NCBI GenBank assembly: GCA_965198235.1 | Contig: OZ240248.1 | Coordinates: forward strand, 2,976,001-3,040,000 | Direction: 5' to 3' | DNA length: 64,000 nt | Source: Candidatus Poribacteria bacterium | GTDB taxonomy: Bacteria; Poribacteria; WGA-4E; WGA-3G | Part shown: positions 1-64,000 of the stretch, one piece after another | Layout of the letters: each line of letters starts with the position of its first letter | Numbering within the stretch: the stretch's first letter is position 1 | Position numbers and translations under genes: made by a program | Notes under the pieces: generated by a model | Databases searched by the model: none | Told to the model about the DNA's origin: nothing | What the model saw: only the letters and a program-made list of their open reading frames with translations

Positions 1-818
1 GTGCCATCTGGTGAATAGCGTTCGATTTCCGCATTTGCCCGATCGGAAGCATCCAATCGATTTGTGCCGTAAGGCACTGTAATGTGATGTCCTGTACCGA
101 ATTGTCCCGGTTCATCGCCTTTGCCGCCGAATGCCAACGGATACCAACTCGCCTCAAGCGGATCAAGACTCGTGAGTTTCGCCCCCAAAATGTAATCTAA
201 ATCAGAGTAACCCGTCGTAACGTAAAGCATTCCATCAATATGCGTTATGCCGGTGGGAACAAACTTTCCACCTTCACTGAAATAGGTGTTAACTGCCTGA
301 TGCTCGAAATCGGTCATCGCGCCTGGGGATTCCAGCGTATGAACGAGTTTCCCGTCCATCGTCGTCGTGAAAATCTTGCCGACATCGTTCGCAGGGAAAG
401 AGAGGTAAGGTGTCCCAGCAGATGTCGCCCAGGCGGTTGTGTAGTGTGCATTGGCTTTTTTCAGTGCAGGAGGAGTCTCAATGAGTCGCGTGGTTTTCAA
501 ATCTGCACTGATTTGAATGATACCGACTCCGGGTAGTGCGAAATAGGTTTCTCCTTTCCCTTCCCGTCGGTCTACGTCAAACCCACCGTGCGCCTTGTCA
601 ATTGCGGAAACGACTTCTGGCGGAAAATGATCGCGCATATAGAGGACCTTGAACTTAAGCGCGCCCTGCCCGCTGGTAAGTTTCATGTCAGATACTTCAT
701 GGTGTGCTACAAACTGGAAATTTCCTATTTCTGTTGGAGGGTGTTCTGTCACATGCGCATAAATGGGTCCAACTACTATAAAGGTAACGGCAAAAATTAA
801 AAAGACAATCCGTCTCAT
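1..818 (-). CDS. Secreted NHL/beta-propeller-like protein, runs off the window edge (not in ORF track)
   Basis: Manual translation MRRIVFLIFAVTFIVVGPIYAHVTEH...KAHGGFDVDRREGKG...FGGKGDEPGQFGTGH...SDRANAEIERYSPDG; GAGGAG RBS; signal peptide; NHL-like FGGKGxxPGQF and DRxNxxI motifs. Confidence 0.7.
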   Translation of the reverse strand, partial: MRRIVFLIFAVTFIVVGPIYAHVTEHPPTEIGNFQFVAHHEVSDMKLTSGQGALKFKVLYMRDHFPPEVVSAIDKAHGGFDVDRREGKGETYFALPGVGIIQISADLKTTRLIETPPALKKANAHYTTAWATSAGTPYLSFPANDVGKIFTTTMDGKLVHTLESPGAMTDFEHQAVNTYFSEGGKFVPTGITHIDGMLYVTTGYSDLDYILGAKLTSLDPLEASWYPLAFGGKGDEPGQFGTGHHITVPYGTNRLDASDRANAEIERYSPDG

Positions 819-832
819 CTGAAATCTCCTCT

Positions 833-1606
833 CTATCCTTGTATCATTGATCGAAACTTTTTGGTAAACTCGCAACTACGCGCGATACTCGCTACATCTT
901 CCATCTTGTATTGGACAACGAGCGGACCTGAAAAACCGATCTCCTTCAAGCCTTGCGCAAACGTCTCAAAATCGAAAACGCCACCACCCGGTTCACCGCG
1001 GTTACTCCCCGATACATGTACATCACCGAGGCATGCCTTCATCGCGTGCGCCGCCGTGTGCGGTTCAGCCCCATCGTTAAAAAGATGGTACGTGTCACAC
1101 GTCAGATAGACCTGCAGACCCGTCCCCTCAATGAATGCCACACCTTCGCGATAGTTATCAAGCGGACACCCTTTCTCAAACTCAAGCGCGATCTTCATTC
1201 CATTCTCATTGCAAGCGGGTATCATTTGAGACAGACTATCGGCAAGTGCATCCAGAGACTCCTCTCGCGACACACCTTCGGACGGGTTCACCCACACCCC
1301 GATAACTTCGGCGTCGAATCGACGTGCGACTTCGAGTACGATCTCAAAGTGCTGCAATGCTTCAGTTTTTCGGGCGGGAGTTGTCAAGATATGGTTGCCG
1401 AAGCCAATCGTTGGGGCAACGAGATTATGTTTCTCAGCGAGACTCACAGCGTCATCTATCTCTGCAGTCGAGAGTTCACCGAGAAAACCGGAATTTACGG
1501 GGATGTTGATGCCTTCGTAGCCTGCATCGGCGACGAGGTCAAAAATCTCGGCACGCGTAAATCTACCTAATGTGCCAGAATACGGGTCGTAACAGATAGT
1601 TAACAT
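833..1606 (-). CDS. Sugar phosphate isomerase/epimerase (xylose isomerase-like TIM barrel)
   Basis: GYEGI, ALEFE, DTYH, VHVSGSNRGEPG motifs. Confidence 0.85.
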   Translation of the reverse strand: MLTICYDPYSGTLGRFTRAEIFDLVADAGYEGINIPVNSGFLGELSTAEIDDAVSLAEKHNLVAPTIGFGNHILTTPARKTEALQHFEIVLEVARRFDAEVIGVWVNPSEGVSREESLDALADSLSQMIPACNENGMKIALEFEKGCPLDNYREGVAFIEGTGLQVYLTCDTYHLFNDGAEPHTAAHAMKACLGDVHVSGSNRGEPGGGVFDFETFAQGLKEIGFSGPLVVQYKMEDVASIARSCEFTKKFRSMIQG

Positions 1607-1830
1607 TTTTCCTCGCTTGAATCCGTTTCTTTCAGTAAGGGATACGGATCTTCCTTCGTCAGTTCGCCATTCGGGAGTTCATAGTAGAGATGCCCATTGA
1701 AATCATACACGTTCGGGATCCCTTTCTTACGGTTCTCTTCCTGTGCCCTTTTGACGGCGCGATTGCCGATCCGCAAGAACTCAAGCGTCTTTTTATAAAT
1801 ATCCGGGGAATCTAATTTGTCTTGATGCAT
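1600..1830 (-). CDS. Small conserved hypothetical protein
   Basis: GGAGG RBS; RIGNRAVKRAQEENRKKGIPNVYDFNGHLYYELPNGE; overlaps the start of the next gene. Confidence 0.7.
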   Translation of the reverse strand: MHQDKLDSPDIYKKTLEFLRIGNRAVKRAQEENRKKGIPNVYDFNGHLYYELPNGELTKEDPYPLLKETDSSEEKC

Positions 1831-1885
1831 TATGCACCTCCATTGCGAATGTCTCGCATAAACAGTTCAAAGAACGGAGCCCGGC

Positions 1886-3175
1886 TCACTTCTTGTTCAA
1901 ACAACACTGCTTATACTTTCGACCGCTACCACACGGACACGGCGAGTTTCGTCCGACTTTCTGTGAGCCTATTGAGGTGCTGACGCGTGTTTGTTCCTGC
2001 TGACGTTGGCGTAAGATAGACATGATACTATTTGCAGGCCGTCCCGCTTGCAGGGCGGCAGCCATCATCTTCATCGGTTCGTCAATATGATTGAAAAACT
2101 GCTTATAGCCTGCACAGAGGTAGTTCAAGCCATCTTCACCCGTAGGCGTTTTGATAAATCGGTTCTTTGGACAGCCGCCATTGCAGACGAACTTCACTTC
2201 GCAGCTTCGGCAGTATTCGGGCAGCGTATCCCGTTTATCGGTTCCGAATTTGCGCTGGAACGTTGAATCCACCATCTCAGCAATGGTGTTGTCCTCAATA
2301 TTTCCGACGTGATAGTCAGGCGTAACGAAATGGTCGCAAGAGTAGAGATCACCATTATGCTCAATTGCGAGCGCATCACCGCAGGTTTCATTGAAAATGC
2401 AGAGGCTTGGATTATAGCCCAACCACGCCTCTAATGCTACATCGAAAATCTGGACGAAAATCTTTCCGATGTCGTTCACGACCCATTCATCAAAAATAGT
2501 GCAGAGGAATTTGCCGTACTGCCGCGCTGTAACGGAACGCGGGGACACATTCTTTCCACCGAAATGCTCAACCGCTGGAATAAACTGCATAAACTCTGCG
2601 CCAAGTTCTTTGAAATAGTTGTAGACCTCCATCGGGTACTCAGCATTGTGTTTATTGACGACACAAAGTATATTGTAATCGACCTTGTGTTTCTGCAAAA
2701 CACGCAACCCGCGAATTACCTGTTCCGATGATGACCTACCGCGTTTGTCGTAGCGGTATTTATCGTGAGTTTCCGGCGGTCCATCGATACTCACCCCGAT
2801 TAAGAATTTGTTCCGCTTGAAAAACTCCGCCCATTCATCGTCAAGGAGAGTGGCATTCGTCTGAAACGAATTCTGAATCTGCATACCGGGACGTTTATGT
2901 TTCTGCTGGTATCTGACTGCCTGTCGGAAGAAGTCTACACCCATCAATGTAGGTTCGCCACCTTGCCATGCGAACGTAACTTCGTTGACATCCTGTGCGT
3001 CAATGTATTGCTTGACGTAGTTCTCCAAAATTTCGTCAGTCATACGGAAGGACCGCGTTTCGGGATAGAGTTTCTCTTTATCGAGATAGAAGCAGTACTC
3101 GCAATCCAAATTGCATATCGGCCCGATCGGCTTTGTCATCACATGAAATGCGCGCGGTACGTTATATTCAACCAT
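1886..3175 (-). CDS. Anaerobic sulfatase maturase (radical SAM/SPASM) with C-terminal SEC-C motif
   Basis: CNLDCEYC, WQGGEPTL, YSCDHFV, CRSC...GGCPK, GRNSPCPCGSGRKYKQCC. Confidence 0.93.
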   Translation of the reverse strand: MVEYNVPRAFHVMTKPIGPICNLDCEYCFYLDKEKLYPETRSFRMTDEILENYVKQYIDAQDVNEVTFAWQGGEPTLMGVDFFRQAVRYQQKHKRPGMQIQNSFQTNATLLDDEWAEFFKRNKFLIGVSIDGPPETHDKYRYDKRGRSSSEQVIRGLRVLQKHKVDYNILCVVNKHNAEYPMEVYNYFKELGAEFMQFIPAVEHFGGKNVSPRSVTARQYGKFLCTIFDEWVVNDIGKIFVQIFDVALEAWLGYNPSLCIFNETCGDALAIEHNGDLYSCDHFVTPDYHVGNIEDNTIAEMVDSTFQRKFGTDKRDTLPEYCRSCEVKFVCNGGCPKNRFIKTPTGEDGLNYLCAGYKQFFNHIDEPMKMMAAALQAGRPANSIMSILRQRQQEQTRVSTSIGSQKVGRNSPCPCGSGRKYKQCCLNKK

Positions 3176-3261
3176 CTGATTTCCCTCTTTTTGCCTTAAC
3201 CTTGTAGCATAGCCTCCAAAGATGTCTTAAAGTTTAGCACATTTCACGTGAATCTACAAGT

Positions 3262-3393
3262 TTTTAATTTTACCTTGCGGTTCGGTCAGGTGAATTGATG
3301 AGAGACCGCCATTCGCCGTATATCTGAAGAAATACCCAAGCAATACGCAGAAATACCCTATCAAAAACACCCCTCCATTACATTACGGGCTAC
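3262..3393 (+). repeat. Dispersed repeat of the same family as 28602-28783, with nested micro-module
   Basis: Shares TTTTAAT..CCTTGCGGTTCGGT.AGG...CGTATATC...GGCTAC with the tandem copies at 28.6 kb. Confidence 0.75.
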
Positions 3394-3646
3394 GGTTTTG
3401 ATGTTATCTTAATTCGGAAACCTTCAGTTTCCGTCAATCCCAAGAGGAAGGCTCTGCGTTTTTTCGGGCATCTCCATCTAAAAGAACGTGCTACGGCCAA
3501 AATTGCACAAATTCTGGTTTAGAAAAAAGAGAGATGTGATATAATATTTTATGTGAAAGACATATAGAATAATTCGTTCACTTAACGTTTTAAGACTTCG
3601 TGTCGAATAAAAATTTGGGCATTTCGTATTTCATGGAGGCGTTCAA

Positions 3647-4417
3647 ATGAAACTGTTATATATAGGTGTTGCCTTGCTCTTATGTCTTAGCACCCTTTCA
3701 TGGGCATTAGAAGAGGATGATCCAGCAATCGTTGGGGTCTGGCTTTTTGAAGGCGATGTTAAAGATACAACAGCTAACGGCAATGATGGAAAGATTGTCG
3801 GAAATTTTAAGTTTGAAGACGGTAAATTCGGTAAAGCAGTCGTTGCGGGTGGAGGTGGTAGCATCGATGTGGCAGATTCAAAAAGCCTCCAGAGTGTCAG
3901 CGAAGAATTGACTGTAGCTGCCTGGTTCCGCGTAGATGCCGATTCAGATACCGGTGTCAGGAAAAACGGTGCCTATTTGTTAGAAGACCAGTCTGGCGGT
4001 GAACCGATACCTGACGGTTTCTCATTCAGAGTCTGGACAGCCAACGGTATTACACCCGGATTTTACGGCAAAACAGAATTAGAACAAGGAAAATGGCACC
4101 ATGTCGCCGGAACATACGATGGAAAAAATGTTGAGATGTACGTTGACGGTGAACCTGAGAGTAAAAAAGGGGCGTTGGCATCCAACAAGGCAGATTGGAA
4201 ACCAGAATGGGGGGGCAAGGTCGCCGCGGGTCAGGTATTGCAACTCAAATTCGGTCCAGAATCGTTCACCGGTGGTATTGACGAGATTGTTCTTGTCAAC
4301 CGTGCGCTTGAGGCGGATGAGATCCAGCAGTTGCTGAATGGGTGGGATGAAGCTTTTGCCGTTGAACCGGAAGGAAAACTGGCAACGACATGGGCGAGAG
4401 TAAAGGCAACTCGGTAA
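3647..4417 (+). CDS. Secreted LamG-like (concanavalin A) domain protein with TWG-type C-terminal tail
   Basis: Signal peptide; GKFGKA, WHHVAGTYDG, YVDG, GGIDE; ends AVEPEGKLATTWARVK. Confidence 0.88.
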   Translation: MKLLYIGVALLLCLSTLSWALEEDDPAIVGVWLFEGDVKDTTANGNDGKIVGNFKFEDGKFGKAVVAGGGGSIDVADSKSLQSVSEELTVAAWFRVDADSDTGVRKNGAYLLEDQSGGEPIPDGFSFRVWTANGITPGFYGKTELEQGKWHHVAGTYDGKNVEMYVDGEPESKKGALASNKADWKPEWGGKVAAGQVLQLKFGPESFTGGIDEIVLVNRALEADEIQQLLNGWDEAFAVEPEGKLATTWARVKATR

Positions 4418-4446
4418 GTTGATGAAAAAGTGAGTTAGGCGGAAGG

Positions 4447-4503
4447 TCGCGATTCGGAAACTGTTTCTACAACTAAGAATCGCGACCGGAAGGTCACTCC
4501 TAC
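4447..4503 (-). repeat. REP-like repeat pair (GTAG-hairpin type)
   Basis: TCGCGACCGGAAGGTCACTCCTAC matches copies near 49365 and 53771. Confidence 0.75.
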
Positions 4504-4515
4504 AGTTTTGAATTT

Positions 4516-6018
4516 GTGATTATGTTGGATAAATCAACTGGAATTGGAGAGGTTTTTACCCCGCTGAAATGGGCAAAGTGGCTCATCGACAAGTGGGATA
4601 TCTTCGACGCATGGATTGATGGTGCGCACATCTGTGACCCCACAGCAGGGAAAGGGGCATTCGTCCTCGCACTTCTGGACATCGCACATCGTGAAGGTGT
4701 CCCTATCACCCCCGAACGCTTATCACGCCTAACGCTCATCGAGATGAACGCTTCACATCTGGCGTGGTTTAGAAAAAACGTCAAACAAGAATTCGGTGTT
4801 GATTTCCCAACATCCCAACTCTTTTGCCAAGATGTGATCATGGAGTCGCACGCCGGAAAGTATGATCTTCTTATCGGGAACCCACCGTGGATGAATTTCG
4901 GGGATCTGCCATCGGATTACAAAACGCGTATAAAGCCTTTTTTTCTCGCAGAAGGGCTGGTGTCAGACAGACAGCGGCTGCTCTTAGGTTCCTCTCGTAT
5001 CGACATCGCCGCACTTGTTTTGAAGACCGTTCTCGGAAGATTGCTGAAAAAGAATGGTGTTGGATATTTTTACCTCCCGCTTTCCCTCTTTTTCGGTGAT
5101 GGCGCGCATAGCGGTTTTAGAAATTATCGCGCAAATCAGCGCGATTTCGCCGTAGACACGGTCTATGAATTCACATCGACCCAAGTGTTTCAAGGCGTTA
5201 ATACGTCATACTGTTGTGCTAAATTTCGGTGCGATACGCGCCAGACTTTCCCTGTTCCGTATTTCAGAGAATTGGACGGAGAATGGACTGAGCATAAGGC
5301 AGTACCACTTAATGATTCTGCAGATCCGTGGCGGATCGTGCGGAACCTCAACGAACTGAATACAGGTGGAGCCCTTAACGTTAACTTGTCGTCGACACAA
5401 ACACCGCGACAGGGTGTGAATACATGCGGTGCCAACAGCGTTTTTATTTTTCAAGACAAGCCCTCACACCTCCCTGAAGCGTTCCTATATCCGCTCGCGA
5501 CAAAGGAAATTTGGCGACAAGACGCATCGTTCCCTCATAAATGGATACTTCTACCGTATCATCGGCAAACAGGGAAACCGCTCATGCAGCACCAGATTGA
5601 ACAGCATACCCTCTTAAAAGACTATCTCCACAGTGCTGAAGAAATGCTACGATCCCGCAAGGGAACGCTTCTCCGATCGGCTATTGATAGAGGATATTGG
5701 TGGGGACTGCTTGGTGTCGGCACCTATGCGTTTGCACCGTTCAAAGTGATGTGGGAGGCGTATGGGAAAAGTCGGTTTAACCCAGTTGTGTTGGGTTGTA
5801 TAGATGGGCAGGCTTGGCAGGGCAACCAGTCGATGCATGCGTTCATCCCGTGCTGGTCTGAAGGTGCCGCACACAGGATTAAGAAGGCACTTGAGAATCC
5901 CGAAATTTCGACGCTATTGCGGCAACTCAATGGTGCGGGCAAATGCAATTGGGCACAACCGGGCAAAATCAAAAAAATTCTTTCGTTTAGAGAATCGCAT
6001 GAAACTCAAAAGGATTAG
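4516..6018 (+). CDS. Amino (probably N6-adenine) DNA methyltransferase, solitary
   Basis: GEVFTP, DPTAGKGAF (motif I), GNPPW (motif IV), C-terminal target-recognition-like region. Confidence 0.82.
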   Translation: MIMLDKSTGIGEVFTPLKWAKWLIDKWDIFDAWIDGAHICDPTAGKGAFVLALLDIAHREGVPITPERLSRLTLIEMNASHLAWFRKNVKQEFGVDFPTSQLFCQDVIMESHAGKYDLLIGNPPWMNFGDLPSDYKTRIKPFFLAEGLVSDRQRLLLGSSRIDIAALVLKTVLGRLLKKNGVGYFYLPLSLFFGDGAHSGFRNYRANQRDFAVDTVYEFTSTQVFQGVNTSYCCAKFRCDTRQTFPVPYFRELDGEWTEHKAVPLNDSADPWRIVRNLNELNTGGALNVNLSSTQTPRQGVNTCGANSVFIFQDKPSHLPEAFLYPLATKEIWRQDASFPHKWILLPYHRQTGKPLMQHQIEQHTLLKDYLHSAEEMLRSRKGTLLRSAIDRGYWWGLLGVGTYAFAPFKVMWEAYGKSRFNPVVLGCIDGQAWQGNQSMHAFIPCWSEGAAHRIKKALENPEISTLLRQLNGAGKCNWAQPGKIKKILSFRESHETQKD

Positions 6019-6026
6019 GCATATAC

Positions 6027-6968
6027 ATGACTCAACAAACAGGGTTCGCCTACCATCCAGACTATCTTAATCACGACACCGGTCCGAATCATCCGGAACG
6101 ACCAGACCGGCTACGCGCGAGTTTAGCAGCACTTCAAGAAAGTGATGTCTGGGAACAGTTACACCCCATCGAACCAACACCAGCAAGTGTCGCGCAACTC
6201 TGTTACGCACACGAACCAACCTATCCTGAACACATCCAACAATTTTCCGAACGAGAATTGCCCCTCACCTACGACACTCCCGTCGTGAAGGCTTCATTTG
6301 ATATAGCAAAACTTTCCGCGGGTGGGGTGCTGCGTATCGCGGATGCCGTCGTAACGGGAGCAGTGAAAAACGCCTTCGCTGTGGTACGTCCACCCGGACA
6401 TCACGCAACACAGAATCGGAGCATGGGGTTTTGCTTGTTCAATAATATCGCGATTGCGGCTCGTTATCTTCAGCGGGAACACGGCATTGGAAAGGTCGCG
6501 ATTGTAGACTGGGATGTTCATCACGGAAACGGCACACAAGACATTTTCTATGAAGATAGTTCTGTCTTCTTTTTCTCTATCCACCAGTCGCCCCTCTACC
6601 CCGGCACGGGTTCAAGCTATGAACGCGGGAGCGGAAAAGCACATGGCACAACGCTAAACATGCCAATGCCCGCGGGGAGCGGTGATAACGAATACATTGC
6701 AGTCTTTACGGATGTTCTCATTCCTACCTTAAAAGATTTCTCGCCTGAGGTCATATTAATTTCAGCAGGATTCGATGCGCACTACCTCGACCCGCTTGCC
6801 GGGACTGAACTCACAGCAGACGGATTTGCCACACTGACGGACCTAATTCTTGAATTTGCCGAGGAAACCGCATCGGGTCGTGTTGTCTCTGCGTTGGAAG
6901 GTGGTTATAGTTTAGAAGGGGTATCTGAATCCGTTGTAGCACATGTAGAACGTTTAGTTAAGGGATAG
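6027..6968 (+). CDS. Histone deacetylase family protein
   Basis: HPERPDRL, RPPGHHA, GFCLFNN, DWDVHHGNGTQ, SAGFDAH, LEGGY. Confidence 0.95.
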   Translation: MTQQTGFAYHPDYLNHDTGPNHPERPDRLRASLAALQESDVWEQLHPIEPTPASVAQLCYAHEPTYPEHIQQFSERELPLTYDTPVVKASFDIAKLSAGGVLRIADAVVTGAVKNAFAVVRPPGHHATQNRSMGFCLFNNIAIAARYLQREHGIGKVAIVDWDVHHGNGTQDIFYEDSSVFFFSIHQSPLYPGTGSSYERGSGKAHGTTLNMPMPAGSGDNEYIAVFTDVLIPTLKDFSPEVILISAGFDAHYLDPLAGTELTADGFATLTDLILEFAEETASGRVVSALEGGYSLEGVSESVVAHVERLVKG

Positions 6969-6981
6969 TGACTGCTTTCCG

Positions 6982-7222
6982 CTGCTGGCGAGGTTTGCAA
7001 CCTCGCCCACAATGTCCAAGTAATTATCTGAATCGCGGATTACACAGATTGCGCAGATTTTAGGCGTTCGCCTAAAGATAAGTTGGGATTTCGCCGAGAT
7101 GCCCTTAAGGAATGAGAGTGTTGGGTTTCGCGTTGAAGCACGTATGAGGAATTTGAGGGAAATGGAAGCCCAAAAGCAAGCATGGTTTTTGGGTGTTGTT
7201 TCTGTGCTCAACCCAACCTACA
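6982..7222. repeat. Cluster of REP-like repeats between convergent genes
   Basis: GCTGGCGAGGTTTGCAACCTCGCC hairpin; TCTGAATCGCGGATTACACAGATT (reverse-complement copy near 25380-25423); GTTGGGTT...AACCCAACCTAC. Confidence 0.7.
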
Positions 7223-7236
7223 TGCTGAACTGACAA

Positions 7237-7938
7237 TTATAGTTTCTTTCCAACGTGAATCGAAACGATACCGAATGTTTTTCGATAGAAATGTACATCT
7301 GTCAGTCCACACTGCTCCATAACCGCTTTCAGCGCATCACAATTCGGGAATTTCATGACGGAACGCGGAAGATACCCATAAGCGTCATCCTTGTTTCGGG
7401 AGATAAGGTTCCCGACAAAAGGCAGGATTTTGGTGAAATAGAAATAGTAGAGGCTCCGAAACAGTGGATTCACGGGCTGCGTAAACTCCAAAATAACGAC
7501 CCTACCTCCCGGTGCCACAACGCGTACCATCTCACGTATTCCTATCTCCAAATCTGAAACATTTCGGATACCGAAACCGACAGAGACAACGTCAAAAGTA
7601 TTGTCTAAAAAGGGAAGGATTAGGGTGTCCGCTGTCAGAAAGTTTGTGCCTGCCCCCCGCTCCCTCCGTTCCATCTTCTGATCGCCGATAACCAGCATCT
7701 CAAAGCAGAAGTCTGAAGCAATCACAAAACCTTCCGTCCCAATTTTATCAGCGTACGCAAGGGCGAGTTCCCCCGTACCGGTGCAGACATCCAGTACCTT
7801 ACTTCTTAAGTCCACACCGCTTGCCTTGACCGTTTCGCGTCGCCAAGCCCCGTCGCGTTTGAGACTTAAAAGGGCGTTGAGTAGGTCGTAGTGGCGCGCG
7901 ATGGCTGAAAACAGGTTCTTTATTCGATGGGCATGCAT
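7237..7938 (-). CDS. menG: Demethylmenaquinone methyltransferase UbiE/MenG
   Basis: YDLLN, VLDVCTGTGE, GFGIRNV, LEF, YGYLPRSV. Confidence 0.9.
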   Translation of the reverse strand: MHAHRIKNLFSAIARHYDLLNALLSLKRDGAWRRETVKASGVDLRSKVLDVCTGTGELALAYADKIGTEGFVIASDFCFEMLVIGDQKMERRERGAGTNFLTADTLILPFLDNTFDVVSVGFGIRNVSDLEIGIREMVRVVAPGGRVVILEFTQPVNPLFRSLYYFYFTKILPFVGNLISRNKDDAYGYLPRSVMKFPNCDALKAVMEQCGLTDVHFYRKTFGIVSIHVGKKL

Positions 7939-7951
7939 AGTCCTGATCGTC

Positions 7952-8048
7952 CATTTTTTAAACTACTTTTATTTATTGGCACCTGGGTGTTGTTCCACTA
8001 CGTTCCACAGTAACGGGCAGGGACCCCGGTTTTTGGTTAATTCCAACG
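7952..8048 (-). repeat. TTAACC...TTAAAAA dispersed element (MITE-like family)
   Basis: Reverse complement reads GTTGGAATTAACC...GTGGAACGTAGTGGAAC...TTAAAAAATG, matching 42241-42313. Confidence 0.75.
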
Positions 8049-8117
8049 GAGATCTGAACATGAACAGTCATCAAGAATCCATGTAGTCAGTCCATACGTC
8101 ACATCCGCAGCAGCATT

Positions 8118-10514
8118 CTACATTCGCAATTCTGCACCCAATTCCCAATTAAGACGTTTAACAACCTCGTCGTGAAGGGCATTGACCGCTTTATCTGTCA
8201 ACGTTTCGGTCGCAGAATGATAGGTGATGGTATAGGCGAGGCTCTTCTTACCTTCCGGAACCTGTTCACCTTCATAGACATCAAACAGACGAACCGAGTC
8301 TACAGAGTCCCCACCCGTCGTATAGATAAGCTCTGTCGGCATATCTGACAGTATCTCCTTATCTACGACTATCGCAAGGTCGCGCGCGACCTTTGGGTAG
8401 ATGGAAATCGGTTCAAAGCGTTTGGCAAATGTAGCAGCATCCGTTAAGCCTTCAAGGTCGAACTCAAAGAGATACGCTTTATACGGTAAATCGTAGTTTT
8501 CGAGCACCTCTGGGTGTACCTCTCCGAAGACACCGATCCGTCTATCACCCAACAACACTTCTGCGTTCCTGCCCGGATGGAAGGTGGGAGCGTCCGTCTT
8601 CTGTAGCGTCCAATCAGCAACGCCGCATACTTCAAGCATCCCCTCTACAAGTCCTTTGATGTCAAAGAAATCTGGATGTCGGTACGGATCACTATAGACC
8701 CCTTCCCCAATCTGCCCAGCAAGGACACCCGTAACGCGTTCCGGCTCTTTCTCCTTGCCATCGTGGACGAATACATTTCCGATTTCAAAGAGCGCAATAG
8801 TGTCTATCTGGTGATTACGGTTATGCTGTGCGTTTTCGAGCAGCCCCGGCGTTAGGGTTGTGCGTAGCACTGACATCTCTGGACTCAACGGGTTACGGAG
8901 TTGCAAGGTGTTACGAAGCGGATCATCTGCATTCAACCGGATCTTATCAAAGCAATTGGGGTCGCAAAAACTATAGTTCACCGCTTCCATCATTCCAGCC
9001 GCGAGGAGAAAATGTTTGATACGTCTGCGGACTTCTGTCTTTGGATTCGGTGTCGGCACAGAAATATCGCCTTTGGGCAATGTGGTCGGAATATTATCAT
9101 AGCCGTAGACTCGCGCGATTTCCTCGATGAGGTCGATTTCGCGGGTAACGTCAGACCTGAACGTCGGCACAGCGACTTGATAGACCTCTCCAGTAGCGTC
9201 CACGTCGAAACCGAGACGGTTTAAAATCTGCGCCATCTCCGCTGCTTCGAGTGTCGTCCCTAATACGAAATTGACGCGATCGGGACGGAGTTGAATTTCG
9301 GTCAATGGCTGTTGTCCCGGATAAACATCAACGATGTCTTCACAGACAGTGCCACCTGCCAATTCGGCTATGAGTTGTGCCGCGCGATCAAGGGCAGCGA
9401 GGACTGCGCCCGGGTCGGCACCACGCTCAAATCTGTAGGAGGCTTCCGTACTGATTCCCAACGCTTTTGCGGTAGCACGAATACTTGATGGATTGAAATA
9501 GGCACTCTCCAGTAGGACATCACAGGTCGTTTCTGTAATTTCCGAATCGTAGCCACCCATAATTCCAGCGAGTGCAACAGGTTTTTCGGCATCCGCGATG
9601 ACGAGCATATCGGGTGTGAGTTCGCGTTCAACTTCATCAAGAGTTGTTATTTGTTCACCGTCCATCGCGCGGCGAACAACAATACGGTTCTCTGTAAGCT
9701 TGTGATAATCAAAGGCATGGAGCGGCTGTCCATATTCCATTAAGACGAAGTTAGTGACATCGACAATGTTGTTAATAGCGCCTATACCAACAGACTCAAG
9801 CTGTTGTCGCAACCATGCTGGCGATTCCGTCACCTTAATGCCTTGAATGACGCGTGCTGCGTAACGCGGGCAAAGATCTGGTGCATCGATCGTAACAGAC
9901 GTTAAGTCTCGGACGTTGATGCCACTTTCCTTCAGGTTAACAGTAGGTAGTTTTAAAAGATTTCCGGTCTCCGCTCGGATTTCGCGAGCAACACCGATCA
10001 GGCTGAGGCAATCGGGACGGTTGGGTGTAATCTCCAGTTCAAACACAACATCGTCTAATCCGAGAGCCTCTGAAAGAGGTGTCCCAAGGGGTATATCCGT
10101 CGGTAATTCCATCAAACCGGCGGCATCGTCAGAAAGTCCTAACTCCTTTTCAGAGCAGAGCATTCCTTGCGAAGTCTCGCCGCGCAGCTTTGCGCGTTTG
10201 ATCGTCAAACCGACAGGTAGTGTTGCACCGATTGTAGCGACAGGCGCGAGCATTCCCTCTCCGACATTCGGGGCACCGCAGACAATCTGAAGCTCCTCTG
10301 TTCCACCGGTATCTACCTGACAGAGAACGAGTTTATCGGCGTTTGGGTGCGGTCGGATCGAGGTAACGCTACCGACAATTACACCTTCGAGTTCGGCTCC
10401 AAGATGCTTGACGGATTCAACCTCAACACCTAACATTGTCAACCGATCAGCGAGTTCGCTTGGAGAAAATTCAAAATCGATATAGGCTTTAAGCCAATTT
10501 AGGGTCACGTTCAT
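8118..10514 (-). CDS. pheT: Phenylalanine--tRNA ligase beta subunit
   Basis: HPNADKL, IVCGAPN, SQGMLCS, TPNRPDCLS, RFERG, DLIEEIAR, FDVYEG...GKKSLAY; ATG at 10514. Confidence 0.97.
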   Translation of the reverse strand: MNVTLNWLKAYIDFEFSPSELADRLTMLGVEVESVKHLGAELEGVIVGSVTSIRPHPNADKLVLCQVDTGGTEELQIVCGAPNVGEGMLAPVATIGATLPVGLTIKRAKLRGETSQGMLCSEKELGLSDDAAGLMELPTDIPLGTPLSEALGLDDVVFELEITPNRPDCLSLIGVAREIRAETGNLLKLPTVNLKESGINVRDLTSVTIDAPDLCPRYAARVIQGIKVTESPAWLRQQLESVGIGAINNIVDVTNFVLMEYGQPLHAFDYHKLTENRIVVRRAMDGEQITTLDEVERELTPDMLVIADAEKPVALAGIMGGYDSEITETTCDVLLESAYFNPSSIRATAKALGISTEASYRFERGADPGAVLAALDRAAQLIAELAGGTVCEDIVDVYPGQQPLTEIQLRPDRVNFVLGTTLEAAEMAQILNRLGFDVDATGEVYQVAVPTFRSDVTREIDLIEEIARVYGYDNIPTTLPKGDISVPTPNPKTEVRRRIKHFLLAAGMMEAVNYSFCDPNCFDKIRLNADDPLRNTLQLRNPLSPEMSVLRTTLTPGLLENAQHNRNHQIDTIALFEIGNVFVHDGKEKEPERVTGVLAGQIGEGVYSDPYRHPDFFDIKGLVEGMLEVCGVADWTLQKTDAPTFHPGRNAEVLLGDRRIGVFGEVHPEVLENYDLPYKAYLFEFDLEGLTDAATFAKRFEPISIYPKVARDLAIVVDKEILSDMPTELIYTTGGDSVDSVRLFDVYEGEQVPEGKKSLAYTITYHSATETLTDKAVNALHDEVVKRLNWELGAELRM

Positions 10515-10580
10515 CAAAGTTTTTCGGTCTGAAAACCCCCGATTTTAATAGGTGGGGGAAAACCGTCCTTTTTTTCTTCA
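10515..10580 (-). mobile_element. IS200/IS605-family right-end relic abutting the pheT start
   Basis: Reverse complement TTTTCCCCCACCTATTAAAATCGGGGGTTTTC...TTTG|ATGA; subterminal hairpin with TAAA loop of IS200/IS605 style. Confidence 0.5.
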
Positions 10581-10649
10581 TACAAAGTGTATAATAGTTT
10601 TATTACGTCAGCGAGCATACGAGTACGACAATTGTAAAACAGGCACGTT

Positions 10650-11309
10650 TCATTTGGACTTAACTTTCTGAAAGTCGAATTTTCTTAAAGAAAATATGCT
10701 CCACACTTCATCAAGATTATCACTAGCACTAGAGGATCCGCCGTATGATCCGACTCTATAGTTCTCACCGGTCTCAGCACGCAATTTCTGGGCTATCTCA
10801 AAAATATCTTCCACCTGACGCGGATTTTTCGGATCAGTAACACGGCACTTCAAAACATCGGGAGGCTTAGAGTAGAGTTCATCATACTTTAAGTATGGGT
10901 AATCCCTTAGGATAGTTTCAAGAATATTTTCAGAAATTTCGTCCAATTTCTCCACAGAACAGTCTTCGTTACGCGCTGTGTAATCATAATTAGGCAAAAA
11001 ATTTCTCATACTTGGGGCCTTCCGAACAATTTCAATAATCTTACCCGTTGCCTTCTGCAAGGTTTTTTCCAACTTCTCCCGCGGAATGTCCCCTAACTGG
11101 TCATCCCTGAGAGTCGCGATGAAGATCCCTTTGCTCAAATCCATGGGTAAACTTTCTTTCTGCTCAACATTATTGAGAGCATACCGAACCTGCCCGAAAA
11201 AGGTGGGACCATATCCACGCACATCAAGTATTTCTACTTGAAGGAACTGTATGAACCCATAGTCTTGTAATTCATTTAGTTCAATGACACGAACTTCAAA
11301 CATGCTCAT
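10650..11309 (-). CDS. Hypothetical protein, AT-rich
   Basis: 219-aa ORF with GAGGAGGAG RBS; no motif recognised. Confidence 0.7.
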   Translation of the reverse strand: MSMFEVRVIELNELQDYGFIQFLQVEILDVRGYGPTFFGQVRYALNNVEQKESLPMDLSKGIFIATLRDDQLGDIPREKLEKTLQKATGKIIEIVRKAPSMRNFLPNYDYTARNEDCSVEKLDEISENILETILRDYPYLKYDELYSKPPDVLKCRVTDPKNPRQVEDIFEIAQKLRAETGENYRVGSYGGSSSASDNLDEVWSIFSLRKFDFQKVKSK

Positions 11310-11345
11310 TATGACTCCTCCTCATTTAATTCGGTGAACTGCACT

Positions 11346-11732
11346 TCAAAACGATTTTTGACACAAGATGGAGATATATGGCGGCGAGTAGGCAACAACA
11401 CCGGCGGCGACGCAGGCATCTTCATAGTCCATAAAGAGATGTGTTTCTATATCAAAATCGCCTTCGTGCTCCTGATAGAGTTGGTTCGTTGTGTCTGAGG
11501 GCCAGAGATTCCGGTTCAGTTCACCTTTGATGTGAAGCCATCCGGCTTTCGTTTTGCCCATATCCCACTCTTTCGGTTCAACGCCTTCTTCATCGGAAGT
11601 CTTCCATTTCCAATTCGGATTCTTCAAGGCGTTTCCGTCAAACGGGTCCCCAAGGGAGTCCGCGGCTTGCCCAGAGATTATACCGTAAAGCATCGTAAAA
11701 CTGACACACAACAGAATAGCTACCGGTTTCAT
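11346..11732 (-). pseudogene. 3'-truncated paralog of the 11807-12580 secreted protein
   Basis: NRNLWPSDTT...FDIETHLFMDYEDACVAAGVVAYS aligns to DQNLWGDDTS...FDIETSMVVDYADACTVAGIVVYS, then diverges and stops. Confidence 0.7.
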
Positions 11733-11806
11733 ATTTTGTTTCCATAAAAGAACTGGCGGCATTGCAGCCGCCAGCGATTCGTAGAAGTTGCAAATAGCGT
11801 TCGCTA

Positions 11807-12580
11807 CTATTGTTGTCCTTTCAGTTCACCCCATGTGACAGCGAGTCGGCCACGCGGGTCAACCGGAGTTGCCGGACTTGATGCTTCTCGGAAGTAGTCA
11901 AAAGTGACAGTCATCTTACCGCCACCTTCGCCTTCGCAGATACCGACGTAGATGCCGACCTCAAGAGGTTCTTCGAGTTCGTTCGTCACTTTACTCACCG
12001 AGACCCAGTCGCCTTCCGCATTCGGCTTGAACCATGACTCGTATTCGTCGCCATCGCGTTTGACGCGCAGTTCAATCGGAATAACACCTTGATCTGGGTT
12101 GTAATCCGGTTGTGTGCCGACATACGGCGCAGCATCATTTTGACGACGCTGGTACTGAAGGACCGCGTTGTTGTTTTGCGCAGCACCACGCCCCCACAAC
12201 TTCAATGTCACCCATTGGCCATCTCGGTTCTGGTGATCCTTCGTCGTGGCAGAGTACACGACAATGCCAGCGACAGTGCAAGCATCCGCATAATCGACAA
12301 CCATCGACGTTTCGATGTCAAATTGGTCCTGATCTGTGACCTGATAGAAACGTGTAGAGGTGTCATCACCCCATAAATTCTGGTCGAAGCCTGCCTCGGC
12401 AACAAGCAGTCCGTCCTTCAACTCCCAAGGACTCTTATCGCCATCCTTGACCTGCCAAAAGGATTGGAGGTCTTCACCGGTCCCACTGAATTCATCGCTC
12501 ATCAACGTTTGTGCGAAAACGCCGGGGATGAGACATACAGATAGAGTCAGAATTGCAACTATGCAAGTAATCTTTTTCAT
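11807..12580 (-). CDS. Secreted concanavalin-like beta-sandwich protein (DUF1349-like) with TWG-type tail
   Basis: Signal peptide; LRVKRDGD, VGIYVG, FDYFR; ends PVDPRGRLAVTWGELK. Confidence 0.75.
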   Translation of the reverse strand: MKKITCIVAILTLSVCLIPGVFAQTLMSDEFSGTGEDLQSFWQVKDGDKSPWELKDGLLVAEAGFDQNLWGDDTSTRFYQVTDQDQFDIETSMVVDYADACTVAGIVVYSATTKDHQNRDGQWVTLKLWGRGAAQNNNAVLQYQRRQNDAAPYVGTQPDYNPDQGVIPIELRVKRDGDEYESWFKPNAEGDWVSVSKVTNELEEPLEVGIYVGICEGEGGGKMTVTFDYFREASSPATPVDPRGRLAVTWGELKGQQ

Positions 12581-12717
12581 TAACATACCCTTTCTATTTT
12601 TCGTACAGGACGACATTTTTTGGTATCCAAAGAGATTCTTTTACCCCTCAGATGACTTTGGGTTCGTCCGTACAGATGATTCGTCTGAAATATATTAACA
12701 CATTGATTGGAAAAAAA

Positions 12718-15700
12718 TCAACTTTTTTCACCCTCTCCAATTGAGGATCTTACAATTTCCTTTTCGGTCGGTGTTAACCTATATAAGTCATAGACCAGTT
12801 TATCAATTTGTTTTTCTTCTGTAGGCTGGTTAGCTTTCGGGTTTTCTTGTTTTGCTGCCATAATCTGTTCTACTAGTTCAATAATAGGTTGCTGTTCTTC
12901 TACTGTTGCGGTAGGAATCGGGATCTTGCCGACATAATACTCGTCAAAAGTCATAGTTCTGATAGCAGACGAAAAAATGAATTTATAAGCATACCAGTTT
13001 ATCAGTACTGAATTCAGAATAGCTGAGACAAAAATAGGGGAAAAGTTTTCGTCGGTAAGAACGGTATTTATCACCGTATCTACGCTTAGTATATCACCTG
13101 TTTGATCAACGGTTGCGGTAATTTTGATATGCGGCTTTGGGTTCTGAATATGTGCTATAATCTTTTGTGACATCATCTTTGGCTTTTGTAAAAATTCAAC
13201 TTTTTCATTAGAGGGATCCAAATTTTCGGAGTCTATAAAACCCTTGATACTATCAGTCCCGTAACGGACTATATTATCACCTCCAATTACCGGAATATCA
13301 CCTGACTCACTCAGCAGGCTCTGCCATGGCAAGCCTCGTTTTGTGTCAGAAATATCTCGCATAAACGTTCCAATTTGATTTAACTTTGAGGCGAGTTGAA
13401 TTTCCTCGCGTGAGACATCACATATCCACGCTTGAAACTGCTCTGGATAAGAATGGGAAATGTGTGTTTTCCTAATCCACATCTCATTGATAAATTTATG
13501 TGCCGTATAAAAATTTCCCGCATAACATGAGTCATGGACAAAAATCGCTTGCTCAAGATTGACTTTGGCATCTTTGAAAGCCTCTCCTACGTCGATTAAA
13601 ACCCGAGTTTTATCCAACAGGGCGAACATCAGACTATGCCAGTTTTCAACGAATAGTAATGACTTAGGAACAATAAAGGCAAGTATACCATCCGATTTCA
13701 TCAAACGGTTCTTCGCTATATCTATGAAAAATGCAGCACTTGTCCAGTTTTTCGTTTCTTTCACTATTGTTTTCAGATAATTTTTTTCATTTGGGTCGAG
13801 ATCTGCTCCATAGGGCGGATTACCAACAATCGCGTCAAAACCTGGATTTTCCAGTTTATTTCCTAATTCGTCGCGAAATATTTCAGGGAATTCAATCTCC
13901 CAGTGGAAATAGCGGTAGTGCTCTGCTAGTTCTTGTGCTTTTTGGTATCCTTGTAGATTGGTAGGGATATTTGTCTGATGTGACGACAGGGCATCCAGAA
14001 TAGCATGATAATCGCCGCGTTTAACTGTATTTCCAAAGTGAACACTCAACCAGAGATTCGCAGCTTCCTTGTGCCTGCTCAATGTTTGCTGTGCTTGCTC
14101 TAATTTTCGTTCCATTGTATGGATATCGTTAACAGTTTGACTCTCCATCTTTTCAATAACAAGGTAATGTCCAACCGCTTCCGAAACAGTAAGGGTAAAT
14201 CCGAAATCCATGTTGACCACAATTTGCGGTGTTTCGTTAGCACGGCGTTTCGTCGGTGTCGGTAGATAGGCAAGTTTAGCAATGTCCACTCCAATCAGAG
14301 AATTTCCACAACGGATGTGGTGATCAAGGAATGAAAGCGGTTCGCCTTTCGCTACTGTATGAAGCCAAAGGGATACTTTCGCCAATTCTACCGCCATTGG
14401 ATTACTATCCACGCCATAAATACAGTTTTCAACAACGCGTCTGCGCCAATAGGCAATTTCTGTGTCGTCATCACCAGTCACCATAGATGGTGGAGCATCC
14501 GGATGTGTGGCGAGTTCCAACGCGAGGTGGTCGATAACACCAACGAGAAAATGACCACTTCCCATCGCCGGATCTAGGACTTTGATTCGGAGGATCTCTT
14601 CAAACGTTTTGCGTTTACAGAGCGGATCAAGTGCGTTTTCAACCATTGAACGCACAATTGCATCAGAGGTGTAATAACTTCCACTCGTTTTGCGCTTGTC
14701 TTTTTTTCTTATTAACTGAACTTTTCCAAATACACCTTCCACGGACGGTTCATATTCGAGCAGTCCTTCGTAGATATTGCCCAAATGCTGAATTGCCAAA
14801 TCTTGGTAGGTGATGCGTTCTCGCTCGGTTGTTCTGGTTAGTATATTAATGACGTTGGCAAGAACATCATTGCCGATTTTGCTATCTTCCAGAAAAGCGT
14901 GGCGATCTGGGTTGAACAGACCTCCATTATATTGAGGGATGTGTTCTGCCCATCCTTTATTGATAAGGGTAAACAGGGTCTGGAGACGACTCCAATAATC
15001 CGTTCGTAGATCTGCAACTGCGGAACTGTTGTCTAATTTGCTATGTATTTCAGTCGCAAGTGCTTCCAAGCTGTATTCGGTTTGATATTCAGGATTTTCA
15101 AGTGGTAGCAGCCCACGGCTTTCAGCGTACAGGACAAACAGCAAGCGGTAAAGCAAGATTAAACAATTTTCATGGATCGTTTTTGTATCGGAAGTACTTA
15201 AGTTGTTATCGGGGTAGGCTAAAAAACCGTTAATAGATTCCTCTAACGCCAAATGGATTTTGTCCTCAAGATCATCTGAAACAGAGACGGTATAATGAAC
15301 ACTACCTGTCAACACATCATCCAGAAAAGAGCAATTGGAAGCATCGGGTACGAATGCATCGCTCCGGAAGAAATAGTAAAAATAGCGAAACGCGTCTATA
15401 TCTTCATTAACCAGTATGTTTTCAAGGTTAACCTCGTAAAAACTATCTAATCTATAACTTGTGTCGCGATGATAAAGGCGCCACAATCTTCCGCTCGTGA
15501 GAACTCCCCATGTGAGTCCTGAGGTGCGAATATAGAAATCAATCTGGTAGTTTGGGTTGGTATTAGAAAAGGGGTCTTCCGGCCCCTCTAATTTCTTGTC
15601 AAGGTTTGTGGTCCACCCTTTAGCATCGCCCACAGCAATTGCTGTGTGGAAGAAGATGTTGGTATTAATCTGCGGATGTGCTTGCTCTAATGATTCTCGA

Positions 15701-15978
15701 TCAGCGAAAAAAGCGTAATCTGGCTGCTTTGTGCCTTGTGATGTGCGTAGGACCGGTTGCACTCCAAAAGTGTGTCCAAGAATTTTCAGGACAGGACGGA
15801 TAAATTGTTCTTCTGTCTGTGGTTCATTTAGGCTCTCTGCGAATCCGGCGACGGAAGTGTAGCACCCTTTTATCTGTTCATAAGTTGATTCTAATGTGTT
15901 GGATGTCTGCTCTGTTATTACTTTTTTGAGATGATAATTAGAAAAAAGTGCCTGATTATTGCAAGTAGATTCTGCCAT
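12718..15978 (-). CDS. Type IIG restriction-modification enzyme (fused REase-MTase-TRD, Eco57I-like)
   Basis: QPDY...GDAK PD-(D/E)xK site, YNGGLF, GSYYT, DPAMGSGHFL, GNPPY, C-terminal IDKLVYDLY. Confidence 0.9.
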   Translation of the reverse strand: MAESTCNNQALFSNYHLKKVITEQTSNTLESTYEQIKGCYTSVAGFAESLNEPQTEEQFIRPVLKILGHTFGVQPVLRTSQGTKQPDYAFFADRESLEQAHPQINTNIFFHTAIAVGDAKGWTTNLDKKLEGPEDPFSNTNPNYQIDFYIRTSGLTWGVLTSGRLWRLYHRDTSYRLDSFYEVNLENILVNEDIDAFRYFYYFFRSDAFVPDASNCSFLDDVLTGSVHYTVSVSDDLEDKIHLALEESINGFLAYPDNNLSTSDTKTIHENCLILLYRLLFVLYAESRGLLPLENPEYQTEYSLEALATEIHSKLDNSSAVADLRTDYWSRLQTLFTLINKGWAEHIPQYNGGLFNPDRHAFLEDSKIGNDVLANVINILTRTTERERITYQDLAIQHLGNIYEGLLEYEPSVEGVFGKVQLIRKKDKRKTSGSYYTSDAIVRSMVENALDPLCKRKTFEEILRIKVLDPAMGSGHFLVGVIDHLALELATHPDAPPSMVTGDDDTEIAYWRRRVVENCIYGVDSNPMAVELAKVSLWLHTVAKGEPLSFLDHHIRCGNSLIGVDIAKLAYLPTPTKRRANETPQIVVNMDFGFTLTVSEAVGHYLVIEKMESQTVNDIHTMERKLEQAQQTLSRHKEAANLWLSVHFGNTVKRGDYHAILDALSSHQTNIPTNLQGYQKAQELAEHYRYFHWEIEFPEIFRDELGNKLENPGFDAIVGNPPYGADLDPNEKNYLKTIVKETKNWTSAAFFIDIAKNRLMKSDGILAFIVPKSLLFVENWHSLMFALLDKTRVLIDVGEAFKDAKVNLEQAIFVHDSCYAGNFYTAHKFINEMWIRKTHISHSYPEQFQAWICDVSREEIQLASKLNQIGTFMRDISDTKRGLPWQSLLSESGDIPVIGGDNIVRYGTDSIKGFIDSENLDPSNEKVEFLQKPKMMSQKIIAHIQNPKPHIKITATVDQTGDILSVDTVINTVLTDENFSPIFVSAILNSVLINWYAYKFIFSSAIRTMTFDEYYVGKIPIPTATVEEQQPIIELVEQIMAAKQENPKANQPTEEKQIDKLVYDLYRLTPTEKEIVRSSIGEGEKS

Positions 15979-16230
15979 TTTCGTTGTACCTCCATGTTAA
16001 ATTTATCATATTAGCGCGTAATTTGCAAATCCATATTACAGTAGAGCTAGTCTTATTTCGTCTTCGGCGTTTCGGTCCCTTCTGTTTTCTCTTTACTACA
16101 CCCCCGATTTTTTTGGCTTTCTTTAAAAAAAAGCAGATCTCCTTGCAATTCGTGCTAAGACTATGTTAAAATGCAGAATTAGTGCAAAATGCACTCTGAA
16201 TTACAAGTTACGTCCTTTAGGAGGTTGTTT

Positions 16231-16995
16231 ATGAAGGTAGGTATACGAGACGGGATGTTGCCCGTTTCTTTTGAAGAATCGTTTCAGAAGGCGAAAGAGA
16301 TCGGGTTTGATGGTGTCGAGATTTGTATGGGAGTCGACTACCGTGAACATCTGCTTTGGCAGGATGACGGGATTGATAAGGTGAACGGTTTGGCAGAAGC
16401 CGCTGGGGTTGAGGTGTCTTCGCTGTCACCGGGGGGATTCACTGCGTATTCATTTATGCATCCGATCGATAGCACGCGGAGCGAGGGGATTGCAAAATTG
16501 CAATATTTGGCGGAGACGTGTCCACAACTCGGCGCGCAGGGGATTCTGGTGCCGTTTTTCGGGAATGGTCAGATCGAGGATGAGCACATCAGCGCATCAC
16601 GGTTTCTTGATGGGCTGAAAGCAGCGGCTGAAACCGCTGAGAAACACGACGTTTTCCTTGCTATTGAATCGACTTTAAGTGCGGAGCAACATCAACAGAT
16701 CATTGATAACGTCGGTTCGTCAGCCGTTGGGGTTTATTACGATATGGGGAACGCCACAGGATTCGGCTATGATTCACCGTCTGAAATTCGGAGTTTGGGC
16801 GGGGCAATCTCGCAGATGCACATCAAGGACACCGACGGCAATCACGCTGGTGAGGGCGATGTTGACTTTCCTGCTGTCTTTGATGCTGTACATGCCGTTG
16901 GATACGACAGTTGGTTTGTACTGGAAACACCCGGTAAAGATGATCCGGTTGCGTCCGCAGCAAAGAATCTCGATTTTGTAAGAAATAGTTTTTGA
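16231..16995 (+). CDS. Sugar phosphate isomerase/epimerase (TIM barrel)
   Basis: AGGAGG RBS; GFDGVE, LAIE, YYDMGN, MHIKD, VLET. Confidence 0.87.
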   Translation: MKVGIRDGMLPVSFEESFQKAKEIGFDGVEICMGVDYREHLLWQDDGIDKVNGLAEAAGVEVSSLSPGGFTAYSFMHPIDSTRSEGIAKLQYLAETCPQLGAQGILVPFFGNGQIEDEHISASRFLDGLKAAAETAEKHDVFLAIESTLSAEQHQQIIDNVGSSAVGVYYDMGNATGFGYDSPSEIRSLGGAISQMHIKDTDGNHAGEGDVDFPAVFDAVHAVGYDSWFVLETPGKDDPVASAAKNLDFVRNSF

Positions 16996-17057
16996 GGCAG
17001 TGATAGAGGTGACATCCGTTATCAGAAATTTATGCACTTCAATATTGGAACCCGTCT

Positions 17058-17215
17058 CAAGGTTGGAAAACCAAAGATATACGCGATAGATTAGGGCTAA
17101 AGAAGTCATCTAACAAACTTGCCGAGACTTTTGATGCTCATTGTGTTTAATTTCAATTATAGGAGCGGGCATTCCTTCCACACCTAAAGGATTGAGTTTC
17201 TTGCCCGAAGATTAG
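17058..17215 (+). mobile_element. Internally deleted IS200/IS605 OMEGA-type (isrB/iscB) relic with right end
   Basis: 17061-17150 translates GWKTKDIRDRLGLKKSSNKLAETFDAHCV*, resembling the IsrB/IscB RuvC-III region; followed by TTCCTTCCACACCTAAAGGATTGAGTTTC end hairpin and ATGA. Confidence 0.65.
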
Positions 17216-18022
17216 ATGAACAGCCCAAAAACGATAGCCCCACGCTCCGAAGGTAGGAAGTTACTCTCCCTACCGACGCGACAAGCGGAGCAACTCTTTC
17301 AAAGTTACGAGAAGCAACAGCAATTGGATATTCTGAGCGCAATTCGTAACCCGAAGTCTCGAGAGAAACTCTATTACCTTGTATCCGATTGCACCGAGCT
17401 CATCCAGGAAAGTCCTACCGAAGATGTACTCCAAGTCTTGGACACGATGCTCGGCACAGGACTTGCTTCAGTCCTATTGCCGTGTCTCTCAAATGAGCAA
17501 TTTGAGGAACTGCTGGACATTGCTGTCTGGCGCGATGGCAAACTCGATGAAGAGTCATTGGACCTCTGGCTTTTTGAACTTTCTGAATGTGAACGGGACG
17601 ATCTTGGACGGTTTCTCAGGGAACTCGACCTCCGTTTGTTGGCAGCACTTCTCCACGGTCGTGTCACACTTCAGGATGACCATAGTGGGATGCTTCTTGA
17701 AGCTGGGTATTTTGATCCAACTTCACCGGCAATTGATTATGCAGACGAACGCGCTCGGGCGATTTGTAATGCTATTTGGGAAGCAGATGATGAGGTTTTT
17801 AGAACGTTCATCAAGGAACTCTTCGCAATTGATACCGAAGCAGATGTTGAGGCTGAACTCGCCGCTGTTTTCGATGCTGTACAGGCTGATAGAGCTGAAC
17901 GCGTCGCAGCACGTGATAAAGAAGCCGGTATTGATGTCACTGAAGCTGACCTCATAGAGAAGGTTGACTTAGAGTTGCTTACACTTGATGACGATGAGGA
18001 CGACTATGACAAAGGCGAATAG
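17216..18022 (+). CDS. DUF6178-like protein, N-terminal half
   Basis: LSNEQFEELLDIAVWRDGKLD...WL...FLRELDLRLLAALL pattern; acidic tail. Confidence 0.6.
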   Translation: MNSPKTIAPRSEGRKLLSLPTRQAEQLFQSYEKQQQLDILSAIRNPKSREKLYYLVSDCTELIQESPTEDVLQVLDTMLGTGLASVLLPCLSNEQFEELLDIAVWRDGKLDEESLDLWLFELSECERDDLGRFLRELDLRLLAALLHGRVTLQDDHSGMLLEAGYFDPTSPAIDYADERARAICNAIWEADDEVFRTFIKELFAIDTEADVEAELAAVFDAVQADRAERVAARDKEAGIDVTEADLIEKVDLELLTLDDDEDDYDKGE

Positions 18023-18968
18023 GTTTTCTCTCGTCGCTGGGGCGCAGCTTGACGGGCGACTCTTCCTCGCACAAGCCTTAGCCCATGGAGACACCTTCGG
18101 TGGAATTCCCCGTGAACAGGCGGATACGCTCTATCAGAGTATAGCCGCTATTGCACACAAGCTCATTACAATGAAGACGGCAGACCTCTCCGATCAATCC
18201 GGGCTACGGACGCAGATTCAGACTGCTTTCACGCTCACCAGTCTTGGGTTAGAGTATGGTAGCAAGGGCGATTTTGACAAAGCGGTTCGACTACTCTGTA
18301 AAAACCGAGTCGTCAAATTTTTCCAAATCGGGAACACGCTGACAGAAAAATTGTTAGACAGAGCGCGCCATCTTTTAGAACACGGTGTGATTCTACCTCC
18401 TGATACGGATGAGGAACGTGTACTCGGTGCTACCTATACTGACCTTGAAACAGAGGGGATCCAGATTTATACGCAAGCGGAACTTGAATTCTTAAAGGCG
18501 TTGCTGACTTACAGAACCACTATTCGGTCACTTCAAATAACTATCAGAGATGCGGATGTCCCAAGAGCTCTTATCCATTTGGCTGAGGTCAATATGATTG
18601 ATCAGCAGTTGGCATGCATCGAGAATCGCTGCCACTACGTAAAAGCCTTGCCACTGGATAATCTGTTCGCACTGGATCCACCACTCAGTATTTTCCCCAA
18701 CCCTATTGAACACCTCACACTCGGATTGATAGTCAATCTTGTACTCTATCGCCATGTTGATTTTCAATTAGATGCCGACACACGGCAGGATTTCTACAAG
18801 CTGGCTTATGTGGACGGTGAGATTCGGCAATCACTCCGGCAACAGTTACTTGATTGGATAGCGCAGTATCTCGAACAAGCGCACCAACCTGAACCTGTGA
18901 AGGCGTATGCTGTCTCTTATTGGGATGATTGTCTCCGAATGGAAGGAAAGAAAATTTCGGCTGAATAG
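18006..18968 (+). CDS. DUF6178-like protein, C-terminal half
   Basis: SLGLEYGSKGDFDKAVRLL...FFQIG pattern; overlaps the upstream gene. Confidence 0.55.
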   Translation: MTKANRFSLVAGAQLDGRLFLAQALAHGDTFGGIPREQADTLYQSIAAIAHKLITMKTADLSDQSGLRTQIQTAFTLTSLGLEYGSKGDFDKAVRLLCKNRVVKFFQIGNTLTEKLLDRARHLLEHGVILPPDTDEERVLGATYTDLETEGIQIYTQAELEFLKALLTYRTTIRSLQITIRDADVPRALIHLAEVNMIDQQLACIENRCHYVKALPLDNLFALDPPLSIFPNPIEHLTLGLIVNLVLYRHVDFQLDADTRQDFYKLAYVDGEIRQSLRQQLLDWIAQYLEQAHQPEPVKAYAVSYWDDCLRMEGKKISAE

Positions 18969-18970
18969 TC

Positions 18971-19642
18971 TCAGCGATCTGCCAATCCCTTCTTTGCGTC
19001 CGCAATTGCCTTGCGGGCTTGTGCGGTGCCGATGTCATTCAAGGCGCGTTCTGCCATACGGCGAAGGTCAGCGTTCGGCGAATTCAGTGCCACAATGAGC
19101 GGTTCAACCGCAGGAGTACCTATTGTAGCCAGGGCGCGCACAACAAGACGACGGACGTTCCATTCCGGATCTGTAAGGGTGTTGATGAGCGCAGGCAAAA
19201 TTGTGTCAAGCGGTGTGCCGATTTCACCTAACGCATAAGCGGCATTCAACCGAATCTCCGCTGCGTCTGCTGTTAAAGCATCGATGAGATACGGCACGGC
19301 AGGTTCACCTACATTTTGTAGGGCAACGGAGCCGACAACGCGGATGTTTTCGTCGGGATCTGTGAGCACAGAGATGAGTGCAGGTACAATGCGGACAGCG
19401 GGAGTTTTGATTTCGCTGAGTATCCACGCCGACATCTCACGAATTTGTGGATTTTCATCGGACAATCCGTGGATTAAGGCATCGACCGCCTCAGGTCCCA
19501 TTTTGACTAAAGCTTCGGCGGCTTCGGTGCGACGCACAGCCGCTCTGTCACCAAGTTGGCTGACAAGCGTTTTTATCTGTTGTTCCTGTGACTGACATGC
19601 TATCAGACACAGGAAAATGGAAAGTAAAAAGAAGCGTTTCAT
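18971..19642 (-). CDS. HEAT-repeat lipoprotein
   Basis: Lipobox LIAC; repeated VRxxAAxALGxIG/AVxxLIxAL units. Confidence 0.88.
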   Translation of the reverse strand: MKRFFLLSIFLCLIACQSQEQQIKTLVSQLGDRAAVRRTEAAEALVKMGPEAVDALIHGLSDENPQIREMSAWILSEIKTPAVRIVPALISVLTDPDENIRVVGSVALQNVGEPAVPYLIDALTADAAEIRLNAAYALGEIGTPLDTILPALINTLTDPEWNVRRLVVRALATIGTPAVEPLIVALNSPNADLRRMAERALNDIGTAQARKAIADAKKGLADR

Positions 19643-19816
19643 AGGTTGATGAGTATAGCATGGTTTTCGACTTTTTGCAAGTTCTGTCTGATTTTGTTTT
19701 AGCTATGTAGACGAGGGTTGAAACCTCGCCAGCGAATTCAAGTTACGTTATTACAAGTTACGTTATTAAAGGAGAGTCACGGGGTTCGCCACAGTGCGAA
19801 AACCGTCAATAAAAAG

Positions 19817-20356
19817 ATGAAATTAGAGACAGCGACGTTTGGAGCAGGCTGTTTTTGGTGTGTTGAGGCAGTCTTTCTGCAGGTGGAAGGCGTTCACAAA
19901 GTCGTCTCAGGGTACACCGGCGGCACCACCGTTAATCCGACGTATCAAGCGGTGTGTATGGGAATGACGGGCCACGCCGAAGTGGTTCAGATTCAGTTCG
20001 ATCCGGAGGTTATTTCTTACGAAGAGTTATTAGAACTTTTTTGGCACACACATGATGCAACAACCTTAAATCGGCAGGGTGCTGATGTCGGGACCCAATA
20101 CCGTTCAGCAATTTTCTATCACACGGAGGCGCAACAACGTCTCGCAGAAAAATCTAAAGCCGAGATGGACGCATCCGATATGTGGGACGCTCCGATTGTG
20201 ACAGAGATCATCCCGGTTGATGTCTTTTATCCTGCCGAAGATTACCACCAAAACTATTTTCAATTGAATCCAAATCAGCCATACTGCCAGTTTGTGATTC
20301 ACCCAAAGATGCGAAAGTTCACGAAGGATTTTAAGGATAAACTTAGAAATGATTAA
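19817..20356 (+). CDS. msrA: Peptide-methionine (S)-S-oxide reductase
   Basis: GCFWC, GHAEVV, RQGADVGTQYRS, AEDYHQNY. Confidence 0.95.
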   Translation: MKLETATFGAGCFWCVEAVFLQVEGVHKVVSGYTGGTTVNPTYQAVCMGMTGHAEVVQIQFDPEVISYEELLELFWHTHDATTLNRQGADVGTQYRSAIFYHTEAQQRLAEKSKAEMDASDMWDAPIVTEIIPVDVFYPAEDYHQNYFQLNPNQPYCQFVIHPKMRKFTKDFKDKLRND

Positions 20357-21986
20357 TAAACACATTTTGAAATCGGACCCTGCAATCTATACAGAGATAA
20401 AAATGTTAAAATTTGCAGGTGTCGTTCTAAAACCGCATTTGATAAGATTTTTCGCTATTATCTTTTGCCTCAGTATTAGCAGTGCGGTCGCCCAAGAGGC
20501 AGCGTCACCGATTGCTGTGCCAGTTGCGGCAGCGAGACGCGGGACAATTGTTTCCACAAAGCAGTACACCGGGCATTTAGAACCGCACGCTGAGATGAAG
20601 GTATTTGCCAATGTTCCGGGGAAAATTGTTGCCCTGAACGCGACCGTTGGGCAAAGTGTGGCGAAAGATGATGTGCTTGCAGAGACGAATTCAAGAGAAG
20701 CCGCACTTGCCGTGATACGTGCAGAATCGGCATTAAGCAGCGCGCAATCCCGATTCACGTTGACGGAAGCAAATGCCCAAGCGAGTGTTGAATCTCAGTT
20801 GGCAGTTGCACAGGAGACGCTAATGACAGCGCAGTCGAACCTTGTGGAGACGCAATCGCTTGCTGAAATGCGTGTCCGTAATCAACTCGTGCAGGCAGAA
20901 GCAGCTTACCAAGCAGCCGTGGAGACAATTGAAAAATCGAAAACAAATGCAGAACAAGGCTTGGAACGCGCGAGGGTGGAGCGCGAGGGTGCTAAAGCGG
21001 ATTATGATCGAAACAAATCGCTCCACGATAAGCAGCTCATCAGTGGTAGCAATTTTGAATCAGTAGAAAAGCGTTTGAGATTGGCAGAAACCCGTTTAGA
21101 GGAAGCTCAGGTTACAGCAAGACAGTTTGAGGAAGGTTCAACGCATCTTTCCGTGGAAAAGGCGAAAGCAGAATTAGCCGTTGCTCGGAAGCTGGTCGAG
21201 ATCCGCAGTTGGGAACGCGAGATCGCTTTGGCAGAATCAAAGGTGACTCAGGCACAAGCCAACCTCAACGCGGCGCAGAAACTGGTGGAAGCAAAATCTT
21301 GGGAGCGAGAGATTGAGATAGCCAGATCGGCAGTGAGTCAAGCCGAAGAACAACTCAAACTCGCCCAAGAACAGGTGAGTGCTGCGACTATTAAATCTCC
21401 AATTGATGGCGTTATTGCCACGCGTCACTTGAACGTAGGGGATTATGCAGGGTCCGCCTCCTCACCTACAGGGAAACCAGTATTTACGGTCATCGGAGTT
21501 AAGGTCCTCAAAGCCATTTGGAGCATGCCTGTCACGGACGCGCGCCGCATTCACAGCGGCGAACTCGTCCTGATTTCTACGGATGCCGGCATTCGGAATA
21601 TTGTCGGCACAATCGATTTTATGAGTCCGACGGTCAACCGTGAAAACAACACAGTGCTTGTCCATGCCAACGTACCGAATTCTGTGGGGACACTCTCTCA
21701 CAATAGTGGTCTAAGACCGGGTGGCACAATCACAGTTTCTATAAAAACAGGTGAGCGGAAAAATGTCCAAATGCTTCCGTTGCGTTCAGTCTTGCACATT
21801 CAGAATGGAAGCGGAACCGTCTTTATCGTTGAAGGGAACTCGGCACGCCGGGAACAGGTAAGCGTTGGTGCTGTTTACGGTGGTGAGATAGAGGTTACCG
21901 CGAGACTTTTGAACGGAACATTGGTGATTGTTAGTGAACAACATCGATTACAGGATGGAACGCCGGTGTCTATTGTTCGTGATTAG
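20349..21986 (+). CDS. Efflux RND/ABC periplasmic adaptor (MFP) with long coiled-coil hairpin
   Basis: Lipoyl halves VPGKI...VGQSV and IKSPIDGVI; LRPG; VFIVEG; LQDG. Confidence 0.85.
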   Translation: MINKHILKSDPAIYTEIKMLKFAGVVLKPHLIRFFAIIFCLSISSAVAQEAASPIAVPVAAARRGTIVSTKQYTGHLEPHAEMKVFANVPGKIVALNATVGQSVAKDDVLAETNSREAALAVIRAESALSSAQSRFTLTEANAQASVESQLAVAQETLMTAQSNLVETQSLAEMRVRNQLVQAEAAYQAAVETIEKSKTNAEQGLERARVEREGAKADYDRNKSLHDKQLISGSNFESVEKRLRLAETRLEEAQVTARQFEEGSTHLSVEKAKAELAVARKLVEIRSWEREIALAESKVTQAQANLNAAQKLVEAKSWEREIEIARSAVSQAEEQLKLAQEQVSAATIKSPIDGVIATRHLNVGDYAGSASSPTGKPVFTVIGVKVLKAIWSMPVTDARRIHSGELVLISTDAGIRNIVGTIDFMSPTVNRENNTVLVHANVPNSVGTLSHNSGLRPGGTITVSIKTGERKNVQMLPLRSVLHIQNGSGTVFIVEGNSARREQVSVGAVYGGEIEVTARLLNGTLVIVSEQHRLQDGTPVSIVRD

Positions 21987-22036
21987 TTTTATAGCCTTCA
22001 TTTCCTGATTGCAACTATAGCAAATGGATTCTGGGT

Positions 22037-23164
22037 CTATGCCCGATTTAAGGCGTAGACCCGAATCTGTTCCCATTTCCGTTTGGACCGATGCGTCGCA
22101 ACCCGCCTTTTAAAGAGTATTTCTTCTTTAAATCCAGCTTCAGCAATTATCGTTTCCAAATTCTCAATTGCCTTGGGTCCTGAAGCATCAGCATATCCCA
22201 ACAAAACAGTGCCATCAGGTTTCAGGAAATTTGAGACCTGCGCAAAAAAACGCTTCACCGTTTCCTGTTTCTCATCGTGGATAGCGAGTTCCGCCCGGTT
22301 ACGCACGCGAGCAACAACCCACGGCGCGTTGAAAATAATCACGTCAAATTGATGTGATGGAAATGGGTCAAACAGATCCCCAGCGGGCATGACGCGGACA
22401 GTGTCTGAATCTGGCAGGAGGCGTTGAAGGTTTAGTTTCGTTGTCGCGACCGCTTCAGGGAGCAGATCGGATGTGTACAGTTCAGCCTGTTCACCCAATT
22501 CCTGCCGTGCCAACAAGGTCAAACATCCGCTTCCGCACCCGATGTCAGCAGCGGTAGAGGGATCGGATCGACGAACATGTTGGAGTGCCTCCTGAAAGCA
22601 CTCAATTGTCTCTTGCGAGCGTGGGGCAAGGACGTTTTCGGAAGCAACGAGAGAGGCGTTGAGGGCACGGATGGGGTAGGTATCCGCCAAAGCATGTTGA
22701 ATTTGTTGGATTTTTGTGAGAGATAGAAGAAAGGGTTTTCCTTGGTTCGCTTCCGCGGGTTCTCCGGCAAGTTCCAACAGATACGGTAGAACAGGCGCGG
22801 ATTCAGCCTGTAAAATTCCATCGGCATCCGCCCAACACATCAGTCGCGTTACGGCTTCTCTCAAAGCATCGCTTGCAGATTTCCTGCGCGAATCTCTCCT
22901 ATCTCGCCGTTTGGTGTCCCGCTGCGGTTGTTGGATTAAGTCCTGTTTGTGGCGTTGGATATAATCCATCAGTGCCGTAATCTGTTCCCATTTTCCTTCT
23001 ACAACAGCAACGCCGCCGTGTCGGATGTGTGTGAATATCCTATTGAGGTGTCCTAATTCTTGATGCACAAACAGTTTGGCGCGCGCGCGCGCAAAAACCG
23101 CATCCCGACACTCAGTAGGGACATAGAGTTCACCGATGTTGCTAACGGAATAGAAGGAATTCAT
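22037..23164 (-). CDS. Class I SAM-dependent methyltransferase (PrmC/RsmC-like small domain)
   Basis: DIGCGSG, GDLF, FNAPW. Confidence 0.8.
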   Translation of the reverse strand: MNSFYSVSNIGELYVPTECRDAVFARARAKLFVHQELGHLNRIFTHIRHGGVAVVEGKWEQITALMDYIQRHKQDLIQQPQRDTKRRDRRDSRRKSASDALREAVTRLMCWADADGILQAESAPVLPYLLELAGEPAEANQGKPFLLSLTKIQQIQHALADTYPIRALNASLVASENVLAPRSQETIECFQEALQHVRRSDPSTAADIGCGSGCLTLLARQELGEQAELYTSDLLPEAVATTKLNLQRLLPDSDTVRVMPAGDLFDPFPSHQFDVIIFNAPWVVARVRNRAELAIHDEKQETVKRFFAQVSNFLKPDGTVLLGYADASGPKAIENLETIIAEAGFKEEILFKRRVATHRSKRKWEQIRVYALNRA

Positions 23165-23194
23165 TGTTTAGGGAGATGGACAAGCGTTATGGAG

Positions 23195-24274
23195 CTAAGA
23201 AATCGGGACAATCTCACCTGTTTTGACCGATTCTGCTTCCTTATAGCAGAGCAGTAGCGCATCCCTCGCGCCGACACCGGACAGTGCCGTCGGTTCGTTT
23301 TCCCAGTCGATCGCGTCAACGGCGTATTGAAGTTCACCAGTAAAGGCATCAATCGGGTCTACCTCCCCTAAATCGACCTGTTCAACTTCTCCTTCATCGT
23401 TCAGAAGTGTCAGTGGCACTGCGGTAGAGGCTTCACCTGCTAATGTTGAAAAGTCGTAAAGTAGTGTGGCTTTTTCGAGGTAGATTTCAAACCCGTGCGA
23501 GAAAGCACGTCCGCGTTGCGAGACCGCGCCCGACGAACAACTCACGGAAAGTTCCTTATCATTATAAATGTATTGGGTCGTCAAGTAATCGACATAATTG
23601 CCGCTGGCGAGTTTGCCTTGTGAAAAGACCGCATCCGGGACACCGCAGAGCAGTTGAATGAAATGGGTGTCGTGGATGTGCAAATCGATGCCGGGACCGC
23701 CACTCTTTTCGATGTTGGCAACATCTCGCGACCAACTCGGTTTGGAGATAATGCGCTTGAAGTGAGCACCGAGAAGTTCACCGTATTTTCCCTCTTCCAC
23801 CACTCGCATAGCATAAGCGTATTCAGCAAAGAAGGGTAGCACGTGTGCGACCATCAGAAAACATGGGCTTTCATGAGCTGCTTTCCGTTCTACGCCTATC
23901 TTTTTTGCGAGTTCGACGAGTTCATTGGCATCGTCAATAGAGATAGAAATCGGTTTTTCGACGAGGGTATGTTTTCCTGCTTCGAGGGATGCCATACTCA
24001 CGGGTTTGTGCAGATGCGTCGGCAGACAAATATCAACCAGTTCAACCTCTTCATCAGCAAGGAGTTCGTCAATCTCGCTGTATTTTCGGACGTTTGAGAG
24101 ATCTTCCATGCCACCTCGGGGTCCGAAATTCCCTTGAATGCCCGTCCAATCACCAGCGAGTTTCTTTGGATCTCGTGTGCAGATAGCAACCACTTCGGCA
24201 CCGGTAATGCGCTGAATGGCGTAGTAATGAATCATGCCCATAAATCCGATACCGACGATTCCGATTTTTGTCAT
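23195..24274 (-). CDS. Gfo/Idh/MocA family oxidoreductase
   Basis: GIVGIGFMG, CLPTHLH, EKP, DLHIHD. Confidence 0.92.
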   Translation of the reverse strand: MTKIGIVGIGFMGMIHYYAIQRITGAEVVAICTRDPKKLAGDWTGIQGNFGPRGGMEDLSNVRKYSEIDELLADEEVELVDICLPTHLHKPVSMASLEAGKHTLVEKPISISIDDANELVELAKKIGVERKAAHESPCFLMVAHVLPFFAEYAYAMRVVEEGKYGELLGAHFKRIISKPSWSRDVANIEKSGGPGIDLHIHDTHFIQLLCGVPDAVFSQGKLASGNYVDYLTTQYIYNDKELSVSCSSGAVSQRGRAFSHGFEIYLEKATLLYDFSTLAGEASTAVPLTLLNDEGEVEQVDLGEVDPIDAFTGELQYAVDAIDWENEPTALSGVGARDALLLCYKEAESVKTGEIVPIS

Positions 24275-24365
24275 TTCTCTACCTCTATTTGATAGAAGAA
24301 GGCACAGGTACCGGTCCCTTTTAAGGGTGATGCCTGTGCCGTTGAGTCTTTATGCGAGACCGTGT

Positions 24366-25157
24366 TTAGTATGTGCTGGTTCTTGACTTGATACTACCCC
24401 ACGTCGTTGTTGCTTTATCGCGAGGTGAGACTGCCAGGAAGCCTTCGTTCATTATCTCGTTGATTTCATCTTCGCTGAGCGCACGCCGCCAGACTGCCGC
24501 TTCGTCGATAGAACCGTTCTCAAAGGTATAATTCGGACGATCTTTAGAGCATCCGATCCTCAAGTCCTGATCGTTGGTCCCTTTGAAATCAAACTTTTCG
24601 TCTTTCTCCGCGGCGACTTCGCCATCAACGTAGACTTTCATGGTTGACCCGTCATAAGTTCCAACGACGTGTTGCCATTTCTTCGTATCCAGTGCATGCG
24701 GCACGCTCAGGGTCGGTCTGTTGTTGCCGGTCCCTAAGAACATGTTAAAATTCTTACCTCCGTTGAAAGCACCGATGCCGTAGGAAGAATGCTCGCCGCC
24801 GTTATGGCAGTTTTTGTCGAACCACTGGGCATCAGTGGCCCAAGAGTCCTGATTGATCCAAGCCGCCATCGTGATTTCACCCGTGATTTTCAGGTCATCG
24901 GAGGCTGGTACATTGACACAATCGGGTCCTACGTTTGTAATGCGAATCGCATCCCCGTATTTGCCTTTCACAATTTCGGTATTGGCGATGATATCTGCGT
25001 CAAGTCCGTTGCCAGAATCGTCAACAATCGTTTTACCGTTGACGTTGTCAAACGTGAAGTAAACGACGAGTCCTTCGGCGAGATCTGCCGTGGCGTATCC
25101 TACCGCTATAAACATCAACGCGCTGAGTAGCATAGCGTAACCAAATAGCTTTTTCAT
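24366..25157 (-). CDS. Secreted LamG-like domain protein with TWG-type tail
   Basis: GKYGDA, WQHVVGTYDG, GSIDE; ends AVSPRDKATTTWGSIK. Confidence 0.88.
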   Translation of the reverse strand: MKKLFGYAMLLSALMFIAVGYATADLAEGLVVYFTFDNVNGKTIVDDSGNGLDADIIANTEIVKGKYGDAIRITNVGPDCVNVPASDDLKITGEITMAAWINQDSWATDAQWFDKNCHNGGEHSSYGIGAFNGGKNFNMFLGTGNNRPTLSVPHALDTKKWQHVVGTYDGSTMKVYVDGEVAAEKDEKFDFKGTNDQDLRIGCSKDRPNYTFENGSIDEAAVWRRALSEDEINEIMNEGFLAVSPRDKATTTWGSIKSRTSTY

Positions 25158-25320
25158 CCAGTTTCTCCTCCTGTGGAGTCTTCTTACATCAGAAATGCAA
25201 ATTTGCTTGTTCGGAAGTAATTAGAGTGTATCACGAAAATCGGAAGAATGCAATGCGTTTTTCTTTAGGAATCAGAGGCATTCAATTTTCCATTTATGGA
25301 AACTGACCACTAACGTCCTT

Positions 25321-25423
25321 GTAATCCTGCAAATCCTGATTCAGACCGCAACCGCCGATGGGGTCTAAGACTCCCTATAATCTGCGAAATCTGCGAAATC
25401 CGTGTCATCCGCGATTCAGACAA
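25321..25423. repeat. AATCTGCG/ATTCAGACAA repeat family copy
   Basis: AATCTGCGAAATCTGCGAAATCC...GATTCAGACAA; related copies near 7025, 26277 and 48430. Confidence 0.7.
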
Positions 25424-26227
25424 CTAAAACGCTTTCCGCTTAATATTGCCCCACGTTGTGGCGATCTTATCCTTCGGTGAAACCGCGAGTAAGGAGCTTC
25501 GCATAGCACTTCTAATTTCATCATCACTCAGGGCACGAGCCCATATCGCAACTTCGTCGATGGAACCGCCTTCAAACGCGTACTGTGGTCTATGCTTCGC
25601 ACAGCCAATCCGCAAATCTTCGTCATTTATACCATTAAAGCGAAACTGAAATTCGGGCGGGAGGCGTCCAGGTGGGTTGAGGATTTCCCCGTCGAGATAA
25701 AATTTTACACTTGTGCTGTTGCTGGTTGCTACAATATGATGCCACGTTTTATTCTTCATGCTATTCTGAATTATGAAGCGCACTTGGTGTTCGCCGCCTA
25801 AGACAACCCCGATTCCCGAACTATGGGCATCTTCTTTACTGAAGACTGCCATGCCGTATGAACTGGCTCTGCTATAACATCCTTTATCAAACCATTGAGA
25901 AGTGCTTTCCATCCAGTTTTCATGGTACACCCATGCCATCATCGTGATCTCTCCACTGATTTCCAAAGCATTTGTGGACGGAATATTCACACAATCTTCA
26001 GTCTCGTTAGTAATGTGGATTGCCTTCCCGTATTTGCCTTTGACAAATTTAGTGTTTTTGATAACCTTGGCATCCAGACCGTTCCCAGATTCATCAAAGA
26101 TCCGCTTGCCCTTGACATTGTCGAACGTGAAGTGAACGACAAGATCGTCAGTGAGATCCGCTGTAGCATATCCTACTGACACAAGCACCAGAACAACGAA
26201 TAAAAGGTAGTAAAATAGACATCCCAT
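25424..26227 (-). CDS. Secreted LamG-like domain protein, tandem paralog of 24366-25157
   Basis: Shared GYATADL, DCVNIP, QWFDK, DLRIGC; ends AVSPKDKIATTWGNIK. Confidence 0.87.
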   Translation of the reverse strand: MGCLFYYLLFVVLVLVSVGYATADLTDDLVVHFTFDNVKGKRIFDESGNGLDAKVIKNTKFVKGKYGKAIHITNETEDCVNIPSTNALEISGEITMMAWVYHENWMESTSQWFDKGCYSRASSYGMAVFSKEDAHSSGIGVVLGGEHQVRFIIQNSMKNKTWHHIVATSNSTSVKFYLDGEILNPPGRLPPEFQFRFNGINDEDLRIGCAKHRPQYAFEGGSIDEVAIWARALSDDEIRSAMRSSLLAVSPKDKIATTWGNIKRKAF

Positions 26228-26319
26228 TTTTGCCCTCTTATATGGTATATGGAAGGTTAAAAATATTAAGGATATTCAATCCTGATTCAGACAATTAACA
26301 TCCCAAATTACCGAGTTGA

Positions 26320-27147
26320 CTAATTAGATGCAAGCACGGCGTTCATAAGTTCTTCCCATCTGCCTTCAAAGTTCTCGCCGAACTCGGTTTCTCCGCCGGT
26401 TGCAAGGGGACCGCGAAGCATCGGTTTGGCTGTGTTATGCTTCTCCCAGAGCTCCCTACCGCCGAAGTCATTGTGGAGGAAATGAAGGGCAACCCCGGCG
26501 CGTTCCTTATCGGTGAGGTTTGACTTCGTGCAGTGTGCCACGCCGTAACAGAAGAACAGAACGCCACCCGCCTTCAGTTCGATCGGCACAGCGCGTTCTT
26601 CGGGCGGATCGCACCGAATATGGTGATCGCTCAGCGGGTCGCGATAGTGCTCGTAACTCTCCCGATGGCTGCCCGGTATGACATACATACAACCGTTCTC
26701 GACGTTTGCATCGTGGATAGCGATCCACATCGCAGTGCCTCGTAACGGGTCTGCGATTTTGAAATAGGCATTGTCTTGATGCCAACTCGTACCGATACCG
26801 ACTTTAGGCGGTTTCCAGAACGCCTGATCCAGTTCTAACATGAATTCATCTCCGATAAGTTGTTGAACAGCGGAGATGACTTTCGGATGAAAGGGCAACG
26901 CTTTGTGCAAGTCGCTACGGTTGTTGAGCGGAATTACCTGAAGGTTTTGTCGCTCACCCTCATTGTTCCGCTTGGTTCCGTCTGCTTGCACGGCGCAATT
27001 GATACCGGTTCCGTTTTTGAGTTCAGTGTCGTATATCCGTTCTAATTCCAGTCGGAGAGCCTTCGCTTCAACGGGATCGAAAAATCCTTCGATGGTAAGA
27101 TACCCACTGTTTCGGAATTGCGCGAGTTGCTTCTCACTCAATTGCAT
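26320..27147 (-). CDS. Phytanoyl-CoA dioxygenase (PhyH) family Fe(II)/2OG enzyme
   Basis: WHQD, WIAIHDANVENGC, IPGSH, distal H...R; start taken at MQLSEKQ. Confidence 0.9.
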   Translation of the reverse strand: MQLSEKQLAQFRNSGYLTIEGFFDPVEAKALRLELERIYDTELKNGTGINCAVQADGTKRNNEGERQNLQVIPLNNRSDLHKALPFHPKVISAVQQLIGDEFMLELDQAFWKPPKVGIGTSWHQDNAYFKIADPLRGTAMWIAIHDANVENGCMYVIPGSHRESYEHYRDPLSDHHIRCDPPEERAVPIELKAGGVLFFCYGVAHCTKSNLTDKERAGVALHFLHNDFGGRELWEKHNTAKPMLRGPLATGGETEFGENFEGRWEELMNAVLASN

Positions 27148-27191
27148 GATTAAAACCACCTTTCTATGTATGATGGCACGACGTGTGCATA

Positions 27192-28604
27192 TTATCTTAA
27201 TTGCATTTCTGCGCACGGCACGATAATAGAATCCACCATGCCGTGTAGAATTTTCTTGTCGGCTGGACAGACTGCGGCTTGCATGCCCCCGAGTTTAACG
27301 GTGTTACCGACGACGAAATAGTATGGACGGAGCAGTGGACGGCACGCCATCTCTTGGACATCGCCAGCGTCGAAGTCGTAATACTGCATCCGTACCCGTT
27401 CGGCAGTGTGGAATTTCTGGAGGACGTGCGGACTTTTCTCGAAATTCTCAAGACTGTTTTCAATAACGGCTTCCCACTCCTCCGTAGGAAGATCGTGTCC
27501 GATCGCTACGCCGCGGCTCCCCCAAGCGAGTTCAGAGAAGCCCGACGGTTTGATAACCAATTCCCGTTGTTTTTGCGTCACGGAGCCGAGCTGCCGCCAA
27601 TCCGTTACGGCGTTTCCCTCCACCTCCAAATTGGGAATCACAGCATGCGGTGGTAAAGGACGTGCATCGATAACCCAAGTCTCTGGAATTGCTTGCTGTA
27701 GGAATGGGTAGGTTTTTTTGCCGAGATGCCGTTTCCAGAACGGTTGAAGCGTGGGATGATGGAAAAGCGCGAGGCACAATTTTTCTTCCAAATAGGATTT
27801 TGGCGGTGGGGTCATCACAACGGTGCGTTTCTTCGCACTATAGAACATTAACTCCGCTTTTGGGATATTGGGCAGATCAAACAATTCATAGAAGCGATAT
27901 AGTACGTCAACTTCCATCTTGCCTTCTGTCGTTTCAACAAGTAGCCCATCTTCGGTAAAAATTACCTCGTGCGGTTTGACGGTACGAGTCTCCACCCCTA
28001 CTTCGCAAAGTGCCGCGGCAAGCCATACCATCTCCGCCCAATAATCTTCCGATTCGTCTGAAACGACGATTGCGAGTGTAGGATTATCCTTCTTTGCCAG
28101 AGCCCGGATCATTTCGGCATATCCGTTCACCATCCCGTCGGTGCCGCCGATGATGCTATAGCCGAGTTGTGCGTAGAGCCGCCCTAAGCATCCTGTTGCC
28201 CCGATAAATCCGGGAATTGAGTCGAGTTCGGTAATCGCCATGCCGTCAGTGGTAGGGAGAATGTCGGGACGTAGCACGCCGGGTAATTGGCTCTTAAAAC
28301 GGTTCATCCGTCCATACTGGATGACTGTTTCCGGTTTTCCGAGCTCTAAGTACTCAGCCACCCAAGTGGGTTGAATACCCCGCACGCTTTGGGAATAGAG
28401 TAGATTGCAGGCGCGATAGAAATTTAAAAGATGCGTTCCGAGTTCCTCAAACCATCTCAAATCCGATGCGGGAATCCAGAACGGTTCCGGGGAGATGCGC
28501 CAAGAGGTGTTGCAATCTGGATGGACATCCCGTTTTTCTGCTTCAAATAGTTTCGCCTTCGGGATTTCGTCGTTAATAAATAGACATTTCTGTTTGGCAT
28601 CCAA
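27192..28604 (-). CDS. Circularly permuted ATP-grasp / glutathionylspermidine synthase-like ligase
   Basis: RPD...ITELDSIPG, YRFYELFD, EEKL, VIKPSG, WGSRGV, VLQKF; TTG start. Confidence 0.65.
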   Translation of the reverse strand: MDAKQKCLFINDEIPKAKLFEAEKRDVHPDCNTSWRISPEPFWIPASDLRWFEELGTHLLNFYRACNLLYSQSVRGIQPTWVAEYLELGKPETVIQYGRMNRFKSQLPGVLRPDILPTTDGMAITELDSIPGFIGATGCLGRLYAQLGYSIIGGTDGMVNGYAEMIRALAKKDNPTLAIVVSDESEDYWAEMVWLAAALCEVGVETRTVKPHEVIFTEDGLLVETTEGKMEVDVLYRFYELFDLPNIPKAELMFYSAKKRTVVMTPPPKSYLEEKLCLALFHHPTLQPFWKRHLGKKTYPFLQQAIPETWVIDARPLPPHAVIPNLEVEGNAVTDWRQLGSVTQKQRELVIKPSGFSELAWGSRGVAIGHDLPTEEWEAVIENSLENFEKSPHVLQKFHTAERVRMQYYDFDAGDVQEMACRPLLRPYYFVVGNTVKLGGMQAAVCPADKKILHGMVDSIIVPCAEMQLR

Positions 28605-28783
28605 TTTTTAATTATTCCTTGCGGTTCGGTTAGGATAATTGGGTGAATGACGTTACTCGGCGTATATCCGCCTGCGCCGTTGTTGCAGGCTACAATTTTT
28701 AATTATTCCTTGCGGTTCGGTTAGGATAATTGGGTGAATGACGTTGCTCTCCGTATATCCGCCTGCGCCGTTGTTGCAGGCTA
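28602..28783. repeat. Tandem duplication, 2 x 91 bp
   Basis: 28602-28692 and 28693-28783 are near-identical. Confidence 0.92.
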
Positions 28784-28813
28784 CCATTACCGTATTAAAA
28801 GCCTCGTCTGCTG

Positions 28814-30400
28814 CTACGCAAGGAAGACCTGCTTAACGAAGTCGATCTTCTTTTGTTCAGCGATGGTTTTCAAGACGTGCCGGGGCACAGGCGTATCCAC
28901 ATTGATAAGCGTTACGGCGAGTTCCCATAAGCGTGAACGTCCGACAGTCATATCCGCGATGTTGATACCGTGTTCCCCCAGGATCGTTCCCATTAACCCT
29001 ATCATTCCCGGCTGGTCGCTATTGTAGATGAGGAGGATATATCCGGTCGGTCTCACGTTTATATGATGCTGATCTATTCGGACGATACGGATGTCCTTTT
29101 TGCCGAAAGCAGTACCTTCGATGACCGTTTCGCCTTTATCGGTTGTGATTGTAATCGCGATGGAGTTAGCAAAATCTGCTTCTGCCTCGCTCTTTGTCTC
29201 TGTAACGGCTATTCCGCGTTGCTTAATCAGAAAAGGCGCGTTTACATAGTTCACGTCCGTTAGCACAGGGGTCAAAAGCCCTTTCTGTAAAGCTACAGTT
29301 ATCGGTGTAACGTCTTCTTTCTGGAAAAGGGTGCCGTTGTAATGGATTTTAATCGCGGAGATTTGCCCCTCGACAATTTGCGCGTGGAAACTGCCAATTT
29401 TTTCAGCAAGTTCCAGATAGGGACCTAAAATATCAAGCGTCCTCGGGTCAATTTTGGGTTGATTTACAGCATTAGTGACGGGTTGTCCGCGGAGCGCGTT
29501 CATTACCTGCTGTGCTACCTCGATAGCGACATGTTCCTGCGCTTCTGATGTAGACGCGCCGAGGTGTGGGAGTGCCAGCACGTTCTCTAAGTCCAGCAGT
29601 GGTGTCTCTGTTGCGGGTTCGCTTTCAAAAACGTCAAGTGCAGCACCGGCGAGTTGCTCAGTTTTCAAGGCGTGATAGAGGGCGTTTTCATCAATAATAC
29701 CACCGCGGGCGCAGTTAATCAGGCGACAGCTTGGCTTCATCAACGTGAACTCTGACTCACCCACACTATGATACGTTTCGGCGTTGAGATGCGTGTGGAT
29801 AGAGATGTAATCGGATTCCTGAAAGAGCGTTTCACGCTCGACAAGTCGGATACCGATCTTTTCTGCCGCGCTGGCTGAAATATACGGATCGTGGGCGATG
29901 ACTTGCATCCCGAAAGCCTGTGCGCGTCGAGCGACCTCGCGTCCGATCCGTCCGAGTCCAATGGTGCCAAAAATCTTCCCGTATAACTCAACCCCGATGA
30001 AGTCGTTGCGTTTCCATGTTCTGTTTCGGAGTGAAATCCCGGCAGGCACAATGTTGCGCGCCAATGCCAACAGCATCGCGATCGTATGTTCCGCCGCCGC
30101 AATCGTATTTCCCGTTGGTGTGTTGACAACTAAGATACCGTTTCGCGTCGCTGCTTGTACATCGATGTTATCCACGCCGACCCCGGCGCGCCCGATGACC
30201 TTTAGTTGCTTCGCCTTGTCAATGACCTCCGCAGTTACCTTCGTCGCGCTTCTGATAAGCAGGGCGTTGTAGTCAGCAATCCGGTCCAGCAATTCTTCAT
30301 GAGAGAGGTTGAGGTTAACGTCCACCTCAAAATCCCCACTCTCTTCTAAAACATCTAAACCTCGCTGTGACAGCAGGTCGCTGACCAGCACCTTGTTCAT
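28814..30400 (-). CDS. serA: D-3-phosphoglycerate dehydrogenase
   Basis: RAGVGVDNID, GLGRIG, NCARGG, PHLGAST, ASB and ACT domains. Confidence 0.96.
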   Translation of the reverse strand: MNKVLVSDLLSQRGLDVLEESGDFEVDVNLNLSHEELLDRIADYNALLIRSATKVTAEVIDKAKQLKVIGRAGVGVDNIDVQAATRNGILVVNTPTGNTIAAAEHTIAMLLALARNIVPAGISLRNRTWKRNDFIGVELYGKIFGTIGLGRIGREVARRAQAFGMQVIAHDPYISASAAEKIGIRLVERETLFQESDYISIHTHLNAETYHSVGESEFTLMKPSCRLINCARGGIIDENALYHALKTEQLAGAALDVFESEPATETPLLDLENVLALPHLGASTSEAQEHVAIEVAQQVMNALRGQPVTNAVNQPKIDPRTLDILGPYLELAEKIGSFHAQIVEGQISAIKIHYNGTLFQKEDVTPITVALQKGLLTPVLTDVNYVNAPFLIKQRGIAVTETKSEAEADFANSIAITITTDKGETVIEGTAFGKKDIRIVRIDQHHINVRPTGYILLIYNSDQPGMIGLMGTILGEHGINIADMTVGRSRLWELAVTLINVDTPVPRHVLKTIAEQKKIDFVKQVFLA

Positions 30401-30702
30401 AAATCTAAAATCCTCTACCCGTATCGCGTTAAAACGGCTGCTCGTACTATTCCACTTGCAGGGTATCCCTAAATTATAGCATGTCCGAAACTCCCTGTCA
30501 ATAAGATTTTATTTTCCTTTCAGAGCCATTGGGTTTTCCATTTTTTGTAATTTTTTCCCGTCTTTGCTGACATGAACACGCTAATGACAACCGACAACTG
30601 AATACTATTGGACATTTTTTTTTGAATATGGTAATATATACGCTAATATCCATCGTGCACCCTCATAATGCGCGAATTACAAAGAAACATGGAGGCATGA
30701 AT

Positions 30703-30909
30703 ATGTTAGGCCTTGGTCCGTGGGAATTATTGATTGTGTTGGCTGTTGTGTTACTCATATTTGGTGGGAAACGTCTTCCCGAGCTGGCGCGTGGGTTGGG
30801 TAAGAGCGTTACGAACTTTAAAGCTGGGCTCAATGAAGAACAGTCGGAGGAAACCGAAACTACAGCACAGCAAGAGAAAGAGACACCACAAAACGAAAAG
30901 ACCGGGTAA
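30703..30909 (+). CDS. tatA: Twin-arginine translocase subunit TatA/E
   Basis: GGAGG RBS; GPWELLIV...FGGKRLPELARGLG. Confidence 0.93.
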   Translation: MLGLGPWELLIVLAVVLLIFGGKRLPELARGLGKSVTNFKAGLNEEQSEETETTAQQEKETPQNEKTG

Positions 30910-30989
30910 CCAGACGATAGGAACGTTCCGTGAATTCACAAGTATCGCGATTCGGAGATCGTTCCTGCAGGGAAATAGGAGATCTTTTG

Positions 30990-31310
30990 ATGCGAGATAA
31001 ATTACCCGATTTTCTTCAGAATGTGATTGAAGAATATCCCGATGTTTGGAAAGCGTATCAGGCATTGGGTGAAGCGTGTGGTACCGCCGGTCCTCTTGAA
31101 CAGAAAACCGTGAGGCTTGTTAAACTCGCATTGGCTATCGGCGCGAAGTCTGAAGGCGCAGTGCATTCGCATGCACGGCGTGCCCTCCGAGAAGGCATTA
31201 CGCCAGAAGAGTTACAACAGGTCGCACTGCTCGCGGTGACTTCTATCGGTTGGTCTTCGAGTATGGCGGCATTGTCTTGGATTCAAGATGTCGTGGACAA
31301 ACAATCGTAG
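30990..31310 (+). CDS. Carboxymuconolactone decarboxylase (CMD/AhpD-like) family protein
   Basis: GPL...RLVKLALAIG...AVHSHARRAL; GGAG RBS. Confidence 0.85.
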   Translation: MRDKLPDFLQNVIEEYPDVWKAYQALGEACGTAGPLEQKTVRLVKLALAIGAKSEGAVHSHARRALREGITPEELQQVALLAVTSIGWSSSMAALSWIQDVVDKQS

Positions 31311-31329
31311 TTTGATCGGGAAAATCAGC

Positions 31330-32616
31330 ATGGATGCAGGTTATGAATGCCGCTCCTTGACGCTTGGGAAGCGCACCTACCGGGTTTTAATCCTCATTGC
31401 TATCCTCTTATGGATCACTCCGTCTGTTAGCAGAACCGAAACGACATCAACGTTTCAGCAGGGCATGGAATATGTCAAACTTCGGCTCTATCCACAAGCA
31501 GTGGATACCTTTAAATCGATCTTATCACGCGATCCGACAGATGTAAACGCGCTTTTTCAACTGGCGAATGTCTATAAAGTGCAAGATGAGCTGGAGTTAG
31601 CGATTCAGACGTTTAACACCCTTTTGGCGCAGCTTACAGGTTCCCAAAACTTGCCGTTGAATGCCACAACTACAGAGCGGATCCACGGATTAGCGCACCT
31701 CGCGCTATCGGAAATCTATTGCAAGCAGAGCAAATTGGACATCGCCGAGCAGCATGCTAAAGAAGCCGTTCAGAGGTGTCCAACGGATGCGGATATGCAT
31801 TATCGGCTCGGTTATGTCTACACACATCAAGCGAAGTTTGACGCTGCACTCACTTCCTTCAAACATACCCTCGTACACAACCCCGATTTTGCCGAAGTTT
31901 ACGAATGGCTCGGTTTGATCGCCCTCATGCAACAGAAGCCGCAGCAAGCGGTGGCGTATTATCAGAAGACAATAGCAAGAAAACCGTACGTTCAGAGTGC
32001 CTATTATAACCTTGCCAAAGCTTACCGACTCCTTGGTGATATGCCGGCAGCAACGGAACAACTTAAGGTGTTCCAGCGGATGAAAACCTACTATGATCGG
32101 ACCTACGCACTTGAAAGTGCTTTGGCAGAAGATCCAATGAACACGACGCTCCGACTGCAATTAGCAGAAGTCCATCTGGCGCACAAACACATCTCGGCAG
32201 CAATTACGACATATCAAAGCCTGATCCGGCTGAGTCCAGAGTTGGTGACTGGATACGATAAGTTGGGGCGACTCTACATGGATCTCAACATACCCCAGCG
32301 CGCCATTCCGTTCTTCCAGAAAGTCCTTGAACTAAATCCAGACGCTGTGGAAGCGCATGTTCGGTTAGGGTGGCTCTATACCACACTGAAGGCGTTTGAC
32401 GAGGCAGAATCGCATCTGCAAGCGGCTATAGAGAAGATGCCCGGACTTACCTTAGCATACCACGGGTTAGCCGAAATTTACACGAAACAGGGGTATCTTC
32501 AGAAGGCGATAGATGTCTACCGACATATCACAGAAATCGCACCTAACGACAAAGACGCTTGGAAGGCATTACAAAACTTAGAGCGTTTGAAGAAGAATCC
32601 ACAAACGACGCGATAA
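31330..32616 (+). CDS. Tetratricopeptide repeat protein, probably exported
   Basis: Many TPR units; hydrophobic N-terminal segment; start uncertain. Confidence 0.85.
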   Translation: MDAGYECRSLTLGKRTYRVLILIAILLWITPSVSRTETTSTFQQGMEYVKLRLYPQAVDTFKSILSRDPTDVNALFQLANVYKVQDELELAIQTFNTLLAQLTGSQNLPLNATTTERIHGLAHLALSEIYCKQSKLDIAEQHAKEAVQRCPTDADMHYRLGYVYTHQAKFDAALTSFKHTLVHNPDFAEVYEWLGLIALMQQKPQQAVAYYQKTIARKPYVQSAYYNLAKAYRLLGDMPAATEQLKVFQRMKTYYDRTYALESALAEDPMNTTLRLQLAEVHLAHKHISAAITTYQSLIRLSPELVTGYDKLGRLYMDLNIPQRAIPFFQKVLELNPDAVEAHVRLGWLYTTLKAFDEAESHLQAAIEKMPGLTLAYHGLAEIYTKQGYLQKAIDVYRHITEIAPNDKDAWKALQNLERLKKNPQTTR

Positions 32617-32626
32617 ATTTCTCCTT

Positions 32627-34312
32627 ATGCGGAAAACTAATCTTAATGGCATCCCGTCCCTCTATCGCCTTTTCGCATTCGCACTTATAAGTTTCCAATA
32701 TTGCACAATCGCGGTCCCAGAACCGATTTTCGTCGATGTTACGGAATCCGCAGGGATAACATTTGTGCATACCGACGGCAGAAGCGGTTTGAGACTCTTC
32801 AATGAATTCCTCGGATCCGGTGGTGGATTCTTCGATTATGATGGAGACGGTGATCTCGACATCTACCTCGTCAATGGCGCGGTTCAAACAGGAAATGGAC
32901 AAGACCAAACCTCGCATAACGTCCTCTATCGAAACAACGGCGATAACACCTTCACCGATGTCACCGACAAAGCAGGTGTAGGAAGTAGTGCCTACGGCAC
33001 CGGTGCCGCTGTCGGTGATTACGATAACGACGGCGATATAGATCTGTACGTTACCAACTTCGGTGGAGATCAACTCTATCGGAATAATGGTGACGGGACA
33101 TTCACAGACGTGACAACACACGCCCAAGTTAACAATCCGAACTGGGGCACCAGTTGTGCGTTTGCCGATGTGGATAACGATGGACACTTGGATCTCTATG
33201 TGGCGAACTACGCCGCATACGTACCGAAGGACGACATCCGGTGTGAAGAACGCGGGGTTCACGTCTATTGCGGTCCGCATGCGTATCCGGCGGTTCATGA
33301 TACCTTTTACAAGAACAACGGAGATGGCACCTTCACCGATATGTCGGCTTTGTTTCGTCCCTCGGACCTGATTCCGCAACACGGTTTAGGTGTAACGTTC
33401 GGCGATTACGATGCCGATGGAGACACCGACCTCTACGTCGCGAACGATCAGGATCCGAACTTTCTGTTTCAAAACAGCGGGATCAGTAATTTTTTGGAGG
33501 TTGCATTAATTTCAGGTGTATGCTATAATGATATGGGTAAAGAGGAAGCCGGCATGGGTACTGATTTCGGGGACTATGACAACGACGGATGGCTCGATCT
33601 CACCGTCAGCAACTACCAGACCGAAACCAATACCGTTTATCATAATCATGACGGCACCTTTTTTATCGACAATACGATTACATCAGGTATCGCAGAAGTA
33701 ACACACGGCTATTTGGGATGGGGCATCAAATTTTTTGATTATGACAACGATGGATACCAAGACATCTTTGTCGCGAACGGGCACTTGATGGATAACATTA
33801 CCGTGCTTGAGAAGCATGTAACCTATCCACAAAGGAATCTGTTGTTCAGGAATTTAGGCGACGGCAGGTTCACCAATGTCATATCAGAGACGGATGGCTT
33901 GGCACAGGAAAAGGTGAGTCGCGGTGCTGCTATCGGTGATTACGACAACGATGGCGACCTTGATATCCTTGTCACCAATTGCAATCAACGTCCAGATCTG
34001 CTCCAAAACGCCATCGGGAATCGAAATAATTGGATACAGATCCAAATCGTCGGACAAAAAAGCAACCGCTCTGGGATTGGCGCAAAGATTAAAGTCGTCA
34101 CCGGAACACATATCCAGTATTGGGAGGTACAGAGTGGCGGGAGTTATCTCTCCTTTCACGACTTGCGTGCCCATTTTGGCGTTGGCAAAGTGGAACAGAT
34201 TGATCTTCTTGAAATTCGCTGGCAAAGCGGACACATTGACCGAGGGATACACCTCCCCGTCAACCGGAAGTTTCTGGCAGTTGAAGGGAATGGGATTGTT
34301 TCGATAGATTAA
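32627..34312 (+). CDS. CRTAC1 family protein (FG-GAP repeats + ASPIC/UnbV)
   Basis: Repeated GDYDNDGxxDL; GGSYLS...HFGVG...IRW. Confidence 0.92.
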   Translation: MRKTNLNGIPSLYRLFAFALISFQYCTIAVPEPIFVDVTESAGITFVHTDGRSGLRLFNEFLGSGGGFFDYDGDGDLDIYLVNGAVQTGNGQDQTSHNVLYRNNGDNTFTDVTDKAGVGSSAYGTGAAVGDYDNDGDIDLYVTNFGGDQLYRNNGDGTFTDVTTHAQVNNPNWGTSCAFADVDNDGHLDLYVANYAAYVPKDDIRCEERGVHVYCGPHAYPAVHDTFYKNNGDGTFTDMSALFRPSDLIPQHGLGVTFGDYDADGDTDLYVANDQDPNFLFQNSGISNFLEVALISGVCYNDMGKEEAGMGTDFGDYDNDGWLDLTVSNYQTETNTVYHNHDGTFFIDNTITSGIAEVTHGYLGWGIKFFDYDNDGYQDIFVANGHLMDNITVLEKHVTYPQRNLLFRNLGDGRFTNVISETDGLAQEKVSRGAAIGDYDNDGDLDILVTNCNQRPDLLQNAIGNRNNWIQIQIVGQKSNRSGIGAKIKVVTGTHIQYWEVQSGGSYLSFHDLRAHFGVGKVEQIDLLEIRWQSGHIDRGIHLPVNRKFLAVEGNGIVSID

Positions 34313-34397
34313 CCTATGTTAAAAAAGTAAAATACTTCTCTTCGCTGGCGAGGTTTGTAACCTCGCCCTATCCCGAAGAGACTTTCATGGAGGAAAA

Positions 34398-35173
34398 ATG
34401 AAAACCCTGTTTATAATGCTAACAGTCTTTTACGCGTTTACGGCATCTTTTGCCTACGCGTTGAACGAACCGGAGGATTCTCTCATCCTCTACTTCTCTT
34501 TTGATGAACTCGATGGTAAAACGCCATCGATCATTCAAAGTATGAGAACCATGGTGAAATAGTCGGCAATCCAAAGCACGTTGAAGGCAAATTCGGCAAA
34601 GCTTTGGAACTTAACGGCAAAAGCGACTGGGTTGTGGTGCCGCATCACGAGATTCTCACCGTTGACGAGAGTGTAACAGTGATGGCTTGGATTAATACTG
34701 AACGCCATCAAGGACCTGGTGGACAGCGGTGGCAAGGCATTGTTGCAAAGAGCAACGGTCCACGTTCCTATAGTTTCTACACCGAATTTCCGAGTGAATG
34801 TTTGCACCTCAGTGTCGGTGGCGGAAGCGTTTGCAACAAAAAGGTCCCCCTAAATGAATGGGTACACGTCGTCGCACAGGTAGATGGCGGCTCGACACAC
34901 AAGTATTGGGTGAACGGTGAAGCAGCTGGCGAATTCGGTGGCAAAAATAATCCACCCGGTAAAGCCGATACAGCGGATGTCCTTGTGGGTAAAACACACG
35001 AAAATCAACGCGAATTCCTTGGGCTCATTGACGAGGTCCGTGTCTGGAACCGTGCCCTTGATGAGGATGAGGTTATTGAACATATGGAGAGCGGCTATTT
35101 CGATATTTTCGCCGTTGATCCGCGCCAGAAACTCGCCACAACTTGGGGACACTTAAAGACATCACAACGATAA
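34398..35173 (+). pseudogene. Secreted LamG-like protein with a single frameshift near 34518
   Basis: GGAGG-ATG at 34398 gives a signal peptide and LYFSFDELDGK; the frame switches at GGTAAAACG into ORF 34604-35173, which ends AVDPRQKLATTWGHLK. Confidence 0.75.
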
Positions 35174-35281
35174 AATTTGTCCGGGTGCGCGCTTCTGAAT
35201 CGCAATAATGTAATACAAGGAATGGATTTAGTCTATTTCCAGATTAAATCCGGTTCTCAGCGCGCACTCTCTATCTACTTT

Positions 35282-35551
35282 ATGAGTCGTCAGTATTGGC
35301 TGAATGGTGAAGCCGTTGGCGAATTCAGCGGTCAAAACCCTTTACCGGGGGCTGCCGATACTGCGGATGTCCTCGTCGGGAAGACACACGAAGGCAACCG
35401 TGAATTCCTTGGACTCATTGACGAAGTCCGCATCTGGAACCGTGCCCTCAGCGAAGACGAAATTCTCGCGGAAATGGAGACATCGTTGACGCCAGTCGAG
35501 CCGCTTGGGAAACTGTCCACGACTTGGGCGGCACTGAAATCCCAAAGGTAG
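35282..35551 (+). pseudogene. 5'-truncated LamG paralog (C-terminal third only)
   Basis: YWLNGEA...ADVLVGKTHE...EFLGLIDEVRIWNRAL...PVEPLGKLSTTWAALK aligns to about 34903-35173. Confidence 0.75.
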
Positions 35552-35628
35552 ATACAGTTCTTTCAGAGGTGGTGCGGTTCAAACCGCACCTGTCTCTTTA
35601 TTTTGCGAAAAGGAGAATGTATAACGTC

Positions 35629-36030
35629 ATGAACGGAAAATTTATAGCGTCAGGGAACGTAGAACGAGACGAACTCGACTGGGGAACAATCGGTTGGCTC
35701 AGCCGCCCAGAAAGTACAGGCGCGAAAGACATTGTCGCCATGGAAGTTAGCCTCTCCCCCGGGTATGGACACGACTTCCATAAGCATCCTGACCAAGAGG
35801 AGGTTATCTACGTTATAGAAGGGAGTGTAGAGCAGTGGCTTGAGGATAAGAAGCAGACGCTCAACGCAGGTGACTCTGTATTCATCCCCGCAGACATGGT
35901 CCACGCATCCTTTAACGTCTCCTCTCAGTCAGCGAAATTATTTGTTACCCTCAGCCCCAGCAAAGGCGCAGAGGGGTATCAACTCATTGATGTTTACGAT
36001 CAGGCACCGTGGAATACGCTCCGCTCGTAA
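35629..36030 (+). CDS. Cupin domain protein
   Basis: HDFHKHPDQEE...GDSVFIP...H. Confidence 0.88.
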   Translation: MNGKFIASGNVERDELDWGTIGWLSRPESTGAKDIVAMEVSLSPGYGHDFHKHPDQEEVIYVIEGSVEQWLEDKKQTLNAGDSVFIPADMVHASFNVSSQSAKLFVTLSPSKGAEGYQLIDVYDQAPWNTLRS

Positions 36031-36126
36031 CCGTCTTTTTAACTTTTTTAACAATTGCTTCTGAGCTGCCCTTGCCGTTGTCAGGGAACAGTATTCCAAT
36101 AGTTAGAAAACCCGTCATAATCCAGA

Positions 36127-36310
36127 GGTGGTTGGAATTAACCGAAAACCACCGTGAAACGTTTTTTAAACGATGAGCCTCTGAACTGCTCTCCATTACA
36201 TTGCGAGCAGGTTTCAGATTTATTCAGTTGCTTTCCTTTAAAAACCCCGTAGGGGTGAAATCTCTGTAGAGGAACGGTGCCCAGATTTAATAGTTAAAAA
36301 AGTTAAAAAA
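36127..36310 (+). repeat. Composite repeat cluster ending at the ATG of 36311
   Basis: GTTGGAATTAACCGAAAAC; CCCCGTAGGGGTGAAATCTCTGTAGAG; TGCCCAGATTTAATAGTTAAAA. Confidence 0.75.
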
Positions 36311-37141
36311 ATGCTTGGAACGCCTGTCCCTGAAACATCAATGTCAATTCGCCAACGGATGCGTGAGTTCTACGAAACATCGGAAACCTATAAAGGGCTT
36401 CTATCTGCGCACGATGAAGCGTATCTCCGACACTACGTAGAATTGGTAATCCGCTATGCCCCGCCGCGTTCCAAAGTACTTGACCTCGGATGCGGGAACG
36501 GTATCTCGGCGCGGCTGCTCAATCAAGCGGATTTTGATGTCGTCGGAACCGACATCTCTCCGCTCTTTCTTGAAGACGCGCACGCATGGGAAAATCCGAG
36601 ACTCCGCTATCAAGTTTGCGATGTGATGGAACTTCCCTTTGAAAGCGAGTCCTTCAATGTTATCTGTTCAAACGAATTGATCGAACATCTGCCCGACGTA
36701 GAAACGGCGTTAACCGAGATGATAAGGGTTGTGTGCAAGGGCGGGAGAATTGTGCTTTCCGGACCCAATCTCTGCTCACCCTTAATTCCGTTTCTTGACT
36801 GGCTCAACCTGATGTTTGGCAAACCCGGCAGACCCGTCTGGGGTGAGACGAAACGGCAAGCGTTGCAGCAATTTACACGTAACTGCAGGCTCTATGTCTG
36901 GAAACGGTTCTTGACGAAATCACCGAACTTCATTTACCGTGAACCCGATTTACAGGCGGATGCCATCGGCGGTGATGCAGATAGTGCTTATTATGCCAGC
37001 TCTGTTGATCTCGCACAATTTTTCCGATCATACGGGTTCACGATAATCAGAAAAGCCGTTGGGTTCGGGATAAAAGGCAGGATGATCGCGGGCGCGTTTC
37101 CGTACTTGAGTCCTTATATCACGATGGTCGTCGAAAAATGA
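36311..37141 (+). CDS. Class I SAM-dependent methyltransferase (type 11)
   Basis: VLDLGCGNG, LPF, LIEHL, KGGRI. Confidence 0.88.
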   Translation: MLGTPVPETSMSIRQRMREFYETSETYKGLLSAHDEAYLRHYVELVIRYAPPRSKVLDLGCGNGISARLLNQADFDVVGTDISPLFLEDAHAWENPRLRYQVCDVMELPFESESFNVICSNELIEHLPDVETALTEMIRVVCKGGRIVLSGPNLCSPLIPFLDWLNLMFGKPGRPVWGETKRQALQQFTRNCRLYVWKRFLTKSPNFIYREPDLQADAIGGDADSAYYASSVDLAQFFRSYGFTIIRKAVGFGIKGRMIAGAFPYLSPYITMVVEK

Positions 37142-37980
37142 ACATTCGTCCGGACGATTTTGTCTTAGAAATAGGGAGCGGTCATAATCCGAAAGCACGC
37201 TCGGATGTTTTATGTGATAAATTTATATCGGACGACGAACAACGCGGCGGTGCAATCGTCACTGACCGCCCGATAGTGGAAGCGGATGGTCAGTTTTTGC
37301 CATTTGCAGACCGGGCGTTTGACTATGTTATCTGCTCGCATGTATTGGAGCACGTCGAAGATCCTGTGCAACTTATCACCGAATTAGAGCGCGTTGCACG
37401 CCGTGGATATATTGAAACACCCTCTGAAATAGGGGAGCGAATCTACGGCTGGCACTATCATAACTGGGTGGTCAACCTTGTTGATGGCTGTTTGATGCTG
37501 CGGAGGAATGAGAGAGATTCCCAGTTCGGACAACTCTTCCATAGGCTGGCGGCGACGGATAAGCATTGGAAACGGTTTCATCTTACGCATCATCACCTCT
37601 TGCTGGTCGAGTATGAATGGGAAAACGAAATAAACTATAAAATACTTCCCGATCAAAAGCCAGCATTGAACTTAGAATGCCCAGATACCCTTGAGAGACT
37701 CATTGCATCGGATAATAACACCTCAGGACAGAGTGAGTGGCTGCTACTTCTTAAAAACGTAGTACCGCGGCGCGTCGTTTCTCAGACAAAATCGCTCTTG
37801 GTAAGAAGCAAACGTCGCCAGACGAAAACATTACAGGAAATTCTCGTCTGCCCGCAGTGTAAAGGCGAGATTACATGGGAAGAACAGCGTCTCCACTGCG
37901 AAGTGTGTGAACGACACTATCCAATTGTGGATGGAATTCCGAGATTCTCTATAGACATTGCCCCCCGCTGGGGTGCTTAA
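37138..37980 (+). CDS. Methyltransferase type 11 with C-terminal Trm112-like zinc domain
   Basis: VLEIGSG, CSHVLEHV; ILVCPQCKG...CEVCERHYPIVDGIP; ATGA overlap with the upstream gene. Confidence 0.82.
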   Translation: MNIRPDDFVLEIGSGHNPKARSDVLCDKFISDDEQRGGAIVTDRPIVEADGQFLPFADRAFDYVICSHVLEHVEDPVQLITELERVARRGYIETPSEIGERIYGWHYHNWVVNLVDGCLMLRRNERDSQFGQLFHRLAATDKHWKRFHLTHHHLLLVEYEWENEINYKILPDQKPALNLECPDTLERLIASDNNTSGQSEWLLLLKNVVPRRVVSQTKSLLVRSKRRQTKTLQEILVCPQCKGEITWEEQRLHCEVCERHYPIVDGIPRFSIDIAPRWGA

Positions 37981-38056
37981 AAGGAATTCCTTTGAAGTTC
38001 TCCAGCGGAGAGTTATGTCTATAGGAGAAGGCAGCCCAGGAGCAATAAATTAAAAA

Positions 38057-39034
38057 ATGAATGTAGTACCGAAAGAATTTATCCGCGTGATGCCAGATAC
38101 AATCCGAGGCTTCGTCAGTGACGCTTTCCAGAAGGCAGGGACCTCAGAGGCGGACGCTACGCACATCGCACACCTGCTGGTTCTCACGGACCTACGCGGT
38201 GTGTTCAGTCATGGCACACGCCAAACGCCGGGATATGTGGGAATGATACTTGACGGCAAAGTAAATCCACGTCCGAACGTCCGCTGCATCGATGAATCCC
38301 CGACGACAGCGGTCTACGACGGTGATGGCGGTATGGGACATTTTGCCTCGTATCATGCCGCGAAAGCAGCGGTCAAAAAAGCCAAAGAGATGGGACTCGG
38401 TGCCGCAACGAGTCGGAATCACTTTCACTTTGGGAGTGCTGGCAAGTATTCACGGCTCGCACTTGAAGCCGATTGCGCCGGGTTTGCGGTCTCCTCCCAC
38501 CGTTTTCGACACAGCCCTGACAGCGCGATTGCCACCGCAACTGGAGCTTCGCCGATGAGTTTTGCAATTCCGGCGGGCAACCAGCCGCCCATAGTCGTCG
38601 ATATGGCAACCGGCGTTGATGCCAAGCTGCCGTTGGAACAAGCGTTTGAACAGAGTCCCGCTGCGTTCTTCAAGATGTTGGGTTTGAGTCATGTGAGTCA
38701 TGCACTCGGTGGGTTTATGGCAGGCATCTGGTTGTTCGATAAGCCGCCGGATCTCCCAATAATCTGGGAAGGTGCCAATCAAGGTGCTTTCATTGCAGCG
38801 ATTGACATTTCCCGATTCCGACCGATTGACGAGTATAAGGCGGAGATCGACCAACATATCCACGATGCCCGACAGATGCAACCGGCACCCGGCTATGACC
38901 GATCGGATCTGCCCGGCGGCTTAGAATGGGAGCGCGAACAGGAATGGGCTGAAATCGGCATCCCGGTTGGCGAAGAACATCGAGAACAGTTGAAAATAGT
39001 TGCTGAACGAGTTGGCATTCCGCTTCCATTCTAA
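38057..39034 (+). CDS. Ldh_2 family oxidoreductase (malate/L-lactate/L-sulfolactate dehydrogenase type 2)
   Basis: DLRGVFSHG, DGDGGMGH, HFG, DMAT, LPG. Confidence 0.88.
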   Translation: MNVVPKEFIRVMPDTIRGFVSDAFQKAGTSEADATHIAHLLVLTDLRGVFSHGTRQTPGYVGMILDGKVNPRPNVRCIDESPTTAVYDGDGGMGHFASYHAAKAAVKKAKEMGLGAATSRNHFHFGSAGKYSRLALEADCAGFAVSSHRFRHSPDSAIATATGASPMSFAIPAGNQPPIVVDMATGVDAKLPLEQAFEQSPAAFFKMLGLSHVSHALGGFMAGIWLFDKPPDLPIIWEGANQGAFIAAIDISRFRPIDEYKAEIDQHIHDARQMQPAPGYDRSDLPGGLEWEREQEWAEIGIPVGEEHREQLKIVAERVGIPLPF

Positions 39035-39139
39035 ATTCAGAATACTCTCAGCAAGCCAACAACGGCGGCTTGCGGAACTTAATCGAAAACCCTTGTGAAA
39101 CCAACATTGTAGTTTAACGCTTCGCGCAAAATTAAAATT

Positions 39140-40102
39140 ATGAATACCAATACAAACAATATAGAAGATCGAAATATCGTAATTATTGGCGGAGGCACCG
39201 CCGGTTTTGCCGCGGGCCTCTATACCTCCCGCGCAATGCTTGAACCTATCCTGATTACAGGAGACGCACTCGGCGGACAACTCTCTTTGACGCTTGATCT
39301 GGAAAATTATCCCGGCTTCTTTGGTAACGAGGCGGGAGTTTTTATACAGGGCATGCAAGAACAGGCAGAGCGGTTCGGCACTGAGGTCAAATTCGACACC
39401 GTAACGGCGGTTGACTTTTCGCAACACCCGTTTGCTGTCACCACCTATGAGAAAGAGTACCGTGCGAAATCTGTGATTATATGCACGGGTGCATCGCCGC
39501 GCACGCTTGATATTCCCGGTGAAGAGGGATATGGCGGACGGGGTGTCTCCTACTGCGCGACGTGCGATGGGTTCTTCTTCCAAGATCAGCGGCTTGTTGT
39601 CGTTGGTGGGGGTGACGCGGCGTTAGAAGAGGGCATCTTCTTAACCAAATACGCCTCCGAGGTGTATATCGTCCACCGCCGTGATCAGCTCCGGGCGAGC
39701 CAGATTATGCAGGAGCGCGCCTTCAAAAACGATAAAATTAAGTTTATCTGGGACACCGTCGTTGAGGAGATCAATGGCGACGCAGAAAAAGTGACAGGTG
39801 CCACCCTCAAAAACGTTAAAACCGGTGAGACGCAACTCTTCCCGATTGACGGTGTATTTATCTTTGTTGGACATATTCCGAACACAGAACTCTTCACAGA
39901 TGTCATACATACAGATGAGCAAGGGTATATCATTGTGGACGATATGCAACGCACAAACGTAAACGGGGTCTATGCCGCGGGCGATGTCCACGATCATGTC
40001 TTCCGCCAAGCGATTACCGCCGCAGGTGCCGGTGCTGCATCCGCTATCGCCGCTGAAAAGTTCATCGCAGAATTAGAGAACCGCGCCTATCCGGGGAATT
40101 GA
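39140..40102 (+). CDS. trxB: Thioredoxin-disulfide reductase
   Basis: GGQL, ENYPG, GVSYCATCDG, GGGDAALEE, HRRD, AAGDV, RQAITAAG. Confidence 0.95.
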   Translation: MNTNTNNIEDRNIVIIGGGTAGFAAGLYTSRAMLEPILITGDALGGQLSLTLDLENYPGFFGNEAGVFIQGMQEQAERFGTEVKFDTVTAVDFSQHPFAVTTYEKEYRAKSVIICTGASPRTLDIPGEEGYGGRGVSYCATCDGFFFQDQRLVVVGGGDAALEEGIFLTKYASEVYIVHRRDQLRASQIMQERAFKNDKIKFIWDTVVEEINGDAEKVTGATLKNVKTGETQLFPIDGVFIFVGHIPNTELFTDVIHTDEQGYIIVDDMQRTNVNGVYAAGDVHDHVFRQAITAAGAGAASAIAAEKFIAELENRAYPGN

Positions 40103-40118
40103 TCCGCTGAATAGGTAA

Positions 40119-40400
40119 GCTGTAAAGAAGATTGATATTCAGTTCTTACAGACAACAGGAGAAGAGCGTTATCAACAGGGACTCCAGCAAGGAGCTGAAC
40201 AAGGCGCGCTACAAACGGCGATCAAATCCCTCTTTGGTGTCCTTGAGTTTCGGTTTGATGGACGCGCCGTTCAGGTGCTTAGGCCCGCATTAGAAAGCAT
40301 CCAGGATATCCAACGTCTTGAACAATTGCATCACGAAGCTTTGCGCGTAGAAACCCTTGAGGCATTCGCCCGCACTTTGGACATGAGTGGTAATCGGTAG
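40119..40400 (+). pseudogene. Orphan C-terminal fragment of an Rpn/DUF4351-type protein, no canonical start (not in ORF track)
   Basis: Open frame AVKKIDIQFLQTTGEERYQQGLQQGAEQGALQTAIKSLFGVLEFRF...LESIQDIQRLEQLHHEALRVETLEAF...*. Confidence 0.6.
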
Positions 40401-40469
40401 GATTAATCTACGGTCCCAATATTATTTGCAACAATTTTCACGGAATTCAACTATAAGGAAACCGTTTCA

Positions 40470-42128
40470 GTGACTGATCACACACACCCACGCCTTGCCC
40501 TCGGTTTAGATTCAAGCACCCAAAGTCTATCTGCTGTCGTCATTGATATAGACACAGCGGAAAAATGTTTTGAACATTCGCTTGATTATCGCACCGATGC
40601 CCGTCTCAACCAATTCGGTATCGGAGAGGACTATATCTTACCGCCGAGAGAGGAAGGTGAAGCCGAACAGCCACCGTTGATGTACCTCGCCTCACTTGAC
40701 GCTATGTTTACCGACATGCGCGAGGCAGGCGTGCCACTTGAAAACATCCTCCTCATTAACACATCGGGGCAGCAACACGGGCATGTCTATCTGAACCGAG
40801 ATGCAGATGCACTTCTGGCGCAACTTGCAAGTTTCCAGAATTCCGACGAAGATACCCGCGACTTACAAATCTTGCTAAAAGATGCGTTTGCGTATCCCAC
40901 TGCCCCAATCTGGATGACCGCGAATACGACTGCGCAAACTGAGGCTGTCCGAAACGGGGTCGGTGGAAAATCGGAGATGATTGACCTTTCCGGTTCGGAC
41001 GCGCCGCTCCGCTTCACAGGTGCTGTCGTGCGCCGTGTTGGGGAGCGGTTTCCTGAATGCTATGCGGCAACAGCAAAAGTCCAGTTGATTAGCAGTTTTA
41101 TTCCCGCAGTGCTGACCGGTAACGCTGGGGTGCCTATTGATTACGGAAACGGATGTGGGATGTCGCTTATGAACTACCGGACGAAAGTCTGGGATGCCGC
41201 ATTGTTAACAGCGACCTCGGACGGCTTACTGGGCGGTGTGGAAGCACTCCAGTCGAAATTGCCCACGCTCGCACGTCCAGATTCCATTGTGAGCCGTCTC
41301 GCCGCGTATTACATAGAGAAGTATGGCTTTGATGGTCGCTGCGCGGTGATGGCAGGTTCTGGCGACAATCCGCAGTCGAAGGTGCCTGTTGCTGGAGATT
41401 TGCTTAGCCTCGGAACCAGTTTCGTCAACATGGTATCAACCGATGGAGATACACTTGATCCAGAGGGATTTGCCAACGCAATGTATGACGGCATCAACCG
41501 TCCGTTTATGTTCGGATGTCGCACAAACGGGGCAATGGTATGGGATGCCGTGAGAAGTCATTACGGCTTGGCGAAAGAGGAATACGCCCCTGCAGAAGCC
41601 GCGTTACAGACGGTTGCCCCTGGACAGTTTATGACGTTTTGGCAACCTAAGACTGAGTCCTTTCCAGTCTCTGGTGCGTTTGAGTTAATCCGCTCCACCG
41701 CACAATCTACATTGGCAGAAGACTATACCGGTATCATTGAAACGAGCCTCGCCGCGGTTTACATTTACTCTGAGGTCTTTACAAAGCAGACGCAGGAACC
41801 GTTGTTTGTAACGGGCGGCGCAACAGATAGTCCTGAAATCATGCGGCGGGTCGCAGGAATCTGGAATAGACCGACGCTTCCGGTAGAGAAAGGTGGAGCC
41901 GCACTTGGTGCCGCTGTTGCGGGGGTCAAGGCATTTTTTGACGCAGATGCCGATATGGAGGCGGAGTCTTTTGATGTTGAGGCGTTCAGTGCTGCGGTCT
42001 TGAAGCGCGGTGAATCAATCCAGCCGAACCCCGCAGACGTTGCCGCCTATCATGGTGAGCGGAAATACCTCCACCGGTTTCGGGAGAAATACGAGCAGAT
42101 TATGGCAGAACACCTTTTAAACTATTAA
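40470..42128 (+). CDS. FGGY-family carbohydrate kinase, xylulokinase-like
   Basis: LGLDSSTQS, SGQQHG, GSGDNP, SLGTS, VTGGA. Confidence 0.85.
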   Translation: MTDHTHPRLALGLDSSTQSLSAVVIDIDTAEKCFEHSLDYRTDARLNQFGIGEDYILPPREEGEAEQPPLMYLASLDAMFTDMREAGVPLENILLINTSGQQHGHVYLNRDADALLAQLASFQNSDEDTRDLQILLKDAFAYPTAPIWMTANTTAQTEAVRNGVGGKSEMIDLSGSDAPLRFTGAVVRRVGERFPECYAATAKVQLISSFIPAVLTGNAGVPIDYGNGCGMSLMNYRTKVWDAALLTATSDGLLGGVEALQSKLPTLARPDSIVSRLAAYYIEKYGFDGRCAVMAGSGDNPQSKVPVAGDLLSLGTSFVNMVSTDGDTLDPEGFANAMYDGINRPFMFGCRTNGAMVWDAVRSHYGLAKEEYAPAEAALQTVAPGQFMTFWQPKTESFPVSGAFELIRSTAQSTLAEDYTGIIETSLAAVYIYSEVFTKQTQEPLFVTGGATDSPEIMRRVAGIWNRPTLPVEKGGAALGAAVAGVKAFFDADADMEAESFDVEAFSAAVLKRGESIQPNPADVAAYHGERKYLHRFREKYEQIMAEHLLNY

Positions 42129-42310
42129 ATCTGGGCACCGCTCCACTACGTTTCGCGGTGGGGACTAATAAATTCCGATGCAACTGAGACGATGTACGAT
42201 TCTTAAGTGCTTGTATCCGCTACCTATCATAACCCGAAGGCGGTTGGAATTAACCGAAAATCATCGTGGAACGTAGTGGAACGATGCTCGGAAGTCCATA
42301 ATTAAAAAAA
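42115..42310. repeat. Inverted pair of TTAACC...TTAAAAA element ends between the kinase and moaC
   Basis: TTTTAAACTATTAAATCTGGGCACCG...CACTACGTT on the left; GTTGGAATTAACCG...AACGTAGTGGAACG...ATTAAAAAAATG on the right. Confidence 0.75.
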
Positions 42311-42802
42311 ATGAAAGAGCAATTAACGCACTTTGACGAAAAAGGCAACACGCGAATGGTGAATGTCGGTGGCAAAGACGAGACACTGCGTATTGCCATC
42401 GCTCGTGGACATATTACTGCCCTTCCTGAAACACTCCGTCTCATCGCTGAACAAGGTATGAAGAAAGGCGATGTTTTAGAGGTCGCACGGCTTGCGGGTA
42501 TCATGGCGGCAAAACGCACCGGTGAACTGATCCCGTTGTGTCATCCCCTCGCATTGACTTCGATTCGTGTTGAACTCGCCATCGCAGATGATGTGTCGCA
42601 GGTTGAAATTGAAGCGGAAGTCCAGACGGTGGGTCGTACAGGCGTAGAAATGGAAGCACTCACCGCCGTGTCAGTCGCGGCTTTGACCGTTTATGACATG
42701 TGTAAGGCAGTGGACAGGGAGATGATTATCGGTGATGTTAGGCTTGTCAAAAAAACAGGCGGTAAAAGTGGCACTTTCATACAGAAGAATAGCCGTCAGT
42801 AG
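42311..42802 (+). CDS. moaC: Cyclic pyranopterin monophosphate synthase
   Basis: [42 protein letters not shown]. Confidence 0.97.
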
Positions 42803-43016
42803 TCAGTCATTCGTTATCAGTTAAAAGAGGACTGTGATAGTCTTGTGAAAAAAGAAATGAAGAAACACCCAAGCAAAAACACACCTCTTGTGACTGAAAA
42901 CTGAAAGGATTTTTTGAAAAAAATCCGCACTGACTGCTGATAACTACTCCCTCAGAGATACAAAGGACACGGTTTCCAGTTCTAATACATAGTTGCCCCA
43001 AATGAGGTATGTAGCA

Positions 43017-46000
43017 ATGAAGAAAAAAATGCGTCAGATACTCATCATAACCCTTGCAGTTTGTCTAATTTCTACAACCACCTTTGCCGCCGATTACGTC
43101 CTGATCATTGGCGGGGTTGCCGGTGAAAAATCCTTTTACGATGCATTCTGGGGTGCCACCTCTCGGTTCCATCAGCTGCTCACCAATGAATACGGCTACA
43201 CACCCGACCAGATCACTTTCCTCTTTGAGGACATGGGCGATATAGATCGGGGCGGACAAGGAGAGTTAGAACTGGTTGACACCGAATCAAATCGCGAACA
43301 GGTTTTAGCCGCATTCGATCAACTCGCCAAGACTGTGCAACCCTCAGATCGGTTTCTGCTGTTCATGCTTGGGCACGCCTCCCGTACCGGTAGGGGTAGT
43401 GCGAAGTTTAATCTGCGGGGACGGGATATTACTGAAGCAGAGTATGTAAAGCTCATTAACAGTGTTCCTACCGAGAATCAGATTTTAATCTTCGGTTTCC
43501 CTTATAGTGCGAGGCTTGTGCCGCAACTCAGCGCATCGGGACGAATAATTCTCACCTCAAGTTCACCAAATGAAGGCTACTCGCTACAGGCAGGATTTGG
43601 CGATGTCTTTGTTGGTGCCTTCTCCACCGCAGATAACGATATAAACAGCGATGGGGACATCTCGTTGTTAGAAGCGTTTCTATCGCTACAGACACAGACG
43701 AAGGGGTGGTATGAGAACAACGGAAGTATTCAGTCTGAACATCCCCATCTTGATGATAACGGTGATGGAAATGCCACTCGAAACCTAACGATTGACCCTG
43801 AGGTCCCACGTGTAGAACGGACAGATGATGGCGCACTCGCCGAAAAGACCTTCTTGGGAAAACGTCGTTCCGTCTTACCAAGCACACCACCTCCGCCTGA
43901 ACCTGAAGTTTTCGTCGATGTGTCGCCTACTGAACCTCCCGAAGAGCACAAAAATGGAAACCCAGATGCATCGACTGTCTCTCACAACCCTGAGAATCGT
44001 CGGTCAGCACTGCCTTATGACTATATCAGCGACGCAGACGAGAAAGTAATCCAAGAAGCCATTGATACCGCCCCCGCTCAAAAGGACTATCCAGAGGATG
44101 GTGCTGTCGTTCTTTGGGAAAGCGTTGATGTTGACATCGATGAAAAGAGCCGTTATATCTATTCCACACGACGCGTCGTCAAAATCTTCAATGAAGATGG
44201 CGCGGACCTCGCTGAAGTTAGCATCCCCTATATGCGTGGAAGAGACGATGTCACTATTCATCATGCTCGAACGTTTACCCCTGATGGTAGGATTGTTAAA
44301 CTTAACTTGGGCGAAGTGATCCGGGATGTTCCACCGCCGAGTGCTGTGGACGCAGGCTTATACGTCGACGCACGCTTGATGTACTTCGCACTTCCTGAAA
44401 TTACCGATGGCTGCATCATAGACTACGCCTATTCCACGAACAACCTTGGGCACGTCATGCAAGGCGAATTTTGGCGCAAAGTCTATTTCCAAGGACCACA
44501 ACCCGTGCAACACTATCGGTTCACCGTACACATTCCCAAGAAAAAGCATCTCAATTATCAGATTTCAGGCGTACCGGCTGTAGGCGGCACCTCCGGAATT
44601 CTTAATATGAAAAACGAACCGATCCCCAGTCACAGCGTAGACTTAACCGGAAACCTGCAAGTTAACCCTCCACTCGACTCCGATACAAAACAGCAAAGCA
44701 CGAGTGGAGGGTTAAAACGGACGCAGCAGCCCAGAAGCAATCAATTAAAAACCTTTCTTGATATTGAACCGACAGTTACGGAGAATAACTATATCCGTAC
44801 CTATACCTTTGAAGTGCAAGATGTACCTCCCTTGAAAGAGGAGTACCTGATGCCTGCTCCGCAGGATCTCGCTTATAGCATTAGCATCTCCTCGATTGAT
44901 TCGTGGGATAAATTAGTGACGTGGTATGCGACGCTCATTCGGGAACAGGATACCATTACACCAGAAATTACGAAAAAGACGGAGCAAATCCTCCGCGGTG
45001 CCTGGTCCCGAAAGGAGAAAGTGAAACGGCTTTATGAATACGTCGCGACGAACATCCAGTATCTCGGCTATGAACTCGGAATTTGGGCGATTAAGCCTTA
45101 TCCAGCGGACTTCGTTCTGAAAATAGGTAAAGGGGATTGTAAGGACAAAACGACACTCCTCTCCACGATGCTTTCATCTGCAGGTATTAATTCCTATCCT
45201 GTTCTCATTTCTGCTGGCGATACGCGCGGTGTTAACGCCCACTTTCCAGATGGCGGTTCGGAAGTCGAGGCTGTCCCTTCACTCGCCTATTTCAATCACA
45301 TGATTCTTGCTGTTGACGGCGGCAAAGATGATGAATTCATCTGGCTCGATCCGACAGCAGAGACGTGTGCCTTTGGTGATTTCCCTGCCGGCGACCAAGA
45401 CAGATGGACGCTTATCATCAACCCGCGGTTTCTGACAGAAGATAAAGCATCTGTGGTAGAGGGTTCGGATGATGCAGCATCGGTGGATAGTATGGAAAAT
45501 AGGCTCTATCTCTTTAGGAGAAGTCCTTCCTTAGATGCAACATCAAATCTGAAACGGGTTCACACCCGCGTAGAGGTGAAGAGAGATATGAGCGTCTCTG
45601 TTCGCCAAGAATTGACGGTCACTGGGATCTTCAACATGAAACTTCGGAGTCAACTTTCACACCTTCAAACCTCTGAAGAGAAAGCGGAGTTCTTCCACAA
45701 AGCTTTGGAATTAGACGAACGCGCCAAGGTAACGGATGTTAAAGTCTCTGGACTTTCAAAGCTGGAAGGCGAATTGAAGGTCGAACTCACGTGGACATGT
45801 AAGGAGTATTTGTACGCTATCGGCAGTCAATTTGTCCTTGAATTGCCAATCGTCAAGCACCCCTATGCGGAGTTATTGAGCGAGGAACGCCGGATGTATC
45901 CTGCTGTCATTGGCAAGGCATTATCGCTTGAAGACAAAATCAGTGTCAGCACGGAGGCTCCCTTTCGGATTGATACCGTTCCTGAGGAGCGGACGCTGCA

Positions 46001-46175
46001 GACCGAGGTCGCGGAAATTCAGATCCGCTATGCGAAATCCAAGCGCAAAGCCGAGATGCATCAAACTATCCGTTTCCTAACACCGAGGGTCACACCGAAT
46101 AACATTTACCATCTCAAAGATGTCGTCAGAATCGCCTCAAACCGAGGACCGAAACGATTCATATTGACGCAGTAG
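43017..46175 (+). CDS. Secreted fusion: caspase/C13-like domain + DUF3857 + transglutaminase-like domain
   Basis: Signal peptide; FMLGH; DINSDGDISLLEAF; GDCKDK, FNHMIL and WLDPT triad motifs. Confidence 0.78.
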   Translation: MKKKMRQILIITLAVCLISTTTFAADYVLIIGGVAGEKSFYDAFWGATSRFHQLLTNEYGYTPDQITFLFEDMGDIDRGGQGELELVDTESNREQVLAAFDQLAKTVQPSDRFLLFMLGHASRTGRGSAKFNLRGRDITEAEYVKLINSVPTENQILIFGFPYSARLVPQLSASGRIILTSSSPNEGYSLQAGFGDVFVGAFSTADNDINSDGDISLLEAFLSLQTQTKGWYENNGSIQSEHPHLDDNGDGNATRNLTIDPEVPRVERTDDGALAEKTFLGKRRSVLPSTPPPPEPEVFVDVSPTEPPEEHKNGNPDASTVSHNPENRRSALPYDYISDADEKVIQEAIDTAPAQKDYPEDGAVVLWESVDVDIDEKSRYIYSTRRVVKIFNEDGADLAEVSIPYMRGRDDVTIHHARTFTPDGRIVKLNLGEVIRDVPPPSAVDAGLYVDARLMYFALPEITDGCIIDYAYSTNNLGHVMQGEFWRKVYFQGPQPVQHYRFTVHIPKKKHLNYQISGVPAVGGTSGILNMKNEPIPSHSVDLTGNLQVNPPLDSDTKQQSTSGGLKRTQQPRSNQLKTFLDIEPTVTENNYIRTYTFEVQDVPPLKEEYLMPAPQDLAYSISISSIDSWDKLVTWYATLIREQDTITPEITKKTEQILRGAWSRKEKVKRLYEYVATNIQYLGYELGIWAIKPYPADFVLKIGKGDCKDKTTLLSTMLSSAGINSYPVLISAGDTRGVNAHFPDGGSEVEAVPSLAYFNHMILAVDGGKDDEFIWLDPTAETCAFGDFPAGDQDRWTLIINPRFLTEDKASVVEGSDDAASVDSMENRLYLFRRSPSLDATSNLKRVHTRVEVKRDMSVSVRQELTVTGIFNMKLRSQLSHLQTSEEKAEFFHKALELDERAKVTDVKVSGLSKLEGELKVELTWTCKEYLYAIGSQFVLELPIVKHPYAELLSEERRMYPAVIGKALSLEDKISVSTEAPFRIDTVPEERTLQTEVAEIQIRYAKSKRKAEMHQTIRFLTPRVTPNNIYHLKDVVRIASNRGPKRFILTQ

Positions 46176-46389
46176 CCGTCGGCTTTCGGCTATCAGCCAT
46201 CAGTTGTTGACTGCTGATGGGTTGACTGATGGTGTTCATGTCTCTGAGATGTAACCTACTTATTTTCAAGATTTACCGCGCAGATCCGCAAACCCGATTG
46301 AAACTGACCGAGAACCTGCCCGAAACATTGTCCCGCAAGCCTCTATAGGCTTGCGCAAGGAGGGCAGTCCAGGAGGCCATAATTAAAAA

Positions 46390-47397
46390 ATGCCAGCAAC
46401 AGAAGAAGTTCAAGCGATAGAAGAGTTGATGAAAAGTCAAGAGTTGATTTTGGAACAACTCAAAAAGGTAATAGTTGGGCAAGAAGAAGTTATCAATCAG
46501 ATGTTGATGGCACTTTTTGCTGGAGGACACTGCTTATTAGAGGGTGTCCCAGGGCTTGCCAAAACCCTCATGATTAGAACTTTGGCAGACATTCTGAATC
46601 TCAAATTCAAGCGAATCCAGTTCACCCCGGATCTAATGCCAGCCGACATCACGGGAACCGATGTCCTTGAGGAAGACCGGACGACCGGACATCGCACGAT
46701 CCGATTTATTCAGGGACCGATTTTCGCGAACATCCTCCTCGCTGATGAGATTAATCGGACACCCCCGAAGACACAAGCCGCACTCTTAGAGGCGATGCAG
46801 GAACACCACGTTACCGCGGGTGGTAACGAATTCCAGTTGGAACAGCCCTTCTTTGTGCTTGCCACACAAAACCCGATCGAGCAGGAGGGAACATATCCAC
46901 TTCCAGAGGCGCAGTTAGATCGGTTCATGTTCAAAATTGTCATAGATTACCCGACAGAGACAGAGGAGACGGAAATCGTTTCGGCAACGACAGGGGCAGA
47001 GGAACCTGAGCTCGAAACAGCATTGTCCGGGGACGCGATCGTGGCACTCCATAAAATCGTGAGGCGTGTGCCTGCCGCCGACAACGTCGTGCAATACGCT
47101 GTGAAAATTGCGCGCGCAACCCGTCCAAAAGAGGAGGACGCTCCCGATTTTATCCAGCAATGGGTGCGATGGGGCGCGGGACCCCGTGCCGGGCAGTATC
47201 TCATCTTAGGCGCGAAAGCCCGCGCGATTCTACGGGGTCGCTACAATGCCTCTTGTGAAGATGTGAAGTCTGTCGCACCTTCGGTTCTACGGCATCGCGT
47301 CTTAACCAATTTCCATGCCGAAGCTGAAGGTGTTGACTCCGACACCGTCATCCAACGTCTACTCGACACAGTACAGGAACCCGCTGTAAGGCTATAG
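46390..47397 (+). CDS. MoxR family AAA+ ATPase
   Basis: [60 protein letters not shown]. Confidence 0.95.
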
Positions 47398-47582
47398 ACC
47401 TCATCAATATCCAGCCTCTTGTAGGAGGGATCTCCGAATCCCGATGCTTATCTATGACAAATTATCGAAAAGTGAGGTTTCCAAAGTCCTCCTGATAAGG
47501 GGCGGGGAATGCCATAAGGCATTCATACCGTTGATTCTTTAGGGGGTTGGATGCTGCATAGTCCTACGTAGAGGAAAACACC

Positions 47583-48299
47583 ATACAAAAAATCTCGGTT
47601 ATCATTCCAGTCCTCAATGAAGAAAACGCCATTGCCAAAGTCATCACTGATATTCCAAAGACCGTGCCGACCTTTGACGGAAAAACCGAAGCCGCGGTCC
47701 AGGAAATTATCGTCGTTGACAACGGCTGCACGGACAACACCACCGCAATCGCAAGCCGAAACGGGGCAAAGGTTATAGCTGAGCCGCGACGGGGCTATGG
47801 ATCCGCTTGTCTCGCGGGAATTGCTGCGCTTACGACGACCATCCCAGATATCGTCGTTTTTCTCGACGGCGACTATAGCGACTATCCCACGGACATGTCA
47901 CAACTCCTGCAACCCATACTTGAAGGTAAAACCGACCTTGTCATCGGCGCGAGAAGTGCGGACAGCGCACGGGACGCGTTGTTACTGCAAGCGAGATTCG
48001 GCAATTGGCTCGCCTGTTTCTTGATAAAATGCTTCTATGGCGTGCGGTATACGGATTTAGGTCCCTTTCGAGCGATCCGGTATCCGCAGCTTCTCGCTCT
48101 GAACATGCAGGACAAAACCTTCGGATGGACAGTCGAGATGCAGCTCAAAGCCGCAAAACAGGGAATCCCTGTGTGTGAAGTTCCTGTTCGCTACCGCAAG
48201 CGGATCGGCATCTCTAAAATCACTGGCACATTCACCGGCACCCTCAAAGCAGGCTATAAGATACTCACCACTCTCATCTACCACCGATTTTTGACATAG
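47583..48299 (+). CDS. Glycosyltransferase family 2 with apparent ATA start
   Basis: GAGGA, 7 nt, ATA, then QKISVIIPVLNEE; VVDNGCTD, GYGSAC, FLDGD, RYRKRIG. Confidence 0.8.
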   Translation: MQKISVIIPVLNEENAIAKVITDIPKTVPTFDGKTEAAVQEIIVVDNGCTDNTTAIASRNGAKVIAEPRRGYGSACLAGIAALTTTIPDIVVFLDGDYSDYPTDMSQLLQPILEGKTDLVIGARSADSARDALLLQARFGNWLACFLIKCFYGVRYTDLGPFRAIRYPQLLALNMQDKTFGWTVEMQLKAAKQGIPVCEVPVRYRKRIGISKITGTFTGTLKAGYKILTTLIYHRFLT

Positions 48300-49390
48300 A
48301 ACTTATGACCGCCATACACGGTAGGTGCGGTTTCCTAACCGCAAAAATCCTCCAAACATTTTAGACACCCTGCTGGCGAGGTTTGATGAAGATTAAGAAT
48401 TATTTAATGTGGTAATGTAGAGCGTCCATTGTCTGAACTGTGATTTTTGTGATTATGGGATTTCTGTGATAAGAGACGCTTGTGGATTGGAAAGTGTCCT
48501 TTACAGAATTACCGAAATATTTATTTAACCTTCATCAACCGTACTGGGTTCCTTCTAACCACTCTACAGATACACTGCTGGCGAGGTTTCCTATAGGAAA
48601 TCCGCAGAAATCCGCAGAAATCCGCAGGGAAATACGCAGGGAAACACCCTATCAAAAACCCCAAGCAAAGACCCCAAGCAAAAACCCCTCGTCTTTTCTT
48701 TTTTTAGGACTTACGCACTTCCTCTTGAAGTCCCCCTGATAAGGGGGATTTAGGGGGTTAAATAACTGAAATACTCTCACTGCGAGGCATTTTTGGGTGA
48801 AATCTATTGCTTCTTTACGCAATTTGCGTAAGTCCTGTTTTTATTTCTTACCAAAACGACACGCTGGACGCACCCGCCTTACGGGACTACAATCACTTTC
48901 CCAACGACCATTGCTAATTGCTGGCGACTGACCACTGATTGCTGACTGCCGATCGCTATTCAATGCGGCGAGTTTCAAAGTATTCAGAGTAAAATCTGAA
49001 AAGTGATGGATTTCAAGTAGGCTGTAAACTTAGACGATTATTGGGTTTTGAAGGGTTTTGATAGAAGGTTTCTGAAATGCTTACTCTGAAATTTCAGAGT
49101 AGACAGAGGAGGTTTCGTAGCGTAAACTTTTAGTTTGCGCACTCGTGGGAAACCCAATCTAAAAGATTATGCTACAAAGGTGGCAACTTAGGTTACTTTA
49201 GTTTTCACGGAGGCTTCACGGAGTTTTTATCGCCGTAGGTGGGCCGTGGGTTCCCAGGAGTCAATATACCCCTTCTCCGTGAAAAAACGAACGTGAAATT
49301 ATATTTAACTTACTGTATTGATGTTTTTAAGACTGGATATTGCTATCCATGCAGTGCAGAATATCGCGACCAGAGGTCGCTCCTACAGCA
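48300..49390. repeat. Repeat-dense non-coding region with many repeat families
   Basis: GTAGGTGCGGTTTCCTAACCGCA, GCTGGCGAGGTTT x2, (GAAATCCGCA)x3, CCCCAAGCAAA x2, CTGATAAGGGGGATTTAGGGGG, TCGCGACCAGAGGTCGCTCCTAC. Confidence 0.75.
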
Positions 49391-49629
49391 AAAAACCCTC
49401 AAGTAAAAGATCGCAATTATTGGAGAATTGAATGCCTTTATTATGCCGTATCTTTCACTTGCAACTTCCCAAAATTAATGATATACTCATTAACGACCTT
49501 GAACACTGAAAGCCACACTTCTTGAAGTCTTAGAATATGACTTGCAGGAAGCGATTTGCCGAATCGAAAGCGGGTGTAAGAAAGCAAAAATCGCTAATTG
49601 TCGTGAAATAAAGATGGGGTTTAAAGACA

Positions 49630-49887
49630 ATGAAAAGAAAAAAAATAAAAGCAACATACAGAAACGGTGTGATTGAACCGTTGGATAGGATCAACCTTCC
49701 TGAAGGACAAGCACTTGAGATCGAATTCAGAGTTCTCCTAAAACCGCCTCATGAACTTTCTCGCGCAGAAAAGAAAGAACTGATTCAGAAGATGAGTGGC
49801 TCAATGAAAGGGACATGGGGAAGCACCGTCGAAGAAATTGATGCTTACATCACATCAGAAAGACAATCATGGGATCGAGAATTTTAG
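49630..49887 (+). CDS. Antitoxin, AF2212/DUF104-like
   Basis: IKATYRNGVIEPLDRINLPEG; overlaps the PIN gene. Confidence 0.82.
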   Translation: MKRKKIKATYRNGVIEPLDRINLPEGQALEIEFRVLLKPPHELSRAEKKELIQKMSGSMKGTWGSTVEEIDAYITSERQSWDREF

Positions 49888-50318
49888 ATTTCCCCACGGC
49901 AAATTCTCACATAACATCGGTGTTGTTGGATACCTCTGTTCTTATATACTACCTTGAAGGGATCGAACCTTACAACCTTCTGGCAAAGGAAATATTCCAA
50001 GATATCGTTGATGAAAACATTAGAGGTTTTCTATCGGTAATATCGATAACTGAATTTGTAGCGAAACCACTTGGATCTGAAAAAGTAATAGACGTTGAAG
50101 GTTTTAAGCAGTTTCTCGCCTCACTACCAATTCAGGTGCTTGAAATTAACCATGAGATAGCAGAACGAGCGGGTAAACTCCGTTCGCAATATCCAAGTAT
50201 TCCAACACCAGATGCTTTAATTGTTGCGACCGCATTGGAGAATGATTGCGATATATTTGTCACGAACGACAAACGCCTAAAAAAGCTAGTGTTGTGTCAA
50301 CCTTCTGTTGATGGATAG
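49869..50318 (+). CDS. vapC: PIN-domain VapC-type toxin, native C-terminus replaced by IS630 sequence
   Basis: LLDTSVLIY, SITE, PDALIVATA, TNDKRL; the codons after 50288 derive from the IS end. Confidence 0.85.
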   Translation: MGSRILDFPTANSHITSVLLDTSVLIYYLEGIEPYNLLAKEIFQDIVDENIRGFLSVISITEFVAKPLGSEKVIDVEGFKQFLASLPIQVLEINHEIAERAGKLRSQYPSIPTPDALIVATALENDCDIFVTNDKRLKKLVLCQPSVDG

Positions 50319-50923
50319 AGTTTCTTGAGTTTGACACGTGCGTCGTCGGTAGTAAACTGCCACTTTACAGTAGCACATTGTTCATTTCTTCGGCTTTGCC
50401 AGGCCTGAATCTCGTGCTTGAGGGTCTGTTGGTCGGCGATCCGCCTTGAAAGACATTGCCGAGATAGCACGGAAAGTTCAATCTCAGCCATGTTCAGCCA
50501 ACTGCCATGCTTCGGGGTATAGTGAAACTCAATCTTTTCAGCAATACGCCTGGCTTGATGTGCTTGAAACGCTTTATACAACGAAGCCGGCTTATGAGTA
50601 TTGAGATTGTCGCAAACCAGCAGGATCTTCTCGGCATCCGGGAAATGAACATCTACCAAGTCTCGACAGATGTGAGCAAAATCAAGGCTTGTTCGTCTAT
50701 CAGTGACTTCAACATGCCGAAATCCGTGAAGGGGTGCGAAAATCATGAACAGATTGCTGACGCCATTGCGCTGGTATTCAGAATCATATCGACGCGGAGC
50801 ACCCGCAATGACCGGCAGAGGCTGCCGAGTTTCTTGGATGTGTTGTTTACTCGTTTCATCAACACAAACCAAAGGATTCACACGCTCTTTGGGGCACTGG
50901 TAGATTTCTAAGACATCTTCCAT
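50297..50923 (-). CDS. IS630 transposase, DDE domain (OrfB; frame extends upstream to the A-run)
   Basis: CVDE, CDNLNTH, YTPKHGSWLNMAEIE. Confidence 0.92.
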   Translation of the reverse strand: MEDVLEIYQCPKERVNPLVCVDETSKQHIQETRQPLPVIAGAPRRYDSEYQRNGVSNLFMIFAPLHGFRHVEVTDRRTSLDFAHICRDLVDVHFPDAEKILLVCDNLNTHKPASLYKAFQAHQARRIAEKIEFHYTPKHGSWLNMAEIELSVLSRQCLSRRIADQQTLKHEIQAWQSRRNEQCATVKWQFTTDDARVKLKKLYPSTEG

Positions 50924-50985
50924 CGCAGCGACGAAATCCGCCGAGGCTTCGGGGGGAATACACCCTTGCTGCTTTAGCCAAGGTC

Positions 50986-51450
50986 TCAGTTCGTTTTTTT
51001 TAGAACCTGTCGTATCGTTTCATGAGAAATACTTGAAAAATGGTTGAGTTCTACCATTTTCTCTGCTAACAGGCGAAGCGTCCATCTTGAGAAACCCTCC
51101 GGGGCTTCTGAACAGGCTAAAGCGATCAGATGCGCCTCTTTTTCGCCATCAAACTTTTGCCATCTTGATGCCTCGCAACGCTTCTTAGGAGTCAGGGTGG
51201 CTCTGAGACCCTCAAGCACAAAGGCTTTACGGACTCTCTGAATCGTAGGGATTGAGACTTCAACGGCTTCTTGTATCTGCTCATCTGAGTAGGCGGGGCC
51301 AAACTCACCCGCGTCTGCTTTCAGTAAGATTCTCGCACGCGTGAGTTTGCGTGCCGATTCTCTGCCTGAAGATATCAAATCAATGAGATAATCTCGTTGA
51401 CACTCATCAAGTAGGACTGCGTATCGTTTCGCTGGCATCATAGACTCCAA
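50986..51450 (-). CDS. IS630 transposase, HTH domain (OrfA)
   Basis: RARILLKAD, LACSEAPEG, RWTLRLLA, ETIRQVLKK; A8 run at the OrfA/OrfB junction. Confidence 0.9.
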   Translation of the reverse strand: MESMMPAKRYAVLLDECQRDYLIDLISSGRESARKLTRARILLKADAGEFGPAYSDEQIQEAVEVSIPTIQRVRKAFVLEGLRATLTPKKRCEASRWQKFDGEKEAHLIALACSEAPEGFSRWTLRLLAEKMVELNHFSSISHETIRQVLKKTN

Positions 51451-51527
51451 GTTATAGGATTGATTTTCTTAAGTCTAAGAATACCATCTTTCAGATTAAC
51501 TATCAAGATAAACTTGACAAAGCACTA

Positions 51528-52019
51528 GATAGGTTCTGGGAGATTTACAACACAGGACTTACCCGTATCATGGGCGGCAGAGGATTAATCGAACAGCGTC
51601 TCAGTGAAGTTTTCCTCGAAAATCTTCAGCCACAGATAAAGACATGGATATCTTATGGCGAGGAAGACTCAGAACAAACCGAAAAGGCTCTTCTCCGATA
51701 CACTCTAAACCATCTCCTTCAACTTCTTGAGGAAGATGGAGAACGTTGTTTTCCCGAAGAATTTTACCTATATCCACCCGTGTCTGAAGGGATCACAACC
51801 GGAAGTATTGTCAAAGAAAAGACGGACGATCAGCCGTTTGTAGTTCTGAGTCCAGCGTGTGATCTTGTTATCAGAAGCAACGGTGAATTCAAAACGGATC
51901 GGATTCTCCTTGCTGGGATCGAAGATGAAAGTGGGGTTGTGAATGCTGCGCTGGATGGCATTAGAAGAAGACAGAGTAAAGAAAATAAACTCCGAGATGT
52001 ATTTAATGACAACTACAGA
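51528..52019 (+). pseudogene. Internal fragment of an unrelated gene (resembles receiver-domain-associated proteins), cut by IS630 and IS3
   Basis: DRFWEIYNTGLTRIMGGRG...VVLSPACDL; both ends coincide with IS boundaries. Confidence 0.6.
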
Positions 52020-52825
52020 AACGCCGAATGTGGGCGTTTCAGATTATAGACGTGTGTGATAAAATGCCCGATGCGATCTCTGGCCTCGGTGATGTTTTGA
52101 TAGTCATTGATGTGAACTTCTTCCTCTTTGAGGGTGCGTATGAGTCTTTCAGCATATCCGTTCTCCCAAGGCCGTCCGCGCTGTGCGACGGAAATCTCGA
52201 TGCGATGTTCTTGGAGTGTTGCGATATAAGCCTTTGAAAGAGACTGCACGCCTTGATCGGAATGATGAATCTCAGGGACGCTATGGCAGAATGCCTCTTC
52301 GAGCGGTTTGAGCGTCAGAGATTGGAAACTCAAGTGCTGACTGATCTGCCAAGCTTTGATCATTCGGGTGAAAACATCCATGAGTAGGCAGACATAGATG
52401 AAACGTCCATTGAGACGAACATAGGTAATATCGGCCACCCAGACCTGATCCTGACGAGAGACCTCAACGTTTTCGAGGCGGTTGCTCCAAGGCTTTTCAC
52501 CCTGAAGCGATTTTGTTGTTTGACACGCACGCTTGACAGTGACCAAGAGATTCCTATTTTTCATCAATCGAGCGACGCGTCGCGTCCCAACGGTGTATCC
52601 CATACGCAGTAGCAACTGCGTGATACGCCTATACCCGTATCTCGGATACCGTCCGGCAAGTTTCTCTATTTCCGATCGTAGCAGATCTTCGGACGGATCC
52701 TCTTGGGGGTGATAATAGAAACTGCTGCGGTTGAAACCCAGCGTTTCACAAATCTCTCGCACGGAATACTCCGTGTGCAATGCCGAAATGAGGCTTCGCT
52801 TTTCGGATAAGGTCATTTCAACCAA
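52013..52825 (-). pseudogene. IS3 transposase OrfB (rve integrase core), 3'-truncated
   Basis: YGYRRI, WVADITY, HHSDQG, ENGYAER, RPHSA. Confidence 0.85.
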
Positions 52826-53184
52826 TCCAAGGCTTTTTTTTGGATGTCTAACGCCACCGTTAATCTCCCAACAAGCTGCTCAAGGTGAGCGATACGCTTC
52901 TCGGAAACCTCACTCGACTGCTTATCAGTAGAGTCAAACAGCGTAGACGCATTTTCAACGAGCTGTTGCTTCCACTGTGAGAGTTGATTTTCGTTGAGAT
53001 TAGGTTCTCCGCCGACACACTTCTGCTTGGGAAGTCGCACCGCTGAGGACTTCGAGAACAAGTTCAGCTTTAAACTCAGGGGTGAATTTTCTTCGTTTCG
53101 CCATCGGATAACTCCTTTCTAATGAGATTGTATTGTAGCACAATCTTCCTTTAGGGTGTGGTCTAAAAAACCGATGGCAGTACA
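52020..53184 (-). mobile_element. IS3-family element, degenerate (frameshifted orfA, right end lost)
   Basis: Left end 5'-TGTACTGCC; orfA MAKRRKFTPEFK broken near 53005; A8G slippery site; orfB truncated at KRPHSA. Confidence 0.85.
52813..53104 (-). pseudogene. IS3 transposase OrfA, frameshifted
   Basis: Split over ORFs 53000-53185 and 52813-53061. Confidence 0.75.
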
Positions 53185-53638
53185 ATTAGTCTTAGATGTG
53201 GTGCATCAGCGCGCAAAAACAGGCTATCAGGTGTTTCCCAAGGGACCAGATCAATTTTTTGCAGGACCGAGGACAACGGATTTCCAAGATAGCAGAATTC
53301 AGGAACAATGTAATAAAGCAGCTCTGGACATTGATGAACAAAGTATTGAGAACGTTAGAACCTTAGTACAAGATTTTTTAAAAGGACATCGTTTCATTGA
53401 CTTACTTCCCGGGCACTTCGCTTTTGGGATTATAAGGCGTTGGATAAACCACACTGTCAATGTGAGGCAAAGAATTTTAGAAGAGGATATCAGAGTGTTC
53501 CTTTCAACAGAAGTATGGCGGTTGGTGAATACTCGGGACCATAACAGTTTGAAAAGGCGGTTACGGCGTGCAGTTCGGGAAGCAGAACAAATACGCCAAG
53601 CAAATAGTAGTCAAGCACAATCAAACCCTGGTTCGTAG
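53185..53638 (+). pseudogene. C-terminal gene fragment, possibly DUF4435-like
   Basis: Frame opens at the IS3 boundary; LLPGHFAF motif; AT-rich; family call tentative. Confidence 0.45.
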
Positions 53639-53955
53639 TAGTGCGATTCATCGCACGTCAAAGATAAAATGAAACCTGAAACTTCTGACAACCGAAAAAA
53701 TATTACCATTTCCAAATACCTCATCCAAAGCAATTCAATCTTCAGTCTTCCGATTATTTTCCCCAGAGTGTCGCGACCGGGAGGTCGCTCCTACAGAAGA
53801 GGGAGTGTTTTTGCTTGGGTGTTTCCCCAGGATTCGGAGATCCCTTCTACCGAATTTTCCTTGCTTTATTGGCAGCGTATTGGTATAATTAAGGACAAAG
53901 AACCCTGAAACTTCCAGTGAACGTTCACAATCCCAAGAGAGCCCACGTTCATAGC

Positions 53956-54837
53956 ATGGTAACACAACAAAAAATCCCAGAAAGATTCTGGTGCGTTAAA
54001 CAGATAGACATCTTCCGAGACCTTGCCGAAGCAGATGCCGACGCGCTTGCACGGATAACGACTTTCGGACAGTTAAAACATGGAGACACGCTCTCTGCCG
54101 AAGGCGTTTACCTATTGAAGGAAGGTCGCATCAAGATTTATCAAACACCGCCTGAAGGTGACGCTATCACCTTAGACGTGTTGGAGCCCGGTGAATTCTT
54201 TGGGGCAGTGAAATGGGAAAATAACGATACACACCCGAACGTCACGGCTGAGACACTTACAGAAGTTTCCGTTGTTGGAATCGTCACCGTCCAGAACTTC
54301 CAGTATTTTTTGAAGCGAAAACCGCACTTAGCGATGCCGTCACAGAGAACTTTAGCAAGTCTTATAAAGAGGCATCTACGTTGGCGTTCGACGGAATCAG
54401 GGAGTTATAATCTCGTAACCTCATGTCAAAAACCGCGTCGAGGAATGACGAACCCTTTTCTGAACATTGCGTTCCGAAGTCCCGCATCGCGACTCGCGCT
54501 TCTGCTACAGAACTGCGCCGATACACAGGGACGCGGAGGCACGACGATAGGACACGGTTCAAAGCGCGTCCCACATAAACTTTCGACAAAGCGGTTGGCA
54601 CAATTAATCGGCAGCTCCGTTGAAAAAATGGAGGCACTCCTAAATCAGTTTAAACAGCATCAGATAATAGAGAAACGGTTTCGGCGGATCCAGATCCTTG
54701 ATCCTTGGCAATTAAAAAAGATTGCCAACGCAAGAATGGAAACGCTACCACCTGAAACAGTCAAAAATCAAGAGAACACCCAAACTTATGAGCAAGAAGA
54801 ACCCTTATTTGCAGCTCGACCAGCAGATGGTCGGTGA
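53956..54837 (+). CDS. Crp/Fnr family transcriptional regulator
   Basis: LLKEGRIKI, PGEFFG, SRLALLL, LAQLIGSS HTH. Confidence 0.85.
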   Translation: MVTQQKIPERFWCVKQIDIFRDLAEADADALARITTFGQLKHGDTLSAEGVYLLKEGRIKIYQTPPEGDAITLDVLEPGEFFGAVKWENNDTHPNVTAETLTEVSVVGIVTVQNFQYFLKRKPHLAMPSQRTLASLIKRHLRWRSTESGSYNLVTSCQKPRRGMTNPFLNIAFRSPASRLALLLQNCADTQGRGGTTIGHGSKRVPHKLSTKRLAQLIGSSVEKMEALLNQFKQHQIIEKRFRRIQILDPWQLKKIANARMETLPPETVKNQENTQTYEQEEPLFAARPADGR

Positions 54838-56167
54838 CATCTACACTTCGCAAGAAGTAATGGAAAACCTGACAGTCTTATGTGATGAATACGGTGCTCG
54901 GTTCGCCGGAACGCCGGAGGAATATGAAGCCGCGAACTTCATCGCCGCGTGTTTCAAACGTTACGGACTCCAGAACGTCAAACTTGAGACCTATCCCTAC
55001 GCGGGCTGGACGCGTGGCACGGCGACGCTTGAGGTTATCGAACCGATTCGTCGAACGTTGCACTGCATCTCGCTACCCTACTGCCCCGCTGCCGACATCA
55101 CCACTGAGCTTGTGTCGGCTGGGTATGGAAGTCCTGACGAATACACTGCACTCGGTGATACAGTTACCGATAAACTGGTTATGGCGAAGAGTGCCTCACC
55201 CCCTGATCTCGGAAGATGGGTACACCGCAAGGAGAAGTTTGAACGCACCGTGCTTGCGGGCGCAAGTGGATTCATTTTTGTCAGTGAACACCCTGGTGTC
55301 GGACCCGAAACGGGAAGCCTTCAAAATAACAGACGCGCACCCATCCCCGGTATATCCGTTTGCAAAGAGGATGGCGAATTCTTAACGCGGTTGATAGCAC
55401 GAGGAAACGGAAAAGTGACACTAAAACTCCAGACAACGGACATCAATGAACCGCGGACCTCTTGGAACGTCGTCGCAGATTTGCCCGGTAATGAAAATGC
55501 CGAAGAGATGGTGGTTGTGGGGTGCCATTACGACGGACACGATATTTCACAAGGCGCGCACGACCCCGCTTCAGGGATGGTATCTGTCATAGAAGCCGCG
55601 CGAGTCCTGTCTACCTATGCCGCTGGTTCGCTCAAGTGTACCGTCCGTTTCATCGCTTTTGGAACGGAAGAAATCGGGCTCACCGGTGCGTTTCGTTATG
55701 TTGATGCCCATGCGTCGGAGTTGGATAACATTCGGTTTATGCTCAATATGGATGCCGCAGGCGGTTCAAGCCGTAAGGGCATTGTGCTTCATCGCTGGGA
55801 CGCTTTGGAACCCTTCTTTAACACCGCCCGCGAGCAGATGCACACTGAAATGCCGGTTGGACAAAAGGTGCATTCCTACTCTGATCATTTTCCGTTTTTC
55901 CTGAAGGGTGTACCTTCAAGCCACATGGGCGATCCAGAGGCTCCGCCTGGTGGCAGAGGTTTCGGTCATACGGCTTATGATACGCTGGACAAGGTGGAAT
56001 TGGAGAATCTACGGGCTGCCAGTGCAGTCGGCGCAAGAATAGCCCTCCGCTGCGCGAGTGCCGATGATTTTCCCGCCAAACGGCGAACGTCGGAAGCCGT
56101 TCAAGAAATTGTTGATACTGACTCTGGGTTAGAGGGATATCGTATCTCTCTCAAACTGACACGCTAA
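54788..56167 (+). CDS. M28 family aminopeptidase with PA domain
   Basis: GCHYD, GAHD, EEIGLTG, NMD, SDH, HTAYDT. Confidence 0.88.
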   Translation: MSKKNPYLQLDQQMVGDIYTSQEVMENLTVLCDEYGARFAGTPEEYEAANFIAACFKRYGLQNVKLETYPYAGWTRGTATLEVIEPIRRTLHCISLPYCPAADITTELVSAGYGSPDEYTALGDTVTDKLVMAKSASPPDLGRWVHRKEKFERTVLAGASGFIFVSEHPGVGPETGSLQNNRRAPIPGISVCKEDGEFLTRLIARGNGKVTLKLQTTDINEPRTSWNVVADLPGNENAEEMVVVGCHYDGHDISQGAHDPASGMVSVIEAARVLSTYAAGSLKCTVRFIAFGTEEIGLTGAFRYVDAHASELDNIRFMLNMDAAGGSSRKGIVLHRWDALEPFFNTAREQMHTEMPVGQKVHSYSDHFPFFLKGVPSSHMGDPEAPPGGRGFGHTAYDTLDKVELENLRAASAVGARIALRCASADDFPAKRRTSEAVQEIVDTDSGLEGYRISLKLTR

Positions 56168-56177
56168 ATTTTGGAAC

Positions 56178-57644
56178 GTGCAAGTTACGGCAAAAGGAAT
56201 TATGATACGTTCGTGTCGTTGTTATAGTCGTATTCTTCTATTATGGCTATTGATTTCCTCGGTAATTGTAGATGGAACTTGGTACCGAGCCTACAGTGCA
56301 GAGTCCAGTAGGGGCGAGGTTACCTCGTCCATACGACAAAACGCGGTCACGGCATCGCGGCGCACCGCGATTGTCACAGCAGTAGCGAAAGCGAGTCCCG
56401 CAGTCGTCAATATCAGTGCTGTTCGGAGTGTTGAAACACGAACATCTTTTGATGAATGGTTCTGGGGCGAGATCACCTATCCTCGTAGACGTGCCTTACG
56501 AGAGGTCGGTTCTGGAGTTATCGTTGATAAAAACGGACACATCCTGACCAACTATCACGTCATCAGAGATGCCGATAAAATTACCGTCACTATTTCTGAT
56601 GGACGGGAATTCGGGGCACAGGTCGTCGGATATGACCTTTTCTCAGATCTTGCCCTCTTGGAGGTTGATACAGATGGGCTATTCCTACCAGAAATTCAGT
56701 GGGGAGATTCGGATTCCCTTTTGATAGGTGAGTGGGTAGTTGCGATCGGAAATCCTTTCGGTTTATCGATAGGCGATGCCCAACCGACGGTCACAGTTGG
56801 TATTGTGAGCGCAACACGGCGAACGCTCACTGTTGAAGATCTGTATCATGAAGATCTGATTCAAACGGACGCTTCCATTAATCCCGGCAACAGTGGCGGT
56901 GCGTTAGTGAACATCCACGGTGAACTCATCGGTATAAATACTGTCATCCGTTCAACCAGCGGCGGTTCACAGGGTGTCGGTTTCGCGATTCCGGTCAACA
57001 AAGCAAAAAGGGTCCTAAAACAGATTACCGAGTATGGCAGTGTTATTCCACCCTACTTTGCCTTGGAGATACAGCCCGTAACTGAAGAGTTGGCAGAAAA
57101 GTTGTCAATGTCGCGCAACACTGGGGTTTTGGTATCGGAAATAGGTAAACGCAGCCCTATTGCTGATGCAGGCATTAAACGCGGAGATGTCATTGTAGCC
57201 ATTTCCGGACAACGGATAAAGGACGAACAGGACTTTAACGCCCGCACGCGTCTACTCCCACTCAATCAACCTGTCCAGTGTGAGTTCATCCGCCGTGGAA
57301 AAAGGCGACAGACTGAATTCACACTGAAAACCCTACAATGGAATTATGCACCATCCGGATGGGGTATAGCACTTGCCCAGCCTGATAAGGCGATGGCACG
57401 CAAATATAAGCAGCGCGGTGTTATTGTCACGCACGTTGAAAAAAACAGCGGGTTGGCGAGCGCGCTGGAACGTGGGGATTTTATCTACCAAATTGACAAT
57501 ACCATAATTCATTCGCTTGAAATTTTTAAAATTGTTGATGACCATATCCGCACCCAAAATAGAGCGCAAGTCTATTTTGAACGAGATGGAGTCTATCAAG
57601 CCGTTCCCGTCACTTTTTTTAATAGAAACAATCGGCGGAGATAA
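56178..57644 (+). CDS. DegP/HtrA-family serine protease with PDZ domains
   Basis: GSGVI, TNYHVI, DLALL, IQTDASINPGNSGGAL; start uncertain. Confidence 0.93.
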   Translation: MQVTAKGIMIRSCRCYSRILLLWLLISSVIVDGTWYRAYSAESSRGEVTSSIRQNAVTASRRTAIVTAVAKASPAVVNISAVRSVETRTSFDEWFWGEITYPRRRALREVGSGVIVDKNGHILTNYHVIRDADKITVTISDGREFGAQVVGYDLFSDLALLEVDTDGLFLPEIQWGDSDSLLIGEWVVAIGNPFGLSIGDAQPTVTVGIVSATRRTLTVEDLYHEDLIQTDASINPGNSGGALVNIHGELIGINTVIRSTSGGSQGVGFAIPVNKAKRVLKQITEYGSVIPPYFALEIQPVTEELAEKLSMSRNTGVLVSEIGKRSPIADAGIKRGDVIVAISGQRIKDEQDFNARTRLLPLNQPVQCEFIRRGKRRQTEFTLKTLQWNYAPSGWGIALAQPDKAMARKYKQRGVIVTHVEKNSGLASALERGDFIYQIDNTIIHSLEIFKIVDDHIRTQNRAQVYFERDGVYQAVPVTFFNRNNRRR

Positions 57645-57699
57645 GTGTTTTTATAATCTTAACCATCAACTCGTGCTTTAACACTTATAACGGAGGCGA

Positions 57700-57957
57700 G
57701 TTGAGGGTTAAAGTTAACAGTTTTCAGTTTTCAGTTAAGAGATTTTAATGTAACAATTCACCAGTTCTTGGAGTATTCCAAGTTAGGGTAGATTTTTACA
57801 GAATAGTTATCAGAGGGAATGATTATCAGTCATCAGTTATCGGTTATCGGTTAAAGAGGTGCTTTGTTTAACCAAGGGGAAACACCCTATCAAAAACACC
57901 TCTTTTAACTCTCACTGCGAGGCAAACTGACAACTGACAACTGATAACTATAAAAAT
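57700..57957. repeat. Heptamer-like (ACTGACA/TCAGTTA) repeats and micro-modules upstream of the TPR gene
   Basis: CAGTTTT x2, TTATCAG/TTATCGG runs, GAAACACCCTATCAAAAAC, CTCACTGCGAGGCA, ACTGACAACTGACAACTGATA. Confidence 0.65.
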
Positions 57958-58674
57958 ATGAAATTACAACTACCGACACTCATCGCCGTCTGTCTTGCTA
58001 TCCTGCTCATTGGTGGTATCTACTTCTTCGGTAGAGACAAGGCAGAATTGGGAATCGCCGTTAATTTGGAAAGTGAAGAATTCAAGCAACTCTGCACGCA
58101 TGCCACTGATGCATTCAACGCCGGGAAATATCAACAAGCCATTGAACTTTACAGCGACGCGTTAAAGATGCGTCCCGAAAACGCTGAAGTCTATAACGAC
58201 CTCGGAACCGTCTACTACGAGCAAGGTCTCAGATACGCCGGACCGAGTTGGCCCTCGTGGGAAAAAGAGTTGAGGGAAGACTCCGTTGATCAGGCAATCG
58301 CGGAACTTAAAGTCGCTGTCGACAAAACGGGGTCGGGTGCCGTCATGTTCAAAACACGAGACGAAACGGTCGCTGATGCCATTGAAGAAGAGGCAAAACA
58401 ACTCGGCGGAGGTGTATATAGACAGCGTTGGGAAAATGAAACAACGCTTAACGTTCTAATTGGACAAACGAAAGTCTATATGCTGCGCGCTCGCGACCAT
58501 TACATCCGTGCTTTGGATCTGAAACCTACGCATAGTGTCGCTTATCGCAACCTCGGTTCATTTTATATGAAGGTAGGCAGAACCGATAAAGCACTCGATT
58601 ACTATCAAGAGGCGTACAGGTTAGATCCAAGGGATGCCGAGTTAGAAGAATACCTGAATCAGTTCCGAAAGTAA
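57958..58674 (+). CDS. Membrane-anchored TPR protein
   Basis: N-terminal TM helix; TPR units AEVYNDLG and AYRNLG. Confidence 0.82.
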   Translation: MKLQLPTLIAVCLAILLIGGIYFFGRDKAELGIAVNLESEEFKQLCTHATDAFNAGKYQQAIELYSDALKMRPENAEVYNDLGTVYYEQGLRYAGPSWPSWEKELREDSVDQAIAELKVAVDKTGSGAVMFKTRDETVADAIEEEAKQLGGGVYRQRWENETTLNVLIGQTKVYMLRARDHYIRALDLKPTHSVAYRNLGSFYMKVGRTDKALDYYQEAYRLDPRDAELEEYLNQFRK

Positions 58675-58881
58675 TTTTTAACTATTAAATCTGGGCATCG
58701 TTCCAAATGTAAAGCATTCTCACTGCGAAGCAAAATTATGCCATTTAAGGAAACCTAATTTCGTTCCACGATGGTTTCTGGTTAAGTACGAAAGGGTTTC
58801 AGCGAACCTGCCCGGTTTGCATTGCACCAAAAACCTGCCTGAAACGAAGTGGAAGGCAGCCCAGGAGCAATAAATTAAAAA
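58675..58881. repeat. Inverted pair of TTAACC...TTAAAAA elements filling the intergenic space
   Basis: TTTTAACTATTAAATCTGGGCA...GGTTTCTGGTTAAGTACG; GCAGCCCAGGAGCAATAAATTAAAAATG. Confidence 0.75.
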
Positions 58882-61800
58882 ATGCATCACAAACGCTGCC
58901 CAAATTGTGGGTTCTTGAACCCGCCGTTCAAATTTTGCGGTGAATGTGGAACGTCCCTTGATAGTCCCTCACGTCCACGTCAAATTCCAGCAGTAGATAC
59001 CGCTGTCATGGAACAAGTATTACCGCATGGGGCAGAACGCCGCCAGTTAACCGTCCTTTTCTGTGATATTGTCGACTCCACCGCATTCACCGAAAAATTG
59101 GATCCCGAAGAACTCCGAAATCTTTTAGAGGTATACCGGACATGTATCATGGAGGTGGTTTTAGCACAAAATGGACATATCGCACGTTACTTTGGTGATG
59201 GTATCCTTGTTTATTTCGGTTACCCAATTACACACGAAGACGCAGCACACCGCGCCGTCCGAGCCGCGTTAGGTATTGTTGCCGCTATTGAGACGCTGAA
59301 CCCGTATCTCCAGGCTACCTTTGGCGTGGAAATCAACGTCCGACTTAGTATTGATACAGGGCTTGTTGTCGTCTGGCATATATCGGCGGAAGAATCTCCC
59401 GAGGCAATTGACATCGTCGGTAAAACGCCAAATGTCGCCGCAAGGATGCAAAAGTTAGCAACGCCGAACGGCATTGTCATTGGTGATACGACACATCAAT
59501 TGGTTGATGGCTTTTTTAACACCGCTGCACTCGGTGCTTCCCCACTTCGTGGCATTTCGCAACCCGTGAATGTGTATCAGGTGTCAGGTGAAATTCCTGC
59601 ACAGAGCCGATTGGATATTGCCAGCGAAAGTGGATTAACCCCTTTAATCGGGCGCGAGCGCGAGGTTGAATCACTCAAGCAGAGTTGGGCACAGGTACTG
59701 GCATCTAAAGGGCAAGCACTGCTTATTGAGGGGGAAGCCGGCATCGGAAAGTCAAGGTGTTTGCAACTCATTCAAGAGTCCGTCGAGCATCACCCAGAAG
59801 CAGTGACCATGGAATGCAGATGCTCGCCCTATTACCAGAACAGTCCGCTCTATCCTATTCTTTCGCTGTTCCAAGAGCACGTTGTACAGTTTACCAACAC
59901 CGATACCGCACAGACGCACCTTGACAAACTTGAGAATTTACTGCGCGACTACAACATCCCAACCGTCGGAGGTGATACGGCGTCCCTTTCAAATTCAGAT
60001 CGTGAAGTACAAGAGCATACGCCGGAGACCCTGCCACTTCTTGCCGAATTATTGGAGATACCTTTTGAGGTGCAACAACAAACGGTAACCGGTGTAGGCA
60101 CTCGCCCCTACGGTAGACCCGTTGAACAGGCCACATATCCATCAGGTTGGGGACGCCGACAGCGCCGACAGCAGACTTTGGAAGTGCTTGTTCAAGTCCT
60201 ACTGAAGATGGCTGAACAAAAGCCGATACTTTTTGTCGTTGAAGATCTCCACTGGATTGACCCCTCCAGCATAGAATTTCTTACACTCTTGATTACACGG
60301 ATCGAAAATGCTCGGATTTTCGCAGTTTTGTCCTGTCGCTCTGGTACGCAACCCTATAGACATGTTGAAGAAACACCCAAGCAAAAACCCCCGCTGGGGC
60401 TGAAGGGGGAAGGGCGAGAGATGGGCACGCCACACGGGAGTCGGGAATCGGAGTTCTCTCCTACCGAAATTCTGGATGGAGAAGTGCTGGAGCAACTTCT
60501 ACATCCAGAGTGGGCAAATGCGCTGACGTTGGCAGCACTCACGCCTCCGCAGGTGGAGGAGATGATTCAGCACGTCGCAGGGGACACAGCACTGCCATCG
60601 GAGGTGTTGACACGGATTATCGAAATGACCGAGGGTGTCCCTCTATTTGTTGAGGAACTCACCCAGATGATGCTTGAAAATGTATCGGGGTTACAAACCC
60701 CTCCCACATCTGAGGTGTCCGATGGAACAGATCCACATTCTCAAACAATGGAGGTGCCTGTAACGCTACAGGATTTACTGACAGCGAGATTAGACGAACT
60801 CGGTGCTGCGAAGGAGATCGTCCAACTCGGTGCAACGCTTGGAAGGGAATGGACAGCTGAATTATTACACGAGATTGCTTCTGGGATTGATCTGGAAAAT
60901 CGTCTTTTCACTGATTTCGCCTCGTTGAAAGGTGAATTGAACAAACTCGTAAACGCCTACATCCTCAATCGAAATCAGGTGGCTGACAATCAACTACGCT
61001 ATACGTTCCGACATCCGCTCCTGCGTGAGACAGCGTATCAATCTCTACTCAGGAGTAGGCGACAGCAGTACCATCAACAGATTGCAGAGGTGTTGCAAGG
61101 CGGTGGCGGTTTCCAACCCGAGTTGGTGGCACATCATTACACCGAAGCAGGTCTCCCTGAAAAAGCGATTGACTATTGGCACCGTGCCGGGCAACGTGCA
61201 CTTGAGCGTTCTGCAAACGTGGAGGGTATTCGCCATATCACACAGGGGCTTGCGGCACTTGAGGAACTTTCGACGAACGCCAGCGCACGAGAGTTGGAGG
61301 CTACCGCTCAGCGAGAATTGGAGCTGCAAACGATTCTGGGTAGCGCGCTCATTGCGACAAAAGGGTATGCCGCACCGGAAGTCGAGGTCGCCTATACGCG
61401 GGCGAGGGAGCTACTGGAAACACTTGAAAGTAAGGAACCGACCTTAGAAGGAAACACTGATTCTTCACTTGACCGCATAAAAGATCTCCGCTTTCCGATT
61501 CTGTTTGGATTATGGCTCTCTCATCTCGTGCGTGGACGATTCCTCTCTGCACGTGAACTCGGTGAACAGTGCTTTGTAATTGCCAAGCAAGTCGGAGACC
61601 CAGCTTTCGAGGTAGAGGCGCATCGAGCCCTCGGTGCAACGCTTTACTATTTAAGTGAATTCAAAGATGCATTAGCACATCTTGAGGCAGGAATTGAACT
61701 CTATCAACCGCAGCACCACCCGGTCCCGACATTTCTGCACTTCGTAGCCGATCCCGGGATGACGCTGCTCGCCTATTCTGCACCGCTCTTATGGTGTCTT

Positions 61801-62574
61801 GGCTATCCTCTGCAAGCAGAAGAACGACTTGCCGAAGCCGCAAGGATTGGAAGGGACAGAAGCCATCCTTTTAGTGATGCTGTGTTGCTCCATTTTAAAG
61901 CTGTGCTTTATCAACATCAAGATGAAGTAGAGGAAGTGGAGACCACCGCAACGCAGATGCTACAGATATGTCAAGAGCATGGATTTTCCCTTTGGGAAGC
62001 CGCCGCAACGGTGATGAAGGGTTGGGCACTCACAGAACTGAATCACTCAGAAGAGGGCATCGCGATGATACGTAAGGGCATTGCCGCATGGGAAAAGACA
62101 AGGGCTGAATTGCAACTACCGCTCTTTCTTGCACTGCTTGCACAAGCATATCAACGCGCAGGACAGTATACATTAGCCTTGCAAACACTTGATTCTGCCT
62201 TGAGTGTTGTCACACGAACAGGCGAGCGCGCCTATGATGCGGAACTCACTCGGCGGAAAGGCGAACTCTGTCTCGTCCTCGGTAAAGAGACCGAGATTGT
62301 TGGCGGAAAGGACACGACTTCTACTGTTGTAAAGGCTGAATCCTATTTTCAGGAGGCATTAGCGATAGCGCGCCGCCAAGGCGCAAAATCATGGGAGCTC
62401 CGAGCCGCTCTCAGTTTGAGCGAATTGTGGTGCACGCAAGACCGTTGTCGGGAAGCGTACAATTTGCTGAGACCGATATATCTATGGTTTTCGGAAGGTT
62501 TTGATACGAAAGACCTCCGACAGGCGAAACACCTGTTGAAAAAGCTGCAGGAAGTTAATCATAGCAACAAGTAA
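58882..62574 (+). CDS. Class III adenylate/guanylate cyclase with zinc ribbon, AAA/STAND ATPase and TPR domains
   Basis: CPNCG...FCGECG; ERRQLTVLFCDIVDST; GDG; PNVAARMQ; GEAGIGKSR; EDLHWID; SWELRAA. Confidence 0.92.
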   Translation: MHHKRCPNCGFLNPPFKFCGECGTSLDSPSRPRQIPAVDTAVMEQVLPHGAERRQLTVLFCDIVDSTAFTEKLDPEELRNLLEVYRTCIMEVVLAQNGHIARYFGDGILVYFGYPITHEDAAHRAVRAALGIVAAIETLNPYLQATFGVEINVRLSIDTGLVVVWHISAEESPEAIDIVGKTPNVAARMQKLATPNGIVIGDTTHQLVDGFFNTAALGASPLRGISQPVNVYQVSGEIPAQSRLDIASESGLTPLIGREREVESLKQSWAQVLASKGQALLIEGEAGIGKSRCLQLIQESVEHHPEAVTMECRCSPYYQNSPLYPILSLFQEHVVQFTNTDTAQTHLDKLENLLRDYNIPTVGGDTASLSNSDREVQEHTPETLPLLAELLEIPFEVQQQTVTGVGTRPYGRPVEQATYPSGWGRRQRRQQTLEVLVQVLLKMAEQKPILFVVEDLHWIDPSSIEFLTLLITRIENARIFAVLSCRSGTQPYRHVEETPKQKPPLGLKGEGREMGTPHGSRESEFSPTEILDGEVLEQLLHPEWANALTLAALTPPQVEEMIQHVAGDTALPSEVLTRIIEMTEGVPLFVEELTQMMLENVSGLQTPPTSEVSDGTDPHSQTMEVPVTLQDLLTARLDELGAAKEIVQLGATLGREWTAELLHEIASGIDLENRLFTDFASLKGELNKLVNAYILNRNQVADNQLRYTFRHPLLRETAYQSLLRSRRQQYHQQIAEVLQGGGGFQPELVAHHYTEAGLPEKAIDYWHRAGQRALERSANVEGIRHITQGLAALEELSTNASARELEATAQRELELQTILGSALIATKGYAAPEVEVAYTRARELLETLESKEPTLEGNTDSSLDRIKDLRFPILFGLWLSHLVRGRFLSARELGEQCFVIAKQVGDPAFEVEAHRALGATLYYLSEFKDALAHLEAGIELYQPQHHPVPTFLHFVADPGMTLLAYSAPLLWCLGYPLQAEERLAEAARIGRDRSHPFSDAVLLHFKAVLYQHQDEVEEVETTATQMLQICQEHGFSLWEAAATVMKGWALTELNHSEEGIAMIRKGIAAWEKTRAELQLPLFLALLAQAYQRAGQYTLALQTLDSALSVVTRTGERAYDAELTRRKGELCLVLGKETEIVGGKDTTSTVVKAESYFQEALAIARRQGAKSWELRAALSLSELWCTQDRCREAYNLLRPIYLWFSEGFDTKDLRQAKHLLKKLQEVNHSNK

Positions 62575-62593
62575 ACAGAATCGTTCAGTTTTC

Positions 62594-62697
62594 CCGTAGG
62601 AGGATCTCCGAATCCCGACTTCTGATGACTGATAACTGAGAACTATGTAGGAGGGATCTCCGAATCCCGACTCTTGCTGACGGCTAACTGACAACTA
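62594..62697 (+). repeat. Two REP-like GTAGGAG(G)GATCTCCGAATCCCGA copies with heptamer tails
   Basis: Near-identical to 47421-47444; reverse-complement relatives near 53830 and 60437. Confidence 0.8.
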
Positions 62698-62714
62698 TTT
62701 GGGAGGGGAACATT

Positions 62715-63575
62715 ATGAGACTTGGCGTTGTTGGGCTCTGTGGGGACTTTTGCACCCTCACATCGGATGAGATCGCAAAAATCAAAGCGTTAGAGTTTAC
62801 CGGTTTAAGTTTCCATTTCCGCAGCGCCGAGATTCCATCTGTACCGCCAGATGCTGATACCCGCTGTGTGCAAATGTTAGAAGCCGCGGAACTTGACCTT
62901 GTGCAATTCGGCATAACTTACGAGGAATGCCTTTTTCATCCAAATGCCGCTGTCCGAAAAGCAGGTATTGCCAGCGTCCAACGCGGCATGGCAACCGCTG
63001 CCTCTCTCAATGCACACCATTATCTATTTCGTGCAGGTAGCCTCAACCCTGATGGTGCTTGGACATCCCATCGAGATAACCATCTACCAGAATCGATGGA
63101 ACGGTTGATTGACACTTTGAAACCAATTGCAGAACATGCCGAACGGCACGAACTGACCCTTGTTATGGAAACACATGCAGTTTCAATTATGGATTCACCA
63201 GAAACCTGTCGCGAGGTGGTGGAGCGTGTCGGTTCCGAAAGGCTTCGCATTGTCATGGATTTCGTCAATCACTTTCAAACACTTCGACAGGTCTATGAGA
63301 GCGAGGCACGGCTTAACCACATTTTCGATGTCATGGGACCGGTCGCGCCGATGGCGCATATCAAAGACATCAGCGTGCAGAACGGTTTGGTCCTCCATCT
63401 CGATGAAGAGGTACCCGGCGAGGGTGAATTGGCACTTGGTGTAGCATTAAAACGTTTTGACGCACTCTATCCCGATGGCTACGGATTGATAGAACATCTC
63501 CCTGCGGAGAAAATCCCACTCGCGAACGCGAATGTCCGGCGAATTGCCGCCGAAAACGGAGTCCATATTTTTTAA
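62715..63575 (+). CDS. Sugar phosphate isomerase/epimerase (TIM barrel)
   Basis: VMETH, MDFVN, AHIKD, PGEG, IEH. Confidence 0.85.
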   Translation: MRLGVVGLCGDFCTLTSDEIAKIKALEFTGLSFHFRSAEIPSVPPDADTRCVQMLEAAELDLVQFGITYEECLFHPNAAVRKAGIASVQRGMATAASLNAHHYLFRAGSLNPDGAWTSHRDNHLPESMERLIDTLKPIAEHAERHELTLVMETHAVSIMDSPETCREVVERVGSERLRIVMDFVNHFQTLRQVYESEARLNHIFDVMGPVAPMAHIKDISVQNGLVLHLDEEVPGEGELALGVALKRFDALYPDGYGLIEHLPAEKIPLANANVRRIAAENGVHIF

Positions 63576-63646
63576 ACTGTTTTTTACTTATTAAGCTCCT
63601 GGACATCGTTTCACGATGGTGTCCGGTGAATTTCAAAGGAGTTTTG

Positions 63647-64000
63647 ATGATGAAAGGTTTTCTAAGGACATTCATATTCCCCTCTCCACCCCGTAGGGGG
63701 TTTTTGCTTGGGTGTTTTTTCAAAATCTCTGTAGAGAGAATAGCATGCTTAATTCTTGTTTCGATCTTTTTCATACTTCTGCACTCAGCGTTCGGGCAAG
63801 AATCCAATGTTGTTGAGGAGGTCCAAAAACAGGCGCAGAGTTGGTGGTCAAACACGCAGGTCTACGTTGGGGTTATCCTTCTCGTCTTTATAATCAGTAG
63901 CGTTGGATATGTAATAAGGCTCTTTAAAAAAGACAAACTTCTTAAGAAGCTTCTGAATAAATACGTCGTTTTTCAGATGAAGGATGGCAGACGTTACCGA
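63647..64000 (+). CDS. Membrane/exported hypothetical protein, runs off the window edge (not in ORF track)
   Basis: AAGGAG RBS; MMKGFLRT...LILVSIFFILLHSAFGQE...VYVGVILLVFIISSVGYVIRLFKKDK. Confidence 0.65.
   Translation, partial: MMKGFLRTFIFPSPPRRGFLLGCFFKISVERIACLILVSIFFILLHSAFGQESNVVEEVQKQAQSWWSNTQVYVGVILLVFIISSVGYVIRLFKKDKLLKKLLNKYVVFQMKDGRRYR

Follow-up and report, generated by a model that had tools for sequence, protein, structure and literature searches.

In the 5.17-Mb genome of a Candidatus Poribacteria bacterium, of which a stretch of 64,000 nt (the window) was analysed, a module of 22-23 nt has been inserted de novo into pre-existing DNA, in one orientation and 5' of the trinucleotide A/C-C-C/T. 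Its copies also travel as riders when host repeats or larger composites move, and its arrays lengthen and shorten in 10- and 13-nt sub-units. Our tentative reading, to which we give a probability of roughly 0.4, is that the module is a dispersed repeat of very small size, confined to one Poribacteria genus or nearly so, which propagates independently and is inserted by an HUH/Y1-type or other dedicated enzyme. A genome-wide count and classification of flanks gave 295 arrays in 173 flank clusters. The original prediction that a short fixed sequence is repeatedly and precisely written into pre-existing repeats is borne out by gains on terminal branches, by a module more uniform than its flanks and by paralogous empty sites found for 168 of the 295 arrays.

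The canonical form, RRRG followed by AAACACCCAAGCAAAAAC, makes up 143 of these arrays. The 18-nt body has AAG or TAT as its core and is preceded by four purines, often with a T ahead of those; the exact 18-mer occurs 96 times in the genome, and CCCAAGCAAAAA, from the module core, is the top-ranking 12-mer (260 copies). Set beside minisatellites, which have head-to-tail units at one locus, the picture is mixed: the 143 single-unit arrays are scattered over unrelated contexts, and the other 152 are non-canonical, mostly multi-unit, and attain sizes of up to 198 nt through the 10- and 13-nt sub-units, steps that slippage between the direct repeat within the module (AAAC-MCC ... AAAAC-MCY) would give. 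Such arrays also resemble the reiterated copying of a short template, and reverse-transcriptase templating had been proposed at the outset. It is most improbable that a reverse transcriptase writes a short RNA template into sites and reiterates like telomerase, since a PF00078 (RVT_1) profile search gave no matches in the genome (96% complete, two contigs), the control search having matched in three of 14 reference genomes, and plain replication slippage accounts for the arrays equally well. As had been noted, the module has no inverted repeats: folding of either strand gives a minimum free energy of 0, and the 23-mer that includes the preceding T is without any structure. The module is itself a host, in that a second small element is nested within it, and its 3-nt core may be able to carry cargo, such as a hairpin element of 48 nt in this genome and the 33-nt insert found within the module in the G024 ortholog of the site at 3326-3368.

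Within the window the 23-mer occurs exactly at 42858-42880 (+) and 60366-60388 (+), with one mismatch at 63700-63722 (-) and additionally with two mismatches at 53807-53829 (-); 100 shuffles gave 0 matches, that is, four observed against none expected. The sequences at 3326-3368, 48595-48685 and 57876-57897, put down as variants, are true arrays of the same element, only the 3' half of the second having been noticed before (Table 1). An adapter or assembly artefact is excluded by the presence of the module in all 24 other assemblies of the genus that were searched, also at syntenic sites.

Table 1. Module arrays and empty host repeats in the window.
Feature	Position	Strand	Host or context
43-nt array, GAAG-type, two units	3326-3368	+	host repeat 3317-3393, CGTATATC..GGCTAC family
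Canonical 22-mer (exact 23-mer with preceding T)	42859-42880	+	inside 174-nt composite 42780-42953
91-nt array: 3x GAAATCCGCA, GAAATACGCA, then CCCTATCAAAAAC / CCCAAGCAA(A/G)AC units	48595-48685	+	adjoins GGCGAGG arm
Canonical 22-mer, GGGG-type	53807-53828	-	host CTGTAGGAGGGATCTCCGAATCC..ACTCCCTCTTCTGTAGGAGCGACC
22-mer, TAT variant CCCTATCAAAAAC	57876-57897	+	loop of 12-bp hairpin, host 57849-57909
22-mer between REP tag and hairpin	60367-60388	+	REP 60354-60399, in frame in ORF 58882-62574
22-mer, GAAA-type, one mismatch, between REP tag and hairpin	63700-63721	-	REP 63689-63736
Empty REP CTATAGACAT-TG-CCCCCCGCTGGGG	37949-37973	+	
Empty REP, minus-strand tag, CTCTACAGAGATTT-CA-CCCCTACGGGG	36245-36271	-	
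Two empty copies (28661-28693, 28752-28784) of CGTATATC-CG-CCTGCGCCGTTGTTGCAGGCTAC host	28661-28784	+	tandem of ~91-nt units
Palindromic host TTAACCATCAACTCG..CGAGTTGAGGGTTAA, empty	57659-57711	+	

The three pairs of empty and filled sites that were first proposed hold (37949-37973 and 60354-60399; 36245-36271 and 63689-63736; 28661-28693/28752-28784 and 3317-3393), but the three host repeats are not all separate, the first two belonging to one REP superfamily composed of a tag, CTAYAGASAT, and a G+C hairpin. The family CTGTAGGAGGGATCTCCGAATCC..ACTCCCTCTTCTGTAGGAGCGACC (F8) has five filled and about 15 empty copies. Hosts in general comprise REPs, hairpins flanked by heptamer runs (CAGTTAT/CGGTTAT in the window at 57800-57950), repeats of ~90-115 nt, a 16-nt dispersed motif, and inverted copies of the module itself. 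The supposed restriction to REP-like hairpins is not supported: REP-type hosts, with the module between tag and hairpin, hold 18 of the 295 arrays, and a stem of at least 6 bp abuts or bridges the module in 13-15% of the 173 flank clusters as compared with 7-8% of controls. Nor is the module always non-coding, as had been claimed, since the copy at 60366 is in frame in an ORF of 1230 aa, where REP and module are translated within a linker directly after an AAA_16 domain and the gene is intact.

The insertion point lies directly 5' of A/C-C-C/T, which, on the 3' side, is the consistent target feature. Across the 173 flank clusters the last seven nucleotides of the module, CAAAAAC, are conserved at 89-98% per position and are followed by A/C (92%), C (88%) and C/T (91%); the left flank is nearly information-free, and variation at the 5' end is confined to the four purines. 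By comparison with empty paralogues 0-2 nt are replaced and target duplication is absent. Whether the first four bases are G-rich or GAAG correlates with the base that opens the right flank (60 A:15 C versus 12 A:31 C), perhaps because over-split clusters have a common ancestry, perhaps through some constraint.

Orthologous sites in related genomes show the insertion to the base. In G012, 23 nt stand in place of the CG that its sister G056, and likewise G054, G067 and G068, have between the same flanks. The host copy that is filled in G014 is without insert in G018, G061, G065, G024 and G006. G012 and G014 are thus alone in being filled, among five and six orthologous copies respectively, each event falls on a terminal branch, and both host flanks were left unchanged. 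At the host position ATC-CG-CCY the source genome and G012 carry a GAAG-type insert and G014 an AGGGG-type one; different donors at one target position indicate that homology within the host family is not required, and homologous gene conversion within a family, another of the mechanisms first put forward, cannot explain this cross-family event in G014. In one intergenic region 2+3+1 state changes are required among 30 genomes.

These gains already contradict, as the main explanation, the alternative in which the filled state is ancestral and empty sites arose by deletion within each repeat family, which we regard as very unlikely. Units of 13 nt could be lost by slippage from one internal direct repeat to another, and at the hairpin host 57849-57909 (fold -11 kcal/mol, z -3.1) the pattern requires a loss or a second gain, G000, G018 and G020 being filled while the G014/G061 clade, which lies between them on the tree, is empty. 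However, the same host is also empty in the most distant clade (G048, G059 and G051, on a tree that is midpoint-rooted only), unrelated host families carry the identical module, and there are some 756 distinct empty-like sites against the 295 arrays.

Other sites in the window gave the following picture. The site at 3326-3368 is empty in G065 (..TATATTCG|CCCTCC..) and filled in G024. At 63700-63721 diverged copies fill the site in G024 and G006, and the REP that G018, G014, G061 and G065 carry there is another one, and empty. An empty REP occupies the 60354-60399 spot in G056 and G012, the remaining relatives having no REP there. The orthologous copy of the palindromic host at 57659-57711 holds a reversed module in the 3' arm in G018 and G013 and is empty in G019, G041 and G014; where paralogues in the source genome hold the module, it lies in the 5' arm (family F2, with 14 filled copies). 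For 48595-48685 orthologous anchors were absent from the four relatives searched. G018, G014 and G024 lack the whole composite 42780-42953 and have 2-11 nt in its place, and the copy at 42859 is thus a passenger of a larger insert.

Within families the 22-nt module is 0.86-1.00 identical as compared with 0.47-0.92 for the 40-nt flanks, and identity of the 18-nt body is 0.951 within host families and 0.915 between them. Orthologous filled copies, on the other hand, diverge to about the same degree as their flanks (G024 and G006 differ at 3 of 23 positions), so that the uniformity within the genome points to recent copying and not to constraint. The latter observation also speaks against the module being a functional site, for binding of protein or RNA or as the T-rich tail of a terminator on the opposite strand, kept uniform by selection and multiplied by recombination. 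In favour of such a role, the reverse strand of REP-type hosts reads as a G+C hairpin followed by GTTTTTGCTT, crude ORFs span 85% of the genome and yet leave out 212 of the 295 arrays, and arrays antisense to both neighbouring genes are in mild excess (93 versus 65). A terminator should, however, be commoner between convergent genes, and the arrays show the opposite (39 in divergent and 24 in convergent intergenic regions, background 493 and 494). Furthermore, arrays grow as long as 198 nt, copies occur within coding DNA, species of the genus have anything between 0 and about 195 copies, and an Rfam search of the window gave no match. We therefore consider a functional site improbable. The genome has no usable GC-skew pattern, which was looked at for replication-strand bias.

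Elements of the HUH/Y1 class (IS200/IS605) insert without duplication, in fixed orientation and at a one-sided target, and the module, which shares these traits with them and with their miniature derivatives, fits an HUH/Y1 reading. Most likely an HUH/Y1 enzyme, IS200-like or RAYT-like, or another dedicated enzyme would write the module by sequence-specific cutting and joining of a single strand, and the module may be a minimal substrate that keeps only two ends, GAAACRCCC and CAAAAAC, around the 3-nt core. Several observations weaken this reading. To our knowledge every known Y1 substrate needs a hairpin; the module is hairpin-free, lacking the subterminal hairpins of the IS200/IS605 miniatures, and falls well below every known substrate in length. 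The replacement of 1-2 nt and the four variable purines fit poorly with clean cut-and-paste, and some events shift larger pieces, such as the 174-nt composite or, in the G014/G061/G065 clade, ATTT and ACCCCTCC together with the module.

The likeliest rival needs no dedicated enzyme. During template switching or repair that depends on synthesis, a nascent strand that has stalled among dense repeats would anneal by microhomology (MCY, or RGK opposite) to a filled copy at another locus, copy the module and return, ectopic conversion then spreading the copy within families. This would suit a right junction, AAAAC-ACC, that repeats the GAAAC-ACC of the module interior, the replaced nucleotides and variable 5' purines, the 13-nt array steps, the inverted nesting GTTTTTGCTT-module-GGTGTTTC of seven arrays (families F10 and F17), and the fact that the module is not tied to any enzyme. 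Yet more scatter would be expected than an invariant 3' end and a 5' end varying only in four purines, three nucleotides of homology are very little, the G012 and G014 events left the host flanks unaltered, and the G014 donor, though of another type, was placed exactly at the family's usual position. Microhomology-templated copying seems to us somewhat less likely, and we lean, still at less than even odds, towards HUH/Y1-type single-strand insertion.

Candidate enzymes are encoded. The genome has six Y1 (IS200-like) transposase genes, together with IS605-like copies that have TnpA and TnpB. Three of the six stand alone with the module-hosting REPs on both sides, inverted, an arrangement like that of REP/REPIN-RAYT systems. 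The original suggestion of RAYT/HUH transfer stands as far as Y1/HUH genes flanked by the host REPs exist; the protein of a REP-flanked gene scored below the cut-off of the RAYT model (NF047646, REP-associated tyrosine transposase, NCBIfam; 28.2 bits, cut-off 80) and above that of the IS200 model (NF033573; 72.4 bits, cut-off 55), and the gene is RAYT-like through genomic context alone. The REP copies at the three Y1 genes are empty, and module arrays are absent within 3 kb of four of the six. In contrast to REPs and REPINs, the module is not an imperfect palindrome, has no stem-loop and does not flank a single-copy RAYT gene.

The module is nearly genus-specific, and of 64 other genomes of the genus 61 retain its consensus. 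Y1 genes were found in 60 of 61 genomes of the genus. The sole Y1-less genome, G074, also lacks the module, but this co-absence is not specific because the host repeats are missing there as well (3 matches as compared with 13-262 elsewhere). G052 has five Y1 matches and no exact module copies.

The closest likeness is to the SDRs of Nostoc punctiforme and its relatives, described as short repeats of unexplained origin in a source whose relevant passage names no mechanism (PMC3116915). The module shares with them its small size (22 nt), high copy number and dispersal, its precise nesting in other repeats, small ones included, and the occurrence of filled and empty sites. It differs in forming sub-unit arrays and in its host phylum, Poribacteria instead of cyanobacteria, the comparison being by description and not by sequence. 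SDRs are reportedly 21-27 nt long and nested precisely in heptamer tandems, mini-transposons and other SDRs, again with filled and empty sites, and how they move is said to have been left open in their description of 2008. SDR4-6 are reported to share a predicted secondary structure, whereas the module is structureless. It may be at most an analogue of the Nostoc elements. Four 13-mers of the module gave two matches in literature text, both unrelated.

Other systems correspond less closely. In the BIMEs of E. coli, REPs are combined with short conserved, named linker motifs, and the module is likewise a short conserved, non-palindromic motif directly beside REP hairpins in 18 arrays; unlike those linkers it occurs in many non-REP contexts and arrives separately, as its filled/empty polymorphism indicates. 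REPs are described as building composite mosaic elements (PMC2817692). As in MITEs, the module is non-coding for the most part, multi-copy, mostly intergenic and nested, but it has neither terminal inverted repeats nor target duplication and measures 22 nt as against 70-300 nt. Rickettsia palindromic elements insert in frame in genes; the translated REP and module at 60354-60399 are comparable, except that this is the one in-frame case seen and most arrays are intergenic.

It is possible, though rather unlikely, that the module is smaller than every transposable unit seen before, a hairpin-free 22 nt moved to A/C-C-C/T by a dedicated, genus-conserved enzyme, either a Y1/HUH protein borrowing the host hairpin or an undescribed activity. 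The module represents a second, unrelated instance of mobile repeats of ~20-27 nt, in another phylum. The genus is represented by at least 65 genomes at species level, many of them closed; gains can be read to the base, and the target rule, donor choice and candidate enzyme are directly testable by comparative genomics and an oligonucleotide assay. In these sponge symbionts the commonest word of the genome is a mobile insert, one that remodels REPs, hairpins and at least one protein linker.

The 23-nt module, TGAAGAAACACCCAAGCAAAAAC, matches the window at four places (see the table), and no match was found in any of 100 shuffled sequences, which bears out the original prediction at the sites it had claimed. 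Its further claim, that three host repeats occur both with the module (filled) and without it (empty), holds for all three pairs when the sites are read. No fold was found for the 23-mer on either strand, and Rfam at its gathering threshold gave no match within the 64-kb window.

Features of the module, its hosts and nearby elements (window positions unless a contig, C1 or C2, of the window's own genome is named; replaced nucleotides between hyphens)
Feature	Position	Remark
23-mer, exact	42858–42880 and 60366–60388	plus strand
23-mer, one mismatch	63700–63722	minus strand
23-mer, two mismatches	53807–53829	minus strand
Empty host CTATAGACAT-TG-CCCCCCGCTGGGG	37949–37973	pair 1
Filled host CTATAGACAT-GT-(23-mer)-CCCCGCTGGGG	60354–60399	pair 1
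Empty host CCCCGTAGGGG-TG-AAATCTCTGTAGAG	36245–36271	pair 2
Filled counterpart of CCCCGTAGGGG-TG-AAATCTCTGTAGAG	63689–63736	pair 2, module reversed
Empty host CGTATATC-CG-CCTGCGCC..GGCTAC	28661–28693 and 28752–28784	pair 3
Filled host of the CGTATATC..GGCTAC family	3317–3393	pair 3, 43-nt two-unit array
Variant array	48595–48685	91 nt
Variant array	57876–57897	core TAT replacing AAG
Composite containing a module	42780–42953	174 nt
Tandem units of the ~91-nt repeat	28540–28790
~91-nt repeat, both module sites filled	C2:16490–16583	one copy
~48-nt element without module	~35206–35254	minus strand
12-mer AGGACTTACGCA	48706–48717	plus strand
12-mer AGGACTTACGCA	48825–48836	minus strand
Motif (C)GTTCAACCCAACCTAC	7209–7221	plus strand
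ORF with translated REP and module	58882–62574	plus strand
IS605-like copies	C1:4379.9–4381.9 kb and 4791.2–4793.2 kb
Unrelated empty host GGCGAGGTTTC-AA-ACCTCGCC
Unrelated empty host GTTAACCATC-A-ACTCGTGC
Unrelated empty host CTCCTGGGC-TG-CCTTCCAC
Unrelated empty host CTACAGAGATTT-C-ACCCCTACGGGG
Unrelated empty host CCGTAGATC-CG-CCCTCCATT
Unrelated empty host GCGAGCAC-AG-CTCGCTCC
Unrelated empty host GTAGGAGGG-AA-CTCCGATT
Unrelated empty host GGTGCGGTTTCCTA-ACCGCACC		no nucleotide replaced

The window spans C1:2976001–3040000 in an assembly (5.17 Mb, two contigs, 48% G+C, N-free) that contains 17 exact copies of the 23-mer and 160 with up to three mismatches; the top 12-mer of the whole genome, at 260 copies, is CCCAAGCAAAAA. 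A grammar of three units, GAAAYNCGCA (10 nt), GAAAYNCCC(AAG/TAT)CAA followed by AAAC or TACGCA, and CCC(AAG/TAT)CAAAAAC (13 nt), parsed 318 stretches. We kept 295 of these as arrays, that is, one or more module units, leaving out 23 with no CCC-AAG/TAT-CAA core and fewer than two of the 10-mers. Almost half of the arrays (143/295) are a canonical 22-mer composed of four purines (GGGG 53, GAAG 40, AAAG 15, AGGG 13, GAGG 11, others 11) and an 18-nt body, which reads AAACACCCAAGCAAAAAC in 69 of the 143; the remaining arrays are up to 198 nt long. Based upon crude ORF calls (longest ORFs, greedily selected, covering 85% of the genome) 212 of the 295 arrays are intergenic, the figure of 74 “inside” ORFs being inflated by over-long starts. 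The arrays lie on the plus (132) and minus (163) strands with no regional pattern, and no two-arm pattern emerges from the cumulative GC skew of the genome. With respect to the crude ORFs next to them the arrays show no more than a mild orientation bias, divergent regions exceeding convergent ones; the idea that the arrays are terminators was rejected.

Empty sites were sought by joining the 40-nt sequences on either side of an array and searching the genome with the product. At least one paralogous module-free site spanning the junction was recovered for 168 of the 295 arrays, the distinct empty-like sites numbering about 756. The alignments are alike in unrelated hosts, the module replacing 0–2 nt with no duplication. 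Strict clustering of the flanks gave 173 clusters, 28 with at least two members and 145 singletons, many of the latter being visibly diverged short hairpin hosts. When one array per cluster is considered, the first position of the right flank is A in 56% or C in 36%, the second C in 88% and the third C in 68% or T in 23%, and the left flank is almost uninformative (T in 46% at position −1). The module shows precise, oriented and repeated insertion adjoining A/C-C-C/T. The original prediction had it written into REP-like hairpins; this is partly true, since stems of at least 6 bp bridge or abut the module in 13–15% of clusters versus 7–8% in controls, but it does not stand as a general rule, and the stronger idea that the module always sits in hairpin loops was rejected on the same figures.

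REP-type repeats, which carry a tag (CTAYAGASAT) and a hairpin, hold 18 of the 295 arrays, in each case between these two parts. Of these arrays 17 are GAAG-type, after the purines that precede the body; at least 132 REPs of this tag-plus-hairpin type are empty. Inverted copies of the module also serve as its insertion site (seven arrays, in host-flank families F10 and F17), and it is found inside the 16-nt dispersed motif GTTCAACC^..ACCTAC. The motif (C)GTTCAACCCAACCTAC, with 115 genome copies in varied flanks, hosts the module between CAACC and ACCTAC. The most abundant longer repeat of the genome (~91 nt, ..TTCCTTGCGGTTCGGT..CGTATATCC-GCCTGCGCCGTTGTTGCAGGCTAC) has two separate module insertion sites on opposite strands; the 12-mer CCTTGCGGTTCG, listed with this repeat, occurs 141 times. 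One ORF reads in frame through a REP and its module (..QPYRHVEETPKQKPPLGLKGEG.., residues ~492–530), immediately after AAA_16 in a protein of the domain order Guanylate_cyc-AAA_16-TPR. Its orthologues have a different linker of 97–133 nt at that spot, and those of G056 and G012 (here and below, G-numbers denote genomes of the same genus, G000 being the window's own) have an empty REP there.

The window region is syntenic within the genus, and intergenic region 57650–57955 was compared across 30 genomes on a tree built from the flanking genes. Three host elements in it change state. A hairpin host, filled in G000, G018 and G020 and empty in G061, G014, G048, G059 and G051, needs at least two changes. 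A palindromic host needs at least three, being filled in G018, G013 and G061 and empty in G000, G019, G041 and G014; here the module is reversed in the 3′ arm and, read on its own strand, once more lies 5′ of ACTC. The host GTAGCCCGTAATGAAATGGAGGG-CG-GCTCGAAC is filled in G012 alone and empty, with identical flanks, in its sister G056 and in G054, G067 and G068, that is, a single terminal-branch change. Ten informative sites came from a further scan, which took in 31 arrays across seven syntenic regions. One host copy is filled only in G014 and empty in G018, G061, G065, G024 and G006, its left flank being identical in the empty G018; the insert is AGGGG-type, whereas G000 and G012 have GAAG-type inserts at this position in the host family. 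The clade of G014, G061 and G065 has gained a module together with ATTT and ACCCCTCC, all missing from the corresponding sequence in G000, G018, G024 and G006, and site 3326 is empty in G065. An apparent 13-nt indel among G014, G061 and G065 was rejected, as inspection showed a filled versus an empty copy. The alternative that empty sites are deletions from ancestral filled copies fits worse and is very improbable.

Module copies also ride along with larger repeats. The 174-nt composite is absent from three relatives and specific to G000 among the four genomes compared; the module copy within it is a passenger. The composite is made up of two hairpins, one of them with the module and the other being GGATTTTTTGAAAAAAATCC, and of heptamer-like runs (CAGTAGT/CAGTCAT). 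In Logan contigs of public runs, which represent mixed related Poribacteria, X16 alone provided 1187 pieces with 99% identity or more, which shows that the sequence is found outside this assembly as well. No clean module-sized joint was found in these contigs, and joints such as 60352>60475 and 57655>57951 match only what the genomes of relatives already show.

Module arrays change length by sub-units, and other inserts are found at the centre of the module itself. One of them, a ~48-nt element bearing an 11-bp hairpin (ACCGGATTTAGTCTGGGAATAGACTAAATCCATTCCTTGTATTACATT), lies inside the 22-nt module in about 11 copies, between GAAAYA and GCAAAAAC, the module's own sub-units being duplicated in some; four copies have no surrounding module. 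At the same inner position G024 carries a different insert of 33 nt. Two other short sequences were observed. The 12-mer AGGACTTACGCA has 126 dispersed copies, sometimes followed by ..CTCTTAAAGTCCCCCTGATAAGGGGGATTTA; in 14 copies compared the flanks look unrelated on both sides, and the 12-mer may serve in regulation or be one more very small repeat. The 14-mer TCTCACTGCGAAGC (81 copies in G000) is present, reversed, in the loop of a GCCTGC..GCAGGC hairpin of G018, in a host copy (site G014 5687) which is plain in the other genomes; it is a further small insert with module-like behaviour.

Within host families the 22-mers are 0.86–1.00 identical versus 0.47–0.92 for the 40-nt flanks (family F1: 0.96 versus 0.63 and 0.64), although the outer flank may extend beyond the host repeat and an offset of 1–2 nt is enough to affect the ungapped 12-nt comparisons. 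The 18-nt bodies have an identity of 0.915 when compared between families and of 0.951 when compared inside a family. Orthologous filled copies drift at the pace of their flanks (site 63700), and the uniformity within the genome therefore reflects recent copying and not constraint. That the module is a functional motif maintained by selection fits the data less well and is unlikely.

A 19-mer, allowing one mismatch, was found in all 24 other genomes of the genus searched (9–195 copies versus 179 in G000) and in none of 16 genomes from other genera of the order. The exact 18-mer is present in 61 of 64 other genomes of the genus, the exceptions being G052, G074 and G127. Elsewhere in the family it was detected in 4 of 40 genomes of genus g13 (1–4 copies, several on short contigs), in the single genome of genus g12 and in none of six genomes of three further genera. 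G074 (4.4 Mb, 95% complete) has no Y1 gene and almost no abundant host repeat, and has the appearance of a lineage that has lost its repeats. The 44 loci related to the 1230-aa protein of the window show 72–90% identity.

The PF01797 (Y1 transposase) profile identified six genes in G000. Three are IS605-like and adjoined by TnpB. Two of the IS605-like copies (TnpA plus TnpB) are 1848 nt each and 99% identical, with a left end beginning TTATCAAACC and hairpins of the type CCCAATCCTTTAGG(G/T)TTGGG at both ends. The likeness of this left end to the TAT variant of the module is no more than a 7-mer. The other three Y1 genes stand alone with inverted REPs, TCTATAGACAT-NN-GCACTCCGCTGGAGTGC or CACCCCTACGGGGTG, on both sides; these are the first two host families of the original prediction, here empty. 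One stand-alone protein was scanned and passed the NCBIfam IS200 model (72 bits, cut-off 55) but fell below the cut-off of the RAYT model (28 bits versus 80). Of the suggestion of RAYT/HUH transfer, the presence of Y1 genes flanked by host REPs is upheld. Y1 genes occur in 60 of 61 genomes of the genus, the exception, G074, being also module-free; as G074 is also almost without host repeats the correlation is not specific, and Y1 presence was rejected as a correlate of the module. Templating by a reverse transcriptase, also suggested, found no backing, as the PF00078 profile had no match in G000; it fits worse and is scarcely credible.

Among described phenomena the nearest is that of the SDR elements of Nostoc (Elhai et al. 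2008). In comparison with these, the module occurs in a different phylum, has no structure and builds arrays, and hence is not counted as a member of that group. Searches with the module's 13-mers revealed no description of it in the literature covered, supplements aside, nor was there, among the matches listed, a paper on non-coding repeats of Poribacteria, although supplements may carry repeat annotations. One set of the matches on Poribacteria appears, by title and opening lines of the abstract, to consist of general sponge-microbiome and CRISPR papers.

How, then, would the module be written? Microhomology-templated copying is the main rival explanation and is possible. Against a dedicated, sequence-specific single-strand cut-and-join are the lack of a hairpin in the module, the frequent replacement of 1–2 nt and the fact that no enzyme is tied to it. 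HUH/Y1 elements insert with no duplication, at a one-sided target and in fixed orientation. Because the module displays this same pattern, because its ends are constant over 173 contexts and different donors reach the same position, and because its consensus is kept across the genus, we favour such a cut-and-join, at a probability of about 0.4, as the process by which the module may be written into the repeats of these genomes.
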